DNA of 64,000 bases, taken from Pseudomonadota bacterium. Lineage in GTDB: Bacteria; Pseudomonadota; Gammaproteobacteria; Eutrophobiales; Eutrophobiaceae. Positions within the stretch are counted from its first letter, which is position 1. The number at the start of each line of letters is the position of its first letter. The stretch is from positions 1,205,415 to 1,269,414 of the forward strand of contig JAYQJO010000001.1 of assembly GCA_038142205.1 (NCBI GenBank), written 5' to 3'. The notes under the pieces are model-generated. The model ran no database searches and was not told the DNA's origin. It saw only the letters and a program-made list of their open reading frames with translations. This document shows, piece by piece, positions 1-64,000 of this stretch. The translations under genes and the position numbers were made by a program.

Positions 1-490
1 TATCCAATGCCTTACCGATGTTTTCATTCATATCATCAATGGCTTCGTTATATTTAAATTCAGCAGTAACAGCAAATGCTGGCAAATACTGAGTTTCGTT
101 TGAAATGAGTGTTTTAAAATGAAAATTATGTAAATAGATATTATCTTCACCCACGTCAAACCCAGAACCACCTGCATTAATTAGATTAGCTCGCAATCTT
201 TTAAAGTCCATAATTTCATGAACATAACCAAATTCAAAACGAACTAAAAAAGATAAACTAATACCATTAGTATAGATATTACTGTCTTCTTCATTTAATC
301 GAATAATATCCCAATTAGAGATGACGGGTTTTCCAAAAACCGCTCCTTTCTCAGGGGCATTTAATCGATAAGCACCTGGAACAATTCCACCACCACCTAC
401 TCCTTCAAAATTCATAAAAGGTGGTGCCGCAAAAACCGGTGTCATAATTATTAATAAAATAAACAACGAAAAAATATTTTTAAATATCAT
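1..490 (-). CDS. Partial CDS (N-terminus in window, continues past position 1): secreted outer-membrane beta-barrel-like protein, possibly a MetA-pathway/phenol-degradation-type porin
   Basis: Reverse-strand translation from ATG at 490-488: MIFKNIFSLFILLIIMTPVFAAPPFMNFEGVGGGG... shows a signal peptide then Gly/aromatic-rich beta-strand-like sequence. Not in the ORF track because it runs off the window edge. Confidence 0.4.
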   Translation of the reverse strand, partial: MIFKNIFSLFILLIIMTPVFAAPPFMNFEGVGGGGIVPGAYRLNAPEKGAVFGKPVISNWDIIRLNEEDSNIYTNGISLSFLVRFEFGYVHEIMDFKRLRANLINAGGSGFDVGEDNIYLHNFHFKTLISNETQYLPAFAVTAEFKYNEAIDDMNENIGKALD

Positions 491-531
491 CAGTTTTTAA
501 CTCCCCAATTATTTTCATGATTAATATTTAT

Positions 532-1530
532 TTATAATGTGCCATCTTTAAGTTTCTGGTTTAACTCAGCCCAACCTGATCCTGCTTTTCTCGCACCTTC
601 GAGATAATCTTCAGGTGCAGTGATGTAAGGCGGGCGGCATGGTCCGGCTTTCATCCAGCCTGCCGCGTTAATTCGTTCTTTTTCTAACTGAATGTTATAC
701 CTCGAAAATTCAGGGAAACCACCTGGAGGAAAAAGATTTGCTAACACGCCAATCATTTGTGGATACAATGCATCGGGAATACTCCAGTCCCCTGTTTTAC
801 ATGCCTCTTTAACACTATCACGTAGATGAATAGTTAACTCCGGTCCGGTACACGCACAAGGTGACCAAAATGCAGTATGAAATTCGGGATCCATTTTTGC
901 GGCATCAATATAGTCAAACTCCAAAGGTAAAAATCGTATCTGTTTGCGTGATACCATCGTATGTAAATGAAGTTGCGCGATATTTATATACTTACAGGTG
1001 ATCACCTGTGGGATATTCGCAACTTGTGCCCAGAACGGGGTCGGGAATGAAAATTTAAATGCCTCCGGATTAGCATAAATACAGATTGCCATTTCTGGAA
1101 CTGCTTCTGCTACATCCTTATAAAAACGCACAGCACCCGGCACATCAATCTCCTGCCACATGGGTACACCTAACATTGTGCCATCAGCACCAATGTCTCG
1201 GGCATGCTTTAGTTGACGAATGGTTTCCCTTGTATTTAATGTCGTCACACCGATAAAAATCGGCACTCGCCCTGCAGCAGTCTCGACCATGACTTCCATC
1301 ATCTTTTTCTTTTCTTCCCAGGTGATGGATGCTCCCTCGCCAAAAGTCCCTTGGCACATTATTGCATCAACACCGGCACTGATTAAACCCTCAACAGCTT
1401 TGGCTACTTCGTCATAATCAACCGAATCTTCGGTACGCCAATCCGAAGCAGAATCAATAGCAGGAGTCGGAATAATTGCCCAGGCACCATTGACATCATC
1501 TACTGTTAATCTATCTCTTTTGGTCACCAT
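532..1530 (-). CDS. nahE: trans-o-hydroxybenzylidenepyruvate hydratase-aldolase (NahE/PhdJ type, DHDPS/NAL family)
   Basis: 332 aa with near-colinear similarity to NahE (DDVNGAWAIIPTP, GTFGE, VTTLNTRE, ANPEAFKF, AGWMKAGPCRPPY motifs recalled from NahE). Confidence 0.8.
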   Translation of the reverse strand: MVTKRDRLTVDDVNGAWAIIPTPAIDSASDWRTEDSVDYDEVAKAVEGLISAGVDAIMCQGTFGEGASITWEEKKKMMEVMVETAAGRVPIFIGVTTLNTRETIRQLKHARDIGADGTMLGVPMWQEIDVPGAVRFYKDVAEAVPEMAICIYANPEAFKFSFPTPFWAQVANIPQVITCKYINIAQLHLHTMVSRKQIRFLPLEFDYIDAAKMDPEFHTAFWSPCACTGPELTIHLRDSVKEACKTGDWSIPDALYPQMIGVLANLFPPGGFPEFSRYNIQLEKERINAAGWMKAGPCRPPYITAPEDYLEGARKAGSGWAELNQKLKDGTL

Positions 1531-1586
1531 CTTATTTTCCTCAAATACTTGTATATATTTTCTGCTAATTAATAGATGTAAATGGA

Positions 1587-2075
1587 TTACTGATTCCTAG
1601 CATTTTTCCAAGATGCCTGAACAATATTTAAAACAATGTTTATCTCATCTTCATCACGTGGTGCATATACCATGGCAATGGTTTCAGGAATCGGTCCTAA
1701 CCCCGCCAACGGATGTTTCTCACCCCATTTCTTTTCTATGACTTCATTAAAATCAACTTCTGACAAAGCCATATGCATACTGACATCATATGCTGGATGA
1801 ACATGTGCAAATTCTCGGCCTATGATATATCCATTTTTGCAATTACATGTCTGTTCTTCATCAAGCCAAAGTGCCTCTGCTCCGGGCACTGAAATAATAC
1901 TTGCCTGTCTAGTGACGCCTTCGAAATTAAATACTCTTGATTTAAATTGTTGATGAATTTCCATTTCTGGATTTTGGCTCAACTGCTCATGAGGGTTAGT
2001 GTTTGTCGTTTCTGGTCGAGAACCTTGCCTTTCGGGTAAATCAATCTTCATCACTGAGATGTTCCTGGATTTCAA
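1587..2075 (-). CDS. Hypothetical protein, 162 aa, with an HxH...H metal-site-like motif (EFAHVHPAYDVSMHMAL), possibly a small cupin. The 4-bp ATGA overlap with the upstream oxygenase alpha subunit suggests translational coupling.
   Basis: ORF sits between the Rieske alpha subunit and nahE on the same strand and overlaps the alpha-subunit stop. I do not recognise a family. Confidence 0.35.
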   Translation of the reverse strand: MKSRNISVMKIDLPERQGSRPETTNTNPHEQLSQNPEMEIHQQFKSRVFNFEGVTRQASIISVPGAEALWLDEEQTCNCKNGYIIGREFAHVHPAYDVSMHMALSEVDFNEVIEKKWGEKHPLAGLGPIPETIAMVYAPRDEDEINIVLNIVQASWKNARNQ

Positions 2076-3316
2076 TAGCCCATGGTTTCGCGATAATATT
2101 TCCAGAAACCTACTATTGTTCCTTCGGATACTAGATGGTCAACGTTTTCGGCTTTACCCCCACCCATGGCAATGTAGGAAGACTTGTCCTGCTCGCGAAT
2201 CACAGAATCATGAACGATCTCTACTGCCTCACCATCTTCCATTGAGATTAAACCAGCAGGTCCAATTAAATTTCCTTGTTTAAGTCTGATAGCTTGCATC
2301 TCTTCATCATCATCTTCGAAACCAAACTGAGTCCAGACCAATTCAAATCCATCGACGCCTTTTGTGCATGTTTGTCTAACCGCAAGAGTATTGGCAATTT
2401 GTTGTAGTACAAGATTAGGAAACACAGTGAGAATTACCAGACTCACGTCATCATCGAATTCTTTACGACCTGCGAGAAGAGATGGATCTTCAAGCTTAAA
2501 TTCTGTATTGAAACTACGCATATTCTTAAAATCTTCAGTACTATCATCTGAATCTTTAATCGCAGTAAGCATGGAATGTCGTTTACTGTCATCCATGTGA
2601 CTCACACCTTTTTGTGAAGAGCGATACAAACCAAAAGTCATATGGAATAAATGTAACAAACTAGCGTGGTAAGGATCGCGCGTATTCTCTGCATACAGTT
2701 TCCAGTTACCACGAATATATTGACGTTGATCTCCTAATATTTTGATGGGTTTATTACAGATACGTTTAATTGCAGTAACCGTCATAGGCCCAAGATAGTC
2801 TTCCAGTGATCCCACTGTCTCAGAGAATGTAGCAAACACCAAACCTGCAACAGAATCAACGCGTAGTTTTTTCAGCGAATGCTCCTGCATTTTAAAGCCT
2901 TTTGGCATACCACCATTACCCTGTATCCCTCGTCGGAAAGGAACACCGATCAGATCACCTTTAAGATTATAGGCCCATTGATGATAGACGCATTCGAGGT
3001 TAGGTTTATTACCTCGCAGTTCACGACACACAGCGGCGCCCCTATGAGCGCAGGAATTGACAACAACATTAACCTGTCCTTCCTCATCGCGCATGACAAT
3101 GACAGGCGTATCACCAATGAATGTGGTTTTATAATCACCGGAATTCGGAATCTCAGCTTCTATAGCAACAAAAGACCAATTGTCTCCACGGAATATTTTT
3201 TCCTGTTCTCTTTCATAAACCTGTTCATTTGTGAACACCTTGTATGGCACTTCACAAACACCTCGATCTACCGGCCAATTCACTTCGCTAGATTTATTTT
3301 CCAATACTGAGCTCAT
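2072..3316 (-). CDS. Rieske non-heme iron ring-hydroxylating oxygenase, large (alpha) subunit; size and motifs resemble salicylate 5-hydroxylase NagG / anthranilate-dioxygenase type
   Basis: 414 aa with a Rieske CxH...CxxH motif (CAHRGAAVC...CVYHQW), followed by a catalytic domain with conserved His/Asp and an adjacent beta subunit. Confidence 0.85.
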   Translation of the reverse strand: MSSVLENKSSEVNWPVDRGVCEVPYKVFTNEQVYEREQEKIFRGDNWSFVAIEAEIPNSGDYKTTFIGDTPVIVMRDEEGQVNVVVNSCAHRGAAVCRELRGNKPNLECVYHQWAYNLKGDLIGVPFRRGIQGNGGMPKGFKMQEHSLKKLRVDSVAGLVFATFSETVGSLEDYLGPMTVTAIKRICNKPIKILGDQRQYIRGNWKLYAENTRDPYHASLLHLFHMTFGLYRSSQKGVSHMDDSKRHSMLTAIKDSDDSTEDFKNMRSFNTEFKLEDPSLLAGRKEFDDDVSLVILTVFPNLVLQQIANTLAVRQTCTKGVDGFELVWTQFGFEDDDEEMQAIRLKQGNLIGPAGLISMEDGEAVEIVHDSVIREQDKSSYIAMGGGKAENVDHLVSEGTIVGFWKYYRETMGY

Positions 3317-3330
3317 TTGATTTGCCTCCT

Positions 3331-3828
3331 TTAAATTGGGGTAACCATCAAACTTTGAATCTGATAGGTGTCAAAAACAGCTTTCTTTTGCTTAAATCTA
3401 AGGCCATCTTCTGTTGCAACGATTTCATCCAGGTACTTTCCTGAATTATAAATTTCTGTTGCGCCGTTTAGTCGAGTTTGTAATACCAGATAATTAGTTT
3501 GTACCGATATCACTTCATCTATTACACCCTTGATATTGACGTTGCTGATAATGTGACGATAAAAATGTTCAGCGTATACATTAGCATTTCGTAGTGAAAC
3601 AATACGATCTACCAACATTGCATTACTATCACATACTATTGCTGAGACGGGTAAATCACGGTCTGGATTTTCCCTGGATATAATCTGGTATAGACAGTCT
3701 TCAATAAAAAATTCCGGCCATTGTTCAAGATGATCATCATCAATGCATTCAACATAATTATGTTGTAATTGCTCAACATGAAATTGCAACTCCATCGGAG
3801 TCATATCGGATAATTTTATAGTTGCCAT
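3331..3828 (-). CDS. Ring-hydroxylating dioxygenase small (beta) subunit
   Basis: 165 aa NTF2-like beta-subunit sequence immediately upstream of the alpha subunit on the same strand. Confidence 0.8.
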   Translation of the reverse strand: MATIKLSDMTPMELQFHVEQLQHNYVECIDDDHLEQWPEFFIEDCLYQIISRENPDRDLPVSAIVCDSNAMLVDRIVSLRNANVYAEHFYRHIISNVNIKGVIDEVISVQTNYLVLQTRLNGATEIYNSGKYLDEIVATEDGLRFKQKKAVFDTYQIQSLMVTPI

Positions 3829-3831
3829 ATC

Positions 3832-4158
3832 TCAAGAGTCCTTTGAATCCAGGGGGATACAAATATTACCTTCATCTACGGTAACAGGATAAGTCTTGAT
3901 TGGAACTTGACATGGGAATGAAACTGCTTCTCCGGTTTTTATATCAAAGGCACCGCCATGAAAAGGACATTCAATTTCACCATCTTCCTGATAACCATCA
4001 GTGAGTAAAGCCATGCCATGGGTGCATAGATTATCAGTGACATAATAATCACCTTCATGAAGATACACCGCCAATGGTGGGAAACCATCAATATTAACCG
4101 CCAATGGTTTTTCTTCCTCGACGGCATCCGTTTTGCAAAGGGTAATTAATTCACTCAT
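3832..4158 (-). CDS. Rieske [2Fe-2S] ferredoxin component of the oxygenase system
   Basis: 108 aa with CTHGMALL...CPFHGG Rieske ferredoxin motifs. Sits directly upstream of the beta subunit, giving the unusual order ferredoxin-beta-alpha. Confidence 0.8.
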   Translation of the reverse strand: MSELITLCKTDAVEEEKPLAVNIDGFPPLAVYLHEGDYYVTDNLCTHGMALLTDGYQEDGEIECPFHGGAFDIKTGEAVSFPCQVPIKTYPVTVDEGNICIPLDSKDS

Positions 4159-4233
4159 CCTTATTTCCTGTTAGATTGTATTCATGTTTTTGGGCTTAAT
4201 AGAAAAAATTTTAAAATTTGAATATATTATTAA

Positions 4234-5530
4234 TTAATTTATTGATATAGATAGTAACTGTAAAGCTATCATTGCAAAAACCATTATCTTCATAGCATAA
4301 GGAAAATTCCAACGGAGTATATCCATTGGTTTAACAAAATAACGACTCTGCATCGCTAAATGCATACCAGAAAACGGACTCGCCCCCAAACCAATTCCCC
4401 ATGCGAATAAAAAGACCATAGCAAGTAATTCAGGCGATGGATTTAGCGGCTCCAACCAGAATCCTAATATTCCGATAAAAACGATCGGATGAACACCAAT
4501 CACTGCAAATAAAATCATTATCAACAGGCATAAAGCAGCTTCATTTCCATGAAATTGCATAAAAGGTACGACGAAATTTGAATGGTTGAAAAATTCACTA
4601 ATACCAACCGCTAATAATCCAGCACTTAGAAATAAACTAATTTCTCCCACCATTTCCGGTAATCGATAAATAATATGTCCCCCGAAAGAGCAGATGTTCT
4701 TTTTCATGCCATTACGTATAAACAGGATAATTAAAGTTACTACTGGTGCCAAAATCGTTATTGACATCAAAGTACCCATGTCTGGAAATAATACACGGCA
4801 GATTAATACCAGGATTAAAAGCATTACAGGTATTAACAGAGATTCAAAATGAATTGGATAACCTTCAAATTTTTCCTGATGGGATTTTATATCTTGTAAA
4901 GTAATCAAATGTGCAATCAGGGCGACTGGTAAACCGACCATCAAAAGCACACCTATGCTTGCACCTGGAGAATAAGTCAATGCAGCTGCCATAGCAGCAA
5001 AAAATGGTGACCAAAATGCAGCTGTTGAAAAGGCTCTAGATAATACTATGAATTGTGTTTTTCCAAGTGAGTGTTTTTGTGTCAGTCTGTCAGCAACAAT
5101 CATAATTGCAGATAAGTTAAGAACTGAACTAAATAGATGCGTACCAAACAAGGTTCTTCTTAAAGCTCGATTGCCATAAGGTAGTTGTTCATTTTCTAAT
5201 GTATTAGTTTGCGTGACCAATCTTAAAAAACTAACACTGATAAGCAGTGCGATTAGATTTTGATTACTAGTCAGAGCTAGCGATGATTCAAAACTTCCTG
5301 TATCAAACCAGACGTGGACCAAAAAACTGATTCCCAGAGTAACTAACACAATACTTTGGATCAACTGAATTACTGACAAAAGCCTGATTAATAAAAAACA
5401 ACCTAACCAAGCCAGGACGCCGCTAAGCCATGTAGGTGATGAAGATATAATTTCCCTTGCTGTAGAACTAATAAGCGAAAGAAAAAAGCACGCCTGCTAC
5501 TTTGGTTAAAATTTTATTTTCATTAAACAT
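4234..5530 (-). CDS. Polytopic membrane transporter (family not recognised), frameshifted near its 5' end in an A6 run at 5487-5492
   Basis: Track ORF 4234..5379 is highly hydrophobic with about 12 TM segments. A hydrophobic in-frame extension continues upstream to ATG 5530 (MFNENKILTKVAGVL...) once one base is adjusted in the homopolymer. Confidence 0.5.
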
Positions 5531-5532
5531 TA

Positions 5533-6477
5533 TTACTGCAGGTTTTTTAATAAGGTATATATAGTGCGCGTATAAGGAGCATCTTTACCTAAGGTTTCGC
5601 AATTATTAATAACAACGCCACATATTGCATCTAATTCAAGTGTCCTGCCTTTTTCTCTATCGATGAGCATTGACGGTTTAATCGCATCAAAGTCATAAAT
5701 GAGTTGAAACATTTCTTGAGCATCCGTCTCTTTTAGATCGGAACCATCAATCTGTGACGCCAAGGTTGTTTCATTCATCATGTGCTTCATTAACATTGCA
5801 TATTCTTCATGATGCGATAAATATTTCGTATCTTTTTGTATCAAAGCCGACAATGGATTAGTGCCGTTATTGATCATCAGTTTTCGCCAGAGTTCTTTGC
5901 GTATGTCATCTGATTCTTTTGTTGGTATTCCTGCCTGATTAAACATCTCAACAGTTTTAGAAACAAACTTTATACGATCTGGATCTGCGTCAACATTATG
6001 TGGCCATGCTCCCATGATGATCTGTGCAATCCCGACAGCAGTTACATTAGCCGGTTTAATAACATCAGCACCAATACGAACGGCAAGTCCCCCAATGATT
6101 TTTGATTCATTAAGATGGTCACTAAAAACTTGTTCATTACCCATGCCATTTTGTAATGAAAGAATATACGGTGAACCGGATTTTGTATTAATCCATTCTT
6201 TCAATACATTAGCTATTTCAAAAGTTGATGTCGTTTTAATACATATCAACAAAAGATCGAAGTCCGAGGACTTATGTTTCACAATAAGGTCATCTAAAGA
6301 ACATGCTGAGACTTTTTGTTTAAAACTAAAGTCTGGATGGGTGACAGATAATCCATCTGCCTGCATTGCAGTTAAATGTTCGCCACGGGCAACAAAGGTA
6401 ACCTCATGTCTAGCATTGACGAGCTTTGCTCCGTAATAGCACCCTATCCCCCCAGCTCCAATTACGGCAATACGCAT
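5533..6477 (-). CDS. 2-dehydropantoate 2-reductase family (PanE/ApbA-like NAD(P)H oxidoreductase)
   Basis: 314 aa with N-terminal Rossmann fold MRIAVIGAGGIGCYYGAKL and PanE-like architecture. Confidence 0.65.
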   Translation of the reverse strand: MRIAVIGAGGIGCYYGAKLVNARHEVTFVARGEHLTAMQADGLSVTHPDFSFKQKVSACSLDDLIVKHKSSDFDLLLICIKTTSTFEIANVLKEWINTKSGSPYILSLQNGMGNEQVFSDHLNESKIIGGLAVRIGADVIKPANVTAVGIAQIIMGAWPHNVDADPDRIKFVSKTVEMFNQAGIPTKESDDIRKELWRKLMINNGTNPLSALIQKDTKYLSHHEEYAMLMKHMMNETTLASQIDGSDLKETDAQEMFQLIYDFDAIKPSMLIDREKGRTLELDAICGVVINNCETLGKDAPYTRTIYTLLKNLQ

Positions 6478-6490
6478 TGTTATATATCAA

Positions 6491-7321
6491 TTATGATTCT
6501 TCAGAAAAGAAATTAATCACAAGATCATTAAAACGTTTGTTGTGCTCAATCTGTGTCCAGTGACCACATTGACCAAATAAATGTAATTGTGAGCGTTCGA
6601 TTAATTCGAAAAGCCGTTGTGATGTTGAAACCGGAATGACCCTGTCTTCACGACCATGAACAATCAAAGTATCATGCTTCACCTTACGTATATCTTCTTC
6701 AGGGCTTTGCATTCCTTCTATCCACTGCTGTCTAGGTGCTGGGAACATGGCGCTAAACGCTTCTTGGAAACCGGGTTGAATACTTGCCTTATAACGTAGC
6801 TCAGCCAGTTCATCACTCACGAGGTTTCGATCATGAGCGAAATAATCCATTATCTTACGCATGTTTTCGCTCGAAGGTTGATAACCCCAAACCGCATCAA
6901 GACCTTCCGTTAGTTCAAAATGAACACCAACGCTACCCATTAATACCAGTTTTTTAACGCGTTCCGGATGACGTATCGTTAGTGCAAGTGCTAAAGCACC
7001 ACCGAAAGAATTACCTACCAGATGGGTTTGTTCAATATTCAACGCATCCATTAGATCGATTGCATGCTTGACCCAATTATCCATATTGTATTCGACATCA
7101 TCGGGACGTTCGGTAAATCCAAAACCGGACATATCAGGCGCAACAACACGAAAATATTCTGAAAATGCTGGAATACAAAGCCGCCAGTTTGCCCATGCTG
7201 TCACGCCGGGACCCGAACCATGGATTAAAAATACATTATCGCCATCACCTTCATCGTGATAGTTAGTTTTAAAACTGCCAGTCTGGATTGAATTTGCGAT
7301 TTCAGGATTGTTGTTACTCAT
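6491..7321 (-). CDS. meta-cleavage product hydrolase (2-hydroxy-6-oxo-2,4-dienoate / 2-hydroxymuconic semialdehyde hydrolase; DmpD/XylF/TodF family, alpha/beta hydrolase)
   Basis: 276 aa with nucleophile-elbow GNSFGG, HGSGPG oxyanion region and a C-terminal His. Confidence 0.8.
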   Translation of the reverse strand: MSNNNPEIANSIQTGSFKTNYHDEGDGDNVFLIHGSGPGVTAWANWRLCIPAFSEYFRVVAPDMSGFGFTERPDDVEYNMDNWVKHAIDLMDALNIEQTHLVGNSFGGALALALTIRHPERVKKLVLMGSVGVHFELTEGLDAVWGYQPSSENMRKIMDYFAHDRNLVSDELAELRYKASIQPGFQEAFSAMFPAPRQQWIEGMQSPEEDIRKVKHDTLIVHGREDRVIPVSTSQRLFELIERSQLHLFGQCGHWTQIEHNKRFNDLVINFFSEES

Positions 7322-7341
7322 AAAATGTCCTTAAATAATTT

Positions 7342-8328
7342 TTAATAAAACCGGTCATAATGTATTTGTTCAAAAGGCACTTTATAATCCATCATCAACA
7401 TTCTTGTCGTAGCATCCGTCATGGGCGGGGGGCCACAGAAATAAAACTCATGTTCTGACAATGATTCACCTAATTGTTTCGCGACTAATTCATGGATAAA
7501 GCAACATGCTCCACCCCATATACCTTCTTTATTCAAATCGGGATCAGAAATTGCGTTAAAACAAATTAGTCTTGTATTCAGTATCTTTTCATTTGCAACC
7601 AATTCAGGCGTACAAATATCATCAGGTCCACGACCACCATAAAATAGATATATTTTTCTATCGTTTAATCTAGCATCACTTGCAGCAGCCTTTGCAATTG
7701 ACATGATGGGAGATAAACCTGAACCACCGCCTATAAGAACGATATCGCGGGGTATTTCGGGTTTTAAAAAAGCAAGCCCATAAGGGCCGTCTAGATGAAT
7801 TTTTGTACCGATTACACAATCATCGAATAAATAATTTGTGGCCTTTCCCCCTGGCATTTTTTTGATAATAAAATTCCATAGCCCATCATCATTAGGCAGG
7901 TTAGACATGGAATAACCTCGTGAGCCAGTTATTCCAGTAAAGTCAAGTAATGCAAATTGGCCTGGTAAAAAATGAGCCGGATGTTCTGTACGAAAACAGA
8001 ATTCCTGCATGTCATCAGTAAGTTTATTAATCTGTACTAATTCAGCCTCAAGACGGTTTGGTTTATGTTCTGGAGTTGAGTGAGAATCAAGCCTTACTTT
8101 AATTGTGCAATCCTTTTTTGGAACACATTGGCAACCCAACATCTTACCTTTACGAATATCTCTTGCAGAACGGCCCGGAGCATCTTCCCAAAGATTATCT
8201 ATCTCTCCGTCTATCAGTTCGAATTTACAACTGCCACAACCACCAGAATTACATTCGTAGGGGAAAACCAATGCCTGCACGTAATGCAGACCGAAGTAGC
8301 GTGTCACCGTCTTCACACTGATACTCAA
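7342..8328 (-). CDS. tmoF: NADH:ferredoxin oxidoreductase of the monooxygenase (TmoF-like; N-terminal plant-type 2Fe-2S plus FAD/NAD-binding FNR domain)
   Basis: 328 aa with a CxxGxCGxC-like cluster near the N-terminus, RGYS FAD motif, GGSGLSP NAD motif and C-terminal CGPPPM. Confidence 0.75.
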   Translation of the reverse strand: MSISVKTVTRYFGLHYVQALVFPYECNSGGCGSCKFELIDGEIDNLWEDAPGRSARDIRKGKMLGCQCVPKKDCTIKVRLDSHSTPEHKPNRLEAELVQINKLTDDMQEFCFRTEHPAHFLPGQFALLDFTGITGSRGYSMSNLPNDDGLWNFIIKKMPGGKATNYLFDDCVIGTKIHLDGPYGLAFLKPEIPRDIVLIGGGSGLSPIMSIAKAAASDARLNDRKIYLFYGGRGPDDICTPELVANEKILNTRLICFNAISDPDLNKEGIWGGACCFIHELVAKQLGESLSEHEFYFCGPPPMTDATTRMLMMDYKVPFEQIHYDRFY

Positions 8329-8403
8329 ATTCCTGTCCTTCTAATAGAATTTTGTGTGAGACCATTCTATATTCTCCTTAAATTATTTAATAACCAAAAA
8401 AAT

Positions 8404-8459
8404 GACCCAGCTAATCTAAATAATGGGGGCCCAAGTATTAAATGAGAGATTAGCGGGTC
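8404..8459 (-). promoter_or_regulatory. Imperfect 13-bp inverted repeat (gacccagctaatct ... agattagcgggtc) with a ~29-nt loop in the 200-bp tmoE-tmoF intercistronic gap; possible mRNA structure or processing site
   Basis: Inverted repeat read directly from the sequence, inside a same-strand operon gap. Confidence 0.3.
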
Positions 8460-8531
8460 AACATACTCTTCTACTGTGGAAGTATTGGAGTAAACTTTAT
8501 GGTTATTGAGTGCATCTGATTAATATTTTTT

Positions 8532-9521
8532 TTAAACGCCCAGGTTTTCTCTGGATTTTTCCAATGCAGCTTTAGCATTGTTAATTGCATTTTCACTGTC
8601 GGGTAATTCAGCGCAATATTTTTCAACAGCATTGATACCCAGTGGCATCCACTTATCCAACCAGGAGGTTAATACTGCTTTATTTTCTGAATTTTCTAAT
8701 GCCAAATCTACTAATGCTTTAGACCAGCGCATATGGCGTTCACTGTCTCGGCATTGGCTATCACATAACATACCCAACAAAGTATCTGAATTATGACGAC
8801 CTGCCTCACCCAATTGATGTAAGACTGCCGCTTCAACGGCCGGTTTAAGCACCAGGTTAATCGCACAAAAAGATTCTCCCCAATCCCAGGCGGTCATAGC
8901 TCTCTCTGTTAACTCACGAAATCCTTGCCAGGCTTCGTCATCTTCCCAATGCTTTCTTTCGTCTTGTCCAAACCCTGCATCAGGATGCGTTAAAGACAGT
9001 TCATATGTACGATAGGCCGTGTGTGTTAACCAACGATGCGAATCGGCTGCCTGAAATGTTGAACAATTCGTGATGGTACTTGCAGGCGCCATTTGTCCAA
9101 TGTAGGCCGAACTCATCTGTAAGGCATGAAAAACATAACGTGCAGGTGTGTACAATTTCGCAAGGGTTCCTACCCATTCACGATCAATCGCTTTGTCGTG
9201 TTCTCTGTCGTTGAATTGATCCAGCAAACTTTTGACATACGTTTCTTGACCATCCTGCATAATATTATAAGTACGATAAACAATAGCATCAGGATCTCTG
9301 AATGTATCCCAATCCTCATGTTGTAAAGGACTCTTATTACGATAATTTAAATACCACTGATTCATATGCAGATTAGTATCCATTTCCCAGGGTTTATCTG
9401 GGTTGTTCATACTGGTGTGCAAGCGAACAGAAGTAATATCATATTCACTGGGACGGCGACGATTCTTTGCCAGATGTGACCAGGTTTTTAATGGTTTTAA
9501 AACTTCAGGTGAATCACTCAT
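8532..9521 (-). CDS. tmoE: Toluene-4-monooxygenase-type hydroxylase beta subunit (TmoE/TouE-like)
   Basis: 329 aa diiron-monooxygenase beta-subunit-like sequence, placed after effector and ferredoxin genes in T4MO order. Confidence 0.8.
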   Translation of the reverse strand: MSDSPEVLKPLKTWSHLAKNRRRPSEYDITSVRLHTSMNNPDKPWEMDTNLHMNQWYLNYRNKSPLQHEDWDTFRDPDAIVYRTYNIMQDGQETYVKSLLDQFNDREHDKAIDREWVGTLAKLYTPARYVFHALQMSSAYIGQMAPASTITNCSTFQAADSHRWLTHTAYRTYELSLTHPDAGFGQDERKHWEDDEAWQGFRELTERAMTAWDWGESFCAINLVLKPAVEAAVLHQLGEAGRHNSDTLLGMLCDSQCRDSERHMRWSKALVDLALENSENKAVLTSWLDKWMPLGINAVEKYCAELPDSENAINNAKAALEKSRENLGV

Positions 9522-9575
9522 ACTAACCTCTTAACTTTTAATTTTTTAATATGTAGTTAACTACTATTGGTAGTT

Positions 9576-9878
9576 TTATAAATGTTTCTCGAAATAGAAC
9601 CTGACGTAGTCCTTGGTATTTTCTATCTTGCCAGCAAAGGAACTCAGATTGATTTCCAGTTCACGCATTTCAAAAGAGTGCCCAAGTATTTCTTCCATGG
9701 TTTCTTTGCGTAAGATACATTCATCTTCAACAGAGATACGTAGATAGGCCATTTTGTCATCGACGATAACTTCCTTACCCGGGTTATCTATCTCCATCGC
9801 TTCTGCGACAGCATCAGCTATTTCACCGGCTCTGACGACAGGCCCGACCATATTGTTTAATGATGCATCTTGGCTCAT
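9576..9878 (-). CDS. tmoD: Monooxygenase effector/coupling protein (TmoD, MmoB family)
   Basis: 100 aa, MmoB/DmpM-family size and sequence, in T4MO gene order. Confidence 0.8.
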   Translation of the reverse strand: MSQDASLNNMVGPVVRAGEIADAVAEAMEIDNPGKEVIVDDKMAYLRISVEDECILRKETMEEILGHSFEMRELEINLSSFAGKIENTKDYVRFYFEKHL

Positions 9879-9914
9879 TTATTTAATCCTCATTTTTTTG
9901 TTGTTTGATCGTTA

Positions 9915-10253
9915 TTAGGCTGGTGCAACGTAAGGTGTCACACCTTCTATATCCACCAAAACATCATCACCCTCAACCTTGATTGGATACTGAGACAATT
10001 TGCAATCAACCGGGTTAATTCCCTTACCATTCGAGCAATCAAACTGCCATAAATGTGCTCTGCAAGTCAGTTGTTTACCATCAAACTCACCTTCAACTAA
10101 AGGAATATCCTGATGTGGGCACATAGCCTGATACGCTTTAACATCACCGCCATCAATCACAGTGATCAATACTTCAGTATTGTCTGTTGTTTCGAAGACC
10201 TCCATTTCACCTTCCCAAACATCATCCAGGGTACATATTTTTTCAAATGCCAT
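9915..10253 (-). CDS. tmoC: Rieske ferredoxin of toluene monooxygenase (TmoC)
   Basis: 112 aa with CPHQ...CRAHLWQF Rieske motifs, in T4MO gene order. Confidence 0.85.
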   Translation of the reverse strand: MAFEKICTLDDVWEGEMEVFETTDNTEVLITVIDGGDVKAYQAMCPHQDIPLVEGEFDGKQLTCRAHLWQFDCSNGKGINPVDCKLSQYPIKVEGDDVLVDIEGVTPYVAPA

Positions 10254-10272
10254 GTTTTATCTCTTTTCCTTA

Positions 10273-10531
10273 TCATTCATCAGCAAAAATAATGTCGATT
10301 GTTTCAGTTGGCTCTAACCCTGAATCAGCGACCTTCATATCTCTCGGAAAGAAATCATCAGCACCTTGTTTCCTGACTCTTAATATCTTGTCAGGTTGTG
10401 GTGCAACTCTACGACCAATCGAAATGCGCTGCTGCTGCAGCAACTTCATCCATGGTGTTTTCTGTATCGACTGGCACAAGTTGAATCACAAAGTCATGTT
10501 CAAAATTTGAAAGTAATGGAAATGCAGCCAT
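10273..10531 (-). CDS. tmoB: Toluene-4-monooxygenase gamma subunit (TmoB), frameshifted by one base at A3 run 10426-10428
   Basis: Two frames together recapitulate TmoB: MAAFPLLSNFEHDFVIQLVPVDTENTMDEVAAAAAH in one frame, then ISIGRRVAPQPDKILRVRKQ...FPRDMKVADSGLEPTETIDIIF in the other. An AGGAGA ribosome-binding site precedes ATG at 10531. Confidence 0.75.
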
Positions 10532-10558
10532 CAGTGTCTCCTGTATATCTGTATTTAA

Positions 10559-12060
10559 TTAACCGGCTTTTTTATGCGCCATTTCTTTATAAATGTTTGC
10601 CCATTCCAAACCATAGGCATCATCACCAATCTCACCCGGCGCCAGACTCATGTACTTCAGCGCTCCACTGAGATCCATGGGTTCCATCATCCCCGCCAGG
10701 AAGCGATCGATAAAACTCAGATGATCCGCATAGCGTTCTGGTTCCTGTTCAAAACACCAGCGATCCGGTTCAGAACCAAAATGATATAAACGATCTTTAT
10801 ACTTGAGAGGATAATCTTTGACATTCCAGCCATTACCTGGTGAACCCACAATGGGTATATTCGACATATTGCATATTGCAGGTAGAGTTTCCGGCAAAGT
10901 AAGCTCAACTTTATCATTGACCAAGTTATCGATAATGACATCCCAACACTTGCCAAATGTATCGTTCCAACCAGGATATTTTTCTTCCAGCCATTCTCGT
11001 TCATCCGGGTTTACACCGGCACGAGGATTCCACCAAACCGTAGGGCGCCAATACCAAACACCCATATGCATACCATGGTGAGTTTCATCGAGATCTCGTA
11101 AAAACTGATCCCAATACCAGGGTTTATCCAGGCCAAGATCGAGAATACTGCGTTCAAACTGCCCGACTATCCATTCTTCCATAAACTCTTTAAAAGACTG
11201 GCTTCGATGTTCAAGGGGTGTGTAGTAGTCCATCATGGGTCCCGTCAACACAGAAAACAATTTCCATGAACGCCAAAAAGCAATATCTATCAATCTCTGG
11301 GCATCGGCTTTTTTACCTTTTTCCACCAACAACTTGACCATTGGGCCACCCTGCTGAGCGTGACGTGATTCATCGGTCTGTATACTTGAGATTAAACTTG
11401 AAAATGTATGGTCACCGGCCTCCGAAGCATCAGCGGCTAAGCCCAGAAACTGCATATTGGTAAAACCTGTTTCAAAAGCAAACGTCAGCATAATACCCAT
11501 ACTGATCGCATCGCGGCTATGAATGATATCTTCAAAAAAATGCCTGCCAGCCAAAGCTGCCCATTCATTAGTATGTAATGCTTTTTGTGCCCAATCCCAT
11601 TTTCTATCCAAATTGCAGTTGGCATGTGGAAAAAACAATTGAAGTTGAGCATGACGAGTTTCATCCATCATGCCAAACGTGGCCATGTTACGGTTACCCG
11701 GCGCCTTGGAAAACGCGCCATTCTACCTTCGCCAACAATTGCGCCATATTCAGCCAAAGCTAAAGCACCATAATGTGCTTGTAGAATACTGATCCAGCCT
11801 GGATCAGCACGATCAAGAAATTTATCACGCGCTAATGCCGCTTTTACTGAATAAGCACCCGCATCTTTTTCACGTTGGGTCTCAACGTATTCAGGATAAG
11901 TCACTTTGTAAGGCTCATCATAGGTTTCCCAATCCTCAATTGAAATTCCGCGATGACCTGACATTTCCTCAGGAAATAATTCATCCTCAGTGACATATTT
12001 CGGCGTCCAGTTGGTTGCCCTTAATAAATCATACCATTCTGTTCTTTCGATCATGGCCAT
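10559..12060 (-). CDS. tmoA: Toluene-4-monooxygenase hydroxylase alpha subunit (TmoA), split into track ORFs 11668..12060 and 10559..11686 by a one-base error in A4 run 11710-11713
   Basis: The N-terminal ORF (MAMIERTEWYDLLRATNWTPKYVTEDELFPE...GEGRMARF) and the C-terminal ORF (MATFGMMDETRHAQLQLFFPH...) are colinear with TmoA. Diiron ligand motifs E..H are present. The frames rejoin if observed cgttttcc is read as cgtttttcc. Confidence 0.85.
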
Positions 12061-12131
12061 GGTTGTTATCCTCTCATTACCTTTTTTAATTTTCTAACTA
12101 TGTAATTAATATTTTGACATTAACTGTCGAT

Positions 12132-12322
12132 TTACTTACCAAGTTCCTTGGCCGATTTTCCAGCGATACCAAAATGCGATTTTGGTACTTCATTTAAAAT
12201 GACTCGAATACTTTCCCTGGGTGCGCCCAAACTTTCCTCTATTGCATCAGTGATGCTTGCAATTAAGTTTGCTTTTTCTCATCGTCTCTGCCTTCCATGA
12301 TGGTGATATTTGCTATGGGCAT
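12132..12322 (-). CDS. 4-oxalocrotonate tautomerase (DmpI/XylH family, ~63 aa), frameshifted at 12265-12266; not in the ORF track
   Basis: Reverse strand reads MPIANITIMEGRDDEKKQT then, in the other frame, LIASITDAIEESLGAPRESIRVILNEVPKSHFGIAGKSAKELGK. The N-terminal Pro1 after Met and the overall pattern match 4-OT. Confidence 0.7.
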
Positions 12323-12349
12323 ATTTTCAATCTCGTATATATAATTTAA

Positions 12350-13416
12350 TTAAATATTTTTAAATAACGGGCTTTTCGGTTTTTCATCTTTCGAGGCATT
12401 AGTATAGAAATGCTCCATGAATAAATGCTTTTCAAACAGACGTCCTTGCATCAAGGTCGTTATACAAGCATCTATCATTGGGGGTGGCCCACACATGTAG
12501 GCTTTATTGCCTTCAAACTTTCCATCATAAATAGAATTGGCAACTTCATGCACCATGCCTCGTTCACCTTGCCAGTCACTGTCTTCCGGTTCTTCTGATA
12601 AAGCGGGTATATATCTGAAATTTTCATGTTCTTCTGCTAATGCTTCGAACACTTCCCGGTAATACAACTCCTGTTGATTTCTTGCACCATAAATCAAAGT
12701 GATCTCTCTTTGCTCACCTTTTTCAAACTGATCCAGAATCATCGATTTTGGACTGGACAGACCTGATCCTCCTGCCAAAAATAACATCGGCTCAGGTGCA
12801 GAGTTACGCACAAAGAAACGACCATAAGGTCCTGAAAAATTTAATTCATCACCCACTTTTAATTGTTCATGGATATACGTTGTACCTGCACCACCCTGTA
12901 CCAGTGAAATATTCAGTTCGACAATTGAATTCTCAGAAGGAGAATTAGCAATAGAAAATGCACGAGCTGGTCCTGCAATTCCTGGAATTTCCAGATTAAT
13001 ATAATGACCGGCTTGAAATTCAATGGAGTCATTTTCTATCTCGAGAAAAATACCTTTGATTCTTGATTTAAATCGGTGATCTCAATCACCTTCGCTTTAA
13101 AATCTCTTACCTGATGTGATTCCGCATCAGGGTCTTCTTCGACGTCTGCTTCAATCACCAAGTCAGACGTTGGTGTGGCACAGCACGCCAAACATTTACC
13201 TTCACCTTTTTCCATATCCATCAAGGCAAATGGCGAAGCCTCGCCATGTTCAATATCACCTTCAAGCACATCGACTTTACAAGTGGCACATAAACCATGG
13301 CCACATGCATACGGTAGATAAATTCCAGCTCTTAATGAAGCATCAAGAATGGTTTGACCTTCTTCGACCTCAATAATCTCGCCCAAAGGTTCAATTTCAA
13401 CCTGATAAGTCAACAT
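12350..13416 (-). CDS. dmpP: Phenol hydroxylase reductase component (DmpP-like; 2Fe-2S ferredoxin plus FNR domains), frameshifted at A5 run 13046-13050
   Basis: N-terminal ORF 13036..13416 (ferredoxin domain CGHGLCATCKV) and C-terminal ORF 12350..12856 (GPYGRFFVR, AGGSGLSSP, CGPPPM) are colinear with DmpP. The middle segment reads correctly in a third frame (IEFQAGHYINLEIPG...). Confidence 0.85.
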
Positions 13417-13776
13417 TTAATTTCCATAGCCTTTCACACCATTTAAATCAGGTGTAATAAATCTTAATAATGATTTATGTCCAAAACCGTTGTCTTTTAA
13501 ACTGGCGCTTGTATCTGGTGTGAAATCTTCATCATCAAGAATCCAGTTGACGTTATCCCACTTTACTTTTTCATATTCTGGATGAGCCGAAAAAATACTC
13601 GGGATCACTTCCTCCAGCAAAGCACCAAAAGGCATCTCTGGTGGTAATGGAAAGGCTAATGCTGCAGTAAATAGATTGTGATTATCCCAATGGATATAGA
13701 CCAACTGATTTCCATGAAAATTTTCTACAGCATCTTTGTTAATATCGACGTAATCGCCTAAGGGGTTAATTGCCAT
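13417..13776 (-). CDS. dmpO: Phenol hydroxylase component P4 (DmpO, gamma subunit)
   Basis: 119 aa with VENFHG, PLPPEMPFG, HPEYEKVKWD motifs as recalled from DmpO. Confidence 0.85.
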   Translation of the reverse strand: MAINPLGDYVDINKDAVENFHGNQLVYIHWDNHNLFTAALAFPLPPEMPFGALLEEVIPSIFSAHPEYEKVKWDNVNWILDDEDFTPDTSASLKDNGFGHKSLLRFITPDLNGVKGYGN

Positions 13777-13788
13777 TATTTTATTCTC

Positions 13789-15318
13789 CTAGCCTGTAGC
13801 CACGTCGCCTTGTTTATCTTCACCCTTCCATTCCTGCCAGCGTTTGTGATCTGGTGAACCGACATATTCCAGATTATCTTCACCATCATTTAGATGGTAA
13901 TAATTCAGGACATCTGACAATTCAGCACCGCCACAATTACCCTGGAATATCTGATGAACTGGCAACCATGATTGAGTATATTTTTCTGGTTCATTCTCAA
14001 ACACATCTTTACAGCCATCAGAACAAGTGTGATATCGATCGCCCTTGTACATTGAAACGCGACGACTGATCTTCATTGGGTCAGACATGACTTCTGTAAA
14101 GAACATCGGTATCTGACAGGTCTGGCAAAGCTGCGGAAGACCCTTAACATAGTGTCGTTCGCCGGCTTTTTCCATCTCGCGCCATTGTTCAAAACGTGGA
14201 CGATAATACTGATCGAAGGTATTTGGATATTTTTCTGATAGCCAATCCATTTTCTTATCATCTGGCACCCAGGTATGGAATGCAGCTGCATGAGTGAAAT
14301 TATACAAATCACTCCAGGTCTGATGACTTAAATGTTCTGACTCAGCCGTAGCCAATTCATGATGTTTAGGCATACGTAAACCATAACGAGACAAGTCATT
14401 AAACAGAGCACCCATGTTTTCGACAAAATAGACTTGCCAGGCTTCGCCCCATGACATAGGAGAGTTGGGCAACATGTAATCCTGCATAGCAGAGATCAAT
14501 GCCAGTAAGCGATAGGCGCGCCAGAAATGTTTATCAATGTAACCCTGGATGATGGGCAGATTGTCTTCATGCTGTTCAACCATGAATTTTATAATCTCAA
14601 GACCTAATGTCATATGACGGGCTTCGTCAGACTGTGCTGAAAATCCAAAGGTCACCGTTGCCATATCACCGTTATAAGCCGCACCTGACATAAAAGGCAC
14701 GAACAACAGATTGGTCAATACATATTCAAATGAAAATGAAACCGAGGTAATAAACTCAAACGGTCCTGCTGTCATTGCATCTTCAAAATAGGATTTGGGT
14801 ACAGATAGATACCAGACACGGTCAAACTGATGAAACGCATCATGCATACCATTAAAGTGTTTATTGTAATGACTTAAGGTATGTAGTTGTGTCTGGCAAT
14901 GACGTAGTTCATCGATGGCCTGCATCTGGCAGGCAACCCGAGTGCCTTCACCACGGAAATGTCGGCCCAGGTGTGCGTAATGGCGATGTGCACCATATTC
15001 CAGAGGCGTGACACCCTGGATAAACAGTTTCAGGGCATTGACATAACGGGCATCAGAAACATTCAAATGACCATTATTCTGTGCAAAGCTATCGATAATG
15101 GCATAGAGTTTTTTCTCTTTTTCTGCCTGATATTTCCAGTATGCATCCACTGTTAAACGAAATGGATCTTCCCAGCCAGACCAGTCTTTAATTTTTATGC
15201 CTTCAAACTTATCGTAAGGAAAAACTTTATCCATCGGCTGATAAGTCGTGTCCCAACCCATACCACGGGTGAGAACTTCATAGCGTTTACGCATATTTAA
15301 TTTTTTCTTTGCTGCCAT
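13789..15318 (-). CDS. dmpN: Phenol hydroxylase component P3 (DmpN, diiron hydroxylase alpha subunit)
   Basis: 509 aa with diiron ExxH motifs (AIDELRH, SDEARH) and overall DmpN colinearity. Confidence 0.9.
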   Translation of the reverse strand: MAAKKKLNMRKRYEVLTRGMGWDTTYQPMDKVFPYDKFEGIKIKDWSGWEDPFRLTVDAYWKYQAEKEKKLYAIIDSFAQNNGHLNVSDARYVNALKLFIQGVTPLEYGAHRHYAHLGRHFRGEGTRVACQMQAIDELRHCQTQLHTLSHYNKHFNGMHDAFHQFDRVWYLSVPKSYFEDAMTAGPFEFITSVSFSFEYVLTNLLFVPFMSGAAYNGDMATVTFGFSAQSDEARHMTLGLEIIKFMVEQHEDNLPIIQGYIDKHFWRAYRLLALISAMQDYMLPNSPMSWGEAWQVYFVENMGALFNDLSRYGLRMPKHHELATAESEHLSHQTWSDLYNFTHAAAFHTWVPDDKKMDWLSEKYPNTFDQYYRPRFEQWREMEKAGERHYVKGLPQLCQTCQIPMFFTEVMSDPMKISRRVSMYKGDRYHTCSDGCKDVFENEPEKYTQSWLPVHQIFQGNCGGAELSDVLNYYHLNDGEDNLEYVGSPDHKRWQEWKGEDKQGDVATG

Positions 15319-15341
15319 ATTAATTCTCCAATATTGTCTGA

Positions 15342-15614
15342 TCAGCTAAGCCAGCTTAAAGCAAAATAATCATCGTCTTCATCGATATTGCCACTCAAGG
15401 AAACCAGATTAAGTTGTAATTCCATCGGATCCCAATCCTGCCCTTTAAATTCAGACACACTGTCGCGATTCACCACCAATCTCCCGGGAGATTCTATACG
15501 CACCATGCCCGGTTGGTAGTCTATCGTTGCATCTTGATTATCCTGTTCAATCGCCTCAATAATTGGTCGAGCATCTTCATTATCTTGTAAAATTAGAAAA
15601 ACATTGTCAGTCAT
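15342..15614 (-). CDS. dmpM: Phenol hydroxylase component P2 (DmpM, regulatory/effector protein, MmoB family)
   Basis: 90 aa acidic MmoB-like protein between the P1 and P3 genes. Confidence 0.85.
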   Translation of the reverse strand: MTDNVFLILQDNEDARPIIEAIEQDNQDATIDYQPGMVRIESPGRLVVNRDSVSEFKGQDWDPMELQLNLVSLSGNIDEDDDYFALSWLS

Positions 15615-15625
15615 GCCATTCCCCT

Positions 15626-16624
15626 TTATATATTGAGTCCCTGTTTAGACAGGCGCTCCAGCAATTGTTGTTTAACTTCATTCACAGCGACATCGCCATC
15701 ACCTGCAAAAGCAGCCTGGCCTATCGGCATTAAAGCTTCCGTCAGGCGGTCAGCCCATTTAGTTGTCCATTGTGTAAGTAAAGCAGCATTTTCTGGTGAC
15801 TCGTTTGCTGTGACTTTGATTAAGGCATTGGTCCAACGTACTGTTTCTGCATACCAGTCCGACATAAATTCAGTGAGCATGGCGAAGGTAGAACCACCTT
15901 CACGAGTTAATTCGTCTACAAAACGTTCGAACATAAGTGGATAGATCAGTCCATCCATAACAACATTTTGCGCCACCATAATTTCGAACCAGTCATCTAA
16001 AACAAACGTGTCCTCAACAGCATGTCGTAATTCTTGCCAGATATCTTCGTTCAACCAGGCTTCTTTGGCCGATTCAAGTGAAGTGGTTTCATTGCCATCA
16101 ACCATCAAGCCAATGCGACTGATATACTGCGCCAGTCCCAAACGATCAATTGCATTGAACATTGTCACCTGAGTAATAGCCGTGCCATAACCAAAATCGG
16201 TGATCGCGCAATTATTCATATTCGCGCCCCATTCAACATGACGTAGCGGAACAAGAAAATCGCGTACTTTTTGTTTGACTTCGTGAGATATTGATTCCAT
16301 CGTGTCACGTTTTTCTACGAAGTTATAATTACTTTCAGCTACTTCCTGTTGTTTTGAGCGAGCAATCGTGTAAGCACCATAATAAAACTGACGTGGATCC
16401 TTAAAGTCATACCAGTTCTTCATGACGATTGCAGTGCGACTTTCATCATAAACTTCATGTTCGGGATCCCAGAGAGGACGATAATGAAAATTAGTTGTCG
16501 GTTGAATACCAATAGTGGCTTCCTGATATCGAGAAGCAGGTTTGCCTTCGCCGATATGTCGTGCAACTTGATCGTAGGTTTCTCGAATCGGTTCTATTGT
16601 TTTTGCTGAAATTTCCAGACTCAT
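15626..16624 (-). CDS. dmpL: Phenol hydroxylase component P1 (DmpL, beta subunit)
   Basis: 332 aa beta-subunit-like sequence in dmp gene order. Confidence 0.85.
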   Translation of the reverse strand: MSLEISAKTIEPIRETYDQVARHIGEGKPASRYQEATIGIQPTTNFHYRPLWDPEHEVYDESRTAIVMKNWYDFKDPRQFYYGAYTIARSKQQEVAESNYNFVEKRDTMESISHEVKQKVRDFLVPLRHVEWGANMNNCAITDFGYGTAITQVTMFNAIDRLGLAQYISRIGLMVDGNETTSLESAKEAWLNEDIWQELRHAVEDTFVLDDWFEIMVAQNVVMDGLIYPLMFERFVDELTREGGSTFAMLTEFMSDWYAETVRWTNALIKVTANESPENAALLTQWTTKWADRLTEALMPIGQAAFAGDGDVAVNEVKQQLLERLSKQGLNI

Positions 16625-16667
16625 ATATCTATTTCCCGTATTTTAATTCTGTTATTAAAGCTTGCTA

Positions 16668-16949
16668 TTACTCATCGTCCCCAGTTAAACCATTACGCCA
16701 TTTGAGTTGGTCATAATCGACTTGTGCACATTGTTTAGTGGTTAATTCTTTGGCTTCATTACGCTTACAAAATTTTCTGAAATGTTCAAACGGCATCATT
16801 AATTCAACAAATAGCGTCGGATCCCCGATAGAAAAATTAAATTCTACAAATTTTTTATCCCGCACACCGGTGACTCTGACGTAGCGTTGATTATGGTTAT
16901 CGAATGAATCTCTCGTTGACACAATGTTTTTATTTATTGTATATACCAT
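16668..16949 (-). CDS. dmpK: Phenol hydroxylase component P0 (DmpK, assembly protein)
   Basis: 93 aa as the first gene of the dmp operon. A GGAAAG ribosome-binding site precedes the ATG. Confidence 0.8.
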   Translation of the reverse strand: MVYTINKNIVSTRDSFDNHNQRYVRVTGVRDKKFVEFNFSIGDPTLFVELMMPFEHFRKFCKRNEAKELTTKQCAQVDYDQLKWRNGLTGDDE

Positions 16950-16988
16950 TAAATAAGTACTTTCCTACCTTAAAATTATTATTAATTA

Positions 16989-17004
16989 GCAGTTACTGTA
17001 CCAA
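16989..17004 (-). promoter_or_regulatory. Candidate sigma-54 (-24/-12) promoter for the dmp/tmo supra-operon: TGGTAC-N5-CTGC on the minus strand
   Basis: Reverse complement ttggtacagtaactgc has GG and GC elements at the correct 10-nt spacing, ~40 nt upstream of the dmpK ATG. It has one mismatch in each element versus TGGCAC-N5-TTGC. Confidence 0.35.
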
Positions 17005-17247
17005 CTATAATTAACATATTAAAATCAATAATATAACTTAAATTTAATTTAAAACTTTGGTGCTAGTTTTTATCATATGATAAATTTTATAAATACATTT
17101 AATCGGAAATTTTAACGTCAATGCCTTATTATTTCTGCCTGTTAAAATTAATAAAATTTAATTTCATGGAATAAACCTAACTACTTATATGATTACAAAA
17201 GAAAAAATAGTTTGGTATGACTACAGTATGAATAAATAAATCTAATC

Positions 17248-17262
17248 TGGCATCAAGTTTGC
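17248..17262 (+). promoter_or_regulatory. Sigma-54 (-24/-12) promoter TGGCAT-N5-TTGC upstream of the alcohol dehydrogenase gene
   Basis: tggcatcaagtttgc matches the consensus TGGCAC-N5-TTGC with correct spacing, about 60 nt upstream of ATG 17324. Confidence 0.55.
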
Positions 17263-17323
17263 GATTAATAATTGCACTTGTCCTATACAACAATAAAACA
17301 ATGATTTAATAAGGGGAGAATCC

Positions 17324-18385
17324 ATGAAAGCAGCAGTTTATTTTAATCCTGAAGATATTCATTGTACCGATATCGATAGTCCGAAAATTAGTCAAGCACA
17401 TGAAGTACTGGTCAAGGTCATTGGCACTTCTATTTGTGGATCAGACCTGCATCTCTATAGCGGAGCCATGGATCCCATAATGGAAAAAGGACAATCACAA
17501 ACCGGCCATGAGTTGATTGGTGAAGTTGTCGAAACCGGAAACAACGTTGGTAATTTTAAAACAGGCGACAGAATTTCCATGGCTTATTCCTGTTCCTGTG
17601 GTGAATGTTATATGTGTGAGGTAGGACAAACGGCACACTGTGAAACCACTCAAAAAGCCGTGTATGGATTTGGTGTCCCCTTTGGAAATATGAATGGCAC
17701 ACATGCTGAATTTTTGACCTTACCTTATGCCGATGCACACGCCATAAAAGTTCCTGATTCTATTCCTGATCAGGCTGCTTTAACACTGTCTTGTAATCTA
17801 CCCTCCGCTATCATTGCTAATAATCTGGCTGATATTCAACCGGGCGAAAATGTTGCATTGATTGGTTGTGGGCCAACCGGTTTAATGAGCCTGGAAATCG
17901 CATTACAAAAAGCTGAAGGTAATGTAGTCGCCATTGATAAACTCGCCTATCGTTTAAAAGTCGCCGAAGAAAAAGGCGCTAAAGTCATTAATAGTAGTGA
18001 GGAAGGTTGGCACGAATTGGCTATGCAACATTGTCAGGGTCGTGGTTTCGATAAGGTCATTGAAGTTGTTGGTTATCCAGAGACCCTGCAAATGGCACTG
18101 GATCTAATTCGACCCGGTGGAACCATAGCAGCAATCGGTGTGTTCTGTGGTCAGGAATTTAATCTGGTACTTGCTGATGTGTTTCTAAGAGACATCAGCC
18201 TGCATATGAATGGTTTTGCTAATGTGCAGCCTTATATGTGGGAAAGTTTAAGATTAATGGAACGTGGCGTAATTAATCCCGCTTCTCTATTCACTCATGA
18301 ATATAAACTGGATGATGTTGATAAGGCTTTTAAAACTTTTTATGAAAAATCAGATAACGTCTTAAAAGTTATGCTAAGAGCATAG
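17324..18385 (+). CDS. Zinc-dependent alcohol dehydrogenase (MDR superfamily)
   Basis: 353 aa with GTSICGSDLH, structural-Zn Cys cluster (CSCGECYMCE) and GCGPTGL Rossmann motif. Good ribosome-binding site AAGGGGAG. Confidence 0.8.
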   Translation: MKAAVYFNPEDIHCTDIDSPKISQAHEVLVKVIGTSICGSDLHLYSGAMDPIMEKGQSQTGHELIGEVVETGNNVGNFKTGDRISMAYSCSCGECYMCEVGQTAHCETTQKAVYGFGVPFGNMNGTHAEFLTLPYADAHAIKVPDSIPDQAALTLSCNLPSAIIANNLADIQPGENVALIGCGPTGLMSLEIALQKAEGNVVAIDKLAYRLKVAEEKGAKVINSSEEGWHELAMQHCQGRGFDKVIEVVGYPETLQMALDLIRPGGTIAAIGVFCGQEFNLVLADVFLRDISLHMNGFANVQPYMWESLRLMERGVINPASLFTHEYKLDDVDKAFKTFYEKSDNVLKVMLRA

Positions 18386-18397
18386 AATCTGAATTTT

Positions 18398-20096
18398 TCA
18401 ACCTTGTTCAATATCCAGTTTCTTTAAACGATAGGCCAGTTGCGGTCGGGTGATATTTAATGTCCTCGCAGCTGCGCTTAAATTACCTTTGGCATTTTTT
18501 ATTGCTGTTTTTAGAATTTCTGTCTCAAGCTTTTCAAATCCAGGAAAATTATTATTATTCTGTAGCATAGTTTCTGCATATTCATGTAAATCAATAGAGC
18601 TAGCATTATTTTCAACCAAACCTTTCATTTCTCCCATTTTACGTCTGTCTATGCTTCCATCAAATGTACTAAAAATAAGGTTCGACAATTTAATTTTAGT
18701 TCCTTTTTTAGTCAGAATAATTCCTCGCTCAATAACATTTTCAAACTCTCTGACATTACCTGGCCACGAATAGGCTGCCAGTGCCTCTATCGCATCATCC
18801 TCAATACCTGGAATTACTTTATTGTATTTAATTCCTATTTTATTAATGAAATGATCAATTAATATCGGAATATCTTCTTTATGGTCTCGTAATGGCGGAA
18901 TGATGACCGGATAAACATTTAATCGAAAAAAAAGGTCTTTCCTAAAGCGTTCTTCTTTAACAGCCGTTTCCAGATCATTGTTGGTTGCGGCGACGATGCG
19001 CACATCAATACGCCTTGACCGTGTATCACCCACACGTTCTATTTCATGATTTTGTAAAACCCTTAATAGTTTCGCTTGTGCACTTTCTGAAAGCTCTGCG
19101 ATTTCATCAAGAAACAAAGTCCCCCCATGGGCACGTTCGAATTTACCAGGCCGAGATTTTTGCGCGCCGGTAAATGCCCCCTTCTCCACACCAAATAATT
19201 CAGACTCTATTAATTCTTCTGGAATCGCAGCGCAATTTATCGCAACAAAAGGCGCTTTTTTTCGCTCACTTGTGTCATGAATTTTACGTGCAAACAAATC
19301 TTTCCCCACTCCGGTTTCACCTATAAGTAGTATGGTGACCTGACTCTCTGCGACGTGATCCAACATTTTATGAACATCTTGTAATTTTTTAGAATCACCT
19401 ATGATATTGCTGATTTCATATCCCTGTTCTACATTTAATCGTAATTTTTCGAATTGATTTTGTAGTTGCAACATTTGATCTGCAAAATGTTCTGGTTTGA
19501 AGTATCGAATATGTCCGATATCAGAACCCCAATCTTCAATCGGCTTGCCAATGATCCGGCATGTTTTAACTCCCGTCCCGGCACATTCAATTTCCTTAAA
19601 AGGATCATATCGTCCATGAATGCACTTGCATAACCACTGGCATAACCTATTTGTAACCAACAAACGGGATCCTGACTAATACCAAATAGGTCGAAGTACA
19701 TTTTGGTTTCAAAAGAATTATTCCATAAATACTCCGCATAAAATTCTCCCTTAGCCACGTTCATTTCTAATTTTATTTCAGTGACTTCAACGCCGGTTTC
19801 AAATTGATGAAGTAGAGGGCCAATCTTAATGCATCAGTATCAGAGGCTTCTGGTCGTAATTCATGTGCTAGAACGGCATCCTTTTCTCCGGCAGCATAAC
19901 CCAACCGTGTGATTAATCCTCGTGTCCGATCTAATCCAAGATTTTCGATTAATTCTTTGCGTAAAGAAGCCATTGCCTGAATATTCAGCAATATCATCCG
20001 TTCACTCCCGAGGGTGATATCGCCTTCTCCTCCTGGCAGCGTAAATATTGAGGAGACTTCTTTAGACTCAGACTTAGTTGGATTTAATTTTTTCAT
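18398..20096 (-). CDS. XylR/DmpR-family sigma-54-dependent transcriptional activator (N-terminal aromatic-effector-sensing domain, AAA+ sigma-54 interaction domain, C-terminal HTH), split into three track ORFs by two one-base errors (CC at 19614-19615; TT at 19826-19827)
   Basis: ORF 19773..20096 resembles the XylR N-terminal domain (GEGDITLGSERMILLNIQAMASLR). ORF 19435..19764 continues it (GEFYAEYLW...DPVCWLQIGYASGYASAFM). ORF 18398..19663 carries the Cys-rich linker, GETGVGKDLFARKIH, GAFTGA and C-terminal HTH. Confidence 0.8.
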
Positions 20097-20290
20097 ATAA
20101 GCTAGTCATCACTATTCTGATAGAGAAATTTTCTTAATTTTTTATGATATGATGAATTAATTATATGGTGAATTATTTAAAAGTAAACCGAATATAGAGC
20201 TGGATTCTAGGTAGTTCCGGATGATTCTTCAGGAATTTTATCTAGATTGTGAGAATTTTGATTAAATTTTCAGCTGATTAGAACAGGAAA

Positions 20291-20710
20291 TCATTTTTGC
20301 TCGAAAAGGAGTTGATGTGTCAAGAAACCTATGAACATCATCACTACTACGATGTATGGGTTGGTTAAACCGAAACCCGTTGCAGTAATAGCAGGGCCCG
20401 GACAAAAACCAATCATCCCCCAACCAATGCCGAACAATGTTGCTCCGAGAATTAATTTAGCATCCAGATCTTTTTTTGCAGGCAATTGAAATTTTTCGGT
20501 AAATACAGGATGTTCTCGCTTTAAAACAAATCGAAATGTAATCAGAGTCACAGCTAATGCTCCACCCATTACCAACATTAAACTCGGATCCCAATTCCCG
20601 GTGACATCCAGAAAATTCAATACTTTGTTTGGATCAGCCATGCGAGAAATACAAAGACCAATGCCAAAAATAATTCCGGAAAGTAATGCAAGAATATTCT
20701 GTTTCATCAA
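20291..20710 (-). CDS. YeeE/YedE-family membrane protein (second of a two-gene pair; putative sulfur-compound transport)
   Basis: 139 aa with GFCPGPA motif. The ATGA 4-bp overlap with the upstream partner is typical of this two-protein family. Confidence 0.7.
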   Translation of the reverse strand: MMKQNILALLSGIIFGIGLCISRMADPNKVLNFLDVTGNWDPSLMLVMGGALAVTLITFRFVLKREHPVFTEKFQLPAKKDLDAKLILGATLFGIGWGMIGFCPGPAITATGFGLTNPYIVVVMMFIGFLTHQLLFEQK

Positions 20711-21135
20711 ACTACTCCCAAAACATGACGGAAGATATAAACAGTCAATACACCCGAGGCCATAAAAACCAGAGTCGCTATAATCGACCTTTTAGATAAA
20801 CGCCCAATCCCACAAACACCATGACCACTGGTACATCCACCGCCCATGCGAGTACCAAAACCGACAATGAATCCACCCGTCAGCAAAAGTAATAACGGGT
20901 AATCCGGAATATCTTGAAACGAACCCGGTAATAACATCTGGTAGGCGAAGCCGGAAGCGATCATTCCCAAAAGAAATAATAAGCGCCAGCTTCTATCTCC
21001 TGCAGTCGTAGTAAATACCCCGCTAATAATTCCGCTGATTCCAGCGATCCTGCCATTAAATAATAATAATAATGAAGCGCTGATGCCGATTAACATGCCA
21101 CCAATCAGTGCTGAATAGGGTGTAAAGTTTTCCAT
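20707..21135 (-). CDS. YeeE/YedE-family membrane protein (first of the pair)
   Basis: 142 aa with GGGCTSGHGVCG motif. Confidence 0.7.
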   Translation of the reverse strand: MENFTPYSALIGGMLIGISASLLLLFNGRIAGISGIISGVFTTTAGDRSWRLLFLLGMIASGFAYQMLLPGSFQDIPDYPLLLLLTGGFIVGFGTRMGGGCTSGHGVCGIGRLSKRSIIATLVFMASGVLTVYIFRHVLGVV

Positions 21136-21216
21136 AATTAATAAACCTTATTATTTAATATTGTAATTATCTAAGATGAACCTTCTGCATGTTGAGAGTT
21201 TTTGATTATATCCCTA

Positions 21217-21879
21217 TTAAGAGTTCCAATGCGACGGATAAGTTTTTTGATAATAGGGAAGCGCTTCAATCTGCTGAGACCATCTGAGGATATTGGGGTA
21301 TTGTTCTCTGAGGGGGCTAAAAGAAAGATTCAGTGGTTTCGCCTCTGGTTTATCCAAAGCACGTTCTTGAATTTTAAGTAAAGGGTAAAGTCCAATATCT
21401 GCTGCGCTCACCTGGTTTCCCGTAAACCATTTTTGTTCCTCCAATAATGCATCAAGATTGAGTAGCTCTTGTTGTATCCTGTCTGTTGCTTGAATGATGT
21501 CATTATGTGCCTCATCAACACCACCAAAAAATATCGGTCGAACAATTTGTAAGGTATCTGGTTCCATATAACTACACTGTTCCATCAGTAACCTCATGAT
21601 CAAAGCATGCTGTTCAGATGTTGAACCAAATAGTTCAGATTCAGGATACTTTCGATCAAGGTAAGACAGTATCGCAATTGATTCGTAGACGATTGTTTCT
21701 CCATCTTTGAGCACCGGCACCTTACCTCGTGGATTCATGGATAAATACCAATCAAGTTTATTTTCACCCTTTGATACTTCGAGACTAGTCAGCTCGTAGT
21801 TTAAGGATTTATGCTCAAGCGCAAGCATCACACGCCATACAAAAGGGCTACCACTGATTCCATATAAAGTAATTAGCAT
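21217..21879 (-). CDS. Glutathione S-transferase
   Basis: 220 aa with N-terminal thioredoxin-like GST fold (ITLYGISGSPFVWRV...VPVLKDGETIVYES). Confidence 0.75.
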   Translation of the reverse strand: MLITLYGISGSPFVWRVMLALEHKSLNYELTSLEVSKGENKLDWYLSMNPRGKVPVLKDGETIVYESIAILSYLDRKYPESELFGSTSEQHALIMRLLMEQCSYMEPDTLQIVRPIFFGGVDEAHNDIIQATDRIQQELLNLDALLEEQKWFTGNQVSAADIGLYPLLKIQERALDKPEAKPLNLSFSPLREQYPNILRWSQQIEALPYYQKTYPSHWNS

Positions 21880-21889
21880 AATATTTTTC

Positions 21890-22696
21890 CTAACGTTTCA
21901 AACCTTTATCTTGCATTATTTGCGAAGCAATTTCCTCGACAGAGGAATGAGTCACATCAAGGTAAGGGATTCGTTCAAACTGATACATTTCTTCCATGTC
22001 ATGAATCTCCTTTCTACACTGCCTGATAGATGCATAATTACTGTCAGGTTTACGTTTTTGTCGAATCTGTTGTAAGCGGTCAGGATCAATAATTAATCCA
22101 TAAAGTTTTTTGCGATGTGCGTGTAAAATTTTTGGCAGTCTTGCAGAGCCTATATCATCATCGGTTAATGGATAATTTGCTGCACGCATTCCGAATTGCA
22201 TGGCAAGAAAAACGCAAACAGGGGTCTTACCAGAACGTGAAACACCTATCAAAATTATTTGCGCATTTTTAAGTTGCTGTACACTTGCACCATCGTCATG
22301 AGTAAGCGTGAAGTTCATTGCTTCCATTCGTTTATCATAATTTTTTTTGTCAATTATACCGTGCGTACGGCCTGCAATATGGGTAGAATGGGCGCCTAAT
22401 TCAGTTTCTAGCGGATTAATAAAAACATTAAATAAATCAAGGACTAAGGAATTACTTTTTTTAAGTTTAATACTTAAATTAGGGTCTGTCAGAGTTGAAA
22501 ATACAAGCGGACGTATTCCTTCTTCGGCTGCACGGTTTATAAGCTCAATGACAGGTGAAAGTTTATCCAAGGTACGTACGAAAGGTATTGTCGTTTGCTC
22601 GAAATCATCACTTTCAAATTGGCTAAGTAATGTTCGACCAATGGTTTCAGCAGTGATAGCAGTACCGTCAGAAATAAAAAAAACATTACGTTTCAT
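21890..22696 (-). CDS. ppsR: Phosphoenolpyruvate synthase regulatory protein (PSRP/PpsR, DUF299 kinase/pyrophosphorylase)
   Basis: 268 aa with P-loop GVSRSGKT. Sits divergent to ppsA, the conserved arrangement. Confidence 0.8.
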   Translation of the reverse strand: MKRNVFFISDGTAITAETIGRTLLSQFESDDFEQTTIPFVRTLDKLSPVIELINRAAEEGIRPLVFSTLTDPNLSIKLKKSNSLVLDLFNVFINPLETELGAHSTHIAGRTHGIIDKKNYDKRMEAMNFTLTHDDGASVQQLKNAQIILIGVSRSGKTPVCVFLAMQFGMRAANYPLTDDDIGSARLPKILHAHRKKLYGLIIDPDRLQQIRQKRKPDSNYASIRQCRKEIHDMEEMYQFERIPYLDVTHSSVEEIASQIMQDKGLKR

Positions 22697-22743
22697 AAAT
22701 TATGGATATCGTAATTAAATGATTAATAAGTTGAGAATTATAC

Positions 22744-25114
22744 ATGAATAACTATGTAATTTGGTTTGAAAAACTGGGAATGAACGATGTCGAAATCGTT
22801 GGTGGTAAAAATGCCTCTTTAGGTGAAATGATTTCTAATCTTGCCGACTCTGGTGTCATGGTACCAGGAGGATATGCAACAACAGCTGATGCATATCGTG
22901 AATTTCTTAAACACGAAGGACTTTCAGATCGTATTAATAAAAACCTTTCTGATCTTGATGTCGACAATATTGAACACCTTACCGCCGCCGGTAAACAAAT
23001 CAGACAATGGATCATAGATGCCCCATTTCCGCCACAACTTGAAAAAGAGATCAGTGAAGGTTATGTAGAATTGGAAAAGAGAGCAGGTAAAAATGTATCT
23101 GTTGCTGTTCGCTCTTCAGCAACAGCAGAAGATCTCCCTGATGCCTCTTTTGCCGGTCAACAGGAAACCTTTCTCAATATTCGCGGCATTGATGACATTT
23201 TGTTTAGAGTAAAAGAAGTGTTTGCCTCACTTTATAATGATCGCGCTATCGCTTATCGCGTTCATCAGGGTTTCGAACATGAAGTGGTTGCATTATCCGC
23301 AGGCATACAACAAATGGTACGCAGCGATTTGGGCTCAAGTGGTGTCATGTTTACTTTGGATACTGAATCAGGTTTTGATGATGTTGTTTTTATTACCTCA
23401 TCATTTGGTCTGGGTGAGTGCGTTGTTCAAGGTTCAGTTAATCCTGATGAATTCTACGCCTACAAACCTGCACTTGTAGCAGGTAAGCAATCTATATTAC
23501 TGAGAAATATATATGGGTAGTAAGGCAGAGAAAATGATCTTTGATGAGTCAGGAGATAACCCCACGATAATTATCAAGACTTCAGAGTCTGAACGTACAA
23601 ACTTCTCCCTCAATGATGAAGACATAGAAGAGTTGGCACGCTATGCCTTAACAATAGAAAAACATTACGGCCGTCCGATGGATATCGAATGGGGTAAAGA
23701 TGGCGAAAATGGCAAACTCTATATCTTGCAAGCCAGACCTGAAACCGTCAAAAGCCGCACAGCAGGCAAAAGCATAGAACGTTATATCATGAATGAACGC
23801 TCTGATATTTTAGTAACAGGAAGAAGTATTGGCCAACGCATAGGTAGCGGACCTGTAAAAATTATTTCAGATATAAAATATATGGATGAAGTAAAAGAGG
23901 GAGATGTGCTGGTAACGGATATGACTGATCCTGATTGGGAACCCATCATGAAACGCGCTTCGGCAATTGTCACCAATCGTGGTGGTCGTACCTGTCATGC
24001 AGCAATTATTGCCAGAGAACTCGGTATCCCTGCTGTAGTTGGAACGTCCAACGGAACAGAAAAACTTGCTGATATCGATGAAGTTACCGTTTCATGTTCT
24101 GAAGGCGATACAGGTTTTATCTATGAAGGCATATTGCCGTTTGAATTAAAAAATATTCAACTCGATTCTATGCCGGAAATTGATTTAAAGGTGATGATGA
24201 ATGTGGGTAATCCCGATCGCGCTTTTGACTTTGCCTCTTATCCAAACCACGGCGTCGGTTTGGCACGACTCGAATTTATTATTAACAGAATGATCGGCGT
24301 ACATCCCAAAGCCTTGATCAACATTGATACTATGCCAAACAACATCAAGACAACTATTCAAAAAAGAATTTCAGGTTATCGTACACCCGTTGATTTTTTT
24401 ATCGAAAAATTAACAGAAGGTATTGCAACATTAGGGGCTGCCTTTGCACCTAACCCTGTCATTGTTCGCATGTCTGATTTTAAATCTAATGAATATTACA
24501 ATCTCATTGGCGGAGATCAGTTTGAACCAAAAGAAGAAAATCCGATGCTTGGCTTTCGTGGTGCGTCTCGATATATTTCAGAATCATTCAGAGACTGTTT
24601 CGAAATGGAATGTAAGGCGTTTGTGAAAGTCCGTAATGATATGGGACTCAGCAATGTTCAATTAATGGTACCATTTGTACGAACGGTAGACGAAGCAAAA
24701 CAAGTCACCGAACTGCTAAAAGATAATGGTCTGGAACGAGGTAAAGATGGCCTTAAGGTGATTATGATGTGTGAATTACCTTCAAATGCATTATTAGCAA
24801 AAGATTTCCTTGAATATTTTGATGGGTTCTCTATAGGTTCCAATGATTTAACACAATTAACATTGGGATTGGATCGAGACTCAGGTCTGGTTGCAGATAA
24901 ATTTGATGAAAGAAATCCAGCAGTAAAAGCAATGCTACAGATGTCTATCAAAGCCTGTTTGGAAGCTAAAAAATATATTGGCATTTGTGGTCAAGGTCCA
25001 TCGGATCATCCTGATCTGGCGCAATGGTTAATGGAACAAGGCATCGAAAGTGTTTCTCTTAATCCAGACACGGTCATTGAAACATGGTTATCATTAGCAG
25101 GGGAATCTATTTAA
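22744..25114 (+). CDS. ppsA: Phosphoenolpyruvate synthase (PpsA), frameshifted in an A/AT low-complexity stretch at 23495-23510
   Basis: ORFs 22744..23520 and 23513..25114 are colinear with PpsA: ATP-grasp N-domain, phosphohistidine domain ...[24 protein letters not shown], and PEP-utilizing C domain. The junction ...[13 protein letters not shown] maps to the linker. Confidence 0.85.
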
Positions 25115-25158
25115 AATTTATTTTTAAATAAATTCCATTTTATCCCGGGAGAATAAAA

Positions 25159-25788
25159 ATGGCAAAATTACTCTATATTGAAGCATCACCACGTAAAGAG
25201 CGTTCTCATTCTATACAAGTCGCTCACGCATTCATTGATACTTATAAAACAGCAAACCCAGAAGATGAAATAGAAACTTTAGATTTGTGGTCAATTGATC
25301 TCCCCTCTTTTGATAACAATACGATCAATGCAAAGTACGCTGTACTACACGGTGAAACACATACTCAAGAAGAAGCTGATGCATGGAAAACAATTGTTAC
25401 TCATGCCGAAAATTTCAAATCTGCTGATAAATATCTATTAAGTATTCCTATGTGGAACTTTGGCATCCCCTATAAACTAAAACATTATATAGACGTTATT
25501 ACCCAACCCGGCCTGACCTTCAGCTTCACTCCCGAAGAAGGTTTTTCTGGCCTGGTTAATGATAAACCTGCTACTGTTATTTTTTCCCGAGGGGGTGAGT
25601 ATGCACCCGGCACACCGACAGAAGCTTTTGATTTCCAAAAGCCCTCTATTTTAGGCTGGTTAGGATTCATTGGTTTTACTTCTATAAATGCTCAGGAAAT
25701 TGAACCAACACTTGCACCACCCGAAGTAGTTGAATCAATTCTTAAAGAAAACTGTACTAAAGCTAGCAATATTGCTAAAAGCTTTTAG
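25159..25788 (+). CDS. azoR: FMN-dependent NADH-azoreductase (AzoR / flavodoxin-like fold)
   Basis: 209 aa with N-terminal LYIEASPR and overall AzoR-like pattern. Confidence 0.7.
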   Translation: MAKLLYIEASPRKERSHSIQVAHAFIDTYKTANPEDEIETLDLWSIDLPSFDNNTINAKYAVLHGETHTQEEADAWKTIVTHAENFKSADKYLLSIPMWNFGIPYKLKHYIDVITQPGLTFSFTPEEGFSGLVNDKPATVIFSRGGEYAPGTPTEAFDFQKPSILGWLGFIGFTSINAQEIEPTLAPPEVVESILKENCTKASNIAKSF

Positions 25789-25818
25789 AAAGAGATAGAT
25801 AATAATAACTTATTAAAA

Positions 25819-26883
25819 TCAGGTTTTAATATCCGTTTTATCTTTGTTTGATAAATGCTTATTTAATTCGAATTCTTCAGCTAGTAATTGGTATGATCGT
25901 TTTCGATCTTCAAAATCATAACAGACATTAACCACTGTTATTTCATCTGCATCATATTCTTCAGCAAGTTTATCCATTTTGTTACGACATTCTTCCGCAG
26001 TACCAATGATCATTGAATTCAACGTTTCATCATAATAAGCCTGATCTTCAATCGATAATGTTTGTTTAAGATTTAAGCAATCTTCAGGTGGCAACAGTGG
26101 AATACGTACACCATGTCGAAACGCCTGTACTTTCCAGTATGTGTGAGTGCTGGCAATACGAATAGCCTCATCCCTATCCTCAGCACATATCACTGCAACT
26201 GCTAGCATTACTTTTGATTTCTGTTGATCTGTCATTGGTTTAAATGCATTTCGATAAGCATCAATAATCCCTGTTGGTCTATCATGTGTGCCAATAAATA
26301 AAGCCAACGCAAAACCAGCACCAACTTGTCCGGCAAATTCAGCGCTACCTGCACCAGAGCCCAGCAACCATAATTCAGGAACGACTTCTGCTTCGGGGAT
26401 TGTTTTTAAATTATAATAAGGATGGTCCGTAGGTAAACTATCATGTAAAAAACCACTCAAGTCAGATACTTGTTGCACATACAACTCAGCACTATTTGGA
26501 TAGTTTGGATAGGCTAATGCTGATGCAGCAATTGAATTTCCACCGGGAGCCCTGCCCACACCAATATCTATTCGATTTGGATGCAAGCTTGATAATAGAC
26601 GAAATGTCTCAGCAACTTTATAAGGACTATAATGAGTTAACATAACACCACCGCTACCGACACGTAGGTTTTTTGTAGCGCCAGCAACTTCAGCAATCAT
26701 AATCTCAGGACAAGAACAAGCGTAGCCCTCAGTATCGTGGTGTTCTGCAATCCAGTACCGATAATAACCCAGGGCATCACATTGTTTTGCTAATTCTATC
26801 GTCTGGGCTGGCGCTAAATGAGAAGGTAAATCGTTATGAATGGGTATTTGATCTAAAACATTGAACTTATATGAACGGCTCAT
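25819..26883 (-). CDS. Luciferase-like monooxygenase (LLM-class flavin-dependent oxidoreductase)
   Basis: 354 aa with TIM-barrel LLM signature (YWIAEHH, GVGRAPGG). Confidence 0.7.
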   Translation of the reverse strand: MSRSYKFNVLDQIPIHNDLPSHLAPAQTIELAKQCDALGYYRYWIAEHHDTEGYACSCPEIMIAEVAGATKNLRVGSGGVMLTHYSPYKVAETFRLLSSLHPNRIDIGVGRAPGGNSIAASALAYPNYPNSAELYVQQVSDLSGFLHDSLPTDHPYYNLKTIPEAEVVPELWLLGSGAGSAEFAGQVGAGFALALFIGTHDRPTGIIDAYRNAFKPMTDQQKSKVMLAVAVICAEDRDEAIRIASTHTYWKVQAFRHGVRIPLLPPEDCLNLKQTLSIEDQAYYDETLNSMIIGTAEECRNKMDKLAEEYDADEITVVNVCYDFEDRKRSYQLLAEEFELNKHLSNKDKTDIKT

Positions 26884-27036
26884 ATGATATTTAAAAGAAA
26901 AAAAATATTACGTTGTTATTAAATGATTTAAATATATCAACCAATATAAGTGAGGTTATCAAAAGGTTTTTACACCTTCACTCGAATACATATTAAAACA
27001 TCGGCATGATGGTATACATCATGCCGATAATAGTGA

Positions 27037-27956
27037 TTACGTTACAACCTGTAGGAATCTATCATTAAGCTCTCTGCTATGATAAAAAATTGCCTGACCA
27101 AGATGATCGGGAGTCCATGTTAAAACGGGACTATCTGGATATCGATAACTGTCTTCACAGAAAACTTCATTACGATTACCAGAAGGATCAAAGAAGTAAA
27201 TCGTTTGTCCCCGAGTTAAGCCATGTCGTGTTGGTCCAATATCCAGTGGGATATCTTTCATCGAAATGATGTCTGCCGCACGTAATACATTTTCCCATGT
27301 GTTCAACATAAATGAAGCATGATGCATTTTATTTTTTCTTCATGACGGATAAATGCAACGTCATGGGCCTTATGTGAACAACTTAGAAATGCAGCAATCT
27401 GTAATTCACCATCGACAACCTGTTCAGCCACATCAAATTCCAGAGCTTCTGTAAAAAGTTTAACGGTACCATCTATATCATCACCATAGAGTAAACAATG
27501 GTCAAAACGCACTGCTTGCATTCCTTGCAAACCCTCTGGCCAGGGTCCAGGATTTGTTGTTGGTAATCCATTGCCATACACCTCTTTTTCTGCATACAGT
27601 TCAAAAGTATGACCCGTTGGCGAATCAAATCGGACACGTTCACCACAGTGGTTTAATTCACCAGCAGCAATACGTTCAACATTACAACCAAATTTCTTAA
27701 TGTTATCCTCAAGTCGCAGTAACGATGCTTCGTTGTCTACCTTGAACGCCATGTGATCCATGCCCGGGCTATCGTTCTTTTGTAATACCACCGAAAACCA
27801 ATCATGTTCATCCCAGCATTTCAAATAAACACGCCCTTGATCGTCTCTATCCGTTTCAATTAAACCCATATTCTCAGAATAATGTTTTACCGATTCATCT
27901 AAATCCAACACATTAATCATTACATGTCCTGGTCTCATTACGCCTGTTATTGCCAT
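27037..27956 (-). CDS. Catechol 2,3-dioxygenase (extradiol, XylE/DmpB type), frameshifted in the T4/T6 runs at 27327-27338
   Basis: ORFs 27303..27956 and 27037..27327 are colinear with XylE: GVMRPGHV...DDQGRVYLK...AHDVAFI then [22 protein letters not shown]...[22 protein letters not shown]. The junction lies in poly-A on the coding strand. Confidence 0.85.
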
Positions 27957-27997
27957 TATTATTTACCTCTTTTAAACATAATTTATTATCAAGTGTA

Positions 27998-28339
27998 CTA
28001 ACTATTTTTGTTTGTGTTTAATGATTTTACATGTGTTTCACTAAACTCAGATTTCATCTTTCCTAATACGTTTAATTTGATATCCGATCTGGGAAACACC
28101 CTGCATGCTAGTACAATATCTTCATTTTGTTCTTCTTCACTAACATGATTACGACTCATGATTCCAGTTTGATACTGCCCGGATACAATCCTTATTTTAC
28201 ACACGCCACAACCACCATTACGACAACCTACCGGAATACCCTTTCGCCCTAATCTGAGCATGCCTTTAAGCAAATGTTCCTGCTCATAACATTCAAACAT
28301 TTCATTACTATCGTTGATGGATATATTAAATTTTTTCAC
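27998..28339 (-). CDS. Plant-type [2Fe-2S] ferredoxin of the XylT/DmpQ type (catechol 2,3-dioxygenase reactivation)
   Basis: 113 aa with CRNGGCGVCK...C cluster, immediately upstream of the C23O gene as in xylTE/dmpQB. Confidence 0.75.
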   Translation of the reverse strand: MKKFNISINDSNEMFECYEQEHLLKGMLRLGRKGIPVGCRNGGCGVCKIRIVSGQYQTGIMSRNHVSEEEQNEDIVLACRVFPRSDIKLNVLGKMKSEFSETHVKSLNTNKNS

Positions 28340-28369
28340 TAAAACAGATTATTGAAATAGCTTACTTTT

Positions 28370-28414
28370 AAAAAAAAAAAAAGGTAATAGTCTTAAATTA
28401 TTAAGACTATTACC
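28370..28414 (-). terminator. Rho-independent terminator (perfect 14-bp stem, 4-nt loop, then T13 on the minus strand) downstream of the DUF1329 gene
   Basis: ggtaatagtcttaa-atta-ttaagactattacc with A13 on the plus strand (T13 on the transcribed strand). Confidence 0.8.
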
Positions 28415-28481
28415 CAATTTGTCTTTATTTATTAAATGGCATAATTTTATATTTAAAAAACTATGTCATCCAGTTACATAG

Positions 28482-29906
28482 CTATTTATAGTCGCGTAAC
28501 TGATCCACATCAAACATTTCTTCAGAAATACGACCTTCTCTGTCATCCCATTGTGGATCCATGAACAGAGATGACATACGTTTGGTGATGTAATTGTTCA
28601 CCATTACATAGCGCCACTGAGCATCACCCTCGGTTGGTCTCCAAGCACGACTATCTTCCCAGTTTCTAAATTTATTACCGCGTGGGTCCTCAGTTACATG
28701 ATACTGCATGTAGTAAAATTCTTTATCGACCCAGGTACGTCGTTTTGAATACATATACTTCCCAGTCTTGTCTTTAATATCAAGAATCCAGACAGGTCGA
28801 AGTTCAAGCTCTAATGATTTGTAGTTACATTGATCATCCGTCAATACAGCTGAATCATAGATATAACCGACTTCAGGCGAAGCCAATATCCAGCCTTCAC
28901 CGGCAATTTCATAATCAAATTTAGTGACATCCGTTTTACCCCAATAAGCACGCCAGTCGTCCCAGGTAAGTTCCTGCCCGGATGCAATTGGATCTTGTGC
29001 ATCTGAGCCTGTCAACGTACGAGTTCGACGTAGGCTCGGAATGAATACTTTAAAGTCATCATCCTTATCTGCTTCAGGATAACGTTGTCTCACACCTGCT
29101 AGGCCACGTATATCATTTGGCTCAAGAAAGAAAATTGAACCACCCTCAATAAAATCTTCTTTACCCTCAACGTCTCCAACAGGACCGACATTCTGTCGAT
29201 TATGGTAATGCCACCACCACAAATCAGCCTTGTATTCAGAATCAAGTTTACCGTTTGCCGTACATGCACGCATGTGAATGGGTTCAAAATCAAGCGTGTC
29301 CGTATTGACCGAGTGAGCAACATAAGACCAGTTCAATTCCAGACCGTTTTTAGGATTTAAAAATGGAACAGAAGTAGCACCCGGACCACTCATCAAGGCA
29401 TAACTGCCATCAGGATAGAGTAACTCGCCTCTTTCATTCACTTGAAGCTCGATATTCTTTTCTTTTAATTCTTTTGTACCCGCCAAGTAACCTTTATGCA
29501 TGTAATAAGTATTGGTAGGGACAATCGTAATTTCCTTGATGTTGCTCCAGTCAGACGTCAGATGGTCTAACATTTCAGCTGGCAAATAATCTTTTAACCA
29601 GGGAAATTGCGCCATATTATCTTTGGTAATTTTAAGACCGGGTTTTAAATCGTCCGGTAAATTTGCGTTTTCCATAAGGTCATAAGCGTCATACCCACGC
29701 ACGTCTTTCCATTCTTTAGCAAGCGCAATTGCTTCCGGTTTTGAAATTTCATCGACCCATTTTTGGTGGTTTGGATTGCCACTAGTTGCAGCAAAGGCTT
29801 TCCAGGCTTCTAATGCCTTATTGGTGTCTGCACTGACGATTGGTGACAGCAGCAATGATGCTAAAGCTATTGCTGTCACTGTTGATTTTACTAATAGTTT
29901 CCTCAT
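28482..29906 (-). CDS. DUF1329-family secreted protein (partner of DUF1302; annotated in databases as outer-membrane lipoprotein-sorting-like)
   Basis: 474 aa with signal peptide and conserved C-terminal motifs (WDDWRAYWGK, EFYYMQYHVTED, RNWEDSRAWRP). Sits directly downstream of a DUF1302 gene. Confidence 0.75.
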   Translation of the reverse strand: MRKLLVKSTVTAIALASLLLSPIVSADTNKALEAWKAFAATSGNPNHQKWVDEISKPEAIALAKEWKDVRGYDAYDLMENANLPDDLKPGLKITKDNMAQFPWLKDYLPAEMLDHLTSDWSNIKEITIVPTNTYYMHKGYLAGTKELKEKNIELQVNERGELLYPDGSYALMSGPGATSVPFLNPKNGLELNWSYVAHSVNTDTLDFEPIHMRACTANGKLDSEYKADLWWWHYHNRQNVGPVGDVEGKEDFIEGGSIFFLEPNDIRGLAGVRQRYPEADKDDDFKVFIPSLRRTRTLTGSDAQDPIASGQELTWDDWRAYWGKTDVTKFDYEIAGEGWILASPEVGYIYDSAVLTDDQCNYKSLELELRPVWILDIKDKTGKYMYSKRRTWVDKEFYYMQYHVTEDPRGNKFRNWEDSRAWRPTEGDAQWRYVMVNNYITKRMSSLFMDPQWDDREGRISEEMFDVDQLRDYK

Positions 29907-29982
29907 CTTTGTTTCTCCTCAACATTATTGTTGGGTATTAATTACATTTAAAAATAGCTTAATTTAATACTGTTACTTGACC

Positions 29983-31994
29983 TTAGAATTGATAAGTTAA
30001 AGAAAATTCAACAAAATCCTTATCATCATATATTCCAATCGGGGCAGTTTCTGCTCCACCATCAAAAAACATCGCTTCTATTCTTGGACGCCAGTTTTTA
30101 CCGAAGTAGTTAAAATCAATTCTCTGTCGATAAAACGTGCCTTGTTGATCAAAGTCGCGGATGAACAGACCTTCGAAAACCAAGCGTTGTTGATGCAAAG
30201 GCGCACTCCATAGGAGAGTCACATATTGATGATCCTCAGCCACTTCACTAAAGGCATAGGGTGCTTGTACCAATAATCCTTCATCAGCATCAAAAGTATG
30301 GATATTGAAAAACTGAAAACTGGTAAAGATAGACTTTTCCTGAGTATCCCAGCCCGGTATCCATAAAGGATAATCAAAACCAATCATGGTAGAAAGAACA
30401 TCACTTTCTGTAATAGCATCACCAGATAATTGTGCTAATGCACCACTGCCTCCCACTGTACCTCCATTAAGAGGCAATGCAGTTCCTGGGGGTAGAATCC
30501 CTAATGCTTCAGCTAAAGGTACTGTACCCGTCGTTGGACTTGCAACTCTTGAACGGTTGAATTTCTTACCAAATTCATAAGAAGCCTCGAATCGAAGTGA
30601 AGGTGAGGTGTTTTTTGGTCCAAAGCGGAGGGCTTTGAAATCACCCATGTCTCGAGTAAAGGTAAAACCAAGTACTCTCTGTCGAGCTGTATAATCCAAA
30701 TTAACAATACCATTGATGGAACAAGGTACTGTACCAGCAATTAGTCCTGTTGGGTCAATACATGTTGGTGTTCCTAGAACACCCCCTGCCGCTGCTGACA
30801 AAACTGATAATGGGCTAGCTATCGTAGGTGCAGCGCCTGATTGGAATTGTCTGAGAAACGCTAAATACCCACCTGTACCAGGACCTAAAAAGCCAGCCGC
30901 CCCATTTACGACGGTCGCTACATCAGCTGCTGATAAAGGGACTGCACCAGCGGCACCACTTGAGTTGTTAAAGGCATCTCCAAGGAATAACGTTCCTCCT
31001 TCTAATGTCAATACTGGTAGATCTTGTCTACCATAAAAACCATTAATCGTCGCTTGACCACCGAGGGTGTCAAACTTCAAACGAGCTGAATATTCCGCAT
31101 CATCTAGACTCCAACGTTTTGATGTCTCTTCTCTGATATCAAAACCAAAACCAACAAAACCGGCCCCTGAAACATTATCACGAACATCTGGATAAGGCAG
31201 ACCAAAGGCACCACCTGAGGTAGGACCACCGGCAGTACTTGGAGTAGGATTGTTGATATTAAAACGACTATGATGAACCTCTGGTGTTATATTAACTTCA
31301 AGACTGGGCGCTTCATTCCTAATGATTCGAAAGCCTTCCCAATGCCCATTTTTTTTAGGTTAAAGTCAGCAGAGATCATGAAAGCTTGCACGCGTAATTC
31401 ATCTGAATCACGAAATGCAAATCTTTCACGCAGATCTTGTGCATGCAGTATATCCATTAATCGCAGCCCATCTGATTGACCCCAACCACGCTGTTGTTTA
31501 CCAATTTTGATAGTAAAGCGATTTTTCTTATCACGATATTTGACCGACAATTCCCGTAGAACTTCATTTAAATCATTAAACTGACTTTGTTCATGTGAGT
31601 TTGAACAAAAGGTATCTGTCAAAGATCCTGTACAGTTGCCCCTGTTCACATGATATGGCAAACCTTGACGAAACAAAGCAGAAGGATTTGTTACATCAAA
31701 AGGATTTTTGATACTACTATTTTGCCTAAGAAAATCGCCGCTTTTAGGCGCAAAATCACCTCGTAGCCATGCATTTGCAACAAACGTCCATTGTCTACTT
31801 GGTCGCCATGACCATTTGGCTTCAGCCAAATAATTGGTCGGACCATTGGTGACACCCTGATTATCGAGATCAAACAGTGCCGATGTCCCTTGTTTAATAC
31901 GGCCATTAAGCGTGTATTTTTTACCTGCAGCTGTGGCCTGAAAACTGGTAAGGATTAACACCAGAGTGATAAGAAAACCTATACTGTTTTTCAT
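29983..31994 (-). CDS. DUF1302-family outer-membrane protein (~670 aa), frameshifted in T8 run 31349-31356
   Basis: N-terminal ORF 31287..31994 has a signal peptide. C-terminal ORF 29983..31080 ends in an aromatic C-terminal residue typical of beta-barrels. The intervening segment reads through in-frame (NGHWEGFRIIRNEAPSLEVNITPEVHH...RLKFDTLGG) if the A-run is 9 rather than 8. Confidence 0.7.
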
Positions 31995-32100
31995 TTTTTG
32001 ACTCCCCTCAAATCAAATAATAATAAGAATGATAAAAAAAATTATTTATTTTTAACAATTTCAATCAGTTAAATTTTGTTTATCATTTAAAAACTTAAAA

Positions 32101-32141
32101 ATAACACCAAATAACACCAAAATAACACCAAATAACAACAG
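32101..32141. repeat. Tandem direct repeat, 3 perfect plus 1 degenerate copies of ATAACACCAA(A), upstream of the DUF1302 operon
   Basis: ataacaccaa ataacaccaa aataacaccaa ataacaacag, read directly. Confidence 0.7.
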
Positions 32142-32359
32142 TTTCTTGATGATACAAAAAAGATTGATTAATAAATTACAATACTATTAAGCAAAAAATA
32201 CACCAAATAATTTTTTCTTTTATTATCAATAACTTAATATATAAACAATAAATATTATTTTATAAATTTTGCCATATTATTAATTCTGATTATCTATATG
32301 ATAATTTATATTTATTGTTTTCTTGTCTCGTTTCTCCAAATTCAGTTTAAATACGCATT

Positions 32360-34678
32360 CTATTTGTTTATTTTAAATATCGCGCGTGGTTTAAATATGG
32401 TTAATGCTGCTGGTATAAATAATAAGGAACCCAGCATATTCATAAATAAGACGACGCCTAATAGCATGCCCATTTCTGATTGGAAGCGTAACGGCGACAT
32501 AAATGCCCAGGGTAACAACGGACCAATCATGGTAATTGCCGTAATAAAAATGGCGTTACCGGATGTACGAAATGCATTTTGAACAGCCTCGTAGATACTC
32601 TCTATATTTTTGCCGTATTCCTCTTTGATCCTGTCTACCATGTATATACCGTAATCAACACCTAGTCCGACACCTAGCGCGGTCAATGGTAAAGTGCTCA
32701 CATTCAAACCAACACCCTTCCAAGCCATAAAAGCATAAGTCAGCGCATTAGCAGTTGCTAAACTCAATAACAGAATTAATGCCACGACCAGTGAGCGGTA
32801 ATAGAGCACAATACAGGCACCGATTACTAACACAATAGCTATCATGATATTCCGATTTGATCTGGTGATTTCTGCATTCAATGCCTCAACAATGCCCACT
32901 TGCCCGCCTGAGTATAGGAAAGTAGCTTTACTGACCTGTTCAGCCTTGTTATCAAAAAATCCTTTGAGGGTATTCGTCATTTTTTCAATTGTTTCTACGC
33001 TATGATCTTCTAGAAAGAATGAAATATTACCTATTTCCCATTCCTTGTTAGTAAAGGCTGCAAAGTCACCCGGCTCACCACGGGAGCGATACATATAAAT
33101 ATCGAAACCTACCTCTTTTGTGGTATCAGGTATCAACTCATAAGAAGGGTCACCTTCAAACAGTACCGTGTTTACCAATTTGATGATGGGAACCAGACTT
33201 TGAGCAGGGCGCACTTCAGACATATGTTCATACATATAACGATCCATTGCCTCAGTCTGATGATAAACACTAGGATCTAGCATGGTGTTTTCATCACCTT
33301 CGATATAAACCTGCATCATATCTGAACCTAAAAATGAAAAGCGGGTATTAATAGACTCTGAATCGAGATTAAATCTGGAATCAGGCCAAAGAATAGCACT
33401 CCCCTTAGTATCACCAACTGCCAAATTACTCGAGTAAGACATACCAAGGACCAATAAGGTTAAGGTTGCAACCATCATTATATATTTATGATGTTCAAGA
33501 TTGATCACGGCTGACCAGATTGAGTTAAGAATAACCGAACCGGTTTTATGTGTTTTAGGGATTTTAATTACACATAATAAGCATGAACCAAAGATAAGGG
33601 CAGGAATGATAGACAATAACCAGACACCGCAGATCAATGCCAAACCTTTAATACTTGGAATCGCCACTAGTCCCAATACCAGAAAACCTGCTGCATCAGT
33701 AATAATGGCAGCGGTACTGGGTACTAATAATCGTCCTAGTCCTTGCCGTGTGCACTCCCGGAGATTTTTTTGTCTAGTTTTACAAGCATTAAGATTATCA
33801 AGAATACGAGTTGTTAATTGAACAGCATGTGACAATACGATAGCAAAGATAAAGGCCGGTAACAGGATCAAAAGTGGATCTAGATTATAGTGCAAAAATC
33901 CCATTGCCCCTAGTCCCCAGATGGTTGCCACTGTTGCGGTTGTCATAGGTACAATTACCCCAACCCATGTTTTAAAATATAAAAACAAAACCAGAGCAAC
34001 AATTAAAAAAGAAACGAGCATAATGCCAAAGACGGCATCCAATGATTGGTAAATATAACCCAGTAGTATAGGTCTGCCGACTACATTAATAGACAGGCTC
34101 TCATCTTCCATCTCTGCTTTTAGATCATCGAAAAATTTTAATATTTCTTCAAAATCAGCCTCATCTTTAAAATCGGCAATCACCATCGCAGAATTTTCAT
34201 CGTCAGAGACTAGAAAACCTCGGTATTGAGCATTGACAGCTTGGCGAAATTTAAGCATATCTTGTTCATTCTGAGGAATATTTGGCCACATGATAGCGGT
34301 AACATTAACGGTACCACCTGACCCAGTAATTGCCTTTGTTTTCTTTAAAACTAAAGACTGGCTTAAATGTCGGTGTGTATCTGGATGGTAGTAAATATCT
34401 TCTGCAATTTTCTTATATTTATTAAGAAACTCTACGTCATAGATGTCACCCTGTTCATTTTTAATTTCGATTAGCGTCGTATTCGCACCACCAAATTGGG
34501 CACCAAATCTTAAGAATAAATCAACATTTTTTGCACCTGCAGGTAGCATTTCTTCTAATACAACATCAAGGGATAACCCATGATAAGCATAATAAGCAGG
34601 GACACTAGTGAGAGTCAGGAGGATAAGAAGAACGGTCCAAGCTCGCTTGCAAACAAAATCGGCAAATCGTTGTATCAT
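32360..34678 (-). CDS. RND-superfamily / MMPL-type (sterol-sensing-domain-like) membrane exporter
   Basis: 772 aa, two blocks of ~6 TM helices each preceded by large periplasmic loops, as in MMPL/HpnN-type RND proteins. The 4-bp overlap with the upstream BNR gene indicates an operon. Confidence 0.7.
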   Translation of the reverse strand: MIQRFADFVCKRAWTVLLILLTLTSVPAYYAYHGLSLDVVLEEMLPAGAKNVDLFLRFGAQFGGANTTLIEIKNEQGDIYDVEFLNKYKKIAEDIYYHPDTHRHLSQSLVLKKTKAITGSGGTVNVTAIMWPNIPQNEQDMLKFRQAVNAQYRGFLVSDDENSAMVIADFKDEADFEEILKFFDDLKAEMEDESLSINVVGRPILLGYIYQSLDAVFGIMLVSFLIVALVLFLYFKTWVGVIVPMTTATVATIWGLGAMGFLHYNLDPLLILLPAFIFAIVLSHAVQLTTRILDNLNACKTRQKNLRECTRQGLGRLLVPSTAAIITDAAGFLVLGLVAIPSIKGLALICGVWLLSIIPALIFGSCLLCVIKIPKTHKTGSVILNSIWSAVINLEHHKYIMMVATLTLLVLGMSYSSNLAVGDTKGSAILWPDSRFNLDSESINTRFSFLGSDMMQVYIEGDENTMLDPSVYHQTEAMDRYMYEHMSEVRPAQSLVPIIKLVNTVLFEGDPSYELIPDTTKEVGFDIYMYRSRGEPGDFAAFTNKEWEIGNISFFLEDHSVETIEKMTNTLKGFFDNKAEQVSKATFLYSGGQVGIVEALNAEITRSNRNIMIAIVLVIGACIVLYYRSLVVALILLLSLATANALTYAFMAWKGVGLNVSTLPLTALGVGLGVDYGIYMVDRIKEEYGKNIESIYEAVQNAFRTSGNAIFITAITMIGPLLPWAFMSPLRFQSEMGMLLGVVLFMNMLGSLLFIPAALTIFKPRAIFKINK

Positions 34679-35874
34679 TTTTCATCTCCCCAACGGTTTG
34701 TCACTAATTTCACATTCTTTGAAGACGCGAGATTAAAATCCGGTACATATGTCATCTCTTTTAAACTTCCAGATACTACAAGACCGCGTATTCCAGGTGA
34801 CCATATCGTTCCGTTTGGTGTAATAGCGACGCCACCCAACCAGATATAAGCAAGCGGAAAGCTAGCTTCCGTTTTCAGCTCACTCACTATTGCGCCGTTA
34901 ACTTTCAACATCGTTGATTTACCTGCCACAATCGCCTCACCATTATCGGACATGGCAATATCAAAAAGATGTTCATTCGTATTCGATTCAATTTTTTCTA
35001 TATGATACTCAATCTCACTCGTCGGTAATTGTTCAACCATAGAGGGAATGTATTCTTTTTTGAGTCGTTTCGCTTTTGCCCGAGCTTTCTTTTCTTTTTT
35101 TGCCGCATCTTTCAAGAGCTTTGCTGCAATCTCTTCACGTTGTTCATCTGTTGCAATACTCAACTGCGCGATATTGCCATCAAGCCCGACAACATAAGCT
35201 CTATCACCTACACCAGAAATAGCTAACCAGGTGGTTTTATATTCATTAGGGGAGACTAACCAGGTAACTCCAGCATTTTCGGTATGTGCAATGGTGCCGA
35301 ACTCACCCACCAAAATGGCATTGTTAGCATCTTTCGCGTAGATACCATGTAATCTCGGTTTATCACGTCCAATAAAGCCAAGTAGATTTTGTTGTTGCCA
35401 TGAGTGACCCCCGTCACTGGTATGCCAGATACCTGTATTATGCCCAACTATCCAACCATTGTTTTCATCCACAAAATCAATGTCTCTCAAATAGATGCCT
35501 GGGATTTCCTTTTGAACTTCCCAGGTTTGTCCTGCATCTGAGGTATGAAAAATTGAACCACGATGACCTACAGCCCAACCCGTATTCTCATTGACAAATG
35601 AAAGTCTACGAATAAGTTCATTTCGACCTATATAAAATGCATCCCAGTTTTTACCGCCATCTTTCGTGCGTAAAACAGTGCCGCTATATCCTGCAATAAA
35701 ACCAACATCATTATTTACAAACTCTACGGCATAGAGATTATCTGGCCAAAAACGATGGAAATTGCCTGGTTCTGCCTCATTTTGAGAGAAGGTAACCACT
35801 GGAGATAAAAATATCAGAACCAGGCAAATAAACCGTATTATAAAGTATGATTGATTTGAATATGTATGTTGCAA
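34675..35874 (-). CDS. Ycf48-like / BNR-repeat beta-propeller protein with signal peptide and a Lys/Ala-rich coiled segment
   Basis: 399 aa with repeated GxxG[WY]xVG, TxDGGxTW and S[DN]G..W BNR/Ycf48-type motifs. Confidence 0.6.
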   Translation of the reverse strand: MQHTYSNQSYFIIRFICLVLIFLSPVVTFSQNEAEPGNFHRFWPDNLYAVEFVNNDVGFIAGYSGTVLRTKDGGKNWDAFYIGRNELIRRLSFVNENTGWAVGHRGSIFHTSDAGQTWEVQKEIPGIYLRDIDFVDENNGWIVGHNTGIWHTSDGGHSWQQQNLLGFIGRDKPRLHGIYAKDANNAILVGEFGTIAHTENAGVTWLVSPNEYKTTWLAISGVGDRAYVVGLDGNIAQLSIATDEQREEIAAKLLKDAAKKEKKARAKAKRLKKEYIPSMVEQLPTSEIEYHIEKIESNTNEHLFDIAMSDNGEAIVAGKSTMLKVNGAIVSELKTEASFPLAYIWLGGVAITPNGTIWSPGIRGLVVSGSLKEMTYVPDFNLASSKNVKLVTNRWGDEK

Positions 35875-36149
35875 AATGGCTCCACAAACTTAAAGCAAAA
35901 ATACGAAGATATTATTTTTTTTAATTCTAGCACTTTGTATGCCACTCTATTTTTATGATTAATTTCAATATATTACTTAAATTTCTATATTATTTTTTAT
36001 TATAATTTTATCATATCATTAATTAGACTGCCTTCTTAAACAAGCGTCAACTTTTGATCACTAATTGCTATTATGTGATTAGGTATACTTAGGTTATCAA
36101 ATTTAATCTGTTACTCTACAATTTACCTTTAATTTAATGGATTGCAGAT

Positions 36150-37558
36150 TTGATGAACCAATATTTATTATCTCTTTGTATCTTGCTTATTTGGTCAGTT
36201 TCAGTCACTGCTGACACGAATAAAGCGCTGGACGAATGGCGCACTTTTTCAGAAAAAACAGGAAATTCGAATCATGCTAAATGGGTCGAAGAGATTTCTA
36301 AACCAGAAGCAATTGAACTAGCCAAACGCTGGAAAACGCTACGAGGTTATGATGCACATGACTTGATTGCTGAAGTTGATCTACCAGCAGATCTCAAAGC
36401 CGGTTTAACTATTAAAAAATCAGATGCCACTAATTTTCCATGGTTAAAAAAATACATGGCAGATGAGATGTATCGGGCGTTATCTACAAAAGAAGGGTAT
36501 ATAAACTCTATAACGATAGTTCCAACAAATACTTATTACATGCATGCTGGCGTATTAAGTGCGACACAAACTATGCTTGATAATGGCATTGTCCCTAAGA
36601 CAGACGCTAGCAGCACGTTGCTAAACCCTGATGGCACGGTTACCTTGCTAAATAATGAAACCGCTAGCGCTATTCCTTACCTGCATCCCAAAAATGGTTT
36701 GGAACTGAACTGGTCCTATGTTGCGCATGGCGTGGGCACAGAAACATTATACTTTGATCCGATTCAAGCAAACGCATGTGATGCTAATGGAAAAATAGAT
36801 CGTGAATATACTGCTGTCATGTGGTGGCAGAAATTTCACGGCAGATCACAGATTGGAGATGAAAAAGAAGTATTTGGCATGGAAGAATTTATTGAAGGGG
36901 ATCAATCTTTGCGCAATCACCTTATGACGTCCGTGGTTTTACTGGTGTCAGGCTTCGCTATGGTGATGGCACAAAATCTGATGATTTTAAAATATATTTA
37001 CCCGCCACAAATCGAACTCGCACTTTAACCGGGACAGATTCGCAAGATCCAATGTGGGCTGGACTTGAAATATCATGGGATGATTGGCGAGCCTATTGGG
37101 GGAAAACGAATATAGATCAATTTGAGTACAAGCTACTTGGTGAAACACTCATTCTTGCATCCCCGGAGGTCGGTTATGTTTATGATTCAAGAAAATTAAC
37201 CGATTCAGGATGCAAAATAGAATCGATGGAACTGGAACTGCGTCCCGTTTGGATATTGGAGATCACTGATAAAACCGGTGCTTATCAATATAAAAAGCGT
37301 ACAACTTACATTGATAAAGAATTTTATTACATGCAGTACCATGTGACGACAGATCAACGTGATAATGTATTTCGAACCTGGGAAGATAGTCGCGCCTGGC
37401 GACCTTCCGATGGTGATTCCCAATGGCGACATATTACCATCCACAACGAAATGAATAACCGAATCAATATCATCGATGCCACGGCTGTATGGGAAGGCCG
37501 TGCAGAAGAAGTAACCGAAGAGCAATTTGATGTTGATCAATTACGCGACTATCAATAA
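36150..37558 (+). CDS. Second DUF1329-family paralogue, frameshifted at G4 run 36897-36900
   Basis: ORFs 36150..37028 and 37052..37558 are colinear with the 28482..29906 protein. An alternative frame across 36900-37080 restores GSIFAQSPYDVRGF...TNRTRTLTGTDSQDP...SWDDWR. Confidence 0.7.
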
Positions 37559-37585
37559 CGTTACGTTTAATAACCTAACCTTAAA

Positions 37586-38566
37586 ATGAAAAAAACCAAT
37601 GCCTCGGTAATTCACAAAACTGGAGGCCCTGAAGTTTTCAAGTTTGATGAAGTTAATCTTCCTTCTCCAAACAAAGATGAAGTGATCATCCGTCATACTG
37701 CAATAGGTGTAAATTATCTTGATACCTATTACCGCTCCGGATTATACCCTATCGACTTACCGGCAATTTTGGGAGATGAGGGTGTCGGGATTATTACAAA
37801 AACTGGTAAGGGCGTTACTGACTTTAATATCGGTGACCGAGTCGCCTACCCTGCTTGTAGTGGTGGTGGTTACGCTGAGACACGTGTAATAAGTAGCAAG
37901 CATATTGTTCCAGTACCTGAAACAATTACAGATGAAATAGTTGCGGCAAGTTTATTACGTGGAATGACTGTAGAGTATCTAGTGCGTCGCTTATATCAAA
38001 TAAAATCGGGCGACACGATTCTTGTACACGCAGCCGCAGGAGGAGTGGGTTTAATATTATGTCAATGGGCCAAACATTTGGGTGCAACGGTCATTGGAAC
38101 TGTTAGCACTGAAAGTAAGGCAAGAATTGCTGCTGAACATGGCTGCGATTTTCCCATTATTTATACCGAAGTAGATTTTGTTAAAGAGGTTAAAGAAATT
38201 ACCAAAGAAAAAATGGTCGATGTTGTTTATGACGGCATTGGCAAAAAAACGTTCATGGACTCTCTTGATTGTTTGCGACCAAGAGGATTGATGGTAAGTT
38301 TTGGCAATGCTTCCGGCAAACCTGAGCCAATTGATGTGCTGGAACTGGCAAAAAGAGGTTCTTTATTTGTTACACGACCAACATTATTTGAATACGCCAG
38401 AAAACAATCAGAATTACTCGCTGGAGCAAAAGCTTATTTTAATATGCTTGAGCAGGGCATCATTAAAATAACAATTGGTAAGCGCTTTCCTTTAAGAGCT
38501 GCCTCTGAAGCGCATCAATACCTGCAAGATAGAAACCAAATCGGCGCACCTATTTTATTACCTTAA
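37586..38566 (+). CDS. qor: NADPH:quinone oxidoreductase (Qor, zeta-crystallin-like MDR family)
   Basis: 326 aa with AAAGGVG Rossmann motif and quinone-oxidoreductase-type MDR layout (no catalytic zinc ligands). Confidence 0.75.
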   Translation: MKKTNASVIHKTGGPEVFKFDEVNLPSPNKDEVIIRHTAIGVNYLDTYYRSGLYPIDLPAILGDEGVGIITKTGKGVTDFNIGDRVAYPACSGGGYAETRVISSKHIVPVPETITDEIVAASLLRGMTVEYLVRRLYQIKSGDTILVHAAAGGVGLILCQWAKHLGATVIGTVSTESKARIAAEHGCDFPIIYTEVDFVKEVKEITKEKMVDVVYDGIGKKTFMDSLDCLRPRGLMVSFGNASGKPEPIDVLELAKRGSLFVTRPTLFEYARKQSELLAGAKAYFNMLEQGIIKITIGKRFPLRAASEAHQYLQDRNQIGAPILLP

Positions 38567-38617
38567 CTGCTGATGTGAGTGCGATAGTGTTTACTATGAT
38601 CAAATATAATTTATTAA

Positions 38618-38640
38618 CTTAACCAGCTGAGCTACGCGCC
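38618..38640 (-). other. Orphan tRNA 5'-end fragment (acceptor stem plus D-arm GGCGCGTAGCTCAGCTGGTTAAG), not continued into a full tRNA
   Basis: Minus-strand sequence matches the conserved tRNA 5' region including the D-loop TAGCTCAGCTGG, but no anticodon or T arm follows. Confidence 0.35.
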
Positions 38641-39064
38641 TATATAATTATCTCGGACATCTAATTATTGTCCTTAAATAAAGGCGGCATAGAATACAAA
38701 ATTGCAGATAAAATACAACGTATATTTAATTATTGATTTTATCCTAACTTACTTTTTTAAATCCGATTGAACCATATCATTGACCAATTCTTCACAAAGA
38801 GGCTTTTATATTTCCAACTAAGCTCTTTTTTGCTATAGATGGCTATCCTAGCAACGTTTCAACCTCAGTAGGAAGGTAATAACAAGAATCTATTTCTATT
38901 AAAGCGCGATATATTCCATATGGCTCACGATAGCTTACAGTTATCCAGTACGTGTAAATTTTTGCCGCGTCTATTTAGAAACTCAGCTAATAAAACACCA
39001 TCTTATTCGGCGACTACTGCAATCAATGCACGTTTACTCATTAAACAATCATTCCTCATAAAAT

Positions 39065-40011
39065 TTACATTCTTACTATGTCGTTATTATTAGTAAACCA
39101 TTCATAATATTTTTCCAATCCTTCGCGAAGTTTAAATTTGGCTGTCCACCCAATCTTTGTAAGTTTGCTAACATCTAGTACTTTTCTAGGCATACCGTCA
39201 GGTTTAGTGTTATCAAAAACTAATTCACCTTGATAACCAATACATTCTTTTACTCTGTAAGCAAAATCTTTTATTGAAATATCCGTCCCAGTGCCAATAT
39301 TTATATGAGAATCATCTGAATAATGTTTCATTAAAAATACTAAAGCATCCGCCAAATCATCCACATATAGGAATTCACGTTTAGGTTTCCCCGAACCCCA
39401 CACAATACATTCTTTTTCATCATTAATTTTTGCATTATGAAATCGTGATAATAATGCCGCTGGCACATGCGAATTTTCAGGATGAAAATTATCACCGGGC
39501 CCAAATAAGTTTGTCGGCATTGCGGAAATGAAATCGACACCATATTGCCGTCTATATGATTGACATAGCTTAATACCTGCTATTTTGGCTATGGCATACC
39601 ATTCGTTAGTAGGTTCAAGTTCGCCTGTTAGTAATGCATCCTCCGTGACAGGTTGTGTCGCATTTCTTGGATAGATACAAGAAGCTCCTAAAAACAACAG
39701 CTTTTCTACATCATTAATAATGCATTATGTATAAGATTAGTTTCGATCATCAAATTGTCATAAAGAAACTCAGCGGGATAATGACTATTCGCATATATTC
39801 CGCCTACCTTTGCAGCAGCGATAATTACCACATCTGGTTTATTTTTCTTTAACCATTTTGATACAGAATGACCATCTCTTAAATCCAGTTTATCTTTAGT
39901 TACAGTTAGAATTTCACAATCTTCACTATTTAATCTGTTAATAATTGCACTTCCCACCATTCCATTATGACCTGCAATCCATACGCGCTTGTTTTTTAAT
40001 TCATAAATCAT
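39065..40011 (-). CDS. fcl: GDP-L-fucose synthase (Fcl; GDP-4-keto-6-deoxy-D-mannose 3,5-epimerase-4-reductase), frameshifted at ~39714-39719
   Basis: ORFs 39706..40011 ([24 protein letters not shown]) and 39065..39697 ([55 protein letters not shown]) are colinear with Fcl. Confidence 0.8.
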
Positions 40012-40039
40012 CCAATCACCAACTGATTCTTAACAATTA

Positions 40040-42061
40040 TTAACCTGCAATGTTACCACCAGTTCCTAACTGTTGGTTATGAATTAATTTTATTTCATCC
40101 CGTAACTTCGCGGCAGCTTCGAAATCCAGATCTCGTGCGTGTTGATACATTTGTTCTTCCAGTTTTTTGATTTTTTTCATCATCATTTCAGGTGACATTG
40201 CATCATACTTGGCACTATCTTCAGCTACTTTTTTATAGGCATTACTGATTGTTTGCCTATCAGTGTATGCGCCTTCCATAATATCCGTTATGGCTTTTTT
40301 TATACCTTTTGGAACGATACCATTTTCCTTATTAAAGCTAATCTGTTTCTCACGTCGCCGTACTGTTTCATTAATCGCATACTTCATTGAATCTGTTATT
40401 TTGTCAGCATATAAAATGGCTTTGCCATTTAGATTTCTTGCGCCACGACCTATGGTTTGAATTAATGTCGTTCCCGATCTTAGGAAACCTTCTTTATCTG
40501 CATCTAATATCGCGACAAGAGAGACCTCAGGCATATCCAGACCTTCTCTAAGCAGGTTAATACCGACCAGTACATCAAACTCACCTTTGCGAAGGTCGCG
40601 AATGATTTCGACACGTTCAACTGTGTCAATATCTGAGTGTAAATAACGTATTCGCACGCCATGTTCAGAAAGGTATTCAGTTAAGTCTTCTGACATACGT
40701 TTTGTTAGCGTTGTGATCAGAACTCTTTCATCAATAGCCACGCGTTTATTAATCTCTGATAAAACATCATCGACTTGTGTTGTTACCGGGCGCACTTCAA
40801 TTTCAGGATCCAGTAGACCTGTAGGGCGAACTACTTGCTCCACTACTTGATCAGCATGTTCACCTTCGTATTTACCCGGTGTTGCTGAAGTGAAAATCAT
40901 TTGTGGCGCGAGTTTTTCGAACTCTTCAAACCGTAAAGGGCGATTATCCAGTGCAGAAGGTAATCTGAAACCATATTCGACTAGGTTCTCTTTGCGTGCG
41001 CGATCACCTCGATACATCGCGCCTAACTGAGGAATAGTCACATGGCTTTCATCGACAACCAATAGGGCATCATCAGGCAGGTAATCAAACAATGTCGGTG
41101 GTGGTTCACCGGCTTCGCGACCGGATAGATAACGAGAATAGTTTTCGATGCCAGAGCAATAACCTATCTCATTGATCATTTCGATATCAAAGCGCGTTCG
41201 TTGCTCCAGTCGTTGCGCTTCGACTAATTTATTCAGAGACTCCAGTTGTTCCAGCCTCTCTTTCAATTCAACTTTAATCTTTTCCACAGCATCAATCAGA
41301 ATTTGTCGTTCTGTTACATAATGCGTTTTCGGATGTATTGTGATTCGAGGAAGTTTTCGTAAAACTTCACCGGTTAAAGGATCAAACTGGCTTATCGATT
41401 CAATCTCATCATCAAATAGTTCGACACGAACGGCTTCTCGATCAGATTCAGCAGGAAAAATATCAACCACTTCGCCTCTAACTCGAAATGTACCTCGGTG
41501 CAGTTCCACATCATTGCGCGCATATTGAATTTCAGCTAAGCGTCGCAACAGTTTTCTTTGGTCAATTAAATCACCACGACTTAGGTGTAGCACCATTTTT
41601 AAATATCTATCCGGATCACCTAAGCCATAAATAGCAGAAACTGTCGCAACAATAATAGTATCCCTACGCTCTAAAATAGCCTTTGTTGCAGACAAACGCA
41701 TTTGTTCAATATGTTCATTTACAGACGCATCTTTTTCGATGTAGGTATCGGAACTCGGGACATAGGCTTCAGGCTGATAATAATCATAATAAGAGACAAA
41801 GTATTCAACAGCATTATTTGGAAAAAACTCACGCATTTCACCATAGAGTTGGGCGGCTAGCGTCTTATTTGGAGCCAAAATCATTGTTGGGCGCTGTTGC
41901 TCTTGAATGACATTGGCCATGGTAAATGTCTTACCCGACCCCGTCACACCCAGCAGCGTTTGATAGGCCAGACCATCACCTAAACCTTCAATGAGGCTTT
42001 TAATTGCGACAGGCTGGTCGCCTGCAGGAACGTAGTTCGAAATTAGTGCAAATTCTTTCAT
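40040..42061 (-). CDS. uvrB: Excinuclease ABC subunit B
   Basis: 673 aa with GVTGSGKT Walker A, helicase motifs and C-terminal UVR domain. Confidence 0.9.
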
Positions 42062-42135
42062 TTCTCTATTTAGTCTATTGAGTCTTTCGAGTATATTACA
42101 TCGCTTTTATAACAAGCTATTTTAAATCGAAGACA

Positions 42136-43326
42136 ATGTCAGACATATCATTATCACAACGAACACAAAGCATAAAACCCTCCCCTACATTAGCAGTAAC
42201 CGCGCGTGCCGCTGAATTACGTGCTGAAGGGAAAGATATCATTGGCCTTGGTGCTGGAGAGCCAGATTTTGATACGCCGGAACATATAAAAGCAGCAGCA
42301 ATCGAATCACTAAATAAAGGTCAGACCAAATATACTGCGGTCGATGGTACCGTTGAATTAAAAAATGCCATTATTGATAAATTCAAACGTGAAAACAATC
42401 TTGAATATAACAGTAACCAAGTATTGGTTTCATGTGGCGCAAAACACAGTCTTTATAACTTGTTTCAAGCAATTTTAAATCCTGGCGATGAAATTATTAT
42501 TCCAGCACCATATTGGGTATCTTATCCTGATATGGCTAAGCTCGCTGGAGCAGAGCCGGTTATCATCAAAACCAACATTGATGATCATTTTAAAATCACA
42601 CCAAACAAATTACGTGGTGCAATTACTGATAAAACGAGACTGCTTGTTTTTAACAGCCCTTCTAATCCCACTGGTGTGAGTTACAATAAAGAAGAGTTAG
42701 TGGAACTAGGTAAGGTATTGGTTGAGTTTCCTGACGTACTTATTGTCACTGATGATATTTACGAACATATTCTATGGGGACAAGATAAGTTTATTAATAT
42801 TGTTAATGCCTGCCCTGAACTTTATGACCGAACAATTGTTGTTAATGGTGTCTCTAAAGCCTATTCGATGACAGGCTGGCGTATTGGTTATGTTGGCGGC
42901 CCAGAATCAATCGTTAAAGGCATGAAAAAAATTCAGTCTCAAAGCACATCAAATGCAAGTTCCATGGCTCAGGCTGCAGCTATAGCCGCTTTAAATGGCC
43001 CCCAAACCTATATTGAAGAAAGCACAGGTGTTTTTAAGGAAAGGCATGATTTTGTTTTAACATCGCTGCAACAAATTGACGGCATTAACTGTATACCTTC
43101 TGAAGGAACGTTCTATATCTTTCCTGATATGAATGGATTGATAGAAAGGCTCGATGGTATTTCTAACGATATTGAGTTGGCAGAGTTCTTTTTGGAAAAA
43201 GCAGAAGTGGCGATGGTTCCTGGGTCCGCATTTGGCGCGCCAGGCTGCATGAGAATTTCTTTTGCAACGAGTATGGAAAACCTTGAAAAGAGCATAGAAA
43301 GAATAAAGAAGTCATTGAATGCTTAA
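42136..43326 (+). CDS. Aspartate/aromatic aminotransferase (class I PLP-dependent aminotransferase)
   Basis: 396 aa with SKAYSMTGWRIGY lysine-PLP region and NPTG motif. Confidence 0.8.
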   Translation: MSDISLSQRTQSIKPSPTLAVTARAAELRAEGKDIIGLGAGEPDFDTPEHIKAAAIESLNKGQTKYTAVDGTVELKNAIIDKFKRENNLEYNSNQVLVSCGAKHSLYNLFQAILNPGDEIIIPAPYWVSYPDMAKLAGAEPVIIKTNIDDHFKITPNKLRGAITDKTRLLVFNSPSNPTGVSYNKEELVELGKVLVEFPDVLIVTDDIYEHILWGQDKFINIVNACPELYDRTIVVNGVSKAYSMTGWRIGYVGGPESIVKGMKKIQSQSTSNASSMAQAAAIAALNGPQTYIEESTGVFKERHDFVLTSLQQIDGINCIPSEGTFYIFPDMNGLIERLDGISNDIELAEFFLEKAEVAMVPGSAFGAPGCMRISFATSMENLEKSIERIKKSLNA

Positions 43327-43377
43327 TGATGGTTGACCATACTTATCACCATCAGTAGACTACACACCCTTAGATAT

Positions 43378-43453
43378 TCCCCGGTAGCTCAGTCGGTAGA
43401 GCGGGTGACTGTTAATCACTAGGTCGGCAGTTCGAGCCTGTCCCGGGGAGCCA
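43378..43453 (+). tRNA. tRNA-Asn (anticodon GTT)
   Basis: Manually folded cloverleaf: acceptor TCCCCGG/CCGGGGA, D-arm GCTC-AGTCGGTA-GAGC, anticodon loop CTGTTAA, T-arm GGCAG-TTCGAGC-CTGTC, discriminator G, encoded CCA. Confidence 0.85.
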
Positions 43454-43460
43454 TATAATA

Positions 43461-43490
43461 GCCTTAAAGTAATAACTTTAAGGCTTTTTT
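43461..43490 (+). terminator. Rho-independent terminator after aspC/tRNA-Asn
   Basis: gccttaaag-taataa-ctttaaggc followed by T6. Confidence 0.7.
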
Positions 43491-43788
43491 ATTTCGTTGA
43501 GAAATATATAACTATTAAGTTAGTTATCTCTCTGAATCCTATATAACCTGTATTACTATAATCTTTCTAAAACTCTTTTCTAAACCCATTTCGAAACTGT
43601 TAAATATAAAAACAGCATTTAGCCATGCAACAACAAGAGCAAAATATTAGTCTTGAAAAACGAGTAAAAAGTTTAGCTAATTATCTATAGAAATTTAATT
43701 TATTATTCTGTTTTATAACTCTCAAAGAATTTAACAAGCTCAACCATTGCCTCAGTATCAAATTTACAATACCGCTTTAATTGGCTTT

Positions 43789-45186
43789 CTAGTTCTTTTT
43801 TCTATCAGAATCAGTTTCACTTTTAATTGCTTCAATAAAACCTTCTGATGCTGCGGAACCTTCTTTTATTCCGTCTAACTTTGCGTAATCAAACTCTGTG
43901 TTAATCGTTGGCATGACTTTTTTTATAGACCAGGAACCTAGCATATCAGGGTGGTAATAGGAGTTCTTAACTATTGGTAATAAATCTACCAATCTATCAA
44001 TAATAGCGTCCAAAGAAGCTTTCTTATCCGGAAAAATATCTATGAGCGCCTGTATCATTTTTTTCTCATAGTCCGAATACATAAACACAGGACCTTTATC
44101 ACCTAAGTCTGATATTAATTGGTCTGCCAGTTTCTCTAACGGAGGCATATCTTCTAATTCTAGAAACTCAACATGATCAAGCGAATCATAATCGCTGTTA
44201 TGTTGAATATGACATGAATACTGTATTGGCACTGCTAGATAGGGTCGAAACCCAAGCCAAATTGGTATAGCCGGGTTGATAGATTCAAAATCTAAATAAT
44301 ATCTGGGGTATGGCAGGCTATTCAATTCATTCTTAGCCTGTGCATTAACCTCTGGCTTTTCCAATAGTGTAGTCGCATGAATGCGGTGATGCGTCTCACT
44401 AGTAATGTCATCAGACGCCACATCACGAATGTCCTTGATGCCTGCATTGGCCCATTCGGCAAGTTTTTTCTTATCGCCGCCTAAACCTGTTAATGGATAT
44501 TTCGTATCACTCGGCCAACATTGTTTTGTAAATCGGCAATCATAAGGACTTGAACAATGAGAACCGACACTAACATCTAACTTTGTCTCAGCTGAGTACT
44601 TTGAGTCAAATACCATTTTTCCGACTGAGGGTCGTAATTCTTTGGCACGTTCCGTTAAGTCTACCTCTTGCAAAAAGCCTTCATAGCAACCTTCTTTTTC
44701 ATATACAAACTGATTATTAATATGAGCTAAAAAAACACCAGTTAATTCAACGCCACATCTAGACATAACCCAGTATTGAATTGCACATTCTAATTCATGA
44801 TGAAATTCCTTACTGGTTGTTGCTTTTACTTCAATTAATTTATAACCCTCTTTATATGGCTGCAAAATATCAGCGCGGACTAGTATGCCTTCGAACTCAA
44901 AAGCTGCATCATAAATAACTTCATCGTTATTATCTTCTATAATTTCTTTTGTCTCTTCTATAGCATCCTCTAATCCATTGTCATATCCTACTTCTATATT
45001 AATATCACTTTTATAAAGTTCTTTCGCAATATCACCAACCGCACGCCCTGACGCAAATAAAGATTCGACTTGGGGATCATAATCGGCTAATTCGGGCTCG
45101 TTAATTTCAAAATAGAGCATTTTTGGGCATTGCCATACAGAAATCAGGTTAGATTTCGAGAGATACGGATCTTCTTCAGTTGACAT
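43789..45186 (-). CDS. DUF2779-family protein (Cas4/RecB-like PD-(D/E)XK nuclease fold with Fe-S cysteine cluster)
   Basis: 465 aa with an N-terminal Cys (WQCP) plus a C-x5-C-x5-C cluster (HCSSPYDCRFTKQC), the Cas4-like arrangement. I do not recognise any characterised enzyme family. Confidence 0.55.
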   Translation of the reverse strand: MSTEEDPYLSKSNLISVWQCPKMLYFEINEPELADYDPQVESLFASGRAVGDIAKELYKSDINIEVGYDNGLEDAIEETKEIIEDNNDEVIYDAAFEFEGILVRADILQPYKEGYKLIEVKATTSKEFHHELECAIQYWVMSRCGVELTGVFLAHINNQFVYEKEGCYEGFLQEVDLTERAKELRPSVGKMVFDSKYSAETKLDVSVGSHCSSPYDCRFTKQCWPSDTKYPLTGLGGDKKKLAEWANAGIKDIRDVASDDITSETHHRIHATTLLEKPEVNAQAKNELNSLPYPRYYLDFESINPAIPIWLGFRPYLAVPIQYSCHIQHNSDYDSLDHVEFLELEDMPPLEKLADQLISDLGDKGPVFMYSDYEKKMIQALIDIFPDKKASLDAIIDRLVDLLPIVKNSYYHPDMLGSWSIKKVMPTINTEFDYAKLDGIKEGSAASEGFIEAIKSETDSDRKKN

Positions 45187-45559
45187 AATAATTATGAGTA
45201 AATTGCTTTACATTTATTTAGATAATTTAAAACGTTCATTAACATAGCTACCTTTCCATTAATTGAAAGCTTACGCGTTGAGTTTACACTACACATAAAA
45301 AAAAATTCTACATTTTATATCCCCTTACTAAATCCTATTCCAGCAACTACAGGGAAACGTATAGTAATCCGTATTTTTTATTTGGCTTCTTAAAACAAGA
45401 CTAGGCTTACCTTGACACCGAACAAGTGGTTGATAGTCATGACTCATGAAAAACGCTTCAGAATAAAATAAAGTTAGCTGCTGATATTAGCTATTCAAAG
45501 CAGAAAAAATACCCAAAAAACACTATAAACTACTGATTATAAAAGCATTAAATACCAGC

Positions 45560-45598
45560 AAATCATTAGTTTGTAGTTCGAACCTGTGCTGGGGAAGC
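45560..45598 (+). repeat. Degenerate direct repeat of the 3' half of tRNA-Asn (anticodon loop through acceptor end): candidate attR-like scar
   Basis: aatcattagtttgtagttcgaacctgtgctggggaagca versus tRNA 43414..43453 aatcactaggtcggcagttcgagcctgtcccggggagcca, about 75-80% identity over ~40 nt. Confidence 0.5.
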
Positions 45599-45651
45599 AT
45601 ATACAACGCTCATGTACTCTGTACGGGCGACATACATGACATTCTCATAAA

Positions 45652-45684
45652 CAAAAAAAGGGTTTCACAATGAAACCCTTTTTT
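45652..45684 (-). terminator. Bidirectional rho-independent terminator downstream of galU
   Basis: A7-gggtttca-caa-tgaaaccc-T6. Confidence 0.7.
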
Positions 45685-45705
45685 ATTTATCTTGTTTAAC
45701 TGTAT

Positions 45706-46587
45706 CTACTTTACTGTTTCGAGATAAGTTTTAAACGCTTCTTTTATATCTGGATCTTTTAATGCATATTCAACTGAAGCCTGCATATAACCTAGTTTCG
45801 AACCACAGTCATATCTTTTTCCTTCAAATTCATAAGCAAAAACAGATTCTTTTTTTAATAATAAACTTATTGCATCGGTAAGCTGTATTTCATTACCCGC
45901 ACCCTTTGGTGTTTCTTCTAAGCAAGAAAATATTTCGGGACTCAACACATATCTTCCTACGACACCTAAAGTAGAGGGTGCTTTTTTCGGCTCAGGCTTT
46001 TCAACAATACTATTTATGTTAAATAACGACGCATCATCTGTTGATGATGTTTCAACAATGCCGTATTTAGAGGTATCTTCTTTGGGTACATTTTCAACAG
46101 CAATAACACTTTTTATTTGTTGTTGATATTTTTCAACCATCTGTTTGGTAACACCCCGCCCACCATCATCAATTAAATCATCAGGTAAAATGACAGCAAA
46201 TGGTGAATTACCTACAACAGGTTTTGCACATAAAACAGCATGACCCAGTCCTAATGGTTCAGCTTGACGTATGTATATACAAGTAACATTACCAGGAATT
46301 ATCTCTCTAACAATTTGAAGTTTTTCTGTTTTTCTTTTTTTCTCTAACTCTGTCTCAAGCTCATAAGCTTTATCAAAGTGATCTGTAATCGAGCGCTTTG
46401 TTCTACCTGTGATAAAGATGAGTTCTGTCATTCCTGCAGCAATCGCTTCTTCAGCAGCATACTGAATAAGGGGTTTATCAACTATAGGAAGCATTTCTTT
46501 TGGATTTGCTTTTGTAGCGGGCAAAAAACGGGTACCCATGCCTGCTACAGGGAAAACTGCTTTAGTTATTTTTTTCATACGTTTCAT
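45706..46587 (-). CDS. galU: UTP--glucose-1-phosphate uridylyltransferase
   Basis: 293 aa with [34 protein letters not shown] signature. Confidence 0.9.
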
Positions 46588-46690
46588 TTACTGACATGAA
46601 TCACGTTATCGCAATCTGTTTTTAATGATGGTATTAAAATACAAAGAGACTCTTTTAGTTTGTTATCGTCAACTTTATTAATAGAATCTA

Positions 46691-48429
46691 TTATTTCTTA
46701 ACTTTAGCTTCTATTTCTTTCAAATTAATTACAGGGTGTTTTGCGAGTAAAATTTTACTATGCGATGTTTGTTCTCGGCACTCATCATCGTAAAATAATT
46801 CTTCATACATTTTCTCGCCTGGACGCAAGCCGGAATATTCAATATTTATATCGCTATATGGAAGCAAGCCGGAAAGTTTAATCATTTGTTCAGCAAGATA
46901 ATTAATTTTTACCGGCATTCCCATATCTAAAACATAAATTTCACTACCGCTCCCCATAGCATTTGCTTGCAATATTAACTGGCATGCCTCAGGTATAGTC
47001 ATGAAATAACGTGTTATATCTTTATGAGTAACAGTTACAGGCCCACCTTTTCTTATTTGTTCTTTAAACAATGGTACAACACTACCTTCTGAGTCTAAAA
47101 CATTACCAAAACGTACTGTTATAAAATGCGTACTACTGCTTTCACTAATAATTTCCGTATATATTTCAGCTATACGCTTTGTGGCTCCTAAAATATTAGT
47201 TGGTTTAACTGCTTTATCAGTAGAAATTAAAACAAAACTTTCACAACTGTTTTCGTGAGCCGCTATAGCTATATTCTTTGTTCCTAATATATTATTTCTA
47301 ACAGCTTCACGAGGTTGTCTTTCTAGAATCGGAACATGCTTATATGCCGCCGCATGAAAAATAATATCTGGCTGATACTGTTTAATAGTTTTATCGACTA
47401 AAGTTTTATCGCACAAATCACCCAGTATAAATTCGCATTTTACATTTAATTGTGACAAAGACTGTTCAGTCCGATACAAGTTAAATTCATTTATTTCAAA
47501 TACTATTAATAAAGATGGTTCTAATGAAGCAATTTGTTTACATAGCTCAGAACCAATAGACCCCCTCCTCCAGTTACTAAAATCACTTTATTACTAGTAC
47601 TAGTTTGTATCTCCTGCCAATCTAATTCAACCTTTTCTCTGCCCAATAAATCCTCAATAGATACCTCACGAAGTTTAGAAAGAGCTTCTTGACTTCCAAC
47701 CATATCTTGAATACTTGGTAGTGTTCGAATTGGCAGACCCGTTCCCTCACATATATTCACTATTTTCTGCATTTGAATACTTGTTGCAGATGGAATCGCT
47801 ATTATTATTAGATTTATATCAAATTGCTGTATAAATTCTTGTACATGTTTAATCTCTCCATAAATTTTTATTCCATGAATTTGCGAACCTTTTAGTGAAA
47901 CATTATCATCTAATATAGCTATGGGCATATAACTACCTTCTCTTAAGCTTTCCCTAATTAGTAATTCTGCAGCTCGCCCAGCACCAATTATTAATACACG
48001 TTTATTATCTATCATTGAATTCATAGATAATCTGCGATCTTTCCATAGGCGATAACCTAATCTAGGAGCGCCAAGTAAAAATATTAGAAATACCGGATAT
48101 AAAATTAGTATAGATCTAGGAACACCATCCAATCGATTAATGTAAAATAAAAAGATAGCTATTATTATTGTCCCTACGAAAGAAGCGCGAAATATATTCC
48201 ATAGATCGGGCAAACTCGCAAAACGCCATAACCCGCGATAAAAACCAAATAATTTTGAAATACCGCCCTGAACAAGAATTATTAGCGGGATTGTCCATAG
48301 CATTGGGCTCCAAACATCGATTAACTGATAATCAAAGTTAAATCTTGCCATCCAGGCTAATAACCATGCGAACACGATCATTATTAAATCGTGAATAATT
48401 GCTAAGTGACGGTTATTTATACGGGGCAT
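46691..48429 (-). CDS. Membrane-anchored UDP-sugar 4,6-dehydratase / polysaccharide biosynthesis protein (WbpM/CapD/PglF family), frameshifted at C5 run 47561-47565
   Basis: ORF 47521..48429 gives the N-terminal TM region plus the start of a Rossmann motif (VILVTGGGG). One extra G restores GSIGSELCKQIASLEP... into ORF 46691..47479 (HAAAYKHVP etc.). Confidence 0.8.
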
Positions 48430-48489
48430 AACTTATTTAAAATATATATATTAATTAATCAAAAAACTATATCAAACTTTACCATACGG

Positions 48490-49704
48490 CTATTTTGAAC
48501 ATGCATGCAAAAATACTTTATGCACTGCTTTAGCCACATCCATTAAGTCGTTTTCAGTATTTCCAGGATGTATTAAAAAAGCAAGGCTGGATCTACCCAA
48601 TTTGTTAGCATTATGCAGAGATGAATAATCTTTTAGTTTTAAATTTTCAAATGCCGTTTCACGATATACTTCCGGACAACTACCAATAAAGCAAGGAACT
48701 CCTTCTGCGCATATTGCACCTAGAATTTTTAATTGATCCCAATTCGATTTTAAATAACTTGACTCTATAAAAGCATATAAACGGTAATAGCTATGCTTAA
48801 TATCTTCTGGTGGATTAGGTATAGTTAGAGCGGGGATATTTTGCAGTTCTGAAGTTAAAAGCTCAGCATTACGTCTACGTTGCACCAACCATTGTGGTAA
48901 TTTTTTTAGTTGAATACGTCCTATAGCAGCCTGCATTTCTGTCATTCTATAATTTGAACCAAAAGAATCATGCAGCCATCTAAACCCAATTTTTTCAGCT
49001 GGGCTATGGCACAAAGTATAGTTTTTTCCATGATCTTTATATGACCATGCCCGTTCAAATACTTCTTGATTGTTGGTTAGCAACATTCCACCTTCCCCGC
49101 CAGTAGACATAATCTTGTCTTGGCAAAAAGAGTATGCTGCTACATCTCCAAATGAGCCTACTACTCTATTCTTATAGGTCGCTCCATGAGCTTGTGCACA
49201 ATCTTCAACAATATATAAATTTTTCTGCTTGGCATATTCAGATATTGATGTCATGTCACAAGGCCACCCACCAAGATGTACAACGATTATTCCTTTTGTT
49301 CTTTCAGTTAATACTTCACTAATTGTCTCAACACTAATATTTTGTGAAACAGGTTCTATATCTGCAAAAACAGGTGTAGCACCGCATGCCACTACAGAAC
49401 TTGCAGATGCAAAAAATGTTCGACTTGGCACAATAACTTCATCACCCTTTCCAATTCCTAATGAACGAAGAGCTAACTCAAGCGCTACTGTTCCATTTGC
49501 AACGGCAACAGCATATTCAACGCCTACATGACTTGCATATTCTTTTTCAAATGTTTTGCATTCTGTACCTGTCCAATAATTAACTTTTCCACTGCGTAAT
49601 ACATTCATCGCAGCGTCGACTTCATCTTTTTCGTAGACAGGCCAAGGTGGGTTTTGATTGACCCTTATTTTTTCACCACCATCAATTGCTAATAAATTAC
49701 TCAT
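48490..49704 (-). CDS. DegT/DnrJ/EryC1/StrS-family PLP-dependent sugar aminotransferase
   Basis: 404 aa; DegT-family sugar aminotransferase signature (the PLP-binding Lys region is not pinned to a specific residue). Confidence 0.75.
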   Translation of the reverse strand: MSNLLAIDGGEKIRVNQNPPWPVYEKDEVDAAMNVLRSGKVNYWTGTECKTFEKEYASHVGVEYAVAVANGTVALELALRSLGIGKGDEVIVPSRTFFASASSVVACGATPVFADIEPVSQNISVETISEVLTERTKGIIVVHLGGWPCDMTSISEYAKQKNLYIVEDCAQAHGATYKNRVVGSFGDVAAYSFCQDKIMSTGGEGGMLLTNNQEVFERAWSYKDHGKNYTLCHSPAEKIGFRWLHDSFGSNYRMTEMQAAIGRIQLKKLPQWLVQRRRNAELLTSELQNIPALTIPNPPEDIKHSYYRLYAFIESSYLKSNWDQLKILGAICAEGVPCFIGSCPEVYRETAFENLKLKDYSSLHNANKLGRSSLAFLIHPGNTENDLMDVAKAVHKVFLHACSK

Positions 49705-50350
49705 TATTTTTTACTACACGAGCAGGTGAACCAACAACAATTTTACCAGATGGAACATCATTAATCACGGTAGAGTTAGCGCCAACTACTGAACCCTCTC
49801 CGACTCTCACCCCTGATAAAATAACAGAGCCTGCACCTATAAATACGTTTTTTTCTACAACAACTCCGCCACACAGTGTAGAACTTGGCGCGACATGTAC
49901 ACCACTATGAATTTCACAATCATGCTCGATTACTGCATTAGAATTTATAATCACGTTTTTATTAATTTTAACGTCAGGATTAATTACAGCTGAAGGCATT
50001 ATCATTGAACCACATTCAATATCTACATCACTACTAACATATGCACTTGGGTGCACAACTGTAGTCAATTTAAAATCATTTTTAACAAGCCACTCTGCAA
50101 CTTTCAACCTTACTTGATTATTTCCTATTGCTACAATACCAGCATCCACATTATTACGCTGAGCAATCAACTCTTCTCTCCCACCAATACACTTATAGTT
50201 GAGAACCTTAGTGTTCCTTGTGTTTTCATTATCATCAATTAAAAATGTTAACTCAAACTCGTCAATACTACGTACAGAATCTGCAACGATTTTTGCATGA
50301 CCACCAGCCCCATAAATAAATATCGATAACTTATTCATCTGCTGACTCAT
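49697..50350 (-). CDS. Sugar N-acetyltransferase (left-handed beta-helix hexapeptide repeat; PglD/NeuD family)
   Basis: Rossmann-like N-terminus IFIYGAGGHAK followed by hexapeptide repeats. The start was chosen at an internal Met to avoid overlapping the upstream gene; the track ORF extends to 50380. Confidence 0.65.
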   Translation of the reverse strand: MSQQMNKLSIFIYGAGGHAKIVADSVRSIDEFELTFLIDDNENTRNTKVLNYKCIGGREELIAQRNNVDAGIVAIGNNQVRLKVAEWLVKNDFKLTTVVHPSAYVSSDVDIECGSMIMPSAVINPDVKINKNVIINSNAVIEHDCEIHSGVHVAPSSTLCGGVVVEKNVFIGAGSVILSGVRVGEGSVVGANSTVINDVPSGKIVVGSPARVVKNNE

Positions 50351-50922
50351 TCCCTTTGAATTTTGGCATAGTATTATCACTTGAATTATTCACACCGCTT
50401 CCTTTTACCACATTTAAAACAGTCAATATTAAAATTTTAACATCAAATAAAAGGTTATGATTATTAACATAATACACATCCAATCTTAATCGTTCGCCCC
50501 AAGATGTATCATTTCTTCCATTAACCTGAGCCCAACCCGTTATCCCGGGCTTAACATCATGTCGACGACTTTGTTCTTTATTATATAACTCTAAATACTC
50601 AATCAATAATGGTCTCGGGCCTACAATACTCATTTCTCCTTTGATCACATTATAGAGCTGAGGAAATTCATCAATACTAAATTTACGTATAAATTGACCT
50701 AGTGGAGTCATTCTTTCCATATCAGGTAGTAGCTCACCATTGGCATCTCTGAGATCTTTCATAGTTCTAAACTTATATAATTTAAAAGGCTTTGCATGCT
50801 TCCCTGGTCTTTTTGAACAAACAAGATTGGAGAGCCGAGAGACACTAAGATTAATAAAGCAGCAACAACCAAAACAGGAAAGAGAAGTATCAATAGTGAT
50901 ACAGATAAAACCAGATCAAATA
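50331..50922 (-). CDS. Undecaprenyl-phosphate sugar phosphotransferase (PglC/WbaP C-terminal domain family; initiating transferase), frameshifted at T5 run 50810-50814
   Basis: The track ORF holds the catalytic domain (PRPLLIEYLELYNKEQ, VKPGITGWAQV). The upstream frame encodes the PglC-type N-terminus VKRIFDLVLSVSLLILLFPVLVVAALLILVSLGSPILFVQK from a GTG start. Confidence 0.75.
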
Positions 50923-50928
50923 TTCTTT

Positions 50929-52047
50929 TCACAGCTTCATTACTTTTATTATTTCATTATTAATCAGTCTGACATCAAACTTACTTTCTACAATTTCACG
51001 GCTAACCTTACCCATAGTTGAAGCTAAATTATTTGATGAAATGAAGTTTTCCATTGCAATAACTAACTCATCAACATTTTTGACTGTTATCAAAAACCCG
51101 TTCTTTTTATCAATAACTGTTTCACGGCAGCCCGGAACATCTGTTGTAATAATAGCTCGTCCCATTGACATTGCTTCCAAAACTGATCTTGGCATTCCTT
51201 CACGATAAGAGGGCAATACAACTACAGATGCATCTCTTACATAGGGCCTTACATCATCCGTCTCTCCTAAATAATCAATCATATTTTTATCCTTTAATTT
51301 TTTCAAATCATCAAAAGATATTGCAGACGGGTTATCATCGAGAGGCCCTAGAACCTTAAACTCAATCTTAGGGTACTTTTTTTTTCAATCTTCTTGCTGC
51401 TTCTATATACTCCATTATTCCCTTATCTTTTAATAGCCTGGCGACCATCAAAAACACTAGATCTCGTTGTGGTAATGGCTGAATCTGAAAAAAGTCTGTA
51501 TCAACACCAGAGCCATTAGTGATCGAGTAGCTCGACTCTTTCTTAATAATTTTATTACTAATAAAAACATCCCTATCATCTTTATTTTGAAAAAAACATT
51601 CGTATTATTTTTCAATGCCAGCTTATACATTCTTGGCACTATTAGTTTTACTACTTTTTGTCTAAATGTTCTTGCTTTAAGAAAAGTACTACCTAAGCCT
51701 GTTATTAATGCATATTGACGCTTCACTCTACAAATTTTTGCTGCAATCAATCCATATACAACTGGTTTAATTGTATAACCGACAACAATATCTGGCTTAA
51801 TTTTTAAAATTAATTTAATAAACCAAATAATTAAGACTAAATCCTTAAATGGATTAATCCCCGTCCGCTCTAATGGTAATGAGTAGTAATGACTTCCCCT
51901 ATTATTAAACCACTCACTTACCTGCCTATCTTTCCCACCTGCGCATGCGAACACATCATGCTTTCGATTCAATAATTCATCTATCAGATTACCTCTAAAA
52001 TTGATGAGTGAACGAGGCCAACTTCCAATAATTAATATTCTTGACAC
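50929..52047 (-). CDS. Glycosyltransferase family 1/4 (GT-B fold), carrying two homopolymer frameshifts (T9 at 51377-51385; A7 at 51590-51596)
   Basis: ORF 51457..52047 is the N-domain. A third frame gives GSGVDTDFFQIQPLPQRDLVFLMVARLLKDKGIMEYIEAARRLKKK. ORF 50929..51306 holds the EGMPRSVLEAMSMGRAIITTDVPG C-domain motif. Confidence 0.7.
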
Positions 52048-52137
52048 AGTTAATTAATTTTAATTTTCATATTCAATAGAACACTTGAATATGTGCTTTT
52101 AAACAATGAATAGTTTACTAAAATTGTACTTATTACA

Positions 52138-52865
52138 TTAAGTTGGTCTGCATACTAATATGAATGACTGAGCAAATTTTTCTGGTATTTTTAAAAACCT
52201 GCATATTTTTTCAATGGGGATTATTAGCTTTGATGCTAATAAACCTAGCCATGGACCTGTCCTAGGATAAAAACTATAAAACATTACTTTTTCTATTTTA
52301 AAACCAGATTCTTTCAACTCAGTTTCAATGCAGCTTAAACTCATCGTGTTTGCTATATTTTTATTCTTTATTTTGTTTCTAATTCTATAAACCATGCCAA
52401 GCGGACTATCAGAATTAACATGTACATTAATCACCAAATACCCATTTTTGTTGATCATATTATACATTTCATTCAAAACATCGAGCCTTAACTGTTTTTG
52501 AGCATTTAAGAAAAACGAAATGCAGTTATTACATCAAATTTTTCATTCAAACTATTTGAAGTAATGTCTTGCTTTAGAAGCTTAGAATTGACGCAGTTAG
52601 CCTTCGAGATCTCAAGCATACTATCAGAAACATCAACTCCACACGTATCATCAAAATAACTTTCAGCTAATTTTATAATTCGACCAGTACCACAAGCAAA
52701 ATCTAAATATTTCACTTTATTTTCGCTTGAAATTTTTTCAAAGATATTTTCTAAAAGAGGCTTTTCTAATAAAGACCACTGTGAACCATAAAATCCTACC
52801 TTATAAGTTTCTGAGTAGAATTTTCCATACCCATCACTAGAGTGGCTTTCTCGATAATCTTGCAT
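52138..52865 (-). CDS. Class I SAM-dependent methyltransferase, frameshifted at A5 run 52511-52515
   Basis: N-terminal ORF has motif I LDFACGTGR. One added base joins ...AFRFFLNAQKQLRLDVLNEMYNMINKNGYLVI to the C-terminal ORF. Confidence 0.7.
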
Positions 52866-52902
52866 ATAACTAACCTGATAAAATTTAAATAGACTTCAGT
52901 TA

Positions 52903-54033
52903 TTAAGTAGAAAACAAACTTCTGTATGTTTGGTCATATGATTCTAGACATTTACTCCAGCCAAAATTTTCTTCAACTCTAATACGACTATTATTAGCCA
53001 TCTTCTCCCTAAGTTGCTTATCATTGCCCAAACGAACAATTGCATTACATATTTGTTCTGGGTTTTTAGAGTCCACCAGAATCCCATTAAAGTCATTAAT
53101 AACAGCTTCTGGATTACCACCTACTTTAGTTGCTATAACTGGGAGGCAATTACTCATCATTTCAAGAATACTGTTGGAAAAACCTTCTTCATGTGAACAT
53201 AACAACCCGATATCAGCTGCTTCTAAATACTCAGTCACATTGTTTTGTGGACCAAACCAACGAACATTATTTATTAAATTAAGTTCCCTTGTTTTTTCTC
53301 TAAGCATCAAGCCATAGCCATCATCTCTTCCCACACATAATACTTCCCAATTCTGTTTAATTTTACCCTTTAATTTGACCAGCGCATTTAACAAGTCCAT
53401 ATGCCCTTTGTATGTCATTAAGTTTGCTACCACTACTATTACCAAGCTATCTTGACTGATTTTAAGTTCATCTCTTTGCCTTATTTTAACTTCACTTGTA
53501 ACTCTATCTCTCAGAGTTACACCGTTATATATAAGACCTAACTTATGCTCAGGAACATTCTCTTTCTTTAATTGTTCTAGCACACAATTTGAATTACCTA
53601 ACATAAAATCAATTTTATTGTGCAACCAATATTCTAGTTTTTTTAGCAATTTATATTTACTTTGATAATTGTTAAGACATCTTCTGCTCATCACTCGTTT
53701 ACTACCAGGGAAAAATAAAGAACATAGTCCCCCTACTAAATAAGCTTCAGGCAAGAAATAATGTGTCACATCCGGTTTTATTTTATGAATATAAAAGAAT
53801 AATTTTGAAAAGTTTGTAAGTAAATTAAGAGCTTTATTGGTTTTAATAGTACCAGTTAACATCGTCACATCAGCAGTTAAATATTTACTTTTCTGAACCT
53901 CATTTCCTTTCATAACATACAGATAAACATCATATTTTGACTTATCAAGCATATTTGATAGATGTATCAAATGATTTTCAGTGCCACCTATTCCCAGTTG
54001 ATTGATCACGAATAATATTTTTATTTTTTGCAT
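52903..54033 (-). CDS. Glycosyltransferase family 4 (GT1 superfamily)
   Basis: 376 aa; C-terminal EGFSNSILEMMSNCLPVIATKVGGNPE motif. Confidence 0.75.
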   Translation of the reverse strand: MQKIKILFVINQLGIGGTENHLIHLSNMLDKSKYDVYLYVMKGNEVQKSKYLTADVTMLTGTIKTNKALNLLTNFSKLFFYIHKIKPDVTHYFLPEAYLVGGLCSLFFPGSKRVMSRRCLNNYQSKYKLLKKLEYWLHNKIDFMLGNSNCVLEQLKKENVPEHKLGLIYNGVTLRDRVTSEVKIRQRDELKISQDSLVIVVVANLMTYKGHMDLLNALVKLKGKIKQNWEVLCVGRDDGYGLMLREKTRELNLINNVRWFGPQNNVTEYLEAADIGLLCSHEEGFSNSILEMMSNCLPVIATKVGGNPEAVINDFNGILVDSKNPEQICNAIVRLGNDKQLREKMANNSRIRVEENFGWSKCLESYDQTYRSLFST

Positions 54034-54051
54034 TTGATCTATTCTCTGCTA

Positions 54052-54885
54052 CTAATCAACAGTATTATGCTTAAACTTATTGAATAACATATTAATTGCT
54101 GCTTTTTGTTTAAGGCTCTCACCATACTGTTTATTAAAATAACAATATGCAGTCGCATATGAAAACTTGTCAGCCCAACTCATGTCCACATCACATTCTG
54201 ACTTATCTCTATAACCTTTTAAAAATGCTTCTTTTAATGCAGGAAGCTTATTCCATTTCATATGAAAATAGTTCCATACTGGTACTAACCCATTCAAACA
54301 AGAAATCATATTTCCAATATCGATATATATTGGACCTAAATTACTTGTCCTAAATGTTGTGAAGTTATTAGGAGAGGCATCATATATTACGATATTATTC
54401 TCTCCGTTTATATTATTTACACTAATATTCGAAAAACCAAAATCACAATGCATGTATGTCATAGGCAATCTTCTTGTATAACTATCAATGTCATTAACCC
54501 CGCATTTCCTCATTGCTTTGATAAACGGCTCAGAAGGGAACCAGTAATTTCTTTCATTAAGCATCATACTATTGTGCAATGTTGCTAATACGCCTCCTAC
54601 TCTCTCAAATAATGAAACAGCATCTCTTTCTTTAATAAGATCTTTCATGAAAGCAATATATTCTTCTCTTATAGATTTTTCTGATTTTATATTCTCAAAC
54701 TTTACGGTATTTCCATTCTTTTCGAGTGGCTCAGGAAATATAAACGCGAGCTTTTTAGACAAATCAAATATATGCCTCGATTTTATGTACTCCTTATCAG
54801 AGTCAACATCATATTTTTTTATAACCTCATTATCTTTTAGAAATACATTCTTACTTTTATTTAAATATATATTCTTATCTTCCAT
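54052..54885 (-). CDS. Protein-kinase-like fold phosphotransferase (APH/choline-kinase/LPS-kinase-like) embedded in the polysaccharide cluster
   Basis: 277 aa with Brenner catalytic motif HCDFGFSN (HxDxxxxN) and downstream IDIGN (DxG-like metal-binding) motif. Confidence 0.5.
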   Translation of the reverse strand: MEDKNIYLNKSKNVFLKDNEVIKKYDVDSDKEYIKSRHIFDLSKKLAFIFPEPLEKNGNTVKFENIKSEKSIREEYIAFMKDLIKERDAVSLFERVGGVLATLHNSMMLNERNYWFPSEPFIKAMRKCGVNDIDSYTRRLPMTYMHCDFGFSNISVNNINGENNIVIYDASPNNFTTFRTSNLGPIYIDIGNMISCLNGLVPVWNYFHMKWNKLPALKEAFLKGYRDKSECDVDMSWADKFSYATAYCYFNKQYGESLKQKAAINMLFNKFKHNTVD

Positions 54886-55003
54886 ATTTTATACTCTATA
54901 CATCATTTTATTTTCCAATAGACATTTTCTAATTAATAAGAAAAAACATGCAGACTGAATCAATGCAACCACCAACTCAATAATTACTGCACCTACAATT
55001 CCA

Positions 55004-56166
55004 TTATCTGGAACCACCATAAAACAGCCGATAGAAAGCAACAGCAAAGAGAAAAAAACTTACAATCAATTGTGCTTTAAATTGCCTAATCGCGGTTAAC
55101 ACATATACCATGTATAAAACCATATTATTTGCAGCAGCAGCAAACATTATTAATAAAAGCTTGTCTGAATGGCCTGACAATTTGTCTCCATAGATTACTG
55201 AAATAATAAAATCGCCAAAAAAATAGATGAAAAACATTCCTAGCGTACCAATTACCATGCCTGTTATTGCAAGCCTATATAACAACCCCATAAATTCTTT
55301 ACTGTTTTTTTTCATGATAACACTTTGATAATTTAGATAAATAAGGTGTTCCAAATGAAGCTGCAATAAGTGAAGAAGCTACAGAAAAATATACAAGTGC
55401 AGCATAAATACCCAATGTACTTGTGCCATTATAAAAAGCTATAAAATATTTTGAAATATTTGGTAATAAAGAAGAAAAGAAAGCAACTCCACACAGGGGT
55501 AATGCTAAAAAGAAAATTTCTTTTATACTCTCAAGACGACCTTTGAAAAAAAAAATTCAGTACCGAAGGAGATGATAACTCTGTTTTTAATAATACTGCA
55601 TTCAAATCATATAATAATAATATAATCACATGACTAACAATCAACCCCAACGCAATATGAATTAAATTCCCACCTTTATAGATAATTAAAATTGAAATGA
55701 TTACTGAAACAATTGATTTCAATATTAACGATAACCCAACATTGAATAAATCATCGTTCTTTTGAAAAAAACCATAAATAATATCACTTAATGATTCAAA
55801 ACACTTTGCGCCCGCGATTATCAGCAAAACCCAACGCATATGAGCATTATCAATAAAAACAAATGAATAACTTATAATTATAAACAGGGCTGTCAAAGAA
55901 GTGATAAATCGCAAACTATAATAATCCGTGTTGGCATGCTCTGCTTTAGCATCAGATGTTATCACAAGCCTCAAACGCATATTTGTTAACATAAATACAG
56001 GGGCAGAAATAGCAAAAGCTAGTGCGTATATACCTACTGAATCTAAACCTAATACATTTGTAATTAATATTACTATTAACCATGAACTTGCCGCATAGCC
56101 AATATTACCAGCTGTATACCAAAGTGAATTTTTTAGTATTGAATTACTTAATAAACTTCTTAACAT
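55004..56166 (-). CDS. wzx: Wzx-type O-antigen/polysaccharide flippase (MOP/PST family), with at least two frameshifts in A10 (55546-55555) and T8 (55305-55312) runs
   Basis: Hydrophobic N-terminal ORF 55531..56166 and C-terminal ORF 55004..55366. A third frame across 55367..55530 gives membrane-protein-like sequence (LALPLCGVAFFSSLLPNISKYFIAFYNGTSTLGIYAALVYF...). Confidence 0.6.
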
Positions 56167-56218
56167 AAATATTAATACAACTATATTTTAATGCCGCATT
56201 TTCATATAGAAAAAATAT

Positions 56219-58170
56219 TTAACTTATCCACTTTTCATACCAAGATTGAAACATAATAACATTCCATAATTGATGATGACAATTTCTTACGCCAGACTGA
56301 TGATCTTCCCATGCTTTCTTTATTACATTGCTGTCTAACACTCCTTGTTCTTTAATTTTTTCATAATCTAATAAATCCATTGCCCATTTTTTTAAAGGCC
56401 CTCTCAACCATTTATCTAATGGAATACCAAAGCCCATTTTGGGTCGATTTACCAACTCTTCAGGGACATGCTTATACAATACCTGTCTCAATAAATACTT
56501 GCCTTGATTATTTTGTATTTTATATTTGATTGGAATCTGCCAAGCAAAATCAATCAAGTTGTGATTTAAATAGGGAACCCTACTTTCTAAACTAACAGCC
56601 ATCGAAGCTCTGTCTACTTTAACAAGTACGTCATCGGATAAATATTTAACAGTATCGTTATATAACATTTTTTTGGTTGCTGTTAAATTCTTCATGACTT
56701 CATCTTCTACACGGTTATTAACAGTATTATGATTAATCACAATTTTAGAATTAAACCACGTTGAAGTAAGCGATCTATAGAGTTCATCATCACTTTCCAT
56801 ATTTAGTACGCGACCAATTTTATGAATTTTTTCGCCGGCTAATCGCAATTGATAATTTACTGGAATATATTTTGATAAAGTCTTATAAATTGTATCCCAC
56901 TTTTCTGGTGAAACACCTAACAGTATATTCCCAAGAAACATACGTATGCTAGAAGGTAGTTTATTAGCTCTTTCACTAATATTATAGCTATATACATGTC
57001 GGTTGTAGCCGCAAAATAATTCATCAGCCCCATCACCAGATAACGCTACTTTAACTTTTGTTTTAGCTAATTTTGAAACCAAATAAGTAGGGATTTGCGA
57101 AGAATCTGCAAAAGGTTCATCATATATATCGGCTAATAAAGGAATGGTTGCCATTGCGTCGGCAGATGACACTATCATTTCTGTATGATCTGTCTTTAGG
57201 TGCTCAGCTACAGCACGTGCTTGTATCGACTCATCATATCCAACTTCAGAAAAACCCATAGAAAATGTTTTAATAGGGTTTACTGATTGTTTTTGCATCA
57301 AAGCTACAACCAACGATGAATCAATACCTCCAGATAAAAATGCACCTATCGGAACATCAGAAACCATACATGATTTAACTGCACTTTTAAGCCGTATTTC
57401 CAATTCATTAACAAGTTCATTTTCATTGAGGCCAGTGATAGGATTTTGTTCTCCATGTTCAACTACATCTTTAAGGGACCAATATGATTTAACATCAGGT
57501 AGCTTACCTACTGAATTTAAATTAACCTTGCAAAATGAGCCAGACTCTAATTTACGGAAACCTTTGAAAATACAGAATGGAGAAGGGACATAAGAATATT
57601 GAAAAAATCCTGATAGCGATTCAATGTCTAACTCTGGCTTGAAGTCAGGCCAAGCTTTGAAAGCTTTGAGCTCAGATGCAAACATAAAAACACCTTTATA
57701 CCAGCCATAGTACAATGGCTTCTCACCAAGCCTATCCCTACATAAATATAACGTTTTATTTTTTTATCCCATACAGCTATCGCAAACATTCCTATTGTTT
57801 TTTTTATAGTTTTTTCAATCCCCCATTTTGATACACTTTCAATCAATACCTTGGTATCTGAATGGCCATCAAATTCAACACCCTCTGCTGATAATTGCTT
57901 ACGCAGCTCTAAAAAGTTATAGATTTCTCCGTTAAACACCATTACATAGCGACCACATGTTGAGTGAATTGGTTGTCCGCCAGTTTCACTAAGGTCAATA
58001 ATAGAAAGCCTTCTGTGCCCCATTGCAATACTATTATTTTCTCCGCACCATATCCCTATTGCATCTGGTCCACGGTGAGTTAAAGATTTAGCTGATTCTC
58101 TAACAATAGAGTCGACGGGCCGTTCTGGCATTGAGTTTGGGTGGATTAAAAAGCCCGTTAGACCGCACAT
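56219..58170 (-). CDS. Asparagine synthase (glutamine-hydrolysing)-family amidotransferase (AsnB/WbpS-like), frameshifted at T7 run 57759-57765
   Basis: ORF 57628..58170 has the N-terminal Cys2 GATase domain (MCGLTGF...). ORF 56219..57715 has the synthetase PP-loop SGGIDSS. The junction ...FAIAVWDKK/NKTLYLCRDRLGEKPLYYGW is restored by one added base. Confidence 0.8.
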
Positions 58171-58248
58171 GATAATTTTTTTTTCATAGGAATTGATTCT
58201 TAAAAATAACTTTCAGCAGTAGAAAAATATAAATTTCTAGTATTTATA

Positions 58249-59613
58249 TTACTTAGATGATGTAGTACTTATTCTTGAAGCTGCATATAGTAGAATTATC
58301 ACAAACCAAAATAAGGGATGCCTTAAGGTTAGATGTGCCGAAGAGAATATTAATAAAGCAGTTAAAGCAAAAAGACCGTGAAAGTCTTTTTTTAACAAAG
58401 TTAAATAAGCTACCCTACCAGCGAACAGAAAAAATATTAATACGCCAACGATGCCAGCATTGGTTAATAAGTCCAAGTATGTGTTATGAGATTCCATACC
58501 CATAAATGGAGCTTCTATACCTGAGTAGGCACCAGGGCCAAATCCGAATACAGGTGAGTATTTCCACGCTTCAATACTATTTTCATATAAATACAATCGT
58601 GCATTTATCTTCCCTTCCTCACCCCCAGTGACTTTCTTAGTCATACTATCCTTCTTATTCTTATTCTTATTCTTATTCTTATTCTTATTCTTATTCTTAT
58701 CGTCAGCATAAATTCCATCATTTTTAACATCAATTTTTTTAATTATTCCTGATGCGACTTTCGAATACAAAATTCCAGACATATACATTGAGCTATTACC
58801 TGGCCTCTTAAAAATATCATCAGCGAGCATATAAAACATCACGCCTGTTATCAAAACTAGCAAGGGGTAAAGCCAAAAGTAGTTTGTTTTTTTTCTACAT
58901 GATAGATAGGCAATAAACATGATTAAATAAAATACTGCTATTATTTCTACAGCACTACTTAATGCATCCGATCTTATATGCCATCCCATCCAAAATATTA
59001 AGGTTATAAAAATAGCGAATATGATTTTATTTTCCTTAGTTATTTGCCTTATTGCTAAAAATGGCAACAGACAAAATAAAAGGGCTAACTGATTTGGGTT
59101 TTTCGACCAAGCGCTGAAACGTGTAGCATTATGATAAGAAGTTAATCGCAAATTCTGGTACCAGTCAGTACTCAAACTAAAATGCTTTATTGATATCTCA
59201 ATAGAATACGCAACTAATAGTAATGACACAGAAATATATATTAGATATTTTACTATTCTTTCCGCGCTTTCTGAAAAAAAACAAATCCTCGTATAAATTA
59301 ATAAACTTACAAATGCTGCATAACAATAACCGATCGTGCTGTGTAAGACAATTGAGCCTTTAGGTAAATTCAAATACTGGCTCATAAAAACGCCCAACAA
59401 TATTGATGTTAATAATGCCGACCAAAAGTATAAAATCGGCTTTATTTTAACCATCAATTCTTTATAGCCTGCTTTTTGCAGCACTTGATAAAATATGCTG
59501 AAACTTAAAAGTATCATTAATACTTCACTAAGCCCGACAGGAAGATCAAAAAATCTTAAATTAGTTGCAGCAGATAAGAATAGAGCAAGAGCAAAAATAA
59601 AATCAATCATCAT
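58249..59613 (-). CDS. wzy: O-antigen polymerase/ligase-family membrane protein (Wzy_C domain) with an internal (Lys-Asn)8 low-complexity loop
   Basis: 454 aa polytopic protein with Wzy_C-type motif ESHNTYLDLLTNAGIVG in a large loop. The KNKNKNKNKNKNKNKK stretch is encoded by the hexanucleotide repeat at 58654..58701. Confidence 0.65.
   Translation of the reverse strand: MMIDFIFALALFLSAATNLRFFDLPVGLSEVLMILLSFSIFYQVLQKAGYKELMVKIKPILYFWSALLTSILLGVFMSQYLNLPKGSIVLHSTIGYCYAAFVSLLIYTRICFFSESAERIVKYLIYISVSLLLVAYSIEISIKHFSLSTDWYQNLRLTSYHNATRFSAWSKNPNQLALLFCLLPFLAIRQITKENKIIFAIFITLIFWMGWHIRSDALSSAVEIIAVFYLIMFIAYLSCRKKTNYFWLYPLLVLITGVMFYMLADDIFKRPGNSSMYMSGILYSKVASGIIKKIDVKNDGIYADDKNKNKNKNKNKNKNKKDSMTKKVTGGEEGKINARLYLYENSIEAWKYSPVFGFGPGAYSGIEAPFMGMESHNTYLDLLTNAGIVGVLIFFLFAGRVAYLTLLKKDFHGLFALTALLIFSSAHLTLRHPLFWFVIILLYAASRISTTSSK
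58654..58701. repeat. Hexanucleotide tandem repeat (CTTATT)7 plus one imperfect unit inside the wzy coding region
   Basis: Read directly; in-frame and encodes (NK)n. Confidence 0.9.
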
Positions 59614-59708
59614 TGTTATGATTTATTAGTCATATTCTAATGAATATCTATAAATAATTTTTATTGTGTTTTTATATAAGTCTATCAACATATTTTATGT
59701 CATTAAAA

Positions 59709-60596
59709 TCATACAAGATACTTAACTTCTGAACCTTCGCCGATTTCTTCTTGCAAAATTAATTTTTCATTTTCTTTTTTCCACAAACTTCCTTGCTCAA
59801 CTTCGATTCCTTTTGATAGCACATTTCGAGATATTGCGACCACTCCTCCTTCTTTTAAATACATTCTTATATTTTCAATCCCTAATCTAATTTGATCATC
59901 TGAAAAATATTGTTTATTTAGAAGGTTACTAACTCTTATCACATCAAATTTATGATGTAGCTTTACATTATATTTGAAACAATCCTGTTCTATTAAAGAA
60001 ATACTTTTGTTGTTACAAACCAGTGGATTAAGTAAAGATATTGTATGTGACTCAACGAAGGAACTACGGAATTTACTTAATTTTAAATAAATACTGGAAA
60101 AAAAATTAGAAAATATGCACCACTTGTGTTCTGAATCAGGCAGCCTTAATCCCAAGCGCCAAACTCTTAAAAGTACAGGACCCCCTGTAGTTGCGCGATA
60201 TTCTTTAAGAAAATATTTTTTATAAACCTTTAATTCTAGAAATTTATCCATGATTGTTACGCTTATTTTTTTTTCCATAAATTCTGTTTGCAGGAACTCC
60301 TGAAGCTCTAGCGTTGTTATTCCATCAGATGCGCCTAAATCCAATATAGTTATAGAATCATAATTGTGTTTTTTTAAGTTACGTAATAAAAGTTTAGATA
60401 CTCCTACTAATCTTCCTGAATTTGTTCTTTTCCATGTATTTTCAATTCGCACGTCGTCTAAGATTTTACTAAATTTTTTAGTCAGCTCAGGAGTCCAATC
60501 TCCTGATTGATACTTTCTCAAACATTCAAAATCAGCATGAAAAACATACCTCCAAATCCTCTGATCAGGGATTGCTCCTTTAGAAATTATTTTCAT
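59709..60596 (-). CDS. Putative SAM-dependent methyltransferase-like protein (FkbM-like?)
   Basis: 295 aa; the only recognisable element is a glycine-rich motif-I-like segment ILDLGASDGITT. Confidence 0.35.
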   Translation of the reverse strand: MKIISKGAIPDQRIWRYVFHADFECLRKYQSGDWTPELTKKFSKILDDVRIENTWKRTNSGRLVGVSKLLLRNLKKHNYDSITILDLGASDGITTLELQEFLQTEFMEKKISVTIMDKFLELKVYKKYFLKEYRATTGGPVLLRVWRLGLRLPDSEHKWCIFSNFFSSIYLKLSKFRSSFVESHTISLLNPLVCNNKSISLIEQDCFKYNVKLHHKFDVIRVSNLLNKQYFSDDQIRLGIENIRMYLKEGGVVAISRNVLSKGIEVEQGSLWKKENEKLILQEEIGEGSEVKYLV

Positions 60597-60608
60597 GAAT
60601 AAAAATGA

Positions 60609-61781
60609 TTAGATATTGTTTAATGTCATTTGTGTTGCATTAATCATTTTTCTTTTGGAATACTTACCTATAATATAATTTCTAATCTCTGATGAATCAT
60701 AATTTCCGGACTTATAATCAGAGACAACTGATGACCATGCACTGGCTAACTCACTTGGGGAACCAATAGGCACAACCTTTCCAAATATAGAAATAATTTC
60801 TTTGACATCACTAACATCTGTCGAAACGCAAGGGTTCCCACAAGACATACCTTCTATAATAACATTTGGGAATCCTTCTGATTTTGAGGTTAGAGTAAGA
60901 ACATCGATCGCATTATAGATTTCAACCATGTTTTCTTGTTTACCTAACCAAGTCACGTTATTTTCTAATCCTAATGACATTGATAAGCTTTGTAATTTTT
61001 CAAGTTCTTTATCCGCCCCTTCTCCAACACATATCAATTTAATATTATTATCATGCTGACAATAAATTGAAGCTGCTTTTAAAAATACGTCATGTGCCTT
61101 TAATGGGTGAATTCTTGCAACCAAGCCAATGATTATCACTTCATCAGCAACACCTATTTTTTTGCGCCAAGACTTGCCCTGTTCTGGCTCATATTTATAT
61201 TCGTCTGTGTCTACGCCATTATTAATAACTGTCCAGTTTTTGCATTTGAACCCTTTATCAATATGAAACTGCATAACTTTATTAGAATTAGCAATAACAT
61301 TTTCAATCATACCAGAGACATATTTACAAAATAAAAATGGAATTTTTACTTTTAAACTGCCGCCAATCCCAGTAGATCTCACACCCCATACTAACTTACA
61401 GTTACTTAAACTTAAGCTTACTAATAATGCAATAAAATTTGTTAACTCTAGCATGCTATAAAGAATAACTGATTCATTCTTTTTAAGTAATTTTCTAAAT
61501 TTAAAAAACCAAAAAACTGGAAATAAAAAATCTAGATACTTTAAAGAACATCTATTCAATAAAGGTATAACATCAATTTCACTATTAACTTCTTTACTTA
61601 GAATCAAAGGATCGCTCTTCAACAAAGTAATGATGGTTACTTTAAATTCTTTCTTGCTTAACCCATTAGCTAATTCTATTAGTTGTCGCTCAGTACCCGC
61701 ATACTCGATACTGCCAATAAAAAATACTAAATTTTTCAGCTCTAAACCTTTCTCTAGTTCTAAATTACATCCAGCGTTCAT
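60609..61781 (-). CDS. Glycosyltransferase family 4
   Basis: 390 aa; C-terminal EGFPNVIIEGMSCGNPCVSTDV motif. Confidence 0.75.
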   Translation of the reverse strand: MNAGCNLELEKGLELKNLVFFIGSIEYAGTERQLIELANGLSKKEFKVTIITLLKSDPLILSKEVNSEIDVIPLLNRCSLKYLDFLFPVFWFFKFRKLLKKNESVILYSMLELTNFIALLVSLSLSNCKLVWGVRSTGIGGSLKVKIPFLFCKYVSGMIENVIANSNKVMQFHIDKGFKCKNWTVINNGVDTDEYKYEPEQGKSWRKKIGVADEVIIIGLVARIHPLKAHDVFLKAASIYCQHDNNIKLICVGEGADKELEKLQSLSMSLGLENNVTWLGKQENMVEIYNAIDVLTLTSKSEGFPNVIIEGMSCGNPCVSTDVSDVKEIISIFGKVVPIGSPSELASAWSSVVSDYKSGNYDSSEIRNYIIGKYSKRKMINATQMTLNNI

Positions 61782-63687
61782 GCCATGCCTGAAAAACGAG
61801 AATATCCCATAAATAATATTGCCAATTCTTTTTGCCAGATAAATGCTCTTGCCATTTTTTACTTATCAATTTTGAATTTAAATATCCTTCTTGTCGAATT
61901 CTATTTTCATTTAACAGACTATCTGCCCACTCTCTTAAAGGACCTCGTAACCAATTATCAAGAGGAACTCCAAAACCCATCTTTGGCCGTTCAAATAATT
62001 CTTGGGGCACGTACTTCTGCAACACTTGCCTCATCAACCATTTACTTTTTCCATTTCTAATCTTGAATTTCAATGGTAATTGCCACGAAAACTCTACTAC
62101 CCTATGGTCAATTAATGGTACTCGTGCTTCTAAAGAATTAGCCATACTGGCTCTATCAATTTTAGTAAGAATATCATCTGGTAAATATGTGTGATAATCT
62201 AAATACTCCATTCTTTCTATATATTCAGGAAGAAAACCTTGTATTGCCTCATCCCAAATAGCCCCTTTCTTTTCTTCACTGTTTAATACCAACTCATTAG
62301 GATTTTTCCAATGACTTAACAGGTATCGATAAAGCTCATCATCATTCTGCAGGAGTATGTCAGGGATTTTTCTAATTTTTTCGCCGAATTTAGAATCAGT
62401 TAAGCATGTTGGCATGGCATTTGAAAAAGCTCTTAAACGACCAGATTTTATGGAATTAATCATTAAAGATAATCCGTTTAAAAATGAATCAGGAAGTCTT
62501 TTTCTACTACGTTGTATTCGTTCAGCTAAAAAGTACCTATCATATCCAGCAAAACACTCATCACCACCGTCTCCAGATAATGCAACAGTGACATGTTGTC
62601 GTGCTAACTCAGAAACTAAAAATGTAGGGATCTGTGACGAATCAGAAAATGGTTCATCGTAAATATCCGGTAATTTTGGAATAACATTAAGCGCATCATC
62701 AGACGATACATATAATTCTGAATGATTTGTTTTTAAATGTTTTGCAATTATCGCTGCATGTTCTGCCTCATTATAGTTACTCTCTTCAAAACCTATGGTG
62801 AATGTGTTTATTGGACTTGATGATTGTGCTTGCATAAGAGCGACAACTAATGACGAATCAATGCCTCCAGAAAGAAAAGCACCCAATGGAACATCTGATA
62901 TCATTCTTCGTCCGACAGCATCTAACAATAATTCATTTAGTTTATTTGTAGCTTCAAAATCATTGAAATCAATTCTATTATAACTAGCTCGTTGAACAAT
63001 ATTAGATAACGACCAGTATGAATTTATTTTTGGTTCTTCTCCTAACCTGACTTTAAGAATACAACCTGCTTCAAGTTTAAATACGTTTTGATAAATAGAC
63101 ATAGGTGCTGGCACATAATTATGTCTCATAAAGCTGGCGAGAGCATCACGGTTTATACACGGACTCCATCCTTTATGTGCTCTTAATGCTTTTAGTTCTG
63201 AACCAAATAGGAAAAGACCATTAAAATTCCCATAGTACAATGGTTTTATTCCCATCCTATCTCTTACTAATGATAGTAAATTTAATTTACTATCCCATAC
63301 AGCAAAAGCAAACATTCCAATTAGTTTAGATACTGTATTTTCAACTCCCCACGTAGCGATAGCTTCAAGAAGTGTTTCTGTATCGGAATCACCTCGAAAA
63401 TTAATACCTAGTGATATTAATTCCTTCCTGATCTCAATGTGATTATAAATTTCACCATTATAAACCAAAACCCAACGGCCATTGTTTGACATCATTGGCT
63501 GCCGTCCAGACTTTGAAAGATCTATGACAGCTAGCCGAGTATGTCCAAGAGTAATCCCTTTATTCTTATCTACCCAAACACCTTGATCATCAGGCCCCCT
63601 CTTTCTAAGGATCTCAGTCATTGCAGAACAATCCGACTGCAATGATTCAATCGAATTATTAGTAAGTATTCCAGTAAGACCACACAT
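61765..63687 (-). CDS. Asparagine synthase (glutamine-hydrolysing)-family amidotransferase, second intact paralogue
   Basis: 640 aa: MCGLTGIL... GATase domain, SGGIDSS PP-loop, colinear with the 56219..58170 gene. Confidence 0.85.
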   Translation of the reverse strand: MCGLTGILTNNSIESLQSDCSAMTEILRKRGPDDQGVWVDKNKGITLGHTRLAVIDLSKSGRQPMMSNNGRWVLVYNGEIYNHIEIRKELISLGINFRGDSDTETLLEAIATWGVENTVSKLIGMFAFAVWDSKLNLLSLVRDRMGIKPLYYGNFNGLFLFGSELKALRAHKGWSPCINRDALASFMRHNYVPAPMSIYQNVFKLEAGCILKVRLGEEPKINSYWSLSNIVQRASYNRIDFNDFEATNKLNELLLDAVGRRMISDVPLGAFLSGGIDSSLVVALMQAQSSSPINTFTIGFEESNYNEAEHAAIIAKHLKTNHSELYVSSDDALNVIPKLPDIYDEPFSDSSQIPTFLVSELARQHVTVALSGDGGDECFAGYDRYFLAERIQRSRKRLPDSFLNGLSLMINSIKSGRLRAFSNAMPTCLTDSKFGEKIRKIPDILLQNDDELYRYLLSHWKNPNELVLNSEEKKGAIWDEAIQGFLPEYIERMEYLDYHTYLPDDILTKIDRASMANSLEARVPLIDHRVVEFSWQLPLKFKIRNGKSKWLMRQVLQKYVPQELFERPKMGFGVPLDNWLRGPLREWADSLLNENRIRQEGYLNSKLISKKWQEHLSGKKNWQYYLWDILVFQAWHERWM

Positions 63688-63806
63688 AATTAGAACCTAA
63701 TCAATAATTAAGGGTTAATTAAAATACTATTAGTAAGTAAGGAATGAAGAAAAAACGGTATTGGAAAAACATTAACTAAGATGGAATTATATTTACTAGA
63801 AAAATC

Positions 63807-64000
63807 TTTACTTAATATTTTGAAAAACGAACTCATTACACCCAATTCCACCTGCACATGTAATCAATTTTAATAATTGAAACTTTTGCATGTGATAAAA
63901 ATTAAATATTTCTTCTGGTTTTGCAACTTCAAAAGGCAAACCACCAACCCAATCAATAACGTCATACCAAGGAGACATACCGCGAACACTACTATAAGAA
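63807..64000 (-). CDS. Partial CDS (C-terminal end only; gene continues beyond position 64000), possibly a methyltransferase-like polysaccharide-modification protein
   Basis: Reverse translation ...SYSSVRGMSPWYDVIDWVGGLPFEVAKPEEIFNIF... ends in a stop near 63807. Confidence 0.3.

Follow-up and report, generated by a model that had tools for sequence, protein, structure and literature searches.

A Rieske oxygenase of the salicylate 1-hydroxylase family beside a toluene monooxygenase cluster, and its most likely reductase

Genes of the oxygenase locus

The window (the whole 64-kb stretch of DNA analyzed) comes from a marine gammaproteobacterium of low GC content whose relatives include Cycloclasticus-like MAGs. 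Three consecutive minus-strand ORFs encode a Rieske ferredoxin and the beta and alpha subunits of an oxygenase, and they proved intact, with exactly the coordinates first noted for them. The ferredoxin and beta genes are 3 nt apart, the beta and alpha genes are 14 nt apart, and an AGGAGG motif lies ahead of the alpha gene. The genes discussed here are listed below; L082 is an independent assembly with a 99.85% identical contig.

532..1530, minus strand: DHDPS-family hydratase-aldolase (PF00701, 1.4e-23), like NahE of the naphthalene lower pathway; the name NahE is our assumption from similarity
1587..2051, minus strand: 154-aa PF17648 (Luciferase-domain) protein (8e-20)
2072..3316, minus strand: oxygenase large (alpha) subunit, 414 aa, with Rieske and Ring_hydroxyl_A domains, BphA1c/AhdA1c/PhnA1b-like (salicylate 1-hydroxylase clade)
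3331..3828, minus strand: oxygenase small (beta) subunit, 165 aa (PF00866 Ring_hydroxyl_B, 1.4e-15)
3832..4158, minus strand: Rieske-type [2Fe-2S] ferredoxin, 108 aa, BphA3/PhnA3-like (PF00355, 7e-19; CxH...CxxH present)
4234..5530, minus strand: membrane protein, 432 aa if intact, with a 2-nt indel at ~5488 in the window; intact in L082
5533..6477, minus strand: PanE/ApbA-family reductase-like gene (PF02558 and PF08546)
6491..7321, minus strand: alpha/beta hydrolase, like meta-cleavage product hydrolases (Abhydrolase_1, 7e-35; HsaD/BphD-like), between reductase and ferredoxin
7342..8365, minus strand: FNR-type reductase of the TmoF/PhnA4 family, with an N-terminal plant-type 2Fe-2S domain (Fer2, FAD_binding_6, NAD_binding_1)
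8532..12060, minus strand: toluene monooxygenase genes tmoA-E (Pfam families in L082: Phenol_Hydrox, TmoB, Rieske, MmoB_DmpM)
9915..10253, minus strand: TmoC Rieske ferredoxin, within tmoA-E
12350..13416, minus strand: second FNR-type reductase, DmpP type, of the phenol hydroxylase cluster, frameshifted at ~13066

The hydrolase gene that follows tmoF and the PanE/ApbA-like gene are both conserved in the loci L001, L002, and L171. The membrane protein, which had no Pfam or NCBIfam match, is missing from L001 and L002 and has a 40% identical homologue in L171. The NahE-like gene is 91 to 94% conserved in L001 and L002, and homologues with 56 to 58% identity adjoin related oxygenase genes in L008, L029, and L048.

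Family, gene order, and probable substrate of the oxygenase

By sequence comparison, the three genes are the ferredoxin, beta, and alpha genes of a three-component Rieske oxygenase of the BphA1c/AhdA1c/PhnA1b type, so the three-component system claimed at the outset was borne out. We compared them with BphA1cA2c of S. yanoikuyae B1 and N. aromaticivorans F199 (pNL1), AhdA1cA2c of Sphingobium P2 and PNB, and PhnA1bA2b of Sphingomonas CHY-1, together with the ferredoxins BphA3, AhdA3, and PhnA3. The alpha subunit is 65 to 69% identical to the products of the sphingomonad genes that come after bphA3-bphA2c, the beta subunit is 45 to 55% identical to its counterparts, and the ferredoxin is 54 to 61% identical (56% for BphA3 of pNL1) but only 22% identical to the window's own TmoC. 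In a phylogenetic tree, alpha fell on the BphA1c side of a split with 100% support, among ferredoxin-dependent systems and outside the two-component systems fed directly by a reductase, a position that the three-component reading survives.

The earlier note had regarded the order ferredoxin-beta-alpha as inverted and unusual, but it is the normal order of this clade. Among 106 related loci (alpha at least 63% identical), beta lies directly upstream of alpha in 105 and the full order ferredoxin-beta-alpha occurs in 90, while 12 have beta-alpha without an adjoining ferredoxin or reductase. More distant relatives (at most 55% identity) have the order alpha-beta in all 38 cases that show a beta gene. 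The sphingomonad genes bphA3-bphA2c-bphA1c (ahdA3-A2c-A1c), which encode the characterized three-component salicylate 1-hydroxylase, have the same order, within the arrangement bphC-ferredoxin-beta-alpha-nahD; overlapping gene pairs ahdA2c-ahdA3 and nahD-ahdA1c have been described (PMC4048848). This distribution indicates that ferredoxin-beta-alpha is the inherited order of the clade and involves no rearrangement, and the three-gene set is an ordinary member of the known three-part salicylate hydroxylase family.

In the sphingomonads, AhdA1cA2c together with AhdA3 and AhdA4 turns salicylate into catechol (PMC4048848). The oxygenase of the window is most probably also a salicylate 1-hydroxylase, which would make catechol for the surrounding meta-cleavage genes; this prediction draws on the 65 to 69% identity of alpha and on the gene context. 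As in the sphingomonads, the module is set among naphthalene lower-pathway genes (nahD, nahE): NahE-like, hydrolase, 4-OT, and C23O genes surround it, and a NahD-like gene follows in relatives. A different substrate seems improbable to us, the candidates being salicylate 5-hydroxylation (NagGH-like), anthranilate dioxygenation (AndAcAd-like), and ortho-halobenzoate or terephthalate dioxygenation. The best NCBIfam model for alpha is indeed AndAc, AhdA1c also converts anthranilate to 2-aminophenol, and the PDB relatives of alpha are TPADO (397 bits) and NagG (370 bits). However, the AndAc score of 531 bits is below the cut-off of 750, as is that of beta against AndAd (203 bits, cut-off 230), and AndAc-annotated genes are only 49 to 52% identical to alpha. 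NagG and TPADO lie on the far side of the fully supported split, where the relatives are all alpha-beta, and no gentisate dioxygenase was seen in the gene context examined. NagGH itself, from Ralstonia sp. U2, differs in its alpha-beta order and its gentisate product.

The reductase at the tmoF position

No cognate reductase was seen next to the ferredoxin-beta-alpha genes, as the earlier note had stated. That note had also named a TmoF-type gene 3.2 kb upstream as the only flavin reductase in the operon. The distance is correct, since the reductase ORF ends at 7342, 3,183 nt upstream of the ferredoxin start, but the DmpP-type reductase is present as well; it belongs to a clade separate from TmoF in the reductase tree. 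The other ORFs of the 64-kb window yielded no reductase of the glutathione reductase type and no additional FNR-type one, and no second TmoF/PhnA4-family member from the 2.66-Mb contig appeared among the homologues listed (at least 52% identity). The full reductase gene (7342..8365) carries a +1 frameshift, caused by a surplus C within a run of Cs at ~8263, and the ORF at 7342..8328 is only its downstream portion; the intact 340-aa protein (P0121) is encoded in L082.

The reductase resembles the TmoF/TouF/TbuC type of four-component toluene/benzene diiron monooxygenases in its position after tmoE, its domain architecture, and its length, and it is 50 to 65% identical to reductases that close other toluene monooxygenase clusters. 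In contrast, its nearest relative outside the immediate ones, P0003 (74% identity), has no link to a toluene monooxygenase and is found in the arrangement reductase-Rieske ferredoxin-DSBA; P0035 is also among the closest of these outside homologues. The same arrangement occurs in Cycloclasticus beside PAH dioxygenase genes (P0005, 67 to 68% identity; P0021, 62 to 63%). P0003 and the Cycloclasticus reductases are encoded directly upstream of ferredoxins 71 to 73% identical to that of the window, and the identity is 73% for the ferredoxins directly after the L165 and L166 reductases. In a neighbor-joining tree, the reductases of the window, L001, and L002 grouped with that of L165 (reductase-ferredoxin-DSBA) with 100% bootstrap support. 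Moreover, a reductase homologue with 59 to 61% identity directly precedes ferredoxin-beta-alpha in six Porticoccaceae or gammaproteobacterial loci, including Porticoccaceae MAGs. Reductases linked to toluene monooxygenases and those linked to Rieske oxygenases intermingle in the reductase tree, whose deep nodes are weakly supported and which does not give the direction of recruitment. By these comparisons, the reductase family of the tmoF gene also supplies Rieske dioxygenases.

Since the genes for the nearest relatives of the reductase immediately precede those for orthologues of the same ferredoxin, and a homologue in Porticoccaceae MAGs precedes ferredoxin-beta-alpha, the earlier suggestion that TmoF serves two oxygenases is favored, although it is not proven. 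We propose that the missing reductase of the oxygenase is most likely the one that closes the neighboring toluene monooxygenase cluster. NADH would reduce this reductase, which has plant-type 2Fe-2S, FAD, and NAD domains, and electrons would then pass to the BphA3/PhnA3-like ferredoxin and on to an alpha3beta3 oxygenase. The same reductase would reduce TmoC of the toluene monooxygenase, its presumed other client, so that one reductase would feed two unrelated oxygenases via two different Rieske ferredoxins. We consider this whole scheme, a clade-typical salicylate 1-hydroxylase module fed by the reductase that also serves TmoC, to be reasonably probable. The genes from tmoF to alpha lie on one strand with gaps of 2 to 75 nt, no intergenic terminator-like site was found on that strand, and we infer their co-transcription. 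Three unrelated genes lie between the reductase and the ferredoxin, which counts against sharing; the +1 frameshift, if real, would count likewise, as it would cost the 2Fe-2S domain its N-terminal portion.

Comparable sharing is known from other systems. In Cycloclasticus A5, the BphA3-like ferredoxin PhnA3 is paired with PhnA4, a reductase of the FNR_N type, and NagG also uses an FNR_N-type reductase (PMC2358900). This published pairing, common to several oxygenases, involves the same reductase and ferredoxin families as in the window, the Cycloclasticus MAG genes being equated with PhnA4/PhnA3 of strain A5 by context and not by sequence comparison. In Cycloclasticus, reductase, ferredoxin, and DSBA genes are adjacent, whereas in the window the reductase is at the tmoF position, 3.2 kb from the ferredoxin. 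NagAa/NagAb likewise supply more than one oxygenase, naphthalene dioxygenase and NagGH, but these clients are both Rieske oxygenases with a common ferredoxin, whereas those proposed here belong to different enzyme superfamilies, each with its own ferredoxin. The sphingomonad reductase is also nonadjacent and common to other oxygenases, as proposed for the window. However, BphA4/AhdA4 is of the glutathione reductase type, whereas the only plausible partner in the window is FNR-type with an N-terminal 2Fe-2S domain, and the module here is in a gammaproteobacterium, downstream of a toluene monooxygenase cluster.

The oxygenase might instead be fed by a reductase from elsewhere in the genome, with TmoF reserved for the toluene monooxygenase, a somewhat unlikely arrangement in our judgment. 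In sphingomonads, the reductase for the same module is always in another cluster, and the 12 loci mentioned above lack even an adjoining ferredoxin. The independent toluene monooxygenase cluster of L171 is followed by the string TmoF-hydrolase-PanE-membrane, with no Rieske oxygenase genes within 7 kb of downstream sequence, so the reductase may be a native toluene monooxygenase component. Candidate donors would be a homologue of PhnA4 encoded next to PAH dioxygenase genes and a BenC-like reductase just beyond the left edge of the window, and the close relatives L086 and L002 do encode a 357-aa FNR-type reductase ~4.4 kb beyond the NahE-like gene. Yet that protein (BenC-like, 229 bits) is encoded directly before a BenA-like alpha subunit (592 bits), which fits a two-component system needing no ferredoxin. 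The single TmoF/PhnA4-family member among the listed homologues from the contig, and the ~73 to 74% identity of both reductase and ferredoxin to the adjacent pair in L165, also speak against an outside donor. Finally, the frameshifts could be real, with TmoA, TmoB, DmpP, and the reductase decaying as pseudogenes and the intact Rieske genes using another donor or none. Indels of 1 to 2 nt affect TmoF, TmoA, TmoB, 4-OT, DmpP, and the membrane gene and spare the ferredoxin, beta, alpha, hydrolase, and NahE-like genes. However, six of the seven indel events are in single-base runs (TmoB's is the exception), all are absent from L082, where every gene is intact, and housekeeping genes of the window (PEP synthase, an epimerase) are split likewise. 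The indels are probably assembly errors, which fits better than selective decay, and we regard such decay as very improbable.

The ORF downstream of the alpha gene

A 162-aa ORF had been described as translationally coupled to alpha by an ATGA overlap, but the overlap reads TTGA, with a TTG codon. The sequence has an ATG at 2051 preceded by AGGAA at a distance of 10 nt, consistent with a ribosome-binding site. Translation from this ATG gives a 154-aa product identical to an entry of NCBI origin in the protein collection, and its homologues have 157 to 158 aa. The ATG at 2051 is the likely start, which would leave a gap of 20 nt to alpha and no overlap. A functional tie of this ORF to the oxygenase is unsupported, since it is absent from 93 to 94% identical relatives (among the fetched loci, it occurs only in L082 and L164) and its Cycloclasticus homologues are in unrelated contexts. 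On this distribution, the PF17648 ORF is a strain-specific passenger outside the oxygenase.

Gene string and frameshifts

The window carries one long run of aromatic catabolic genes on its minus strand:

16949..12350 (-): dmpKLMNOP-type phenol hydroxylase
12322..12132 (-): 4-oxalocrotonate tautomerase (4-OT)
12060..8532 (-): tmoABCDE
8365..7342 (-): FNR-type reductase in the tmoF position
7321..6491 (-): alpha/beta hydrolase
6477..5533 (-): PanE/ApbA-like reductase
5530..4234 (-): membrane protein without a family match
4158..3832 (-): Rieske ferredoxin
3828..3331 (-): oxygenase beta subunit
3316..2072 (-): oxygenase alpha subunit
2051..1587 (-): ORF with a PF17648 domain
1530..532 (-): NahE-like gene of the DHDPS family

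The three Rieske genes have exactly the coordinates reported in the earlier note, and all are intact. They are separated by gaps of 3 nt and 14 nt, with an AGGAGG 5' of alpha, and the intergenic gaps from the toluene monooxygenase (TMO) reductase gene, tmoF, to alpha measure 2-75 nt. From the reductase gene to the NahE-like gene, all minus-strand terminator-like sites lay within coding sequence and none was intergenic; a scan for promoters and terminators gave site counts no higher than in shuffles. We infer that the genes from tmoF to alpha are co-transcribed. Matches to the NahE-like protein came solely from short Logan contigs that end at this gene. Apart from the probable reductase sharing described below, the locus is an ordinary aromatic catabolic cluster.

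The ORF at 7342..8328 covers just the 3' part of the TmoF-type gene, which is frameshifted: its N-terminus (MVSHKILLEGQEF...) lies in another frame, the +1 shift falling within TTTTCCCC at ~8263. The window derives from a 2,664,267-bp NCBI contig. We compared the window with L082, a Logan assembly contig from SRR11524960 that matches window positions 980..18358 at 99.85% identity. The reductase is intact in L082 and L083 (99.85% identical) and frameshifted in the window. The comparison shows 16 substitutions and 7 indel events between L082 and the window, and six of these indels sit in single-base runs. The window indels (1-2 nt, at ~13066, 12278, 11714, 10424, 8430, 8263, and 5488) break the genes for DmpP, 4-OT, TmoA, TmoB, TmoF, and the membrane protein. 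Real frameshifts in decaying genes are the rival reading, to which we assign a low probability. Every gene of the cluster is intact in L082 (DmpP, 354 aa; TmoA, 500 aa; TmoB, 86 aa; TmoF, 340 aa; membrane protein, 432 aa), and other window genes look split as well, namely, those for a XylR-type regulator, PEP synthase, catechol 2,3-dioxygenase (C23O), an epimerase, and a polysaccharide synthesis protein (regions 18398-20096, 22744-25114, 27303-27956, 39065-40011, and 46691-48429). Since the L082 genes are whole, the indels fall mostly in single-base runs, and other window genes are split likewise, we regard the cluster as probably intact, with assembly errors as the likely source of the frameshifts, whose pattern suggests an uncorrected long-read assembly.

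Identity and gene order of the Rieske oxygenase

The alpha subunit has counterparts with 65-69% identity in dozens of genomes and plasmids of sphingomonads. Its translation contains a Rieske motif, CAH...CVYH (CxH...CxxH), and a mononuclear iron motif, DPYHASLLH (His-x4-His); that of the ferredoxin contains the Rieske motif CTH...CPFH. AndAc is the best NCBIfam model for alpha, but scores against the models for AndAcAd anthranilate 1,2-dioxygenase (NF041684/NF041685) all fell below the equivalog cutoff (alpha, 531 versus 750; beta, 203 versus 230; ferredoxin, 89 versus 150). The nearest solved structures are the alpha subunit of terephthalate dioxygenase (TPADO; 397 bits) and the salicylate 5-hydroxylase NagG (370 bits). 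Phylogenetic placement, a check proposed in the earlier note, puts alpha with the BphA1c clade and not with the NagG, AndAc, BphA1d, or TPADO clades. A 100%-supported split in a neighbor-joining (NJ) tree separates the window, its close relative L001, the gammaproteobacterial locus L003, and BphA1c-like genes from NagG, TPADO, and a 49% identical paralogue on pNL1. Model scores, sequence identities, the tree, and the gene order all led us to reject membership in the AndAc, NagG, or TPADO groups.

BphA1c, AhdA1c, and PhnA1b have been placed together in one group (PMC2358900), and AhdA1cA2c, acting together with AhdA3 and AhdA4, forms catechol from salicylate and 2-aminophenol from anthranilate (PMC4048848). 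By identity and tree position, the window oxygenase is classified as a further member of the BphA1c/AhdA1c/PhnA1b type, a group of three-component salicylate 1-hydroxylases, and the module itself is already known. Its neighbors encode NahE-like, hydrolase, 4-OT, and C23O proteins, and a NahD-like gene follows in relatives. These surroundings fit a conversion of salicylate to catechol, the putative substrate and product.

The order ferredoxin-beta-alpha, previously described as inverted and unusual, is the norm of this clade. We scored loci from species-representative genomes and metagenomes, 155 of which had a usable alpha match, some of them redundant. Where alpha was at least 63% identical (n = 106), beta lay directly upstream of alpha in 105 loci; the order was ferredoxin-beta-alpha in 90 of the 106, beta-alpha-ferredoxin in 3, and beta-alpha without an adjacent ferredoxin in 12. 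Where alpha was at most 55% identical (n = 49), alpha-beta was found in 38 loci and beta-alpha in none, and all relatives with the alpha-beta order have an alpha identity of 55% or less. Plasmid pNL1 carries, in this order, bphC and the genes for ferredoxin, beta, alpha, and 2-hydroxychromene-2-carboxylate isomerase. The gene pairs ahdA2c-ahdA3 and nahD-ahdA1c overlap (PMC4048848), so the sphingomonad module reads ahdA3-ahdA2c-ahdA1c. From these counts, the "inverted order" is a mark of membership in a known clade and not an anomaly.

Electron supply to the oxygenase

Like the window module, the sphingomonad salicylate 1-hydroxylase module has no adjacent reductase; in sphingomonads, six or seven oxygenases draw on a single ferredoxin and a single glutathione-reductase-type reductase, whose genes lie in separate clusters (PMC2358900, PMC4048848). 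The sphingomonad reductases BphA4/AhdA4 belong to the glutathione-reductase type (Kweon type IV), whereas the scan of the other window ORFs revealed neither such a protein (Pyr_redox_2 type) nor any more of the FNR type. Unlike sphingomonads, the gammaproteobacterial relatives pair the Rieske module with an FNR_N-type reductase. Judged by its probable electron transfer partner, the window system is a variant of Kweon type III, while the sphingomonad version of the module belongs to type IV.

The reductase in the tmoF position combines an N-terminal plant-type 2Fe-2S domain (PF00111) with PF00970 (FAD) and PF00175 (NAD) domains; its intact form (P0121) has 340 aa. In the window and in the close relatives L001 and L002, it is encoded after tmoE. 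In six Porticoccaceae/gammaproteobacterial loci (L003-L006, L071, and L084), a 340-aa FNR-type reductase with 59-61% identity to the window TmoF directly precedes ferredoxin-beta-alpha, with a GlcG-like gene before the reductase and a NahD-like gene after alpha where the flanks were read. The closest TmoF homologues outside the immediate relatives have no TMO linkage: P0003 (74%) lies in the order reductase-Rieske ferredoxin-DSBA, as do P0005 (67-68%) and P0021 (62-63%) of Cycloclasticus, beside polycyclic aromatic hydrocarbon (PAH) dioxygenase genes, and P0035 (62-63%) in the order reductase-ferredoxin. Identity to the reductases that end other TMO clusters is 50-65%. In an NJ tree, the reductase of the window, L001, and L002 groups with that of L165 at 100% bootstrap, and TMO-linked and Rieske-linked members are interleaved, with weak support for the deeper nodes. 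The window ferredoxin, for its part, shares 73% identity with the ferredoxins encoded directly after the reductases of L165 and L166, 56% with BphA3, and 22% with the TmoC of the window. By their identities to the adjacent pairs of relatives, reductase and ferredoxin track each other, and they resemble a split version of a pair whose genes lie side by side in those relatives. PhnA4, an FNR_N-type reductase, is recorded as the partner of the BphA3-like ferredoxin PhnA3 in Cycloclasticus A5 (PMC2358900), and reductase and ferredoxin components are often common to several Cycloclasticus dioxygenases (PMC11099662).

Two other reductases had to be considered as partners. TmoF had been called the only flavin reductase in the operon, but the gene string also encodes DmpP, another FNR-type reductase, whose gene is likewise frameshifted in the window. 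The DmpP of phenol hydroxylases donates electrons straight to its own hydroxylase, and in the reductase tree DmpP falls in a clade separate from TmoF. Among the TmoF homologues listed at 52% identity or more, just one cluster came from the 2.66-Mb contig. In the relatives L086 and L002, a 357-aa reductase is encoded ~4.4 kb beyond the NahE-like gene, which corresponds to a place just left of window position 1. This protein is BenC-like (229 bits), and its gene lies immediately upstream of those for a BenA-like alpha (592 bits) and the accompanying beta, by similarity a two-component layout; it is for that reason an unlikely partner. TmoF, on the other hand, need not belong to the Rieske oxygenase exclusively: L171 has TmoF-hydrolase-PanE-membrane protein genes after an independent TMO cluster and no Rieske oxygenase within 7 kb downstream, which argues against exclusive cognacy.

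These comparisons make it likely that TmoF is common to the diiron monooxygenase and the Rieske oxygenase. Electrons would pass from NADH through FAD to the plant-type 2Fe-2S center of the TmoF/PhnA4-family reductase and from there, we infer, to the BphA3/PhnA3-like Rieske ferredoxin, the Rieske center of alpha, and the mononuclear iron, which would hydroxylate salicylate at C1 with decarboxylation to catechol; TmoC of the diiron hydroxylase would be reduced by the same TmoF. We are evenly divided on the full model, in which one FNR-type reductase feeds members of two enzyme superfamilies, the diiron TMO and the Rieske salicylate hydroxylase, through two Rieske ferredoxins, and in which the reductase family moved repeatedly between TMO-terminal and ferredoxin-adjacent positions in marine gammaproteobacteria. 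The observation in the earlier note is partly confirmed, and its interpretation, that TmoF might serve two oxygenases, is partly supported.

The Rieske oxygenases of sphingomonads, Ralstonia U2, and Cycloclasticus are well known to share electron transfer components; no description of a reductase shared across enzyme superfamilies was found in the literature searched. If the model is true, electron transfer sharing reaches across superfamilies, which would help to account for the ability of marine hydrocarbon degraders with small genomes to operate many oxygenases on few redox partners. The one point of wider interest is the likely TMO/Rieske sharing, to which the comparative evidence points.

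The JGI label "toluene monooxygenase electron transfer component" covers one family (L165-L174, L003-L006, L168, and L169), in which TMO-terminal members, at 50-74% identity, are intermingled with PhnA4-like ones encoded next to Rieske ferredoxins. The genomic context of the TmoF/PhnA4 family seems to have switched several times. Because of these apparent switches, and since several members adjoin Rieske dioxygenase ferredoxins, the label is unreliable.

Neighboring genes and flanks

The ORF 3' of alpha had been described as a 162-aa frame coupled to alpha by an ATGA overlap. The overlap is actually TTGA and uses a TTG codon. An ATG at 2051 stands 10 nt after AGGAA, the 154-aa product from this ATG is an exact entry, from NCBI, in the protein collection, and PF17648 homologues have 157-158 aa; alpha and this ORF therefore most likely do not overlap. 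Among the loci compared, the PF17648 protein lies beside the oxygenase only in L082 and L164, which are contigs of this strain, and L001, L002, and L086 have an unrelated 97-aa opposite-strand ORF in its place. The supposed tie to the oxygenase does not hold, as the ORF is absent from relatives with 93-94% identical alpha and its Cycloclasticus homologues (68%; L175/L176, 7001-7474) neighbor genes for GreA/GreB-family, MFS, and molybdopterin oxidoreductase proteins. Absence from relatives and these unrelated neighbors led us to reject a role as an oxygenase accessory. PF17648 is a fungal-luciferase-like domain, and the gene that encodes it here is a strain-specific insertion between alpha and nahE.

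The 432-aa polytopic membrane protein (4234-5530, -) has no Pfam or NCBIfam match and is not present in the close relatives L001, L002, L085, and L086. A 40% identical homologue occupies the same place, after hydrolase and PanE, in the independent TMO cluster of L171, and the protein may be an aromatic-compound transporter. The pair formed by the hydrolase (6491-7321) and the PanE/ApbA-like reductase (5533-6477), an enzyme resembling ketopantoate reductase, recurs directly 3' of TmoF in L171 (8208-11533).

Positions 12845-20096 of L086 are equivalent to sequence that adjoins the window on its left side. In relatives, the NahE-like gene is followed by genes for an outer membrane protein, a NahD-like isomerase, a GFA-family protein, a hydrolase, and an AlkB/XylM-like membrane hydroxylase, and then by those for the BenC-like reductase and BenA/BenB-like dioxygenase subunits. 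By these flanking genes, the catabolic island runs past the window edge.

A batch scan of window ORFs gave a Fer2 match (2.4e-16) that by position probably belongs to 27998..28339 (-); this ORF probably encodes a XylT-like plant-type ferredoxin upstream of the C23O ORF. The C23O ORF (27303-27956, -) is just 217 aa long, probably cut short by an indel. Window positions 44000-64000 form a low-GC block (30-34%, versus ~39-43% in the catabolic cluster) with polysaccharide/O-antigen biosynthesis genes encoding glycosyltransferases, Wzy_C, asparagine synthase paralogues, and a DegT aminotransferase.

Follow-up and report, generated by a model that had tools for sequence, protein, structure and literature searches.

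Early pseudogenisation in recently host-restricted bacteria, such as Sodalis glossinidius and Mycobacterium leprae, also leaves nonsense mutations, larger deletions and IS insertions, and the lesions are fixed in the population. Loss of mismatch repair leads mostly to transitions, and O-antigen genes are the classic setting of slipped-strand switches. Broken genes can also be a product of assembly. In long-read assemblies (nanopore R9-type or PacBio CLR), residual homopolymer errors, which appear as indels concentrated in runs, make intact genes look like pseudogenes (Homopolish PMC8011154; Kastor PMC12007338). Here, we analyzed a 64,000-nt stretch of a Pseudomonadota contig (the window) in which many genes are split. 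Nearly all of these splits very probably reflect small miscounts of bases in a long-read assembly and not biology; the exception is ppsA.

Frame breaks in the window

The sequence contains 23 frame breaks between 5.4 and 57.8 kb (Table 1). An earlier, sequence-only reading had claimed 21 single-base frameshifts, while its own list sums to 20. Every gene that it named is indeed divided into abutting or overlapping reading frames, and three breaks lie beyond its list, at 8260-8263 (TmoF-like reductase), 43801 (DUF2779) and 46697 (the wbpM-like C-terminus). The breaks are not all single-base changes as claimed, the exceptions being those at 5482-5487 (8>6), in tmoB (CACCAT>CATT) and in ppsA (+4). 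All six runs cited as examples exist where they had been placed. However, dmpP is not broken at A5 13046-13050 but at 13065 (GG>G), and DUF1302 is not broken at T8 31349-31356 but at 31299. The gene labeled a transporter is split in the window and intact elsewhere, but the label found no support, as the intact 432-aa protein matched no Pfam family. The 4-OT gene is too short for any ORF threshold.

Table 1. Positions of frame breaks, private substitutions and third-sequence sites in the window (a slash within a motif marks the junction)
Feature	Position	Strand	Observation
432-aa protein, N-terminus	5482-5487	-	A6 (T6 on coding strand), reference 8, -2 nt; intact 432 aa in L001
TmoF-like reductase, N-terminal 2Fe-2S part	8260-8263	-	G4, +1 nt; 3 in reference and both sister species
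tmoB	10420-10428	-	reference CACCAT, window CATT, net -2 nt, non-homopolymer; intact TmoB 86 aa
tmoA	11710-11713	-	A4; 5 in reference and sister species; intact TmoA 500 aa
4-OT (tautomerase, 63 aa)	12273-12277	-	run 5, reference 6
dmpP	13064-13066	-	GG>G; intact DmpP 354 aa in near-identical independent contig
Substitution cluster, five in 52 bp	13413-13464	-	two other datasets disagree with window, backed by sister species at 4/5
XylR-like regulator, break 1	19594-19597	-	run 5>4; intact 566 aa in L001
XylR-like regulator, break 2	19826-19827	-	run 3>2
ppsA	23507-23514	+	(AT)4, (AT)2 in sister species; +4 nt insertion
Catechol 2,3-dioxygenase (C23O)	27332-27337	-	run 7>6; intact 306 aa in L006
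DUF1302	31298-31300	-	2-base run to one base; intact 670 aa elsewhere
DUF1329 paralogue	36897-36900	+	G4, reference 5; intact 468 aa elsewhere
Epimerase (fcl-like)	39717-39718	-	run 3>2; intact 315 aa elsewhere
DUF2779, C-terminus	43796-43801	-	run 7>6 (A7>A6), 465 not 494 aa; two datasets agree against window
wbpM-like, C-terminus	46697	-	single T between A and G deleted, non-homopolymer; independent DNA intact
wbpM-like	47559-47566	-	one base missing (G6>G5 or TT>T) within TGGGGSIGSE NAD-binding motif; protein level only
pglC-like sugar transferase	50810-50814	-	run 5, should be 6 (FVQK/RPGK); protein level only
GT1 gene, break 2	51377-51385	-	run 9, +1 or -2 nt; protein level only
GT1 gene, break 1	51590-51596	-	run 7, should be 8 (NVFF/QNKDD); protein level only
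Methyltransferase	52510-52514	-	run 6>5; intact in L007 (SRR15322241)
wzx, break 2	55305-55312	-	run 8, +1 or -2 nt; reading frames only
wzx, break 1	55546-55555	-	A10, +1 or -2 nt; protein level only
asnB-like	57754-57765	-	one base missing in T4 or T7 (VWDKK.K/TLYLCRDR); protein level only
Third-sequence sites	13413, 13415, 13427, 13447, 13464, 15881		L002 against window
Third-sequence site	23501		L093 against window
Third-sequence sites	43801, 44237		L011 against window

Comparison with independent assemblies

Assembly was compared with assembly, the reference being independent (Logan) contigs from other samples. The assemblies of SRR11524960 and SRR15322231-42 are 99.8-100% identical to the window and cover 45.8 kb. 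At all 15 breaks with DNA-level coverage, 12 of them on the earlier list, the gene is intact in these assemblies; the window departs from them through small indels, for the most part deletions of 1-2 nt within mononucleotide runs. Contig SRR11524960_894 (L001 and L006) spans window positions 3797-44802 at 99.0-99.9% identity, with all of the affected genes intact. Contigs of five other runs (99.8-100% identity) side against the window at every private site for which a third sequence exists, so the window was the odd one out at nine of nine such sites. One group of private substitutions, the cluster at 13413-13464, changes the dmpP start codon from ATG to TTG. At six of the seven coding indel sites that they cover, two sister species (L012 and L018, at about 84% nucleotide identity) agree with the Logan contigs, and at the seventh they have the same length; of 15 substitution sites, 9-10 agree with the Logan contigs as well. 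The sequence-only reading had proposed a check against independent data and related genomes; at the covered sites, the independent assemblies show intact run lengths and the sister species agree where checked.

One contig is especially informative. L011 carries the allele of the window at six natural SNPs that separate the window from SRR11524960, and it has neither the 43801 deletion nor the 44237 transversion of the window. The lesions are not strain markers, because this same-haplotype contig lacks them. O-antigen contigs from the SRR153222xx runs are likewise identical to the window save at an indel, which for L007 is the indel at 52514, the sole difference in an otherwise 100% identical sequence. 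The reverse case occurs once: at 25591-25595 the Logan contig, not the window, has a frameshift (G6 vs G5) that splits a flavodoxin_2 gene. Therefore, real run-length polymorphism or assembly error exists among the reference contigs too.

It could be argued that several co-existing strains were merged in a metagenome consensus, and that platform homopolymer error is not involved. The closest relatives are all MAGs, and strain diversity is real: the segment at 38.9-44.7 kb is truly diverged, by about 0.7% from SRR11524960, mainly through synonymous transitions. However, a collapse of strains is expected to give mosaic SNPs, and it would not produce deletions that become more frequent in longer runs. 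At the covered sites, the shortened alleles needed for such a mixture are missing from every other dataset, and lesion density is equal inside and outside the diverged segment. We regard this explanation as hardly credible.

Patterns of indels and substitutions

The run statistics are based on 20 indel events resolved at the DNA level. Twelve of them fall in runs of at least 5, which hold 4.1% of bases (P ~2e-12), and 15 fall in runs of at least 3, which hold 21% of bases (P ~4e-7). The homopolymer enrichment noticed in the sequence-only reading is thus confirmed. Per run, the rate climbs with length, from about 0.2% (3-4 bases) through 2% (5 bases) and 3.8% (6 bases) to 11% (at least 7 bases). 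Lesions outside runs of at least 3 were found at 10424, 13065, 31299 and 46697. The window is shorter in 16 of the 20 events and longer in four. Both coding and intergenic runs are affected: the intergenic fraction, which is small, contains four of the 20 indels. There is no sign of selective filtering of the lesions. From these data the window would contain about 0.7-0.8 errors per kb, an accuracy of roughly Q31 that lies within the Q23-Q38 reported for Racon/Medaka-polished R9.4 nanopore genomes.

The substitutions between 3.8 and 36 kb are mostly private to the window. They comprise 17 transversions among 22 (77%) and five transitions, with 11 non-synonymous and six synonymous changes. By comparison, the truly diverged segment has 29 transitions vs 10 transversions and 26 synonymous vs five non-synonymous changes. 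With outgroups as a guide, nine substitutions are clearly window-derived, and seven of these are transversions. The substitution errors of the window also show an excess of G>T/C>A changes. The window substitutions look like noise, with no transition bias of the mismatch-repair type.

These patterns bear on the possibility that the frameshifts are real, having arisen recently by strand slippage, about once every 2-3 kb, in a mismatch-repair-deficient hypermutator or during early reductive decay. Replication slippage also acts in mononucleotide runs, the ppsA break in the same window is demonstrably real (see below), and the Logan contig has its own run-length frameshift at 25595. However, a hypermutator should be dominated by transitions, which is contrary to the substitutions between 3.8 and 36 kb. 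The sequence-only reading had expected additional nonsense codons or large deletions in true pseudogenes; among about 80 differences neither was found, with no nonsense change in 61 substitutions against the independent assemblies and no indel longer than 4 nt. Real frameshifts are further contradicted by the similar effect on intergenic and coding runs, by the lesion-free same-haplotype contig and by the O-antigen contigs mentioned above. Extrapolated to 2.66 Mb, the density would amount to about 1,100 frameshifts. Such an origin seems extremely unlikely.

True pseudogenes arising through reductive decay were rejected on a further count: at the 15 covered breaks the lesions are not shared by independent samples, and only that of ppsA is shared, by three datasets.

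The insertion in ppsA

The split leaves ppsA as two ORFs, of 258 and 533 aa, with an overlap of 8 nt. As the (AT)2 expansion of +4 nt is common to three independent datasets and absent from the sister species, sequence comparison indicates that this break is a genuine lineage-specific insertion. The sequence-only reading had taken the inactivation of this housekeeping gene as an argument for sequencing error, an argument that fails because the insertion is real and shared. It had also read an extra base in ppsA and in wzx; ppsA has gained 4 nt, and the +1 sites of wzx fit a loss of 2 nt equally well.

Breaks in the O-antigen region

For seven breaks (wbpM-like, pglC-like, GT1 twice, wzx twice and asnB), the evidence is at the protein level; a search for independent DNA gave no match at these breaks, nor over 50.35-52.3 kb and 54.1-58.2 kb. 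Pfam profile coordinates are continuous over five of the seven junctions. Glycos_transf_1 runs through 4-43 and 45-170, Polysacc_synt through 1-183 and 197-273, and GATase_7 through 1-91 and 87-122, while CoA_binding_3 is followed by Polysacc_synt_2 starting at position 8. At the first GT1 break, Glycos_transf_1, starting at profile position 4, comes directly after a glycosyltransferase 4-like N-terminal domain. No Pfam family matched the downstream fragment of wzx, so the second wzx break is based on reading frames. Three-frame reading restored motifs at five junctions, e.g. TGGGG/SIGSE, FVQK/RPGKHAKPFKLYKFRTM and VWDKK.K/TLYLCRDRLGEKPLYY. These observations confirm the seven breaks, which are probably errors as well.

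At three long runs (51377-51385, 55305-55312 and 55546-55555), a change of -2 fits as well as +1. The T9 of the GT1 gene, the T8 and A10 of wzx and possibly the asnB run could be phase-variable contingency tracts that were sampled while OFF. They are the longest runs of the window, they lie in O-antigen genes, their lengths are known from the window alone, and their frame change of +1 or -2 is unlike the usual -1. However, in the long runs that could be checked, the window lacks 2 nt relative to the reference (8>6 at 5482-5487 and 7>5 at 8429), and therefore a -2 error explains the long O-antigen runs without special biology. In addition, the nearby methyltransferase break (52514) is missing in an otherwise identical contig, two breaks in one wzx gene are unlike a switch, and the per-run error already reaches 11% for runs of at least 7. 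Phase variation at these tracts is, in our opinion, very unlikely.

Origin of the breaks and comparison with known systems

The lesions are private to the window, run-concentrated, deletion-biased, unfiltered by selection and missing from the same-haplotype contig. The preference of the sequence-only reading for sequencing error over decay or a mutator is accordingly supported. The wzx fragment of the window is found in an NCBI record on a contig of 2,664,267 bp, which suggests a long-read assembly. Considering this 2.66-Mb source contig together with the lesion evidence, unpolished long-read consensus error is the best explanation, and 22 of the 23 frame breaks are very probably consensus errors of the deposited assembly and not mutations of the organism. 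The window comes from a chromosome-scale contig of an uncultured Thiotrichaceae-like gammaproteobacterium, and this contig was most likely assembled from noisy, nanopore-type long reads without accurate-read polishing. A noisy consensus of this kind would miscount mononucleotide runs, usually by the loss of a single base (two where the run is long), and would retain scattered substitution errors. A miscount inside a gene would shift the frame, and gene callers would then report two or three fragments. Among nanopore, PacBio CLR and 454/Ion, we tentatively infer a nanopore-type platform; the assignment is tentative because the G>T/C>A excess is not a textbook nanopore signature.

As in Sodalis glossinidius and Mycobacterium leprae, many genes of the window are cut by small frameshifts and the sequence is otherwise recognisable, but its lesions occur in a single assembly and are unaccompanied by other lesion types. 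In their long mononucleotide tracts, wzx and a glycosyltransferase gene resemble slipped-strand contingency loci; unlike such loci, wzx has two breaks, and the same error process is seen in non-surface genes and intergenic runs. Flow-space miscalls of 454 and Ion Torrent similarly grow with run length, but those platforms give no 2.66-Mb contigs, and their errors lie mostly in runs of at least 4-5, whereas the window is also affected in runs of 2-3 and outside runs. Two features differ from long-read assemblies: a fifth of the window indels are in 1-2 nt contexts, and substitution errors rich in G>T/C>A are not a described nanopore hallmark. In other respects the window is like such assemblies, with indels concentrated in runs, a deletion bias after polishing, an accuracy of about Q30, a chromosome-scale contig, and gene breaks at about one per few kb that are correctable from close homologues (PMC8011154; PMC12007338).

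Reading-frame breaks in the window

The window has 38% G+C, its genes lie mostly on the minus strand, and many same-strand reading frames occur in pairs or triplets that overlap by 14-145 nt. A sequence-only reading had attributed these to single-base frameshifts in otherwise intact genes. Every gene it named was found among the split or overlapping frames, and the six runs it cited as examples were all present at the coordinates given. Its title announced 21 events but its items sum to 20, and three breaks (8263, 43801 and 46697) were missing from its list. Two cited runs, the A5 of dmpP and the T8 of DUF1302, are of reference length and are not the lesion sites; the lesions lie at 13065 and 31299. 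The ppsA lesion, described as one extra base, is actually +4 nt. With these corrections, the observation of frame breaks was confirmed.

Two other candidates were rejected as frameshifts. The region 20294-21147 holds Sulf_transp and DUF6691 as separate genes, in an arrangement shared by the Logan contig described below. The pglC/pglD overlap at 50334-50389 is the normal junction between neighbouring genes; pglC is in fact broken at 50810-50814.

Several gene-level observations were made alongside. The so-called transporter (4237-5496, 432 aa) matched no Pfam family, and its gene is missing from the syntenic loci of two sister species (L012 and L018). Tandem multicomponent aromatic monooxygenase operons, tmoABCDEF-like and dmpKLMNOP-like, occupy 7342-16949 with a 4-OT gene between them and a XylR-type regulator flanking them, in an uncultured, Thiotrichaceae-like host genome. 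Their synteny is kept in MAG UWMA-0311 at 84% nt identity. We rejected the idea that they represent a known mobile catabolic plasmid, as a plasmid search gave only 73% Acinetobacter matches. In the 354-aa frame at 535-1596, the DHDPS profile matched over the first half only (positions 14-161 of 289); possible reasons are divergence of the protein and further undetected errors outside the compared region.

Comparison with independent DNA

The intact DmpN-like subunit (13789-15318), used as query for exact protein matches, returned a 45-kb Logan contig, SRR11524960_894, and short contigs of SRR15322238/41/42 and JGI 3300010430. After further look-ups, 45.8 kb of the window had an independent counterpart at 99.0-100% identity. 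Exact-protein look-ups with 58249-59613, 54052-54885, 3331-3828 and protein P0001 gave no record, so the DNA comparison lies within 3.8-50.35 kb and 52.3-54.1 kb. A literature text search found no relevant paper for the SRA and JGI accessions.

The base-by-base comparison revealed 20 indel events, at 16 of which the window was shorter and at four longer; 15 of the 20 disrupt a window gene. Genes recovered as single ORFs from the independent contigs are listed with the indels in the table.

Frame breaks in the O-antigen cluster, genes intact in independent contigs, and indels (independent contigs>window)
Feature	Window position	Change or length	Observation
wbpM-like	47561-47566		break inside TGGGG|SIGSE
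pglC-like	50810-50814		break at run
GT1	51590-51596		break at run
GT1	51377-51385		break at run
wzx	55305-55312		break at run
wzx	55546-55555		break at run
asnB-like	57754-57765		break at run
XylR-like regulator		566 aa	single ORF, independent contigs
DmpP		354 aa	single ORF, independent contigs
4-OT		63 aa	single ORF, independent contigs
TmoA		500 aa	single ORF, independent contigs
TmoB		86 aa	single ORF, independent contigs
TmoF-like reductase		340 aa	single ORF, independent contigs
Protein called transporter		432 aa	single ORF, independent contigs
Catechol 2,3-dioxygenase		306 aa	single ORF, independent contigs
DUF1302		670 aa	single ORF, independent contigs
DUF1329 paralogue		468 aa	single ORF, independent contigs
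Epimerase		315 aa	single ORF, independent contigs
DUF2779		494 aa	single ORF, independent contigs
Methyltransferase			single ORF, independent contigs
Indel	5482-5487	8>6	window shorter
Indel	8429	7>5	window shorter; intergenic
Indel	10424	CACCAT>CATT	window shorter
Indel	11713	5>4	window shorter
Indel	12277	6>5	window shorter
Indel	13065	2>1	window shorter
Indel	19597	5>4	window shorter
Indel	19827	3>2	window shorter
Indel	25595	6>5	window shorter; Logan contig is the split copy
Indel	27337	7>6	window shorter
Indel	31299	2>1	window shorter
Indel	36896	5>4	window shorter
Indel	39718	3>2	window shorter
Indel	43801	7>6	window shorter
Indel	46697	lone T lost	window shorter
Indel	52514	6>5	window shorter
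Indel	8263	3>4	window longer
Indel	28369-73		window longer; intergenic
Indel	32160		window longer; intergenic
Indel	38887		window longer; intergenic

At 25591-25595 the window has G5 and SRR11524960_894 has G6 (at about 19082 in its locus L006). The flavodoxin_2 gene there is intact (209 aa) in the window and in two relatives, whereas the Logan copy is split into 146 and 76 aa. Either the run length is truly polymorphic here or that assembly contains an error.

The segment 38899-44632 showed 39 substitutions relative to SRR11524960 (about 0.7%, against about 0.07% elsewhere). Most of them are synonymous transitions, and they fall in uvrB, an aminotransferase gene and DUF2779, a pattern that indicates either real divergence between strains or a segment acquired by recombination. 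Near 46.2 kb, at the start of the O-antigen cluster, the Logan contig comes to an end.

Breaks in the O-antigen cluster

For the seven O-antigen breaks the evidence is at protein level. Pfam profile coordinates are continuous over five junctions. Consecutive domains support the first GT1 break, and the support for the second wzx break comes from the reading frames, because the downstream wzx fragment had no Pfam hit. In a three-frame reading, each of the seven falls at a run. In three of them, located in runs of 8-10, the frame change can be written as +1 or, equivalently, -2. Since the long runs that could be checked against independent DNA (5482-5487 and 8429) were 2 nt short in the window, an extra base, as earlier proposed for wzx, is not the sole reading of these three runs.

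A homologue search with the N-terminal wzx fragment matched the fragment itself and no intact Wzx. A 37-mer of an O-antigen GT gene had no exact match in genome_contigs or metagenome_contigs; the cluster is therefore not in the JGI metagenomes searched, and the genome is not a GTDB species representative. A second asnB-like gene of the same polysaccharide cluster (61765-63687, 640 aa), 4 kb from the broken one, is unbroken and has both the GATase and the Asn_synthase domain in full.

A genuine split in ppsA

The ppsA gene (22744-25114) is split at 23507-23520, inside the PPDK_N domain, which leaves one ORF of 258 aa and another of 533 aa. The break is identical in two independent SRA datasets, SRR11524960 and SRR15322242. 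In the sister species (L012, L094 and L095-97), ppsA is intact at 788 aa and split in none, and the best 120 homologues are all full-length or contig-truncated. Thus the lesion is real, recent and lineage-specific. The sisters read CG(C/A) AGA AAT ATG GGT AGT AAG and the window lineage CGG AGA AAT ATA TAT GGG TAG, a gain of 4 nt, (AT)2 to (AT)4, at 23507-23514.

The second ORF begins at a native Met (MGSK...) and overlaps the stop of the first by 8 nt. In the true sequence, GGAG stands 8 nt upstream of its ATG, derived from the CGG codon of this lineage (CGC or CGA in relatives); a G>T error at 23501 abolishes it in the window. This single observation points to translational coupling of the two ORFs and perhaps to an enzyme made of two pieces. 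It is conceivable, though rather doubtful, that the coupled halves would still yield a working PEP synthase. Because the split interrupts a domain, the gene is at least as likely to have lost its function.

Consensus error versus mutation

Five independent arguments (privacy, haplotype, polarity, spectrum and run context) favour consensus error over real mutation, in agreement with the preference of the sequence-only reading. At all nine private sites overlapped by a third dataset, the window was the odd one out. The contig L011 (SRR15322231) shares the window allele at six natural SNPs that separate the window from SRR11524960, yet it has neither the 43801 deletion nor the 44237 transversion. 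Within the O-antigen cluster, which is strain-specific, the contigs L007-L010 differ from the window only by the 52514 indel and, in L009, by one SNP. Comparison with related genomes pointed the same way: in L012 ("Thiotrichaceae bacterium UWMA-0311") and L018, at ~84% nt identity, all genes are intact. Of the seven coding indel sites that they cover, the sister species have the Logan state at six and the same length at the other one; of 15 substitution sites, they agree with the Logan contig at 9-10.

Substitutions at 3.8-36 kb comprised 17 transversions and 5 transitions (11 non-synonymous, 6 synonymous). Comparatively, the diverged segment at 38.9-44.7 kb had 29 transitions and 10 transversions (26 synonymous, 5 non-synonymous). 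This contrast implies that the window mixes evolution-like strain variation with a second, noise-like class of changes. A mismatch-repair mutator is expected to give transitions. Five substitutions within 52 bp (13413-13464), one of which turns the dmpP start ATG into TTG, are transversions without exception, and SRR11524960 and SRR15322242 contradict every one of them; the consensus appears to be of low quality at this spot. No shared motif, such as a methylation site, was seen around substitution errors when contexts were inspected by eye. Runs of at least 5 make up 4.1% of bases but contain twelve of the 20 indels (P about 2e-12), and among runs of at least 7 the rate per run reaches 11%. 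Intergenic runs are affected as well.

If the deposited run lengths were correct, the cell line would be a very recent hypermutator or a decaying lineage with ~1,100 slipped-strand frameshifts genome-wide. The ppsA lesion is one real frame break, but given the private sites and the transversion excess we regard this explanation as highly improbable. A weaker version, in which only the long A/T tracts of wzx and GT1 are genuine phase-variable switches, is more probable than this, though still unlikely. With consensus error as the favoured explanation, the set of frame breaks, ppsA excepted, is judged not to be real biology.

The value of this result is practical rather than biological. Nineteen genes in the window are affected; both aromatic monooxygenase operons are hit, as are their regulator, the meta-cleavage dioxygenase and a large part of the O-antigen cluster. 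Any ORF-based annotation of the 2.66-Mb genome will miss or break up about one third of the genes. The genome requires polishing or frameshift-aware annotation, without which pseudogene counts, completeness, pangenome comparisons and metabolic reconstructions would be wrong. Blanket homologue-based repair is also risky, because one of the breaks, that in ppsA, is genuine and ought to stay.

An NCBI record places the wzx fragment of the window on a 2,664,267-bp contig, a size that suggests a long-read assembly, and we tentatively infer a nanopore-type platform. According to published descriptions, nanopore genomes polished with Racon/Medaka carry false pseudogenes in numbers from hundreds to thousands (PMC8011154; PMC12007338), and the window matches them in its implied accuracy of about Q31 and in its deletion-dominated homopolymer pattern.

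Follow-up and report, generated by a model that had tools for sequence, protein, structure and literature searches.

At the centre of the locus lies a 374-bp spacer (16950-17323) between dmpK and an alcohol dehydrogenase (ADH) gene, with 22.7% GC as against 37.2% for the window, by which we mean the whole 64-kb stretch of DNA that was analysed. On its minus-strand side, dmpK begins an operon of about 9.6 kb, several genes of which are frameshifted in the window and between whose genes no other sigma-54 sites were found. On the other side lies the ADH gene and, tail to tail with it, the gene of a XylR/DmpR-type activator, the only enhancer-binding protein that the window encodes (Table 1). These neighbours are confirmed as the Zn-MDR ADH and DmpKLMNOP that an earlier, sequence-only reading had taken them to be. 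The spacer holds no plausible small ORF, and an Rfam search over the window returned a tRNA only.

Table 1. Coordinates of genes and of observed or predicted regulatory features in the window
Feature	Position	Strand	Details
Target operon	7342..16949	-	dmpKLMNOP, 4-oxalocrotonate-tautomerase-like gene, tmoABCDEF
PdmpK, predicted sigma-54 -24/-12 promoter TGGTACagtaaCTGCt	16988..17003	-	GG 17002-17001, GC 16990-16989
IHF-like block AATCAATAATATA	17023..17035	+	1 mismatch to WATCAANNNNTTR; -46 to -58 of PdmpK
UAS-1, perfect 16-bp palindrome TTTATCATATGATAAA	17069..17084		Proposed shared activator site
UAS-2 (weak) and conserved block cTACTTATATGATTACAAAAGAAAAA	17181..17206		Degenerate-site centre 17188.5, -85.5 of Padh
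Padh, predicted sigma-54 -24/-12 promoter TGGCATcaagtTTGCg	17248..17263	+	Predicted TSS ~17274, 50-nt leader
Zn-dependent medium-chain ADH, 353 aa	17324..18385	+	Pfam ADH_N, ADH_zinc_N
XylR/DmpR-type sigma-54 activator gene	18398..20096	-	Two 1-nt deletions; intact form 566 aa
Two adjacent UAS-like 16-mers TTCACCATATAATTAA, TTCATCATATCATAAA	20141..20172	-	PWM 10.4, 17.3
Sigma-70-like activator promoter TTTACT-16-TATAAT	20160..20187	-	10/12 match
Probable third target operon	28482..35874	-	BNR/YCF48-like, MMPL/RND transporter, DUF1302-like (frameshifted), DUF1329/LolA-like
Third predicted sigma-54 promoter TGGCATacaaaGTGCt	35929..35944	-	Predicted TSS ~35918
Third-promoter UAS pair TTTATCATATCATTAA and weak GTCAACTTTTGATCAC	36007..36061		36007-36022 and 36046-36061; PWM 20.6, 5.3

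Promoter motifs and conserved elements of the spacer

Both of the -24/-12 motifs proposed by the sequence-only reading are present, one facing each flanking gene. In PdmpK and Padh alike the GG and GC dinucleotides lie 10 bp apart in TGGCAC-N5-TTGC-like hexamers, in the correct orientation upstream of the gene. The -12 C of PdmpK (16989) is 40 nt from the dmpK ATG (16949), with a predicted start site at ~16977 and a 28-nt leader, and that of Padh (17262) is 62 nt from the ADH ATG (17324). Across the window the two motifs do not outscore chance matches that lie inside genes: TGGCAC-N5-TTGC with at most two mismatches occurs 45 times against 45.7 expected, and a sigma-54 position weight matrix (PWM), our own approximation, gives 9 and 3 matches at or above the two site scores against 2.3 and 0.8 expected. 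The scan with this matrix scores both sites (14.2 for PdmpK, 12.6 for Padh) without setting them apart from the rest of the window. Given the composition of the spacer itself, the probability of a chance match is ~4e-4 for PdmpK and ~6e-4 for Padh, and none of 20,000 spacer shuffles contained both promoters at once; this local improbability and the conservation of the cores bear out the earlier view of the spacer as a sigma-54 control region. Padh had also been called strong and PdmpK weaker. Their relative strength cannot be read from the sequence, and the ranking is fragile: the order flips between the mismatch count, which favours Padh (1 against 2), and the PWM, which favours PdmpK.

For comparison we used an independent assembly that is 99.87% identical to the window (L001), two relatives with regulators 82-83% identical to that of the window (L005 and L007) and two distant loci with regulators 47-48% identical (L022 and L042). 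Seven islands stand out as conserved in a phylogenetic footprint over three lineages (the window, L005 and L007): both promoters, the palindrome UAS-1, an IHF-like block, a TATGATTA..GAAAA block, the ADH ribosome-binding site and a short TATGA island situated between the TATGATTA..GAAAA block and Padh. The GG, the GC and the flanks of PdmpK are invariant across these lineages, and TGGCATCAAG[TC]TTGC of Padh is kept in L005/L008, L007 and L208-L211. The distant loci L022 and L042 likewise have a divergent sigma-54 pair, upstream of dmpK and of ADH, and a sigma-54-like site occurs within 250 nt upstream in 21 of 65 ADH-orthologue loci, where 5% would be expected. No canonical sigma-54 site was found upstream of ADH in five loci where tmoA and not dmpK faces ADH (L006, L023, L028, L031 and L054), so these lend Padh no support. 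On the tmoA side of the same five we observed a conserved TTGGCA[TC]GATT..TGTA, with GT replacing GC at -12. Scanning metagenome contigs for the pattern TYTGGCATCAAGYTTGC gave 120 loci, none of them with the ADH, and we therefore regard all as chance matches or unrelated sigma-54 promoters.

The spacer had been expected to hold XylR-type upstream activating sequences (UASs), and it does hold the palindrome UAS-1, which shares 11 of 16 positions with UAS2, an enhancer repeat of the XylR-dependent promoter Pu, and 12 of 16 with the published AphR motif GCTTGATCATTTGATCATGC. TYATCAWWTGATRA has a single exact match in 64 kb, which is UAS-1. Its counterpart in L005 and L007 is conserved as TTTATCATATCATCAA and reaches 13 of 16 with Pu UAS2; the motif also resembles the palindrome of Ps. 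UAS-1 is centred at -99.5 of PdmpK and at -197.5 of Padh. On a UAS PWM learned from relatives only, it scores 16.8, where the best match in shuffled sequence averages 14.7, and three promoter regions of the window (20.6, 17.3 and 16.8) are among the top four matches. This PWM gives false positives, since a match within the regulator coding sequence (18843-18858, score 20.2), considered and rejected as an internal operator, codes for a conserved LIDHFI and is not conserved as DNA in L005 and L007. UASs of this family are normally paired, with centres 29-42 bp apart (PMC6449761). The spacer has one strong UAS and nothing second within 29-42 bp; the next best match is UAS-2, 112 bp away with a score of 7.3. 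UAS-2 would probably be a further activator site, and TATGATTA[CT]AAA[AG]GAAAA is invariant in the three lineages.

An IHF-like block lies between UAS-1 and PdmpK. It is inverted relative to dmpK transcription, and its AATCAATAA[TC]ATAA is kept in the window, L005 and L007. A near-identical block occupies the same place between UAS and promoter in Pu of pWW0, where AATCAATAATTTA, which we take to be the IHF site, matches AATCAATAATATA at 12 of 13 positions. The exact IHF consensus WATCAANNNNTTR occurs in none of the three promoter regions of the window, and nothing comparable to the PdmpK block was found at Padh.

The activator, its own promoter and a probable third target

The family and span assigned to the activator gene by the sequence-only reading stand, but the gene is not a single ORF here. 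In the window it consists of three ORFs in three frames (20096-19773, 19764-19435 and 19663-18398), with deletions relative to L001 at ~19827 (AA for AAA) and ~19597 (A4 for A5); it is intact in L001, with 566 codons, and in all relatives. Pfam recognises XylR_N (2.8e-27), V4R (3.3e-09), Sigma54_activat (4.9e-71) and HTH_8 (1.2e-10, residues 522-561) in the intact orthologue, and alignment to XylR places the Walker A sequence GETGVGK and GAFTGA in the AAA+ domain. A Cys/Glu/Cys/Cys pattern (PVCW, E-x2-C, C at +11), which serves as a Zn site in MopR, aligns with XylR as well. The window fragments match XylR_N and MobR model positions 20-88, 113-170 and 164-543, and an exact-sequence look-up of the 421-aa regulator fragment matched no contigs.

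The sigma-70-like promoter of the activator has a TATAAT that is kept in L005 and L007. Its -10 hexamer and start-site region are overlapped by the two UAS-like 16-mers, in a block also conserved in L005 and L007, and we propose that these 16-mers may be operators for auto-repression. The earlier reading had included neither these sites nor a third sigma-54 promoter 18.6 kb away. The start site predicted for the latter lies 44 nt upstream of the TTG start codon of a BNR/YCF48-like gene, and an equivalent promoter, TGGCA[CT]AATTAATGCG, is found upstream of BNR orthologues in L006, L028, L031 and L054. Its UAS-like sites, the second of them weak, are centred at -96.5 and -135.5, 39 bp apart; the stronger therefore lies at a distance like that of UAS-1 from PdmpK, and a ATCATATC motif occurs at a like distance in L006, L028 and L054. 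An exact-sequence look-up of the BNR protein matched no contigs. Because the UAS motif marks the activator promoter and the third sigma-54 promoter as well, the system is apparently a small regulon. For the same BNR/RND/DUF1302/DUF1329 set, regulation by AphR has been predicted in Burkholderia sp. 383 (PMC6449761).

A proposed single activator for several promoters, and rival readings

Taken together, the data make it likely that the spacer is a bidirectional enhancer-dependent region in which one XylR/DmpR-type activator serves PdmpK and Padh, represses its own gene and acts at a third promoter. Activator binding, DNA looping, the identity of the effector and the start sites are inferred from sequence. 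According to this view, the central palindrome TTTATCATATGATAAA would be a binding site of the activator, and the weaker site 112 bp away probably another. In response to an aromatic effector, the activator would spend ATP to open sigma-54 RNA polymerase complexes at both promoters. PdmpK, aided by the IHF-like bend site, would drive the dmpKLMNOP-tautomerase-tmoABCDEF operon, and Padh would drive the Zn-ADH gene. The activator most likely represses its sigma-70 promoter through the two operator-like copies of the motif, and it probably activates the third sigma-54 promoter and with it the BNR/RND/DUF1302/DUF1329 envelope operon.

The broken activator gene allows a rival reading. Were it a genuine pseudogene, PdmpK and Padh would be silent relics or would be served by an enhancer-binding protein encoded elsewhere. 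The two frameshifts are consistent with this, as is the annotation publicly available for this 2.66-Mb genome, which gives the activator as 421-aa and 107-aa pieces, and some frameshifts of the window may be real because a split in ppsA is common to the window and the independent assembly. We nevertheless consider a pseudogene unlikely. In 21 kb, 11 indel events separate the window from L001, mostly length changes in mononucleotide runs, and the activator gene has only 2 substitutions in 1.7 kb besides its two indels. Such an indel-rich and substitution-poor pattern fits long-read indel error. Since at least eight other window genes, among them tmoA, dmpP, C23O and the DUF1302 and DUF1329 genes, are broken in the same way and are intact in the near-identical assembly and in every relative, the activator frameshifts are likely to be assembly errors and not real mutations. 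Given the many gene-breaking indels in this assembly, the annotation should be repaired before pseudogenes are claimed.

Doubts can also be raised about the DNA elements. If the -24/-12 matches were coincidental, sigma-70 promoters within the AT-rich spacer would drive dmpK and ADH. Sigma-70-like hexamers do occur there (for example 17048-17076), and it is true that chance matches equal the motif scores window-wide. The region has, however, only 10 sigma-70-like matches where shuffles give 14.0, and coincidence is made highly improbable by the shuffling result, by GG/GC cores and flanks conserved amid a diverging spacer, by analogous promoter pairs at the diverged loci L022 and L042, and by the dedicated sigma-54 activator gene next door. 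Alternatively, the ATCATAT[GC]AT palindrome may be the operator of another protein, such as an AphS/MphX-like repressor or an iron-responsive factor, with the activator binding elsewhere in the spacer. The dmpK/ADH spacer has one strong copy in place of the usual pair, extra repressors (AphS, MphX) are known in phenol systems, and by inspection the AT-rich motif bears a loose likeness to permuted Fur-box hexamers, a reading that we judge weaker than the UAS one. Against such an operator, which we think quite unlikely, two sigma-54 promoters have the motif at about -97 to -100, and it recurs at the regulator's own promoter in the window and in relatives. It also shares 11-13 of 16 positions with the AphR motif and with XylR UAS regions that were defined by experiment, and misfits the AphS/BphS consensus AAATmTCGAkATTT.

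Known relatives and the ADH/activator module

Among known systems, one of the closest is that of XylR of pWW0 (Pseudomonas putida mt-2), a regulator which has the same length and domain order as the window activator and is 44% identical to it over the full length. Pu has a promoter of the same -24/-12 type, TGGCATggcggTTGCT, and its UAS2 (reverse complement TTGAGCAAATCATCAA) is an imperfect 16-bp palindrome. XylR acts at several promoters (Pu, Ps and Pr) and represses its own synthesis at Pr, a precedent for the activator proposed here. The Pu operon even starts with XylW, a threonine-dehydrogenase-like Zn-ADH that is 29% identical to the window ADH. In contrast to Pu, the window has two sigma-54 promoters back to back with an enhancer region common to both, its strong UAS is single and nearer to the promoter (-100), and the presumed targets are di-iron monooxygenases rather than xylene monooxygenase. 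xylR is divergent from xylS, whereas the window regulator is tail to tail with a target gene.

DmpR with Po (Pseudomonas sp. CF600) and MopR/MphR with PmphK (Acinetobacter) belong to the same subfamily and likewise combine a dmpKLMNOP-type phenol hydroxylase, a sigma-54 promoter and an AT-rich region. There, dmpR, mopR and mphR each run divergently from the operon they control; in the window that place is taken by ADH with its own sigma-54 promoter, and the convergent regulator lies beyond. The lack of an IHF consensus at Padh has a parallel in the AT-rich tract of A. calcoaceticus PHEA-2, which is also without one (PMC3063778). AphR/TbuT-type regulons predicted in Betaproteobacteria comprise phenol hydroxylase, tmoABCDEF, COG4447 (BNR), COG1033 (RND), PF07044 (DUF1329) and DUF1302; their sites are mostly paired, three DNA turns apart, and their regulators are usually divergent from the targets (Suvorova and Gelfand 2019, PMC6449761). 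The last four families are the exact set behind the third promoter of the window, which belongs not to a betaproteobacterium but to a low-GC marine gammaproteobacterium with related MAGs labelled Thiotrichaceae and Cycloclasticus.

Divergent sigma-54 pairs that share an enhancer between back-to-back -24/-12 promoters are known from other activator subfamilies responding to other signals, as in E. coli hyc/hyp (FhlA) and zraP/zraSR (ZraR) and in Klebsiella nifHDK/nifJ (NifA); within the XylR/DmpR family, we could confirm no described pair of this kind. The system is a typical representative of a regulatory family that is well known; the XylR/DmpR paradigm fits it so closely that a specialist would not be surprised. 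What the analysis offers is a map of how aromatic-hydrocarbon oxidation may be regulated in an uncultured-type organism, with three predicted sigma-54 promoters, a 16-bp enhancer motif and a candidate auto-regulatory site.

The convergence of activator and ADH genes, noted by the sequence-only reading, is conserved in other genomes: the tail-to-tail layout recurs at ~10 distinct loci with regulators down to 48% identical, and the stop-to-stop gap, 12 nt in the window, ranges from -23 to +26 nt across them. Placement that is not divergent is nothing unusual in this family, xylR on pWW0 being ~30 kb from Pu. No terminator was found between the ADH and activator genes, so ADH transcription induced from Padh would run antisense through the activator gene. 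We would entertain, as a doubtful extension, that the module has built-in negative feedback alongside operator-mediated auto-repression, with one palindromic enhancer firing both promoters, in opposite directions. If so, the greater the output of the pathway, the more strongly polymerase collision or double-stranded RNA would curb, in proportion, the synthesis of the activator.

It is very probable that the ADH itself shares the control of the oxygenases, as had been suggested. The enzyme is not of the benzyl-alcohol type that had been suggested too. It is only 23% identical to pWW0 XylB (E 7e-14), its best PDB match is 4cpd (Thermus ATN1 ADH, E 5e-57), followed by 5yln and threonine dehydrogenases, and BADH is absent from its best 60 PDB matches. 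The nearest NCBIfam models are those of tdh, far under their cut-off. An alignment of orthologues shows no variation at the Zn ligands C38, H62, E63 and C92/C95/C98/C106. A TmoA/DmpN-type monooxygenase cluster, a XylR-type regulator or both are carried by 48 of 64 ADH loci, a distribution which shows this Zn-ADH to be an accessory that is widespread among such monooxygenase clusters and often under sigma-54 control.

Predicted sigma-54 promoters of the spacer

The reading of this region as a sigma-54 control region, made previously from the sequence alone, largely holds, the exceptions being an intact regulator ORF, the ranking of the promoters by strength and a XylB-like alcohol dehydrogenase (ADH). 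It is extended here by what appear to be defined upstream activating sequence (UAS) and IHF-like elements, putative auto-regulatory sites and a candidate third promoter, and the system is a close fit to the known XylR/DmpR/AphR paradigm. The spacer that separates dmpK from the ADH gene (16950-17323, 374 bp) has a GC content of 22.7%, against 37.2% for the window. According to Pfam and NCBIfam, the minus-strand genes encode DmpK, L, M, N, O and P, a small tautomerase and a TmoABCDEF-type four-component monooxygenase whose genes end at 7342.

Both -24/-12 motifs named in the sequence-only reading, PdmpK and Padh, were found (Table). Judged across the whole window, they are not above chance: TGGCAC-N5-TTGC with up to two mismatches matches 45 times (45.7 expected), and scores comparable to those of the ADH site (12.6) and the dmpK site (14.2), obtained with our own position weight matrix (PWM) approximating the published consensus, also occur within coding regions. 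Judged against the composition of the spacer, they are above chance, with an equally good site arising at frequencies of 6e-4 and 4e-4 when the spacer itself was shuffled 20,000 times, both together in 0/20,000, and the core TGG-N9-TGC on both strands in just 1e-4. Whether Padh outranks PdmpK in strength, as the sequence-only reading had it, changes with the way the sites are scored, and the sequence cannot decide it.

The triad of monooxygenase (minus), ADH (plus) and regulator (minus) genes is found again in several loci of other assemblies: a JGI metagenome contig (L005, regulator 83% identical), MAG contigs whose records are labelled Thiotrichaceae and Enterobacteriaceae (L007 and L008, 82-83%), L208-L212, L022 and L042 (47-48%), and L006, L023, L028, L031 and L054 (56-58%), where tmoA, not dmpK, faces the ADH gene. 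When three distinct close lineages were aligned (window, L005/L008 and L007/L208-211), the spacer proved mostly diverged, with few invariant islands: PdmpK (AGCAG.TA.T.TACCAACTA), AATCAATAA[TC]ATAA, TTTTATCATAT[GC]AT[AC]AA, TATGATTA[CT]AAA[AG]GAAAA, a short TATGA between the latter and Padh, Padh itself (TGGCATCAAG[TC]TTGC) and the ribosome-binding site of the ADH gene. The spacers of L022 and L042 are too divergent to be aligned with the window; each has a sigma-54-like site towards dmpK (TGGCATGGCTTATGCA and TGGTATGGAATATGCA, respectively) and another towards ADH (TGGCTCAATATTTGCT and TGGCTCACCTTTTGCT). A sigma-54-like site scoring above the 95th percentile of the same-locus null lies at most 250 nt upstream of ADH in 21 of 65 ADH-orthologue loci. 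No canonical site precedes ADH in the five tmoA-facing loci, and their tmoA side carries a conserved TTGGCA[TC]GATT[TC][GC]TGTA with GT rather than GC at -12. A -12 region lacking GC is also seen in the mphK promoter mapped in Acinetobacter calcoaceticus PHEA-2, TTGGCATA-N4-TTGTA (PMC3063778).

Features of the control region and related sites (window positions; TSS, transcription start site, predicted 12 nt downstream of the -12 C, an assumption behind all UAS distances)
Feature	Position	Strand	Details
dmpK	16949-16668	-	left border of spacer
PdmpK motif TGGTACagtaaCTGCt	17003-16988	-	predicted TSS ~16977; palindrome centre -99.5
IHF-like conserved block AATCAATAATATA	17023-17035		-46 to -58 of PdmpK
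UAS palindrome	17069-17084		UAS PWM score 16.8
Weak UAS-like site of Padh	17181-17196		score 7.3; centre -85.5
Padh motif TGGCATcaagtTTGCg	17248-17263	+	predicted TSS ~17274; palindrome centre -197.5
Zn-dependent ADH gene	17324-18385	+	right border of spacer
Regulator ORF pieces	20096-19773, 19764-19435, 19663-18398	-	three frames
UAS PWM match TTGATCATTTCATTAA	18843-18858	-	score 20.2; within regulator coding sequence
UAS PWM match	20141-20156		score 17.3; upstream of regulator gene
Adjoining UAS-like 16-mers	20172-20157 and 20156-20141		upstream of regulator
Sigma-70-like regulator promoter	20187-20160		TTTACT-16-TATAAT
Third-promoter operon	28482-35874		BNR/YCF48-like, MMPL/RND, DUF1302, DUF1329
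Third sigma-54-like promoter TGGCATacaaaGTGCt	35944-35929	-	18.6 kb from spacer
Third-promoter region	35929-36061		includes UAS motif
UAS PWM match	36007-36022		score 20.6; upstream of third promoter
Indel sites within 7330-37560	8260, 8424, 10423, 11709, 12272, 13064, 19597, 19827, 27331, ~31300, ~36899

Candidate regulator-binding sites

One conserved island of the spacer is a perfect 16-bp palindrome, TTTATCATATGATAAA. Exact TYATCAWWTGATRA occurs nowhere else in the 64 kb, and the 10-mer ATCATAT[CG]AT has just three positions in the window, all intergenic: 17072, inside the palindrome; 20144, 46-59 nt upstream of the regulator ATG; and 36010. A 16-bp UAS PWM built from 11 sites of relatives only gave the palindrome and three further sites as the best four matches in the window, against a shuffle null with a mean best score of 14.7 and a maximum of 19.0. 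The match within the regulator coding sequence is probably fortuitous: it encodes LIDHFI, and its DNA is not conserved in L005 or L007.

Reading the pWW0 sequence, we found ccTTGATCAAATCgacagg and cGATTGATGATTTGCTCAAATac in the Pu region and TTAACCAATTGATTAA in the Ps/Pr region, all of which we take to be XylR-bound UASs. The reverse complement of cGATTGATGATTTGCTCAAATac, TTGAGCAAATCATCAA, agrees with the L005/L007 site at 13/16 positions and with the window palindrome at 11/16. The IHF-like block near PdmpK is identical at 12 of 13 positions to AATCAATAATTTA in Pu, presumably the IHF site of that promoter, and has one mismatch to WATCAANNNNTTR. No IHF-like sequence was found for Padh, where A-tracts may stand in for it; this has been suggested for the PHEA-2 promoter, where an IHF consensus is likewise missing (PMC3063778). 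The UAS motif is of the XylR/DmpR family type, and it has 12 of 16 positions in common with the published AphR motif, GCTTGATCATTTGATCATGC (PMC6449761). Members of this family normally have two palindromes, spaced by 29-42 bp and situated 100-200 bp upstream of the promoter (PMC6449761), a pattern followed just partly here since the UAS PWM scan found no second site within 29-42 bp of the palindrome.

At the regulator gene, the two adjoining UAS-like 16-mers overlap the -10 hexamer and start region of the sigma-70-like promoter. The block ATTCA[CT][CT]ATATAAT[TG]AATT[CT]A[TC]CATATCAT upstream of the regulator is conserved in L005 and L007, and comparable TTTATCATTTCATCAA sites occur upstream of the regulator in L006, L028, L031 and L054. 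These sites at the regulator's own promoter have a parallel in xylR, for which auto-repression at Pr is documented (PMC3469447).

The candidate third promoter would give a 44-nt leader to a BNR/YCF48-like gene that starts with TTG, after which come genes for an MMPL/RND transporter, a DUF1302-like and a DUF1329/LolA-like protein. Its best UAS match is centred at -96.5, with a weak second site 39 bp further upstream. In four loci (L006, L028, L031 and L054) the regulator gene and the orthologous BNR-RND operon are immediate, divergent neighbours, and the operon carries TGGCA[CT]AATTAATGCG and, at a comparable distance, a ATCATATC motif. For Burkholderia sp. 383, the same set of genes (COG4447, COG1033, PF07044 and DUF1302) is a predicted AphR target (PMC6449761).

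The regulator gene and its frameshifts

The activator gene lies on the minus strand at 18398-20096, as the sequence-only reading had it, but is split over three frames instead of forming a single ORF. Contig L001 of an independent assembly (Logan SRR11524960) is 99.87% identical to window 7330-28378, the two differing by 14 substitutions and 11 indel events, mostly mononucleotide run-length changes. There the regulator is intact, with 566 codons, and relative to it the window lacks one A at ~19827 (AA vs AAA) and one at ~19597 (A4 vs A5). Differences of this type also interrupt tmoA, tmoB, the tautomerase gene, dmpP and the catechol dioxygenase (C23O) gene in the window, and the DUF1302 and DUF1329 genes are also frameshift-split, beyond the overlap with L001; when compared with L001 or orthologues, at least nine window genes are disrupted by indels of 1-2 nt, most of which fall in mononucleotide runs. 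Position 25590 is the reverse case, L001 being broken and the window intact. Splits by such short indels are typical of unpolished long-read assemblies. Since all relatives have intact regulators, we consider the frameshifts probably to be assembly indel errors. Real pseudogenisation of the regulator is less likely; in its favour, the split of ppsA at 23513-23520 is common to the window and L001; because an independent assembly has the same split, it may be a genuine frameshift. The ppsA gene (PEP synthase, 22744-25114) is divided into ORFs of 258 and 533 aa with an 8-nt overlap that falls within a (TA)n run, aatatatatgggtag. At the dmpO/dmpP junction (13413-13464), five differences from L001 by substitution are packed into 52 nt, with just nine elsewhere in the 21-kb overlap, a cluster that could reflect local recombination or misassembly.

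The intact regulator has XylR_N, V4R, Sigma54_activat, AAA_lid_14 and HTH_8 domains in Pfam and over its whole length is 44% identical to pWW0 XylR, which likewise has 566 aa; Walker A (GETGVGK) and GAFTGA can be recognised in the alignment of the two. It is the sole enhancer-binding protein encoded in the window.

The alcohol dehydrogenase and gene arrangement

The ADH is a Zn-MDR enzyme with complete zinc ligands. Its best solved relative is PDB 4cpd (E 5e-57), which we take to be the Thermus sp. ATN1 ADH, with 5yln second and threonine dehydrogenases next. Given this ranking and the low identities to pWW0 XylB, the benzyl alcohol dehydrogenase (23%), and XylW (29%), the proposed benzyl-alcohol-type assignment is unsupported. 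Within ~6 kb of its orthologues (at least 53% identity, 64 loci), a TmoA or DmpN gene occurs in 33/64, a XylR-type regulator in 25/64 and either or both in 48/64. The ADH gene takes one of three places: divergent from the monooxygenase genes, immediately 5' of tmoA, or immediately 3' of the tmo genes. The ADH is a conserved accessory of these monooxygenase clusters.

The convergent rather than divergent placement of the regulator, remarked on in the sequence-only reading, is present and is not unusual in itself for this family, xylR lying ~30 kb from Pu on pWW0. The ADH and regulator stop codons are 12 nt apart in the window, and in ~10 distinct loci the stop-to-stop distance is between -23 and +26 nt. 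As the window has no terminator-like hairpin between the two genes, read-through from Padh would run antisense to the regulator and, speculatively, could constitute an extra feedback loop.

A convergent XylR-type regulator also lies 3' of the ADH orthologue, with 1.4-3.4 kb of other genes between, in 12 loci (L009, L011, L013-L015, L018, L020, L027, L029, L059, L065 and L067), most of them labelled Cycloclasticus, and several of these ADH genes have sigma-54-like sites upstream. More aromatic-catabolism genes flank the locus (532-7321 and 25819-28339), including those for a meta-cleavage hydrolase, a luciferase-like monooxygenase and, each accompanied by a ferredoxin, the alpha and beta subunits of a Rieske dioxygenase and a catechol 2,3-dioxygenase, and a tRNA gene is located at 43378-43450.

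Follow-up and report, generated by a model that had tools for sequence, protein, structure and literature searches.

A DUF1302/DUF1329/RND/beta-propeller gene cassette beside a catechol 2,3-dioxygenase gene in a gammaproteobacterium, and its probable link to aromatic catabolism

The analysed window, a stretch of 64,000 nucleotides of contig JAYQJO010000001.1, contains a cassette of four genes coding for a Ycf48-like beta-propeller, an RND-type pump, a DUF1302 barrel, and a DUF1329 protein, with a second, divergently oriented DUF1329 gene on one side and genes of a ferredoxin and a catechol 2,3-dioxygenase (C23O) on the other. A preliminary description of this region had the genes at the correct coordinates, on the correct strands and in the correct order, but DUF1302, DUF1329-B, and C23O are not continuous open reading frames (ORFs) here. 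The features are the following:

18398..20096, minus strand, XylR/DmpR-type sigma54 activator in three frameshifted ORFs (Pfam Sigma54_activat 242.9 bits, XylR_N 77.6 bits)
26999..27029, terminator after C23O
27037..27956, minus strand, C23O, in two ORFs (27303..27956 and 27037..27327)
27998..28339, minus strand, XylT-like [2Fe-2S] ferredoxin (Pfam Fer2 59.8 bits)
28382..28415, minus strand, intrinsic terminator 3' of DUF1329-A, a 15-bp stem followed by a T-run
28482..29906, minus strand, DUF1329-A, 474 aa, intact (Pfam LolA_like 37.8 bits)
29983..31994, minus strand, DUF1302 outer-membrane beta-barrel, in two ORFs (31287..31994 and 29983..31080)
32191..32205, minus strand, weaker second sigma54-like motif TGGTGTATTTTTTGC, 197 nt upstream of DUF1302
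32360..34678, minus strand, MMPL/HAE3-type RND inner-membrane pump, 772 aa (Pfam MMPL 104.6 bits)
34675..35874, minus strand, Ycf48-like BNR beta-propeller (Pfam PSII_BNR/Ycf48 84.1 bits)
35930..35944, minus strand, sigma54-type -24/-12 motif TGGCATACAAAGTGC, 56 nt upstream of the propeller start codon
36150..37558, plus strand, DUF1329-B, divergent, in two ORFs (36150..37028 and 37052..37558)
37586..38566, plus strand, NADPH:quinone reductase-like gene (NCBIfam PRK10754 337 bits, cut-off 348)

Profile searches upheld the initial assignment of the DUF1329, MMPL, and BNR families, and that of DUF1302 once its reading frame had been repaired (28.6 bits on PF06980 against a cut-off of 23.2, which is passed only after repair). 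The propeller gene starts with a TTG codon preceded by GGAG, and the hydrophobic N-terminus of its product represents a signal or anchor segment. The protein reaches 91.8 bits, under the cut-off, with the NCBIfam Ycf48 model and carries a K/R/E-rich insertion of about 36 aa, which is common to L002, L089, and L087 and missing in the versions of L086 and the EbN1 plasmid. Translational coupling to the RND gene had been claimed, and the overlap of the propeller stop codon with the RND start codon (ATGA) is real. The RND pump also matches Pfam ACR_tran (44.5 bits), and its top NCBIfam match is TIGR00921 (HAE3) with 142.9 bits, below the cut-off of 351.9. Its residues D267 (YNLDP) and D675/Y676 (GVDYG) are invariant across 24 homologues and presumably analogous to the proton relay of MmpL3. 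The nearest solved structures are the HAE3/MMPL RND lipid exporters MmpL3, MmpL4, and HpnN, with a likeness limited to TM7-12 and E values of only ~1e-12.

The DUF1302 protein has a signal peptide and is unbroken in L001 (670 aa). An AF2 model of its orthologue P0129 (85% identical; pLDDT 77) predicts a large barrel, for which Foldseek found MOMP, OmpF, OccK8, AlgE, and chitoporin at TM scores of about 0.5. DUF1329-A has a helical N-terminal domain behind its signal peptide and ends in an open barrel of the LolA type. Foldseek matched its AF2 model (pLDDT 91.4) to 9tp6 (LolA3, E = 2e-19), to 4z48, the structure of a DUF1329 protein, and to 3bk5 and 3buu, and the predicted fold is that of a LolA-like hydrophobic carrier. 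PF07044 is matched by 37 of the 46 subfamily members and, with 65.8 bits, by P0329, the unbroken form (468 aa) of DUF1329-B, which is 56% identical to DUF1329-A.

The interruption of DUF1302 is a 1-nt deletion (GG to G) at about 31298, whereas those of DUF1329-B and C23O shorten a G5 run to G4 at about 36896 and an A7 run to A6 at about 27331, respectively. That these frameshifts are real and the cassette is a decaying, non-functional relic in this strain appears very improbable. Their presence in the deposited sequence and the small genome size of about 2.66 Mb would fit such decay, as would a ppsA frameshift in the window, which recurs in independent assemblies and is therefore real. However, the independent assembly L001, which is 99.79% identical, is intact at all three sites. 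Identical unbroken proteins were also found in other datasets: C23O (306 aa) in four contigs from JGI and Logan, and DUF1329-B, fragmented only in the 2.66-Mb NCBI contig, in two Logan contigs. Across the window at least 11 -1 shifts occur, roughly one per 4-5 kb, which makes consensus errors of the assembly the most likely cause of the three breaks. Almost every break in the window is the loss of one base at a short run; housekeeping genes (AsnB, an epimerase, and a WbpM-like gene) are hit too, and no nonsense mutations or larger deletions were detected among the breaks. In the 16-kb core, indels equal substitutions in number. The cassette genes are under strong purifying selection, with dN/dS values of 0.03-0.12 over five genes including the broken ones, and of 0.03-0.05 for DUF1302, DUF1329-B, and C23O.

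The DUF1302/DUF1329 operon had been described as terminated, and the hairpin with its T-run downstream of DUF1329-A is indeed present (-20.3 kcal/mol, z = -6.5). The claim that the cassette is joined to the C23O/XylT operon stands as far as adjacency is concerned, but this strong terminator separates the two, and the immediate junction is kept only in the organism's own clade. In the one other lineage where the linkage was found, XylT-C23O lies 5.6 kb from the cassette. The NADPH:quinone reductase-like gene also adjoins the cassette in Cycloclasticus, and its orthologues are located upstream of the propeller gene in L012-14, L018, and L087/88.

The RND pump belongs to a narrow subfamily with at least 46% identity inside and ~31% to the Pseudomonas/Thauera type, which forms a single cluster at 50% identity (bit scores of 962, then 635, then at most 498). 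All clade-A loci with sufficient flanking sequence have the order propeller, RND, DUF1302, DUF1329, as does the Aromatoleum EbN1 plasmid, where the cassette is surrounded by beta-oxidation genes. Recurrence of the set in hydrocarbon degraders, already pointed out in the preliminary description, was confirmed for Cycloclasticus, Porticoccaceae, Thauera, Zoogloea, and Immundisolibacter. Genes of aromatic degradation (ring-hydroxylating dioxygenase, phenol/toluene monooxygenase, C23O, or benzoyl-CoA reductase) were located within 10 kb in 13 of 18 subfamily lineages versus 3 of 30 distant ones (odds ratio 23, p = 1.6e-5; queries were drawn from clade-A loci and the statistics ignore phylogeny). 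In L008-11, L019, L021, L024, and L030 the cassette directly follows monooxygenase genes or neighbours XylR-type activators, and homologues of the window's XylR/DmpR-type activator directly adjoin it in L008-11, L024, and L030.

The motif TGGCATACAAAGTGC upstream of the propeller gene sits inside a conserved block common to L002-L006. As pattern matches, motifs of the -24/-12 class precede the propeller gene at 16 of 80 loci versus 1.6 expected (~10-fold enrichment), and L002-L006 carry TGGTATCTATTTTGC in the intergenic gap ahead of DUF1302 that corresponds to the gap containing TGGTGTATTTTTTGC. When two mismatches were allowed, the pattern was not enriched across the window. Promoters of the sigma54 class are characteristic of catabolic operons that are inducible, and the XylR/DmpR-type activator at 18398..20096 is a candidate regulator of the cassette. 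Comparative genomics and the sigma54/XylR signals tie the subfamily to aromatic catabolism, as had been proposed.

The cassette could also export, as a housekeeping function, a component of the cell's own envelope, such as a lipid or another outer-membrane constituent, in the manner of HpnN or MmpL3; its proximity to aromatic genes would then reflect envelope remodelling under solvent stress or coincidence. We consider this unlikely. It would agree with the lipid or siderophore export performed by the nearest solved relatives, with the fold of LolA lipid/lipoprotein carriers in DUF1329, with the beta-oxidation genes around the EbN1 cassette, and with the 5 of 18 subfamily lineages that have no aromatic genes nearby. 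Homologous genes furthermore show pleiotropic cofitness, for which Price et al. proposed 'export of a cell wall component' (bioRxiv 10.1101/072470). In several lineages the subfamily is strongly associated with clusters of aromatic oxygenase genes and with XylR-type activators, which speaks against this role, as do the sigma54 motifs of the kind typical of inducible catabolic operons, and the paralogous cassettes L022 and L023 within one MAG argue for accessory, substrate-linked functions.

The genes had been regarded as a poorly described system, a view that is overstated given the published AmeABCD deletion data and RB-TnSeq cofitness in Shewanella, Kangiella, and Pseudomonas. The cassette is of an already described kind, the AmeABCD type, and this kind is poorly characterised. 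AmeABCD of Castellaniella defragrans 65Phen likewise comprises DUF1302, LolA-like DUF1329, COG4447/Ycf48-like, and HAE3 RND proteins, encoded contiguously inside a catabolic island for hydrophobic substrates (PMC6394551). The ameA-B-C-D order is DUF1302, DUF1329, propeller, RND, whereas here the propeller-RND pair precedes DUF1302-DUF1329; the context is monoterpene instead of aromatic degradation, and the extra divergent DUF1329 is found only here. The RND pump of the window is only ~31% identical to those of betaproteobacterial Thauera/Zoogloea-type cassettes. The same four families are represented in Pseudomonas putida by PP_0765/PP_0766 (DUF1302/DUF1329) and PP_2018/PP_2019 (BNR/RND), which are cofit in RB-TnSeq experiments (bioRxiv 10.1101/2020.07.04.188060), as are such clusters in Shewanella and Kangiella (bioRxiv 10.1101/072470). 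In Pseudomonas, however, the two pairs occupy separate, LuxR-regulated loci, the phenotypes concern fatty esters, and the RND is ~31% identical to that of the window, where a single locus has sigma54-type motifs and an aromatic context.

DUF1302/DUF1329 genes also occur in aromatic clusters of the Delftia Cs1-4 phn island, Zoogloea oleivorans, Thauera (pipAB), and ORM2a ('Nanopod'), where they adjoin phenanthrene, phenol/toluene, p-cresol, or benzene genes (PMC3110197, PMC7012976, 10.1101/072470, PMC13101534). The Zoogloea order DUF1302-DUF1329-(YnfA)-ferredoxin-C23O resembles that of the window, but all these genes belong to other sequence subfamilies and several lack an adjacent propeller-RND pair. 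HpnN, unlike the cassette's pump, operates without dedicated DUF1302, DUF1329, and propeller partners (PMC6394551). The HAE1 systems TtgABC, SrpABC, and AcrAB-TolC share with the proposed role of the cassette a proton-driven tolerance to hydrophobic aromatics by pumping across both membranes; however, the cassette has neither an HlyD-type adaptor nor a TolC-type channel, and its propeller, LolA-like carrier, and porin-like barrel are unrelated in fold to the periplasmic and outer-membrane parts of these pumps.

An AmeABCD-type four-component, envelope-spanning transporter, intact in vivo and part of a narrow subfamily that specialises in aromatic clusters, is the reading to which we give about an even chance. 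From the sequence data, it would most likely serve to move hydrophobic aromatics across the envelope, driven by protons and induced by aromatic compounds, and export is the favoured direction by analogy with RND precedent and one deletion study, in which the RND was only ~31% identical. An aromatic effector would activate the XylR-like regulator and the cassette would be transcribed from the sigma54 promoters. The RND pump, with the propeller as its putative periplasmic adaptor, would use the proton gradient to draw the aromatic substrate, or phenolic or catecholic intermediates, from the periplasm or the inner membrane's outer leaflet and pass them to DUF1329, which would carry them to the DUF1302 barrel; from there they would reach the outer membrane or the medium. 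Such export could limit membrane load and toxicity while the monooxygenase and meta-cleavage enzymes use up the compound. Consistent with this direction, deletion of ameABCD lowered monoterpene tolerance and increased Nile Red influx (PMC6394551).

The opposite direction is rather unlikely, though the most serious alternative: DUF1302 could admit poorly soluble aromatics, the duplicated and diversified DUF1329 carriers could take them across the periplasm, and the propeller-RND pair could receive them or energise their release into the inner membrane for cytoplasmic oxygenases. We know of no RND-superfamily protein that drives net import. The embedding of the cassette in catabolic operons would suit acquisition, and additional DUF1329 and DUF1302 copies beside a single RND recur in relatives including Cycloclasticus and L011, in line with the duplication of DUF1329 noted initially; repeated duplication of this kind is more typical of substrate-capture components. 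Zoogloea moreover has DUF1302-DUF1329 pairs without an adjacent RND beside C23O and phenol hydroxylase genes (PMC7012976), and the Foldy authors proposed a substrate transport system (PMC10866462). Neither Tween 20 nor butyl stearate supports growth of P. putida mutated in the DUF1302/DUF1329 or propeller/RND genes (bioRxiv 10.1101/2020.07.04.188060), which suits uptake at least as well as efflux, and a Delftia strain with a deleted DUF1329 gene is impaired in growth on phenanthrene (cited in PMC13101534). However, toxicity can also cause growth defects on hydrophobic substrates, and the greater dye accumulation and lower tolerance after ameABCD deletion speak against acquisition (PMC6394551).

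Within the export reading, DUF1329-B may serve as an alternative carrier; the initial proposal that the two DUF1329 copies are substrate-specific partners is a hypothesis. In Delftia grown on phenanthrene, outer membrane/OMV fractions contained DUF1302 and DUF1329 proteins (PMC3110197), and AlphaFold-Multimer predicted DUF1302-DUF1329 and DUF1329-propeller-RND complexes for Pseudomonas (PMC10866462, PMC13499233).

The genes for a Ycf48-like BNR propeller, an MMPL/RND pump, a DUF1302 protein and a DUF1329 protein are contiguous in the window, as are members of the same four families in the AmeABCD system of Castellaniella defragrans. The ORF listing agrees with the gene positions in a preliminary description, which had regarded the set as a candidate trafficking system for hydrophobic aromatics beside a ferredoxin (XylT)/catechol 2,3-dioxygenase (C23O) operon.

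Gene layout of the cassette and its surroundings
34675..35874, minus strand: Ycf48-like BNR propeller (ORF listing; PSII_BNR, 84 bits)
32360..34678, minus strand: MMPL/RND pump (Pfam MMPL, 104.6 bits)
29983..31994, minus strand: DUF1302 protein, split into two ORFs as deposited
28482..29906, minus strand: DUF1329-A, 474 aa (LolA_like PF17131, 37.8 bits)
28382..28415: terminator 3' of DUF1329-A, hairpin and T-run (-20.3 kcal/mol, z = -6.5)
27998..28339, minus strand: XylT-like ferredoxin
27037..27956, minus strand: C23O, with a further terminator directly after it
36153..37558, divergent from the cassette: DUF1329-B
37586..38566, divergent from the cassette, with DUF1329-B: quinone-reductase-like gene

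The proposed coupling of pump and propeller is reflected in the overlap of the RND start and propeller stop codons (ATGA), the DUF1302/DUF1329 pair is indeed followed by a strong terminator, and the second DUF1329 gene runs opposite to the cassette as described. An AT-rich spacer of 365 nt separates the RND and DUF1302 genes, and 76 nt lie between DUF1302 and DUF1329-A. An Rfam scan of 26.5-38.8 kb gave zero matches. Quinone-reductase-type genes flank the cassette on both sides (37586..38566 and 25159..25788) and, together with XylT and C23O, would speculatively be compatible with catechol or quinone handling.

Pfam, NCBIfam and structure prediction agreed with all four family assignments, that of DUF1302 only once its reading frame was repaired. 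The best NCBIfam match of the RND protein was TIGR00921 (HAE3), which covered residues 15-760 of 772 (E = 1e-41) with 142.9 bits, short of the curated cut-off of 351.9. In a hydropathy scan the protein shows two transmembrane (TM) bundles (~8-371 and 613-755) and loops at ~27-203 and 372-612, in agreement with an RND topology of 12 TM helices, two large periplasmic loops and charged TM relay residues. Its residues D267, D675 and Y676, which we take to lie in TM4/TM10 by analogy with MmpL3, are invariant among homologues. The repaired DUF1302 protein, in the form encoded by the near-identical locus L001, reached 28.6 bits on PF06980 (gathering cut-off 23.2) and its orthologue P0129 reached 41.7 bits; as deposited, the C-terminal fragment stayed under the cut-off (20.2 bits) and the N-terminal fragment had no match. 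PF06980 matches only 25 of the 44 DUF1302 members of the subfamily. The AF2 model of an 85%-identical DUF1302 orthologue is a large porin-like beta-barrel (pLDDT 77), with MOMP, OmpF, OccK8, AlgE and chitoporin as the nearest structures (TM ~0.5). The intact DUF1329-B matched PF07044 (cut-off 23.1) with 65.8 bits, its C-terminal fragment with 34.6 bits. DUF1329-A had LolA_like as its sole Pfam match and none to PF07044, although proteins 79-84% identical to it do match that family. In its AF2 model (pLDDT 91.4) an extra N-terminal helical domain precedes a C-terminal half that superposes on LolA3 9tp6 (E = 2e-19), 4z48, 3bk5 and 3buu, of which 4z48 is a solved DUF1329 protein. Only the fold is shared with the Lol pathway (LolA/LolB), where a protein of ~20 kDa works with the LolCDE ABC transporter, whereas DUF1329-A has 474 aa, the additional domain, a TM score to true LolA of 0.2-0.5 and an RND instead of an ABC partner. 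HAE1 tripartite pumps of the AcrAB-TolC type carry HlyD-type membrane-fusion and TolC-type outer-membrane partners, but domain searches of the ORFs at 25.1-38.6 kb found neither. NCBIfam contained no model matching the DUF1302 or DUF1329 proteins of the window. N-terminal signal-type segments are present on all three non-RND proteins, and in fold and targeting signal the four parts correspond to a proton-driven pump of the inner membrane, a propeller and a hydrophobic-ligand carrier in the periplasm, and a channel in the outer membrane. The propeller contains a conserved K/R/E-rich insertion of ~36 aa, probably helical, at residues ~238-285 (DEQREEIAAKLLKDAAKKEKKARAKAKRLKKEY), which the closest clade and Cycloclasticus share but L086 and the homologue of Aromatoleum EbN1 lack.

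As deposited, DUF1302, DUF1329-B and C23O each consist of two ORFs through a shift to the -1 frame. The preliminary description had their families and places right but treated them as continuous ORFs and missed the frameshifts. L001 (Logan contig, SRR11524960) is 99.79% identical to window 22359..43494 and encodes intact DUF1302 (670 aa), DUF1329-B (468 aa) and C23O (306 aa), and base-by-base comparison with this locus was used to place the defects of the window.

Reading-frame breaks in the window
31298: DUF1302, GG to G relative to L001
36896: DUF1329-B, G5 to G4 relative to L001
27331: C23O, A7 to A6 relative to L001
39718: epimerase gene (39065-40011), T3 to T2 relative to L001
43795: further break, A7 to A6 relative to L001
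43789-45186: DUF2779 gene, split by a -1 frame change
10559/11668: TmoA-like hydroxylase gene (10559-12060), -1 break
12350/13036: DmpP-like reductase gene (12350-13416), -1 break
18398/19435/19773: XylR-type activator gene (18398-20096), in three pieces
56219/57628: AsnB-like gene (56219-58170), -1 break
46691/47521: WbpM/CapD-like gene (46691-48429), probable -1 break

Breaks occur about once per 4-5 kb and are nearly all single-base deletions, with no nonsense mutations or larger lesions among those in the window, and the 16-kb core differs from L001 by 8 indels and 7 substitutions. This density points to an error-prone consensus across the whole assembly. Exact-sequence look-up found the broken-gene fragments in only one 2.66-Mb NCBI contig, and an identical intact C23O in four other contigs and an intact DUF1329-B in two. 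Between L001 and the related locus L002 (~79% nucleotide identity), dN/dS is 0.03-0.05 for DUF1302, DUF1329-B and C23O. Judged from these comparisons, the breaks in the three genes are very probably assembly consensus errors and not pseudogenes; that the split frames mark a truly decayed locus, a question independent of the cargo and direction of transport, is highly improbable. Apparent pseudogenes in this assembly, with its many single-base deletions, should therefore not be accepted without further evidence. A programmed -1 frameshift in DUF1302 at the A8 run CCTAAAAAAAATGGGC (~31347-31354), formally a perfect A_AAA_AAA site, was rejected because the intact twin L001 is identical at this run and reads it in frame; the true difference, at 31298, lies outside it. 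The PEP synthase gene ppsA (22744-25114; break 22744/23513) has a +1-type split into ORFs of 258 and 533 aa that, unlike the other breaks, is common to independent Logan contigs and thus probably represents a real mutation. The adjoining ppsR regulator gene (21890-22696) is intact. L001 has a frameshift of its own (C6 vs C5) in the gene of a flavodoxin-like quinone reductase (L001 18889-19519, corresponding to 25159-25788), which is intact in the window, so that neither assembly is error-free. The substitutions in the 16-kb cassette region are mostly G/T transversions, and ~45 SNPs relative to L001 occur at 38900-44800, concentrated in the uvrB/aminotransferase region; this uneven spread suggests either recombination or strain heterogeneity, with some error in one of the two assemblies as well.

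A 2.66-Mb NCBI contig encodes the RND protein with 100% identity. Relatives of the protein occur in gammaproteobacterial MAGs (92%, 80% and ~76% identity), Cycloclasticus (~71%) and some Alphaproteobacteria (46-56%), the labels on the relatives being Thiotrichaceae, Gammaproteobacteria MAGs and Cycloclasticus. When 1.84 billion cluster representatives were searched exhaustively, this group proved to be essentially one 50%-identity cluster (bit scores 962, then 635, then 498 or less) within a wider family of 540 representatives at 50% identity (E <= 1e-30). The RND proteins of Pseudomonas, Thauera, Zoogloea and Burkholderiales cassettes are 30-34% identical to that of the window (31-32% for the betaproteobacterial Thauera and Zoogloea), and a plasmid search retrieved only distant cassettes (31% or less). 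In the narrow subfamily (clade A; at least 46% identity within), the order propeller, RND, DUF1302, DUF1329 was found at every locus with sufficient flank, and an Aromatoleum EbN1 plasmid has the same gene set and order. The cassette parts are co-inherited in fixed order, and they are under purifying selection. In the 80%-identical relative L089, three genes unrelated to the cassette, for a DUF3034 protein, an amidohydrolase and an epimerase, lie on the opposite strand between RND and DUF1302 (12421-16047), so the propeller-RND and DUF1302-DUF1329 halves are separable. Additional DUF1329 copies recur (L011, L013/14, L087/88), as do additional DUF1302-DUF1329 pairs in some Cycloclasticus loci, and DUF1329-B is nearer to the second copies of relatives (up to 67%) than to DUF1329-A (56%).

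XylT-C23O directly follows the cassette only in the window's own clade (L001-L006), and in the L023/L086 lineage it lies 5.6 kb downstream, past aniline-dioxygenase-like genes. The junction is therefore not general, and the direct C23O linkage does not hold as a general feature. The proposed link to aromatic catabolism stands at the level of the subfamily: aromatic genes (ring-hydroxylating dioxygenase alpha subunit, multicomponent phenol/toluene monooxygenase, C23O or benzoyl-CoA reductase) occur within 10 kb of the pump in 13 of 18 clade-A lineages versus 3 of 30 distant ones (loci collapsed at 85% RND identity; odds ratio 23, Fisher p = 1.6e-5), where clade-A loci supplied the query proteins and the lineages are phylogenetically non-independent. 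This wider association is general in clade A. The cassette is downstream of, and co-directional with, monooxygenase genes in L019 and L021, a monooxygenase begins 40 nt past DUF1329 in L024, benzoyl-CoA-reductase-like genes abut the cassette in L089, and PAH-type dioxygenase genes lie on both sides of it in Cycloclasticus. In L086, from MAG OFTM196, three tandem tyrosine-recombinase genes and another integrase precede the cassette (394-7924), and GS-like, GATase, Rieske alpha/beta and reductase genes (aniline-dioxygenase-like), then ferredoxin-C23O, follow it (16129-22412), which suggests that it moves together with a mobile catabolic module; a second cassette, L022, is present in this MAG. 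Three oxygenase systems are encoded in the left third of the window (532-17003).

Oxygenase systems in the left third of the window
2072-4158: Rieske dioxygenase set
7342-12060: toluene/benzene-type four-component monooxygenase
12350-16949: DmpKLMNOP-type phenol hydroxylase

The ring-hydroxylating dioxygenase cluster also encodes a multi-pass membrane protein of 381 aa (4234-5379, minus strand) without Pfam or NCBIfam match, which may be a transporter for the dioxygenase pathway.

A -24/-12 motif, TGGCATACAAAGTGC, is located at 35930..35944 on the minus strand, 56 nt upstream of the propeller TTG start with its GGAG Shine-Dalgarno sequence, in a block conserved with L002-L006 while the remaining spacer has diverged. 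A relaxed sigma54 pattern, correctly oriented and no more than 350 nt upstream of the propeller, was found in 16 of 80 loci (~10 lineages) versus 1.6 expected. Since the pattern with 2 mismatches is not enriched across the window (45 found versus 45.7 expected), the evidence for sigma54 control is that of position, conservation and the cross-locus count. A weaker motif, TGGTGTATTTTTTGC, lies upstream of DUF1302 (32191..32205), and L002-L006 have the counterpart TGGTATCTATTTTGC in the same gap. An XylR-type sigma54 activator is encoded immediately upstream of the cassette in L008-L011, L024 and L030. In the window the only sigma54 activator is the XylR/DmpR-type gene at 18.4-20.1 kb, adjoining the phenol hydroxylase cluster, and we infer that it controls the cassette. 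Good sigma54-like motifs adjoin this gene at 16989-17003 (minus strand) and 17248-17262 (plus strand). A tandem repeat, GGTGTTATTT x3.8 (32099-32137, minus strand), between the weaker motif and the DUF1302 start is absent from L002/L004 and may be an array of binding sites for a regulator or the product of simple slippage. Within the searchable literature, no report on expression of the cassette genes in Cycloclasticus was found.

The module belongs to an already described kind of system, within a clearly bounded subfamily linked to aromatics. The preliminary description thus pointed in the right direction and, apart from the frameshifts, its observation is real, but the novelty was overstated, as the four-gene set is already treated in several papers (PMC6394551; bioRxiv 10.1101/072470). 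AmeABCD is induced on monoterpenes, and a deletion mutant tolerates monoterpenes less well and shows a greater influx of Nile Red, an effect on tolerance and accumulation known only for C. defragrans; AmeD was assigned to a distinct HAE3 lineage that always occurs with these partners (PMC6394551). The proteins were detected in outer-membrane/OMV fractions of Delftia Cs1-4, where the genes lie within a phenanthrene island (PMC3110197), in Zoogloea oleivorans the genes run DUF1302-DUF1329-YnfA-ferredoxin-C23O-phenol hydroxylase (PMC7012976), and in the anaerobic benzene degrader ORM2a a porin/DUF1329/Ycf48/MMPL cluster ranks with the most strongly expressed (PMC13101534). DUF1302-DUF1329 and DUF1329-propeller-RND complexes were predicted by AlphaFold-Multimer (PMC10866462; PMC13499233), and no cassette member has a solved barrel or pump structure or a defined cargo or direction (structure comparison; PMC13499233). 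RB-TnSeq showed cofitness of the four genes in Shewanella, Kangiella and Pseudomonas, for which 'export of a cell wall component' was proposed, and DUF1329 genes were noted in phenanthrene, p-cresol and steroid clusters (bioRxiv 10.1101/072470). Export of an endogenous envelope lipid appears unlikely; in this subfamily the genomic context indicates aromatic compounds and sigma54/XylR control with unusual clarity, and candidate ligands and inducers are therefore fewer. P. putida PP_0765/0766 and PP_2018, the latter encoded together with the RND gene PP_2019, have specific fitness defects on Tween 20 and butyl stearate (bioRxiv 10.1101/2020.07.04.188060).

In the proposed mechanism, aromatics would induce the cassette, the pump would draw hydrophobic aromatics out of the periplasm or the inner membrane, and the cargo would be handed via propeller/DUF1329 to the DUF1302 barrel. 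Outward transport, as a tolerance or overflow valve, is favoured because RND proteins work as exporters and deletion of Ame resembles a loss of efflux, and by this analogy has about an even chance of being correct. An uptake or capture system for hydrophobic substrates would account for growth defects on such substrates and for the duplicated periplasmic and outer-membrane parts, but is a distinctly less probable reading than export. In a further, rather improbable variant, the sigma54/XylR-linked subfamily would be a dedicated capture/delivery machine for aromatic hydrocarbons with an inward RND or a bidirectional buffer, in which DUF1329/DUF1302 paralogues set aromatic specificity. If true, this would be a new entry route for hydrophobic substrates in marine hydrocarbon degraders, beside FadL/TodX channels. 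AupA/AupB of Marinobacter came into consideration as possible relatives of the system; AupA is FadL-like. Such cassettes are widespread in Proteobacteria, as the 540 RND representatives indicate, and have mutant phenotypes. Unsurprising to a specialist, the subfamily nevertheless gives a more sharply defined list of candidate ligands and regulators, and it is relevant to the handling of toxic, poorly soluble substrates in obligate marine hydrocarbon degraders (Cycloclasticus and relatives).

At the other end of the window (45000-64000), the G + C content falls from ~39% to ~31% across a surface-polysaccharide/O-antigen-type cluster with genes for a nucleotidyl transferase, a DegT aminotransferase, glycosyltransferases, a Wzy-like protein and two asparagine-synthase-like proteins, which may have been horizontally acquired.
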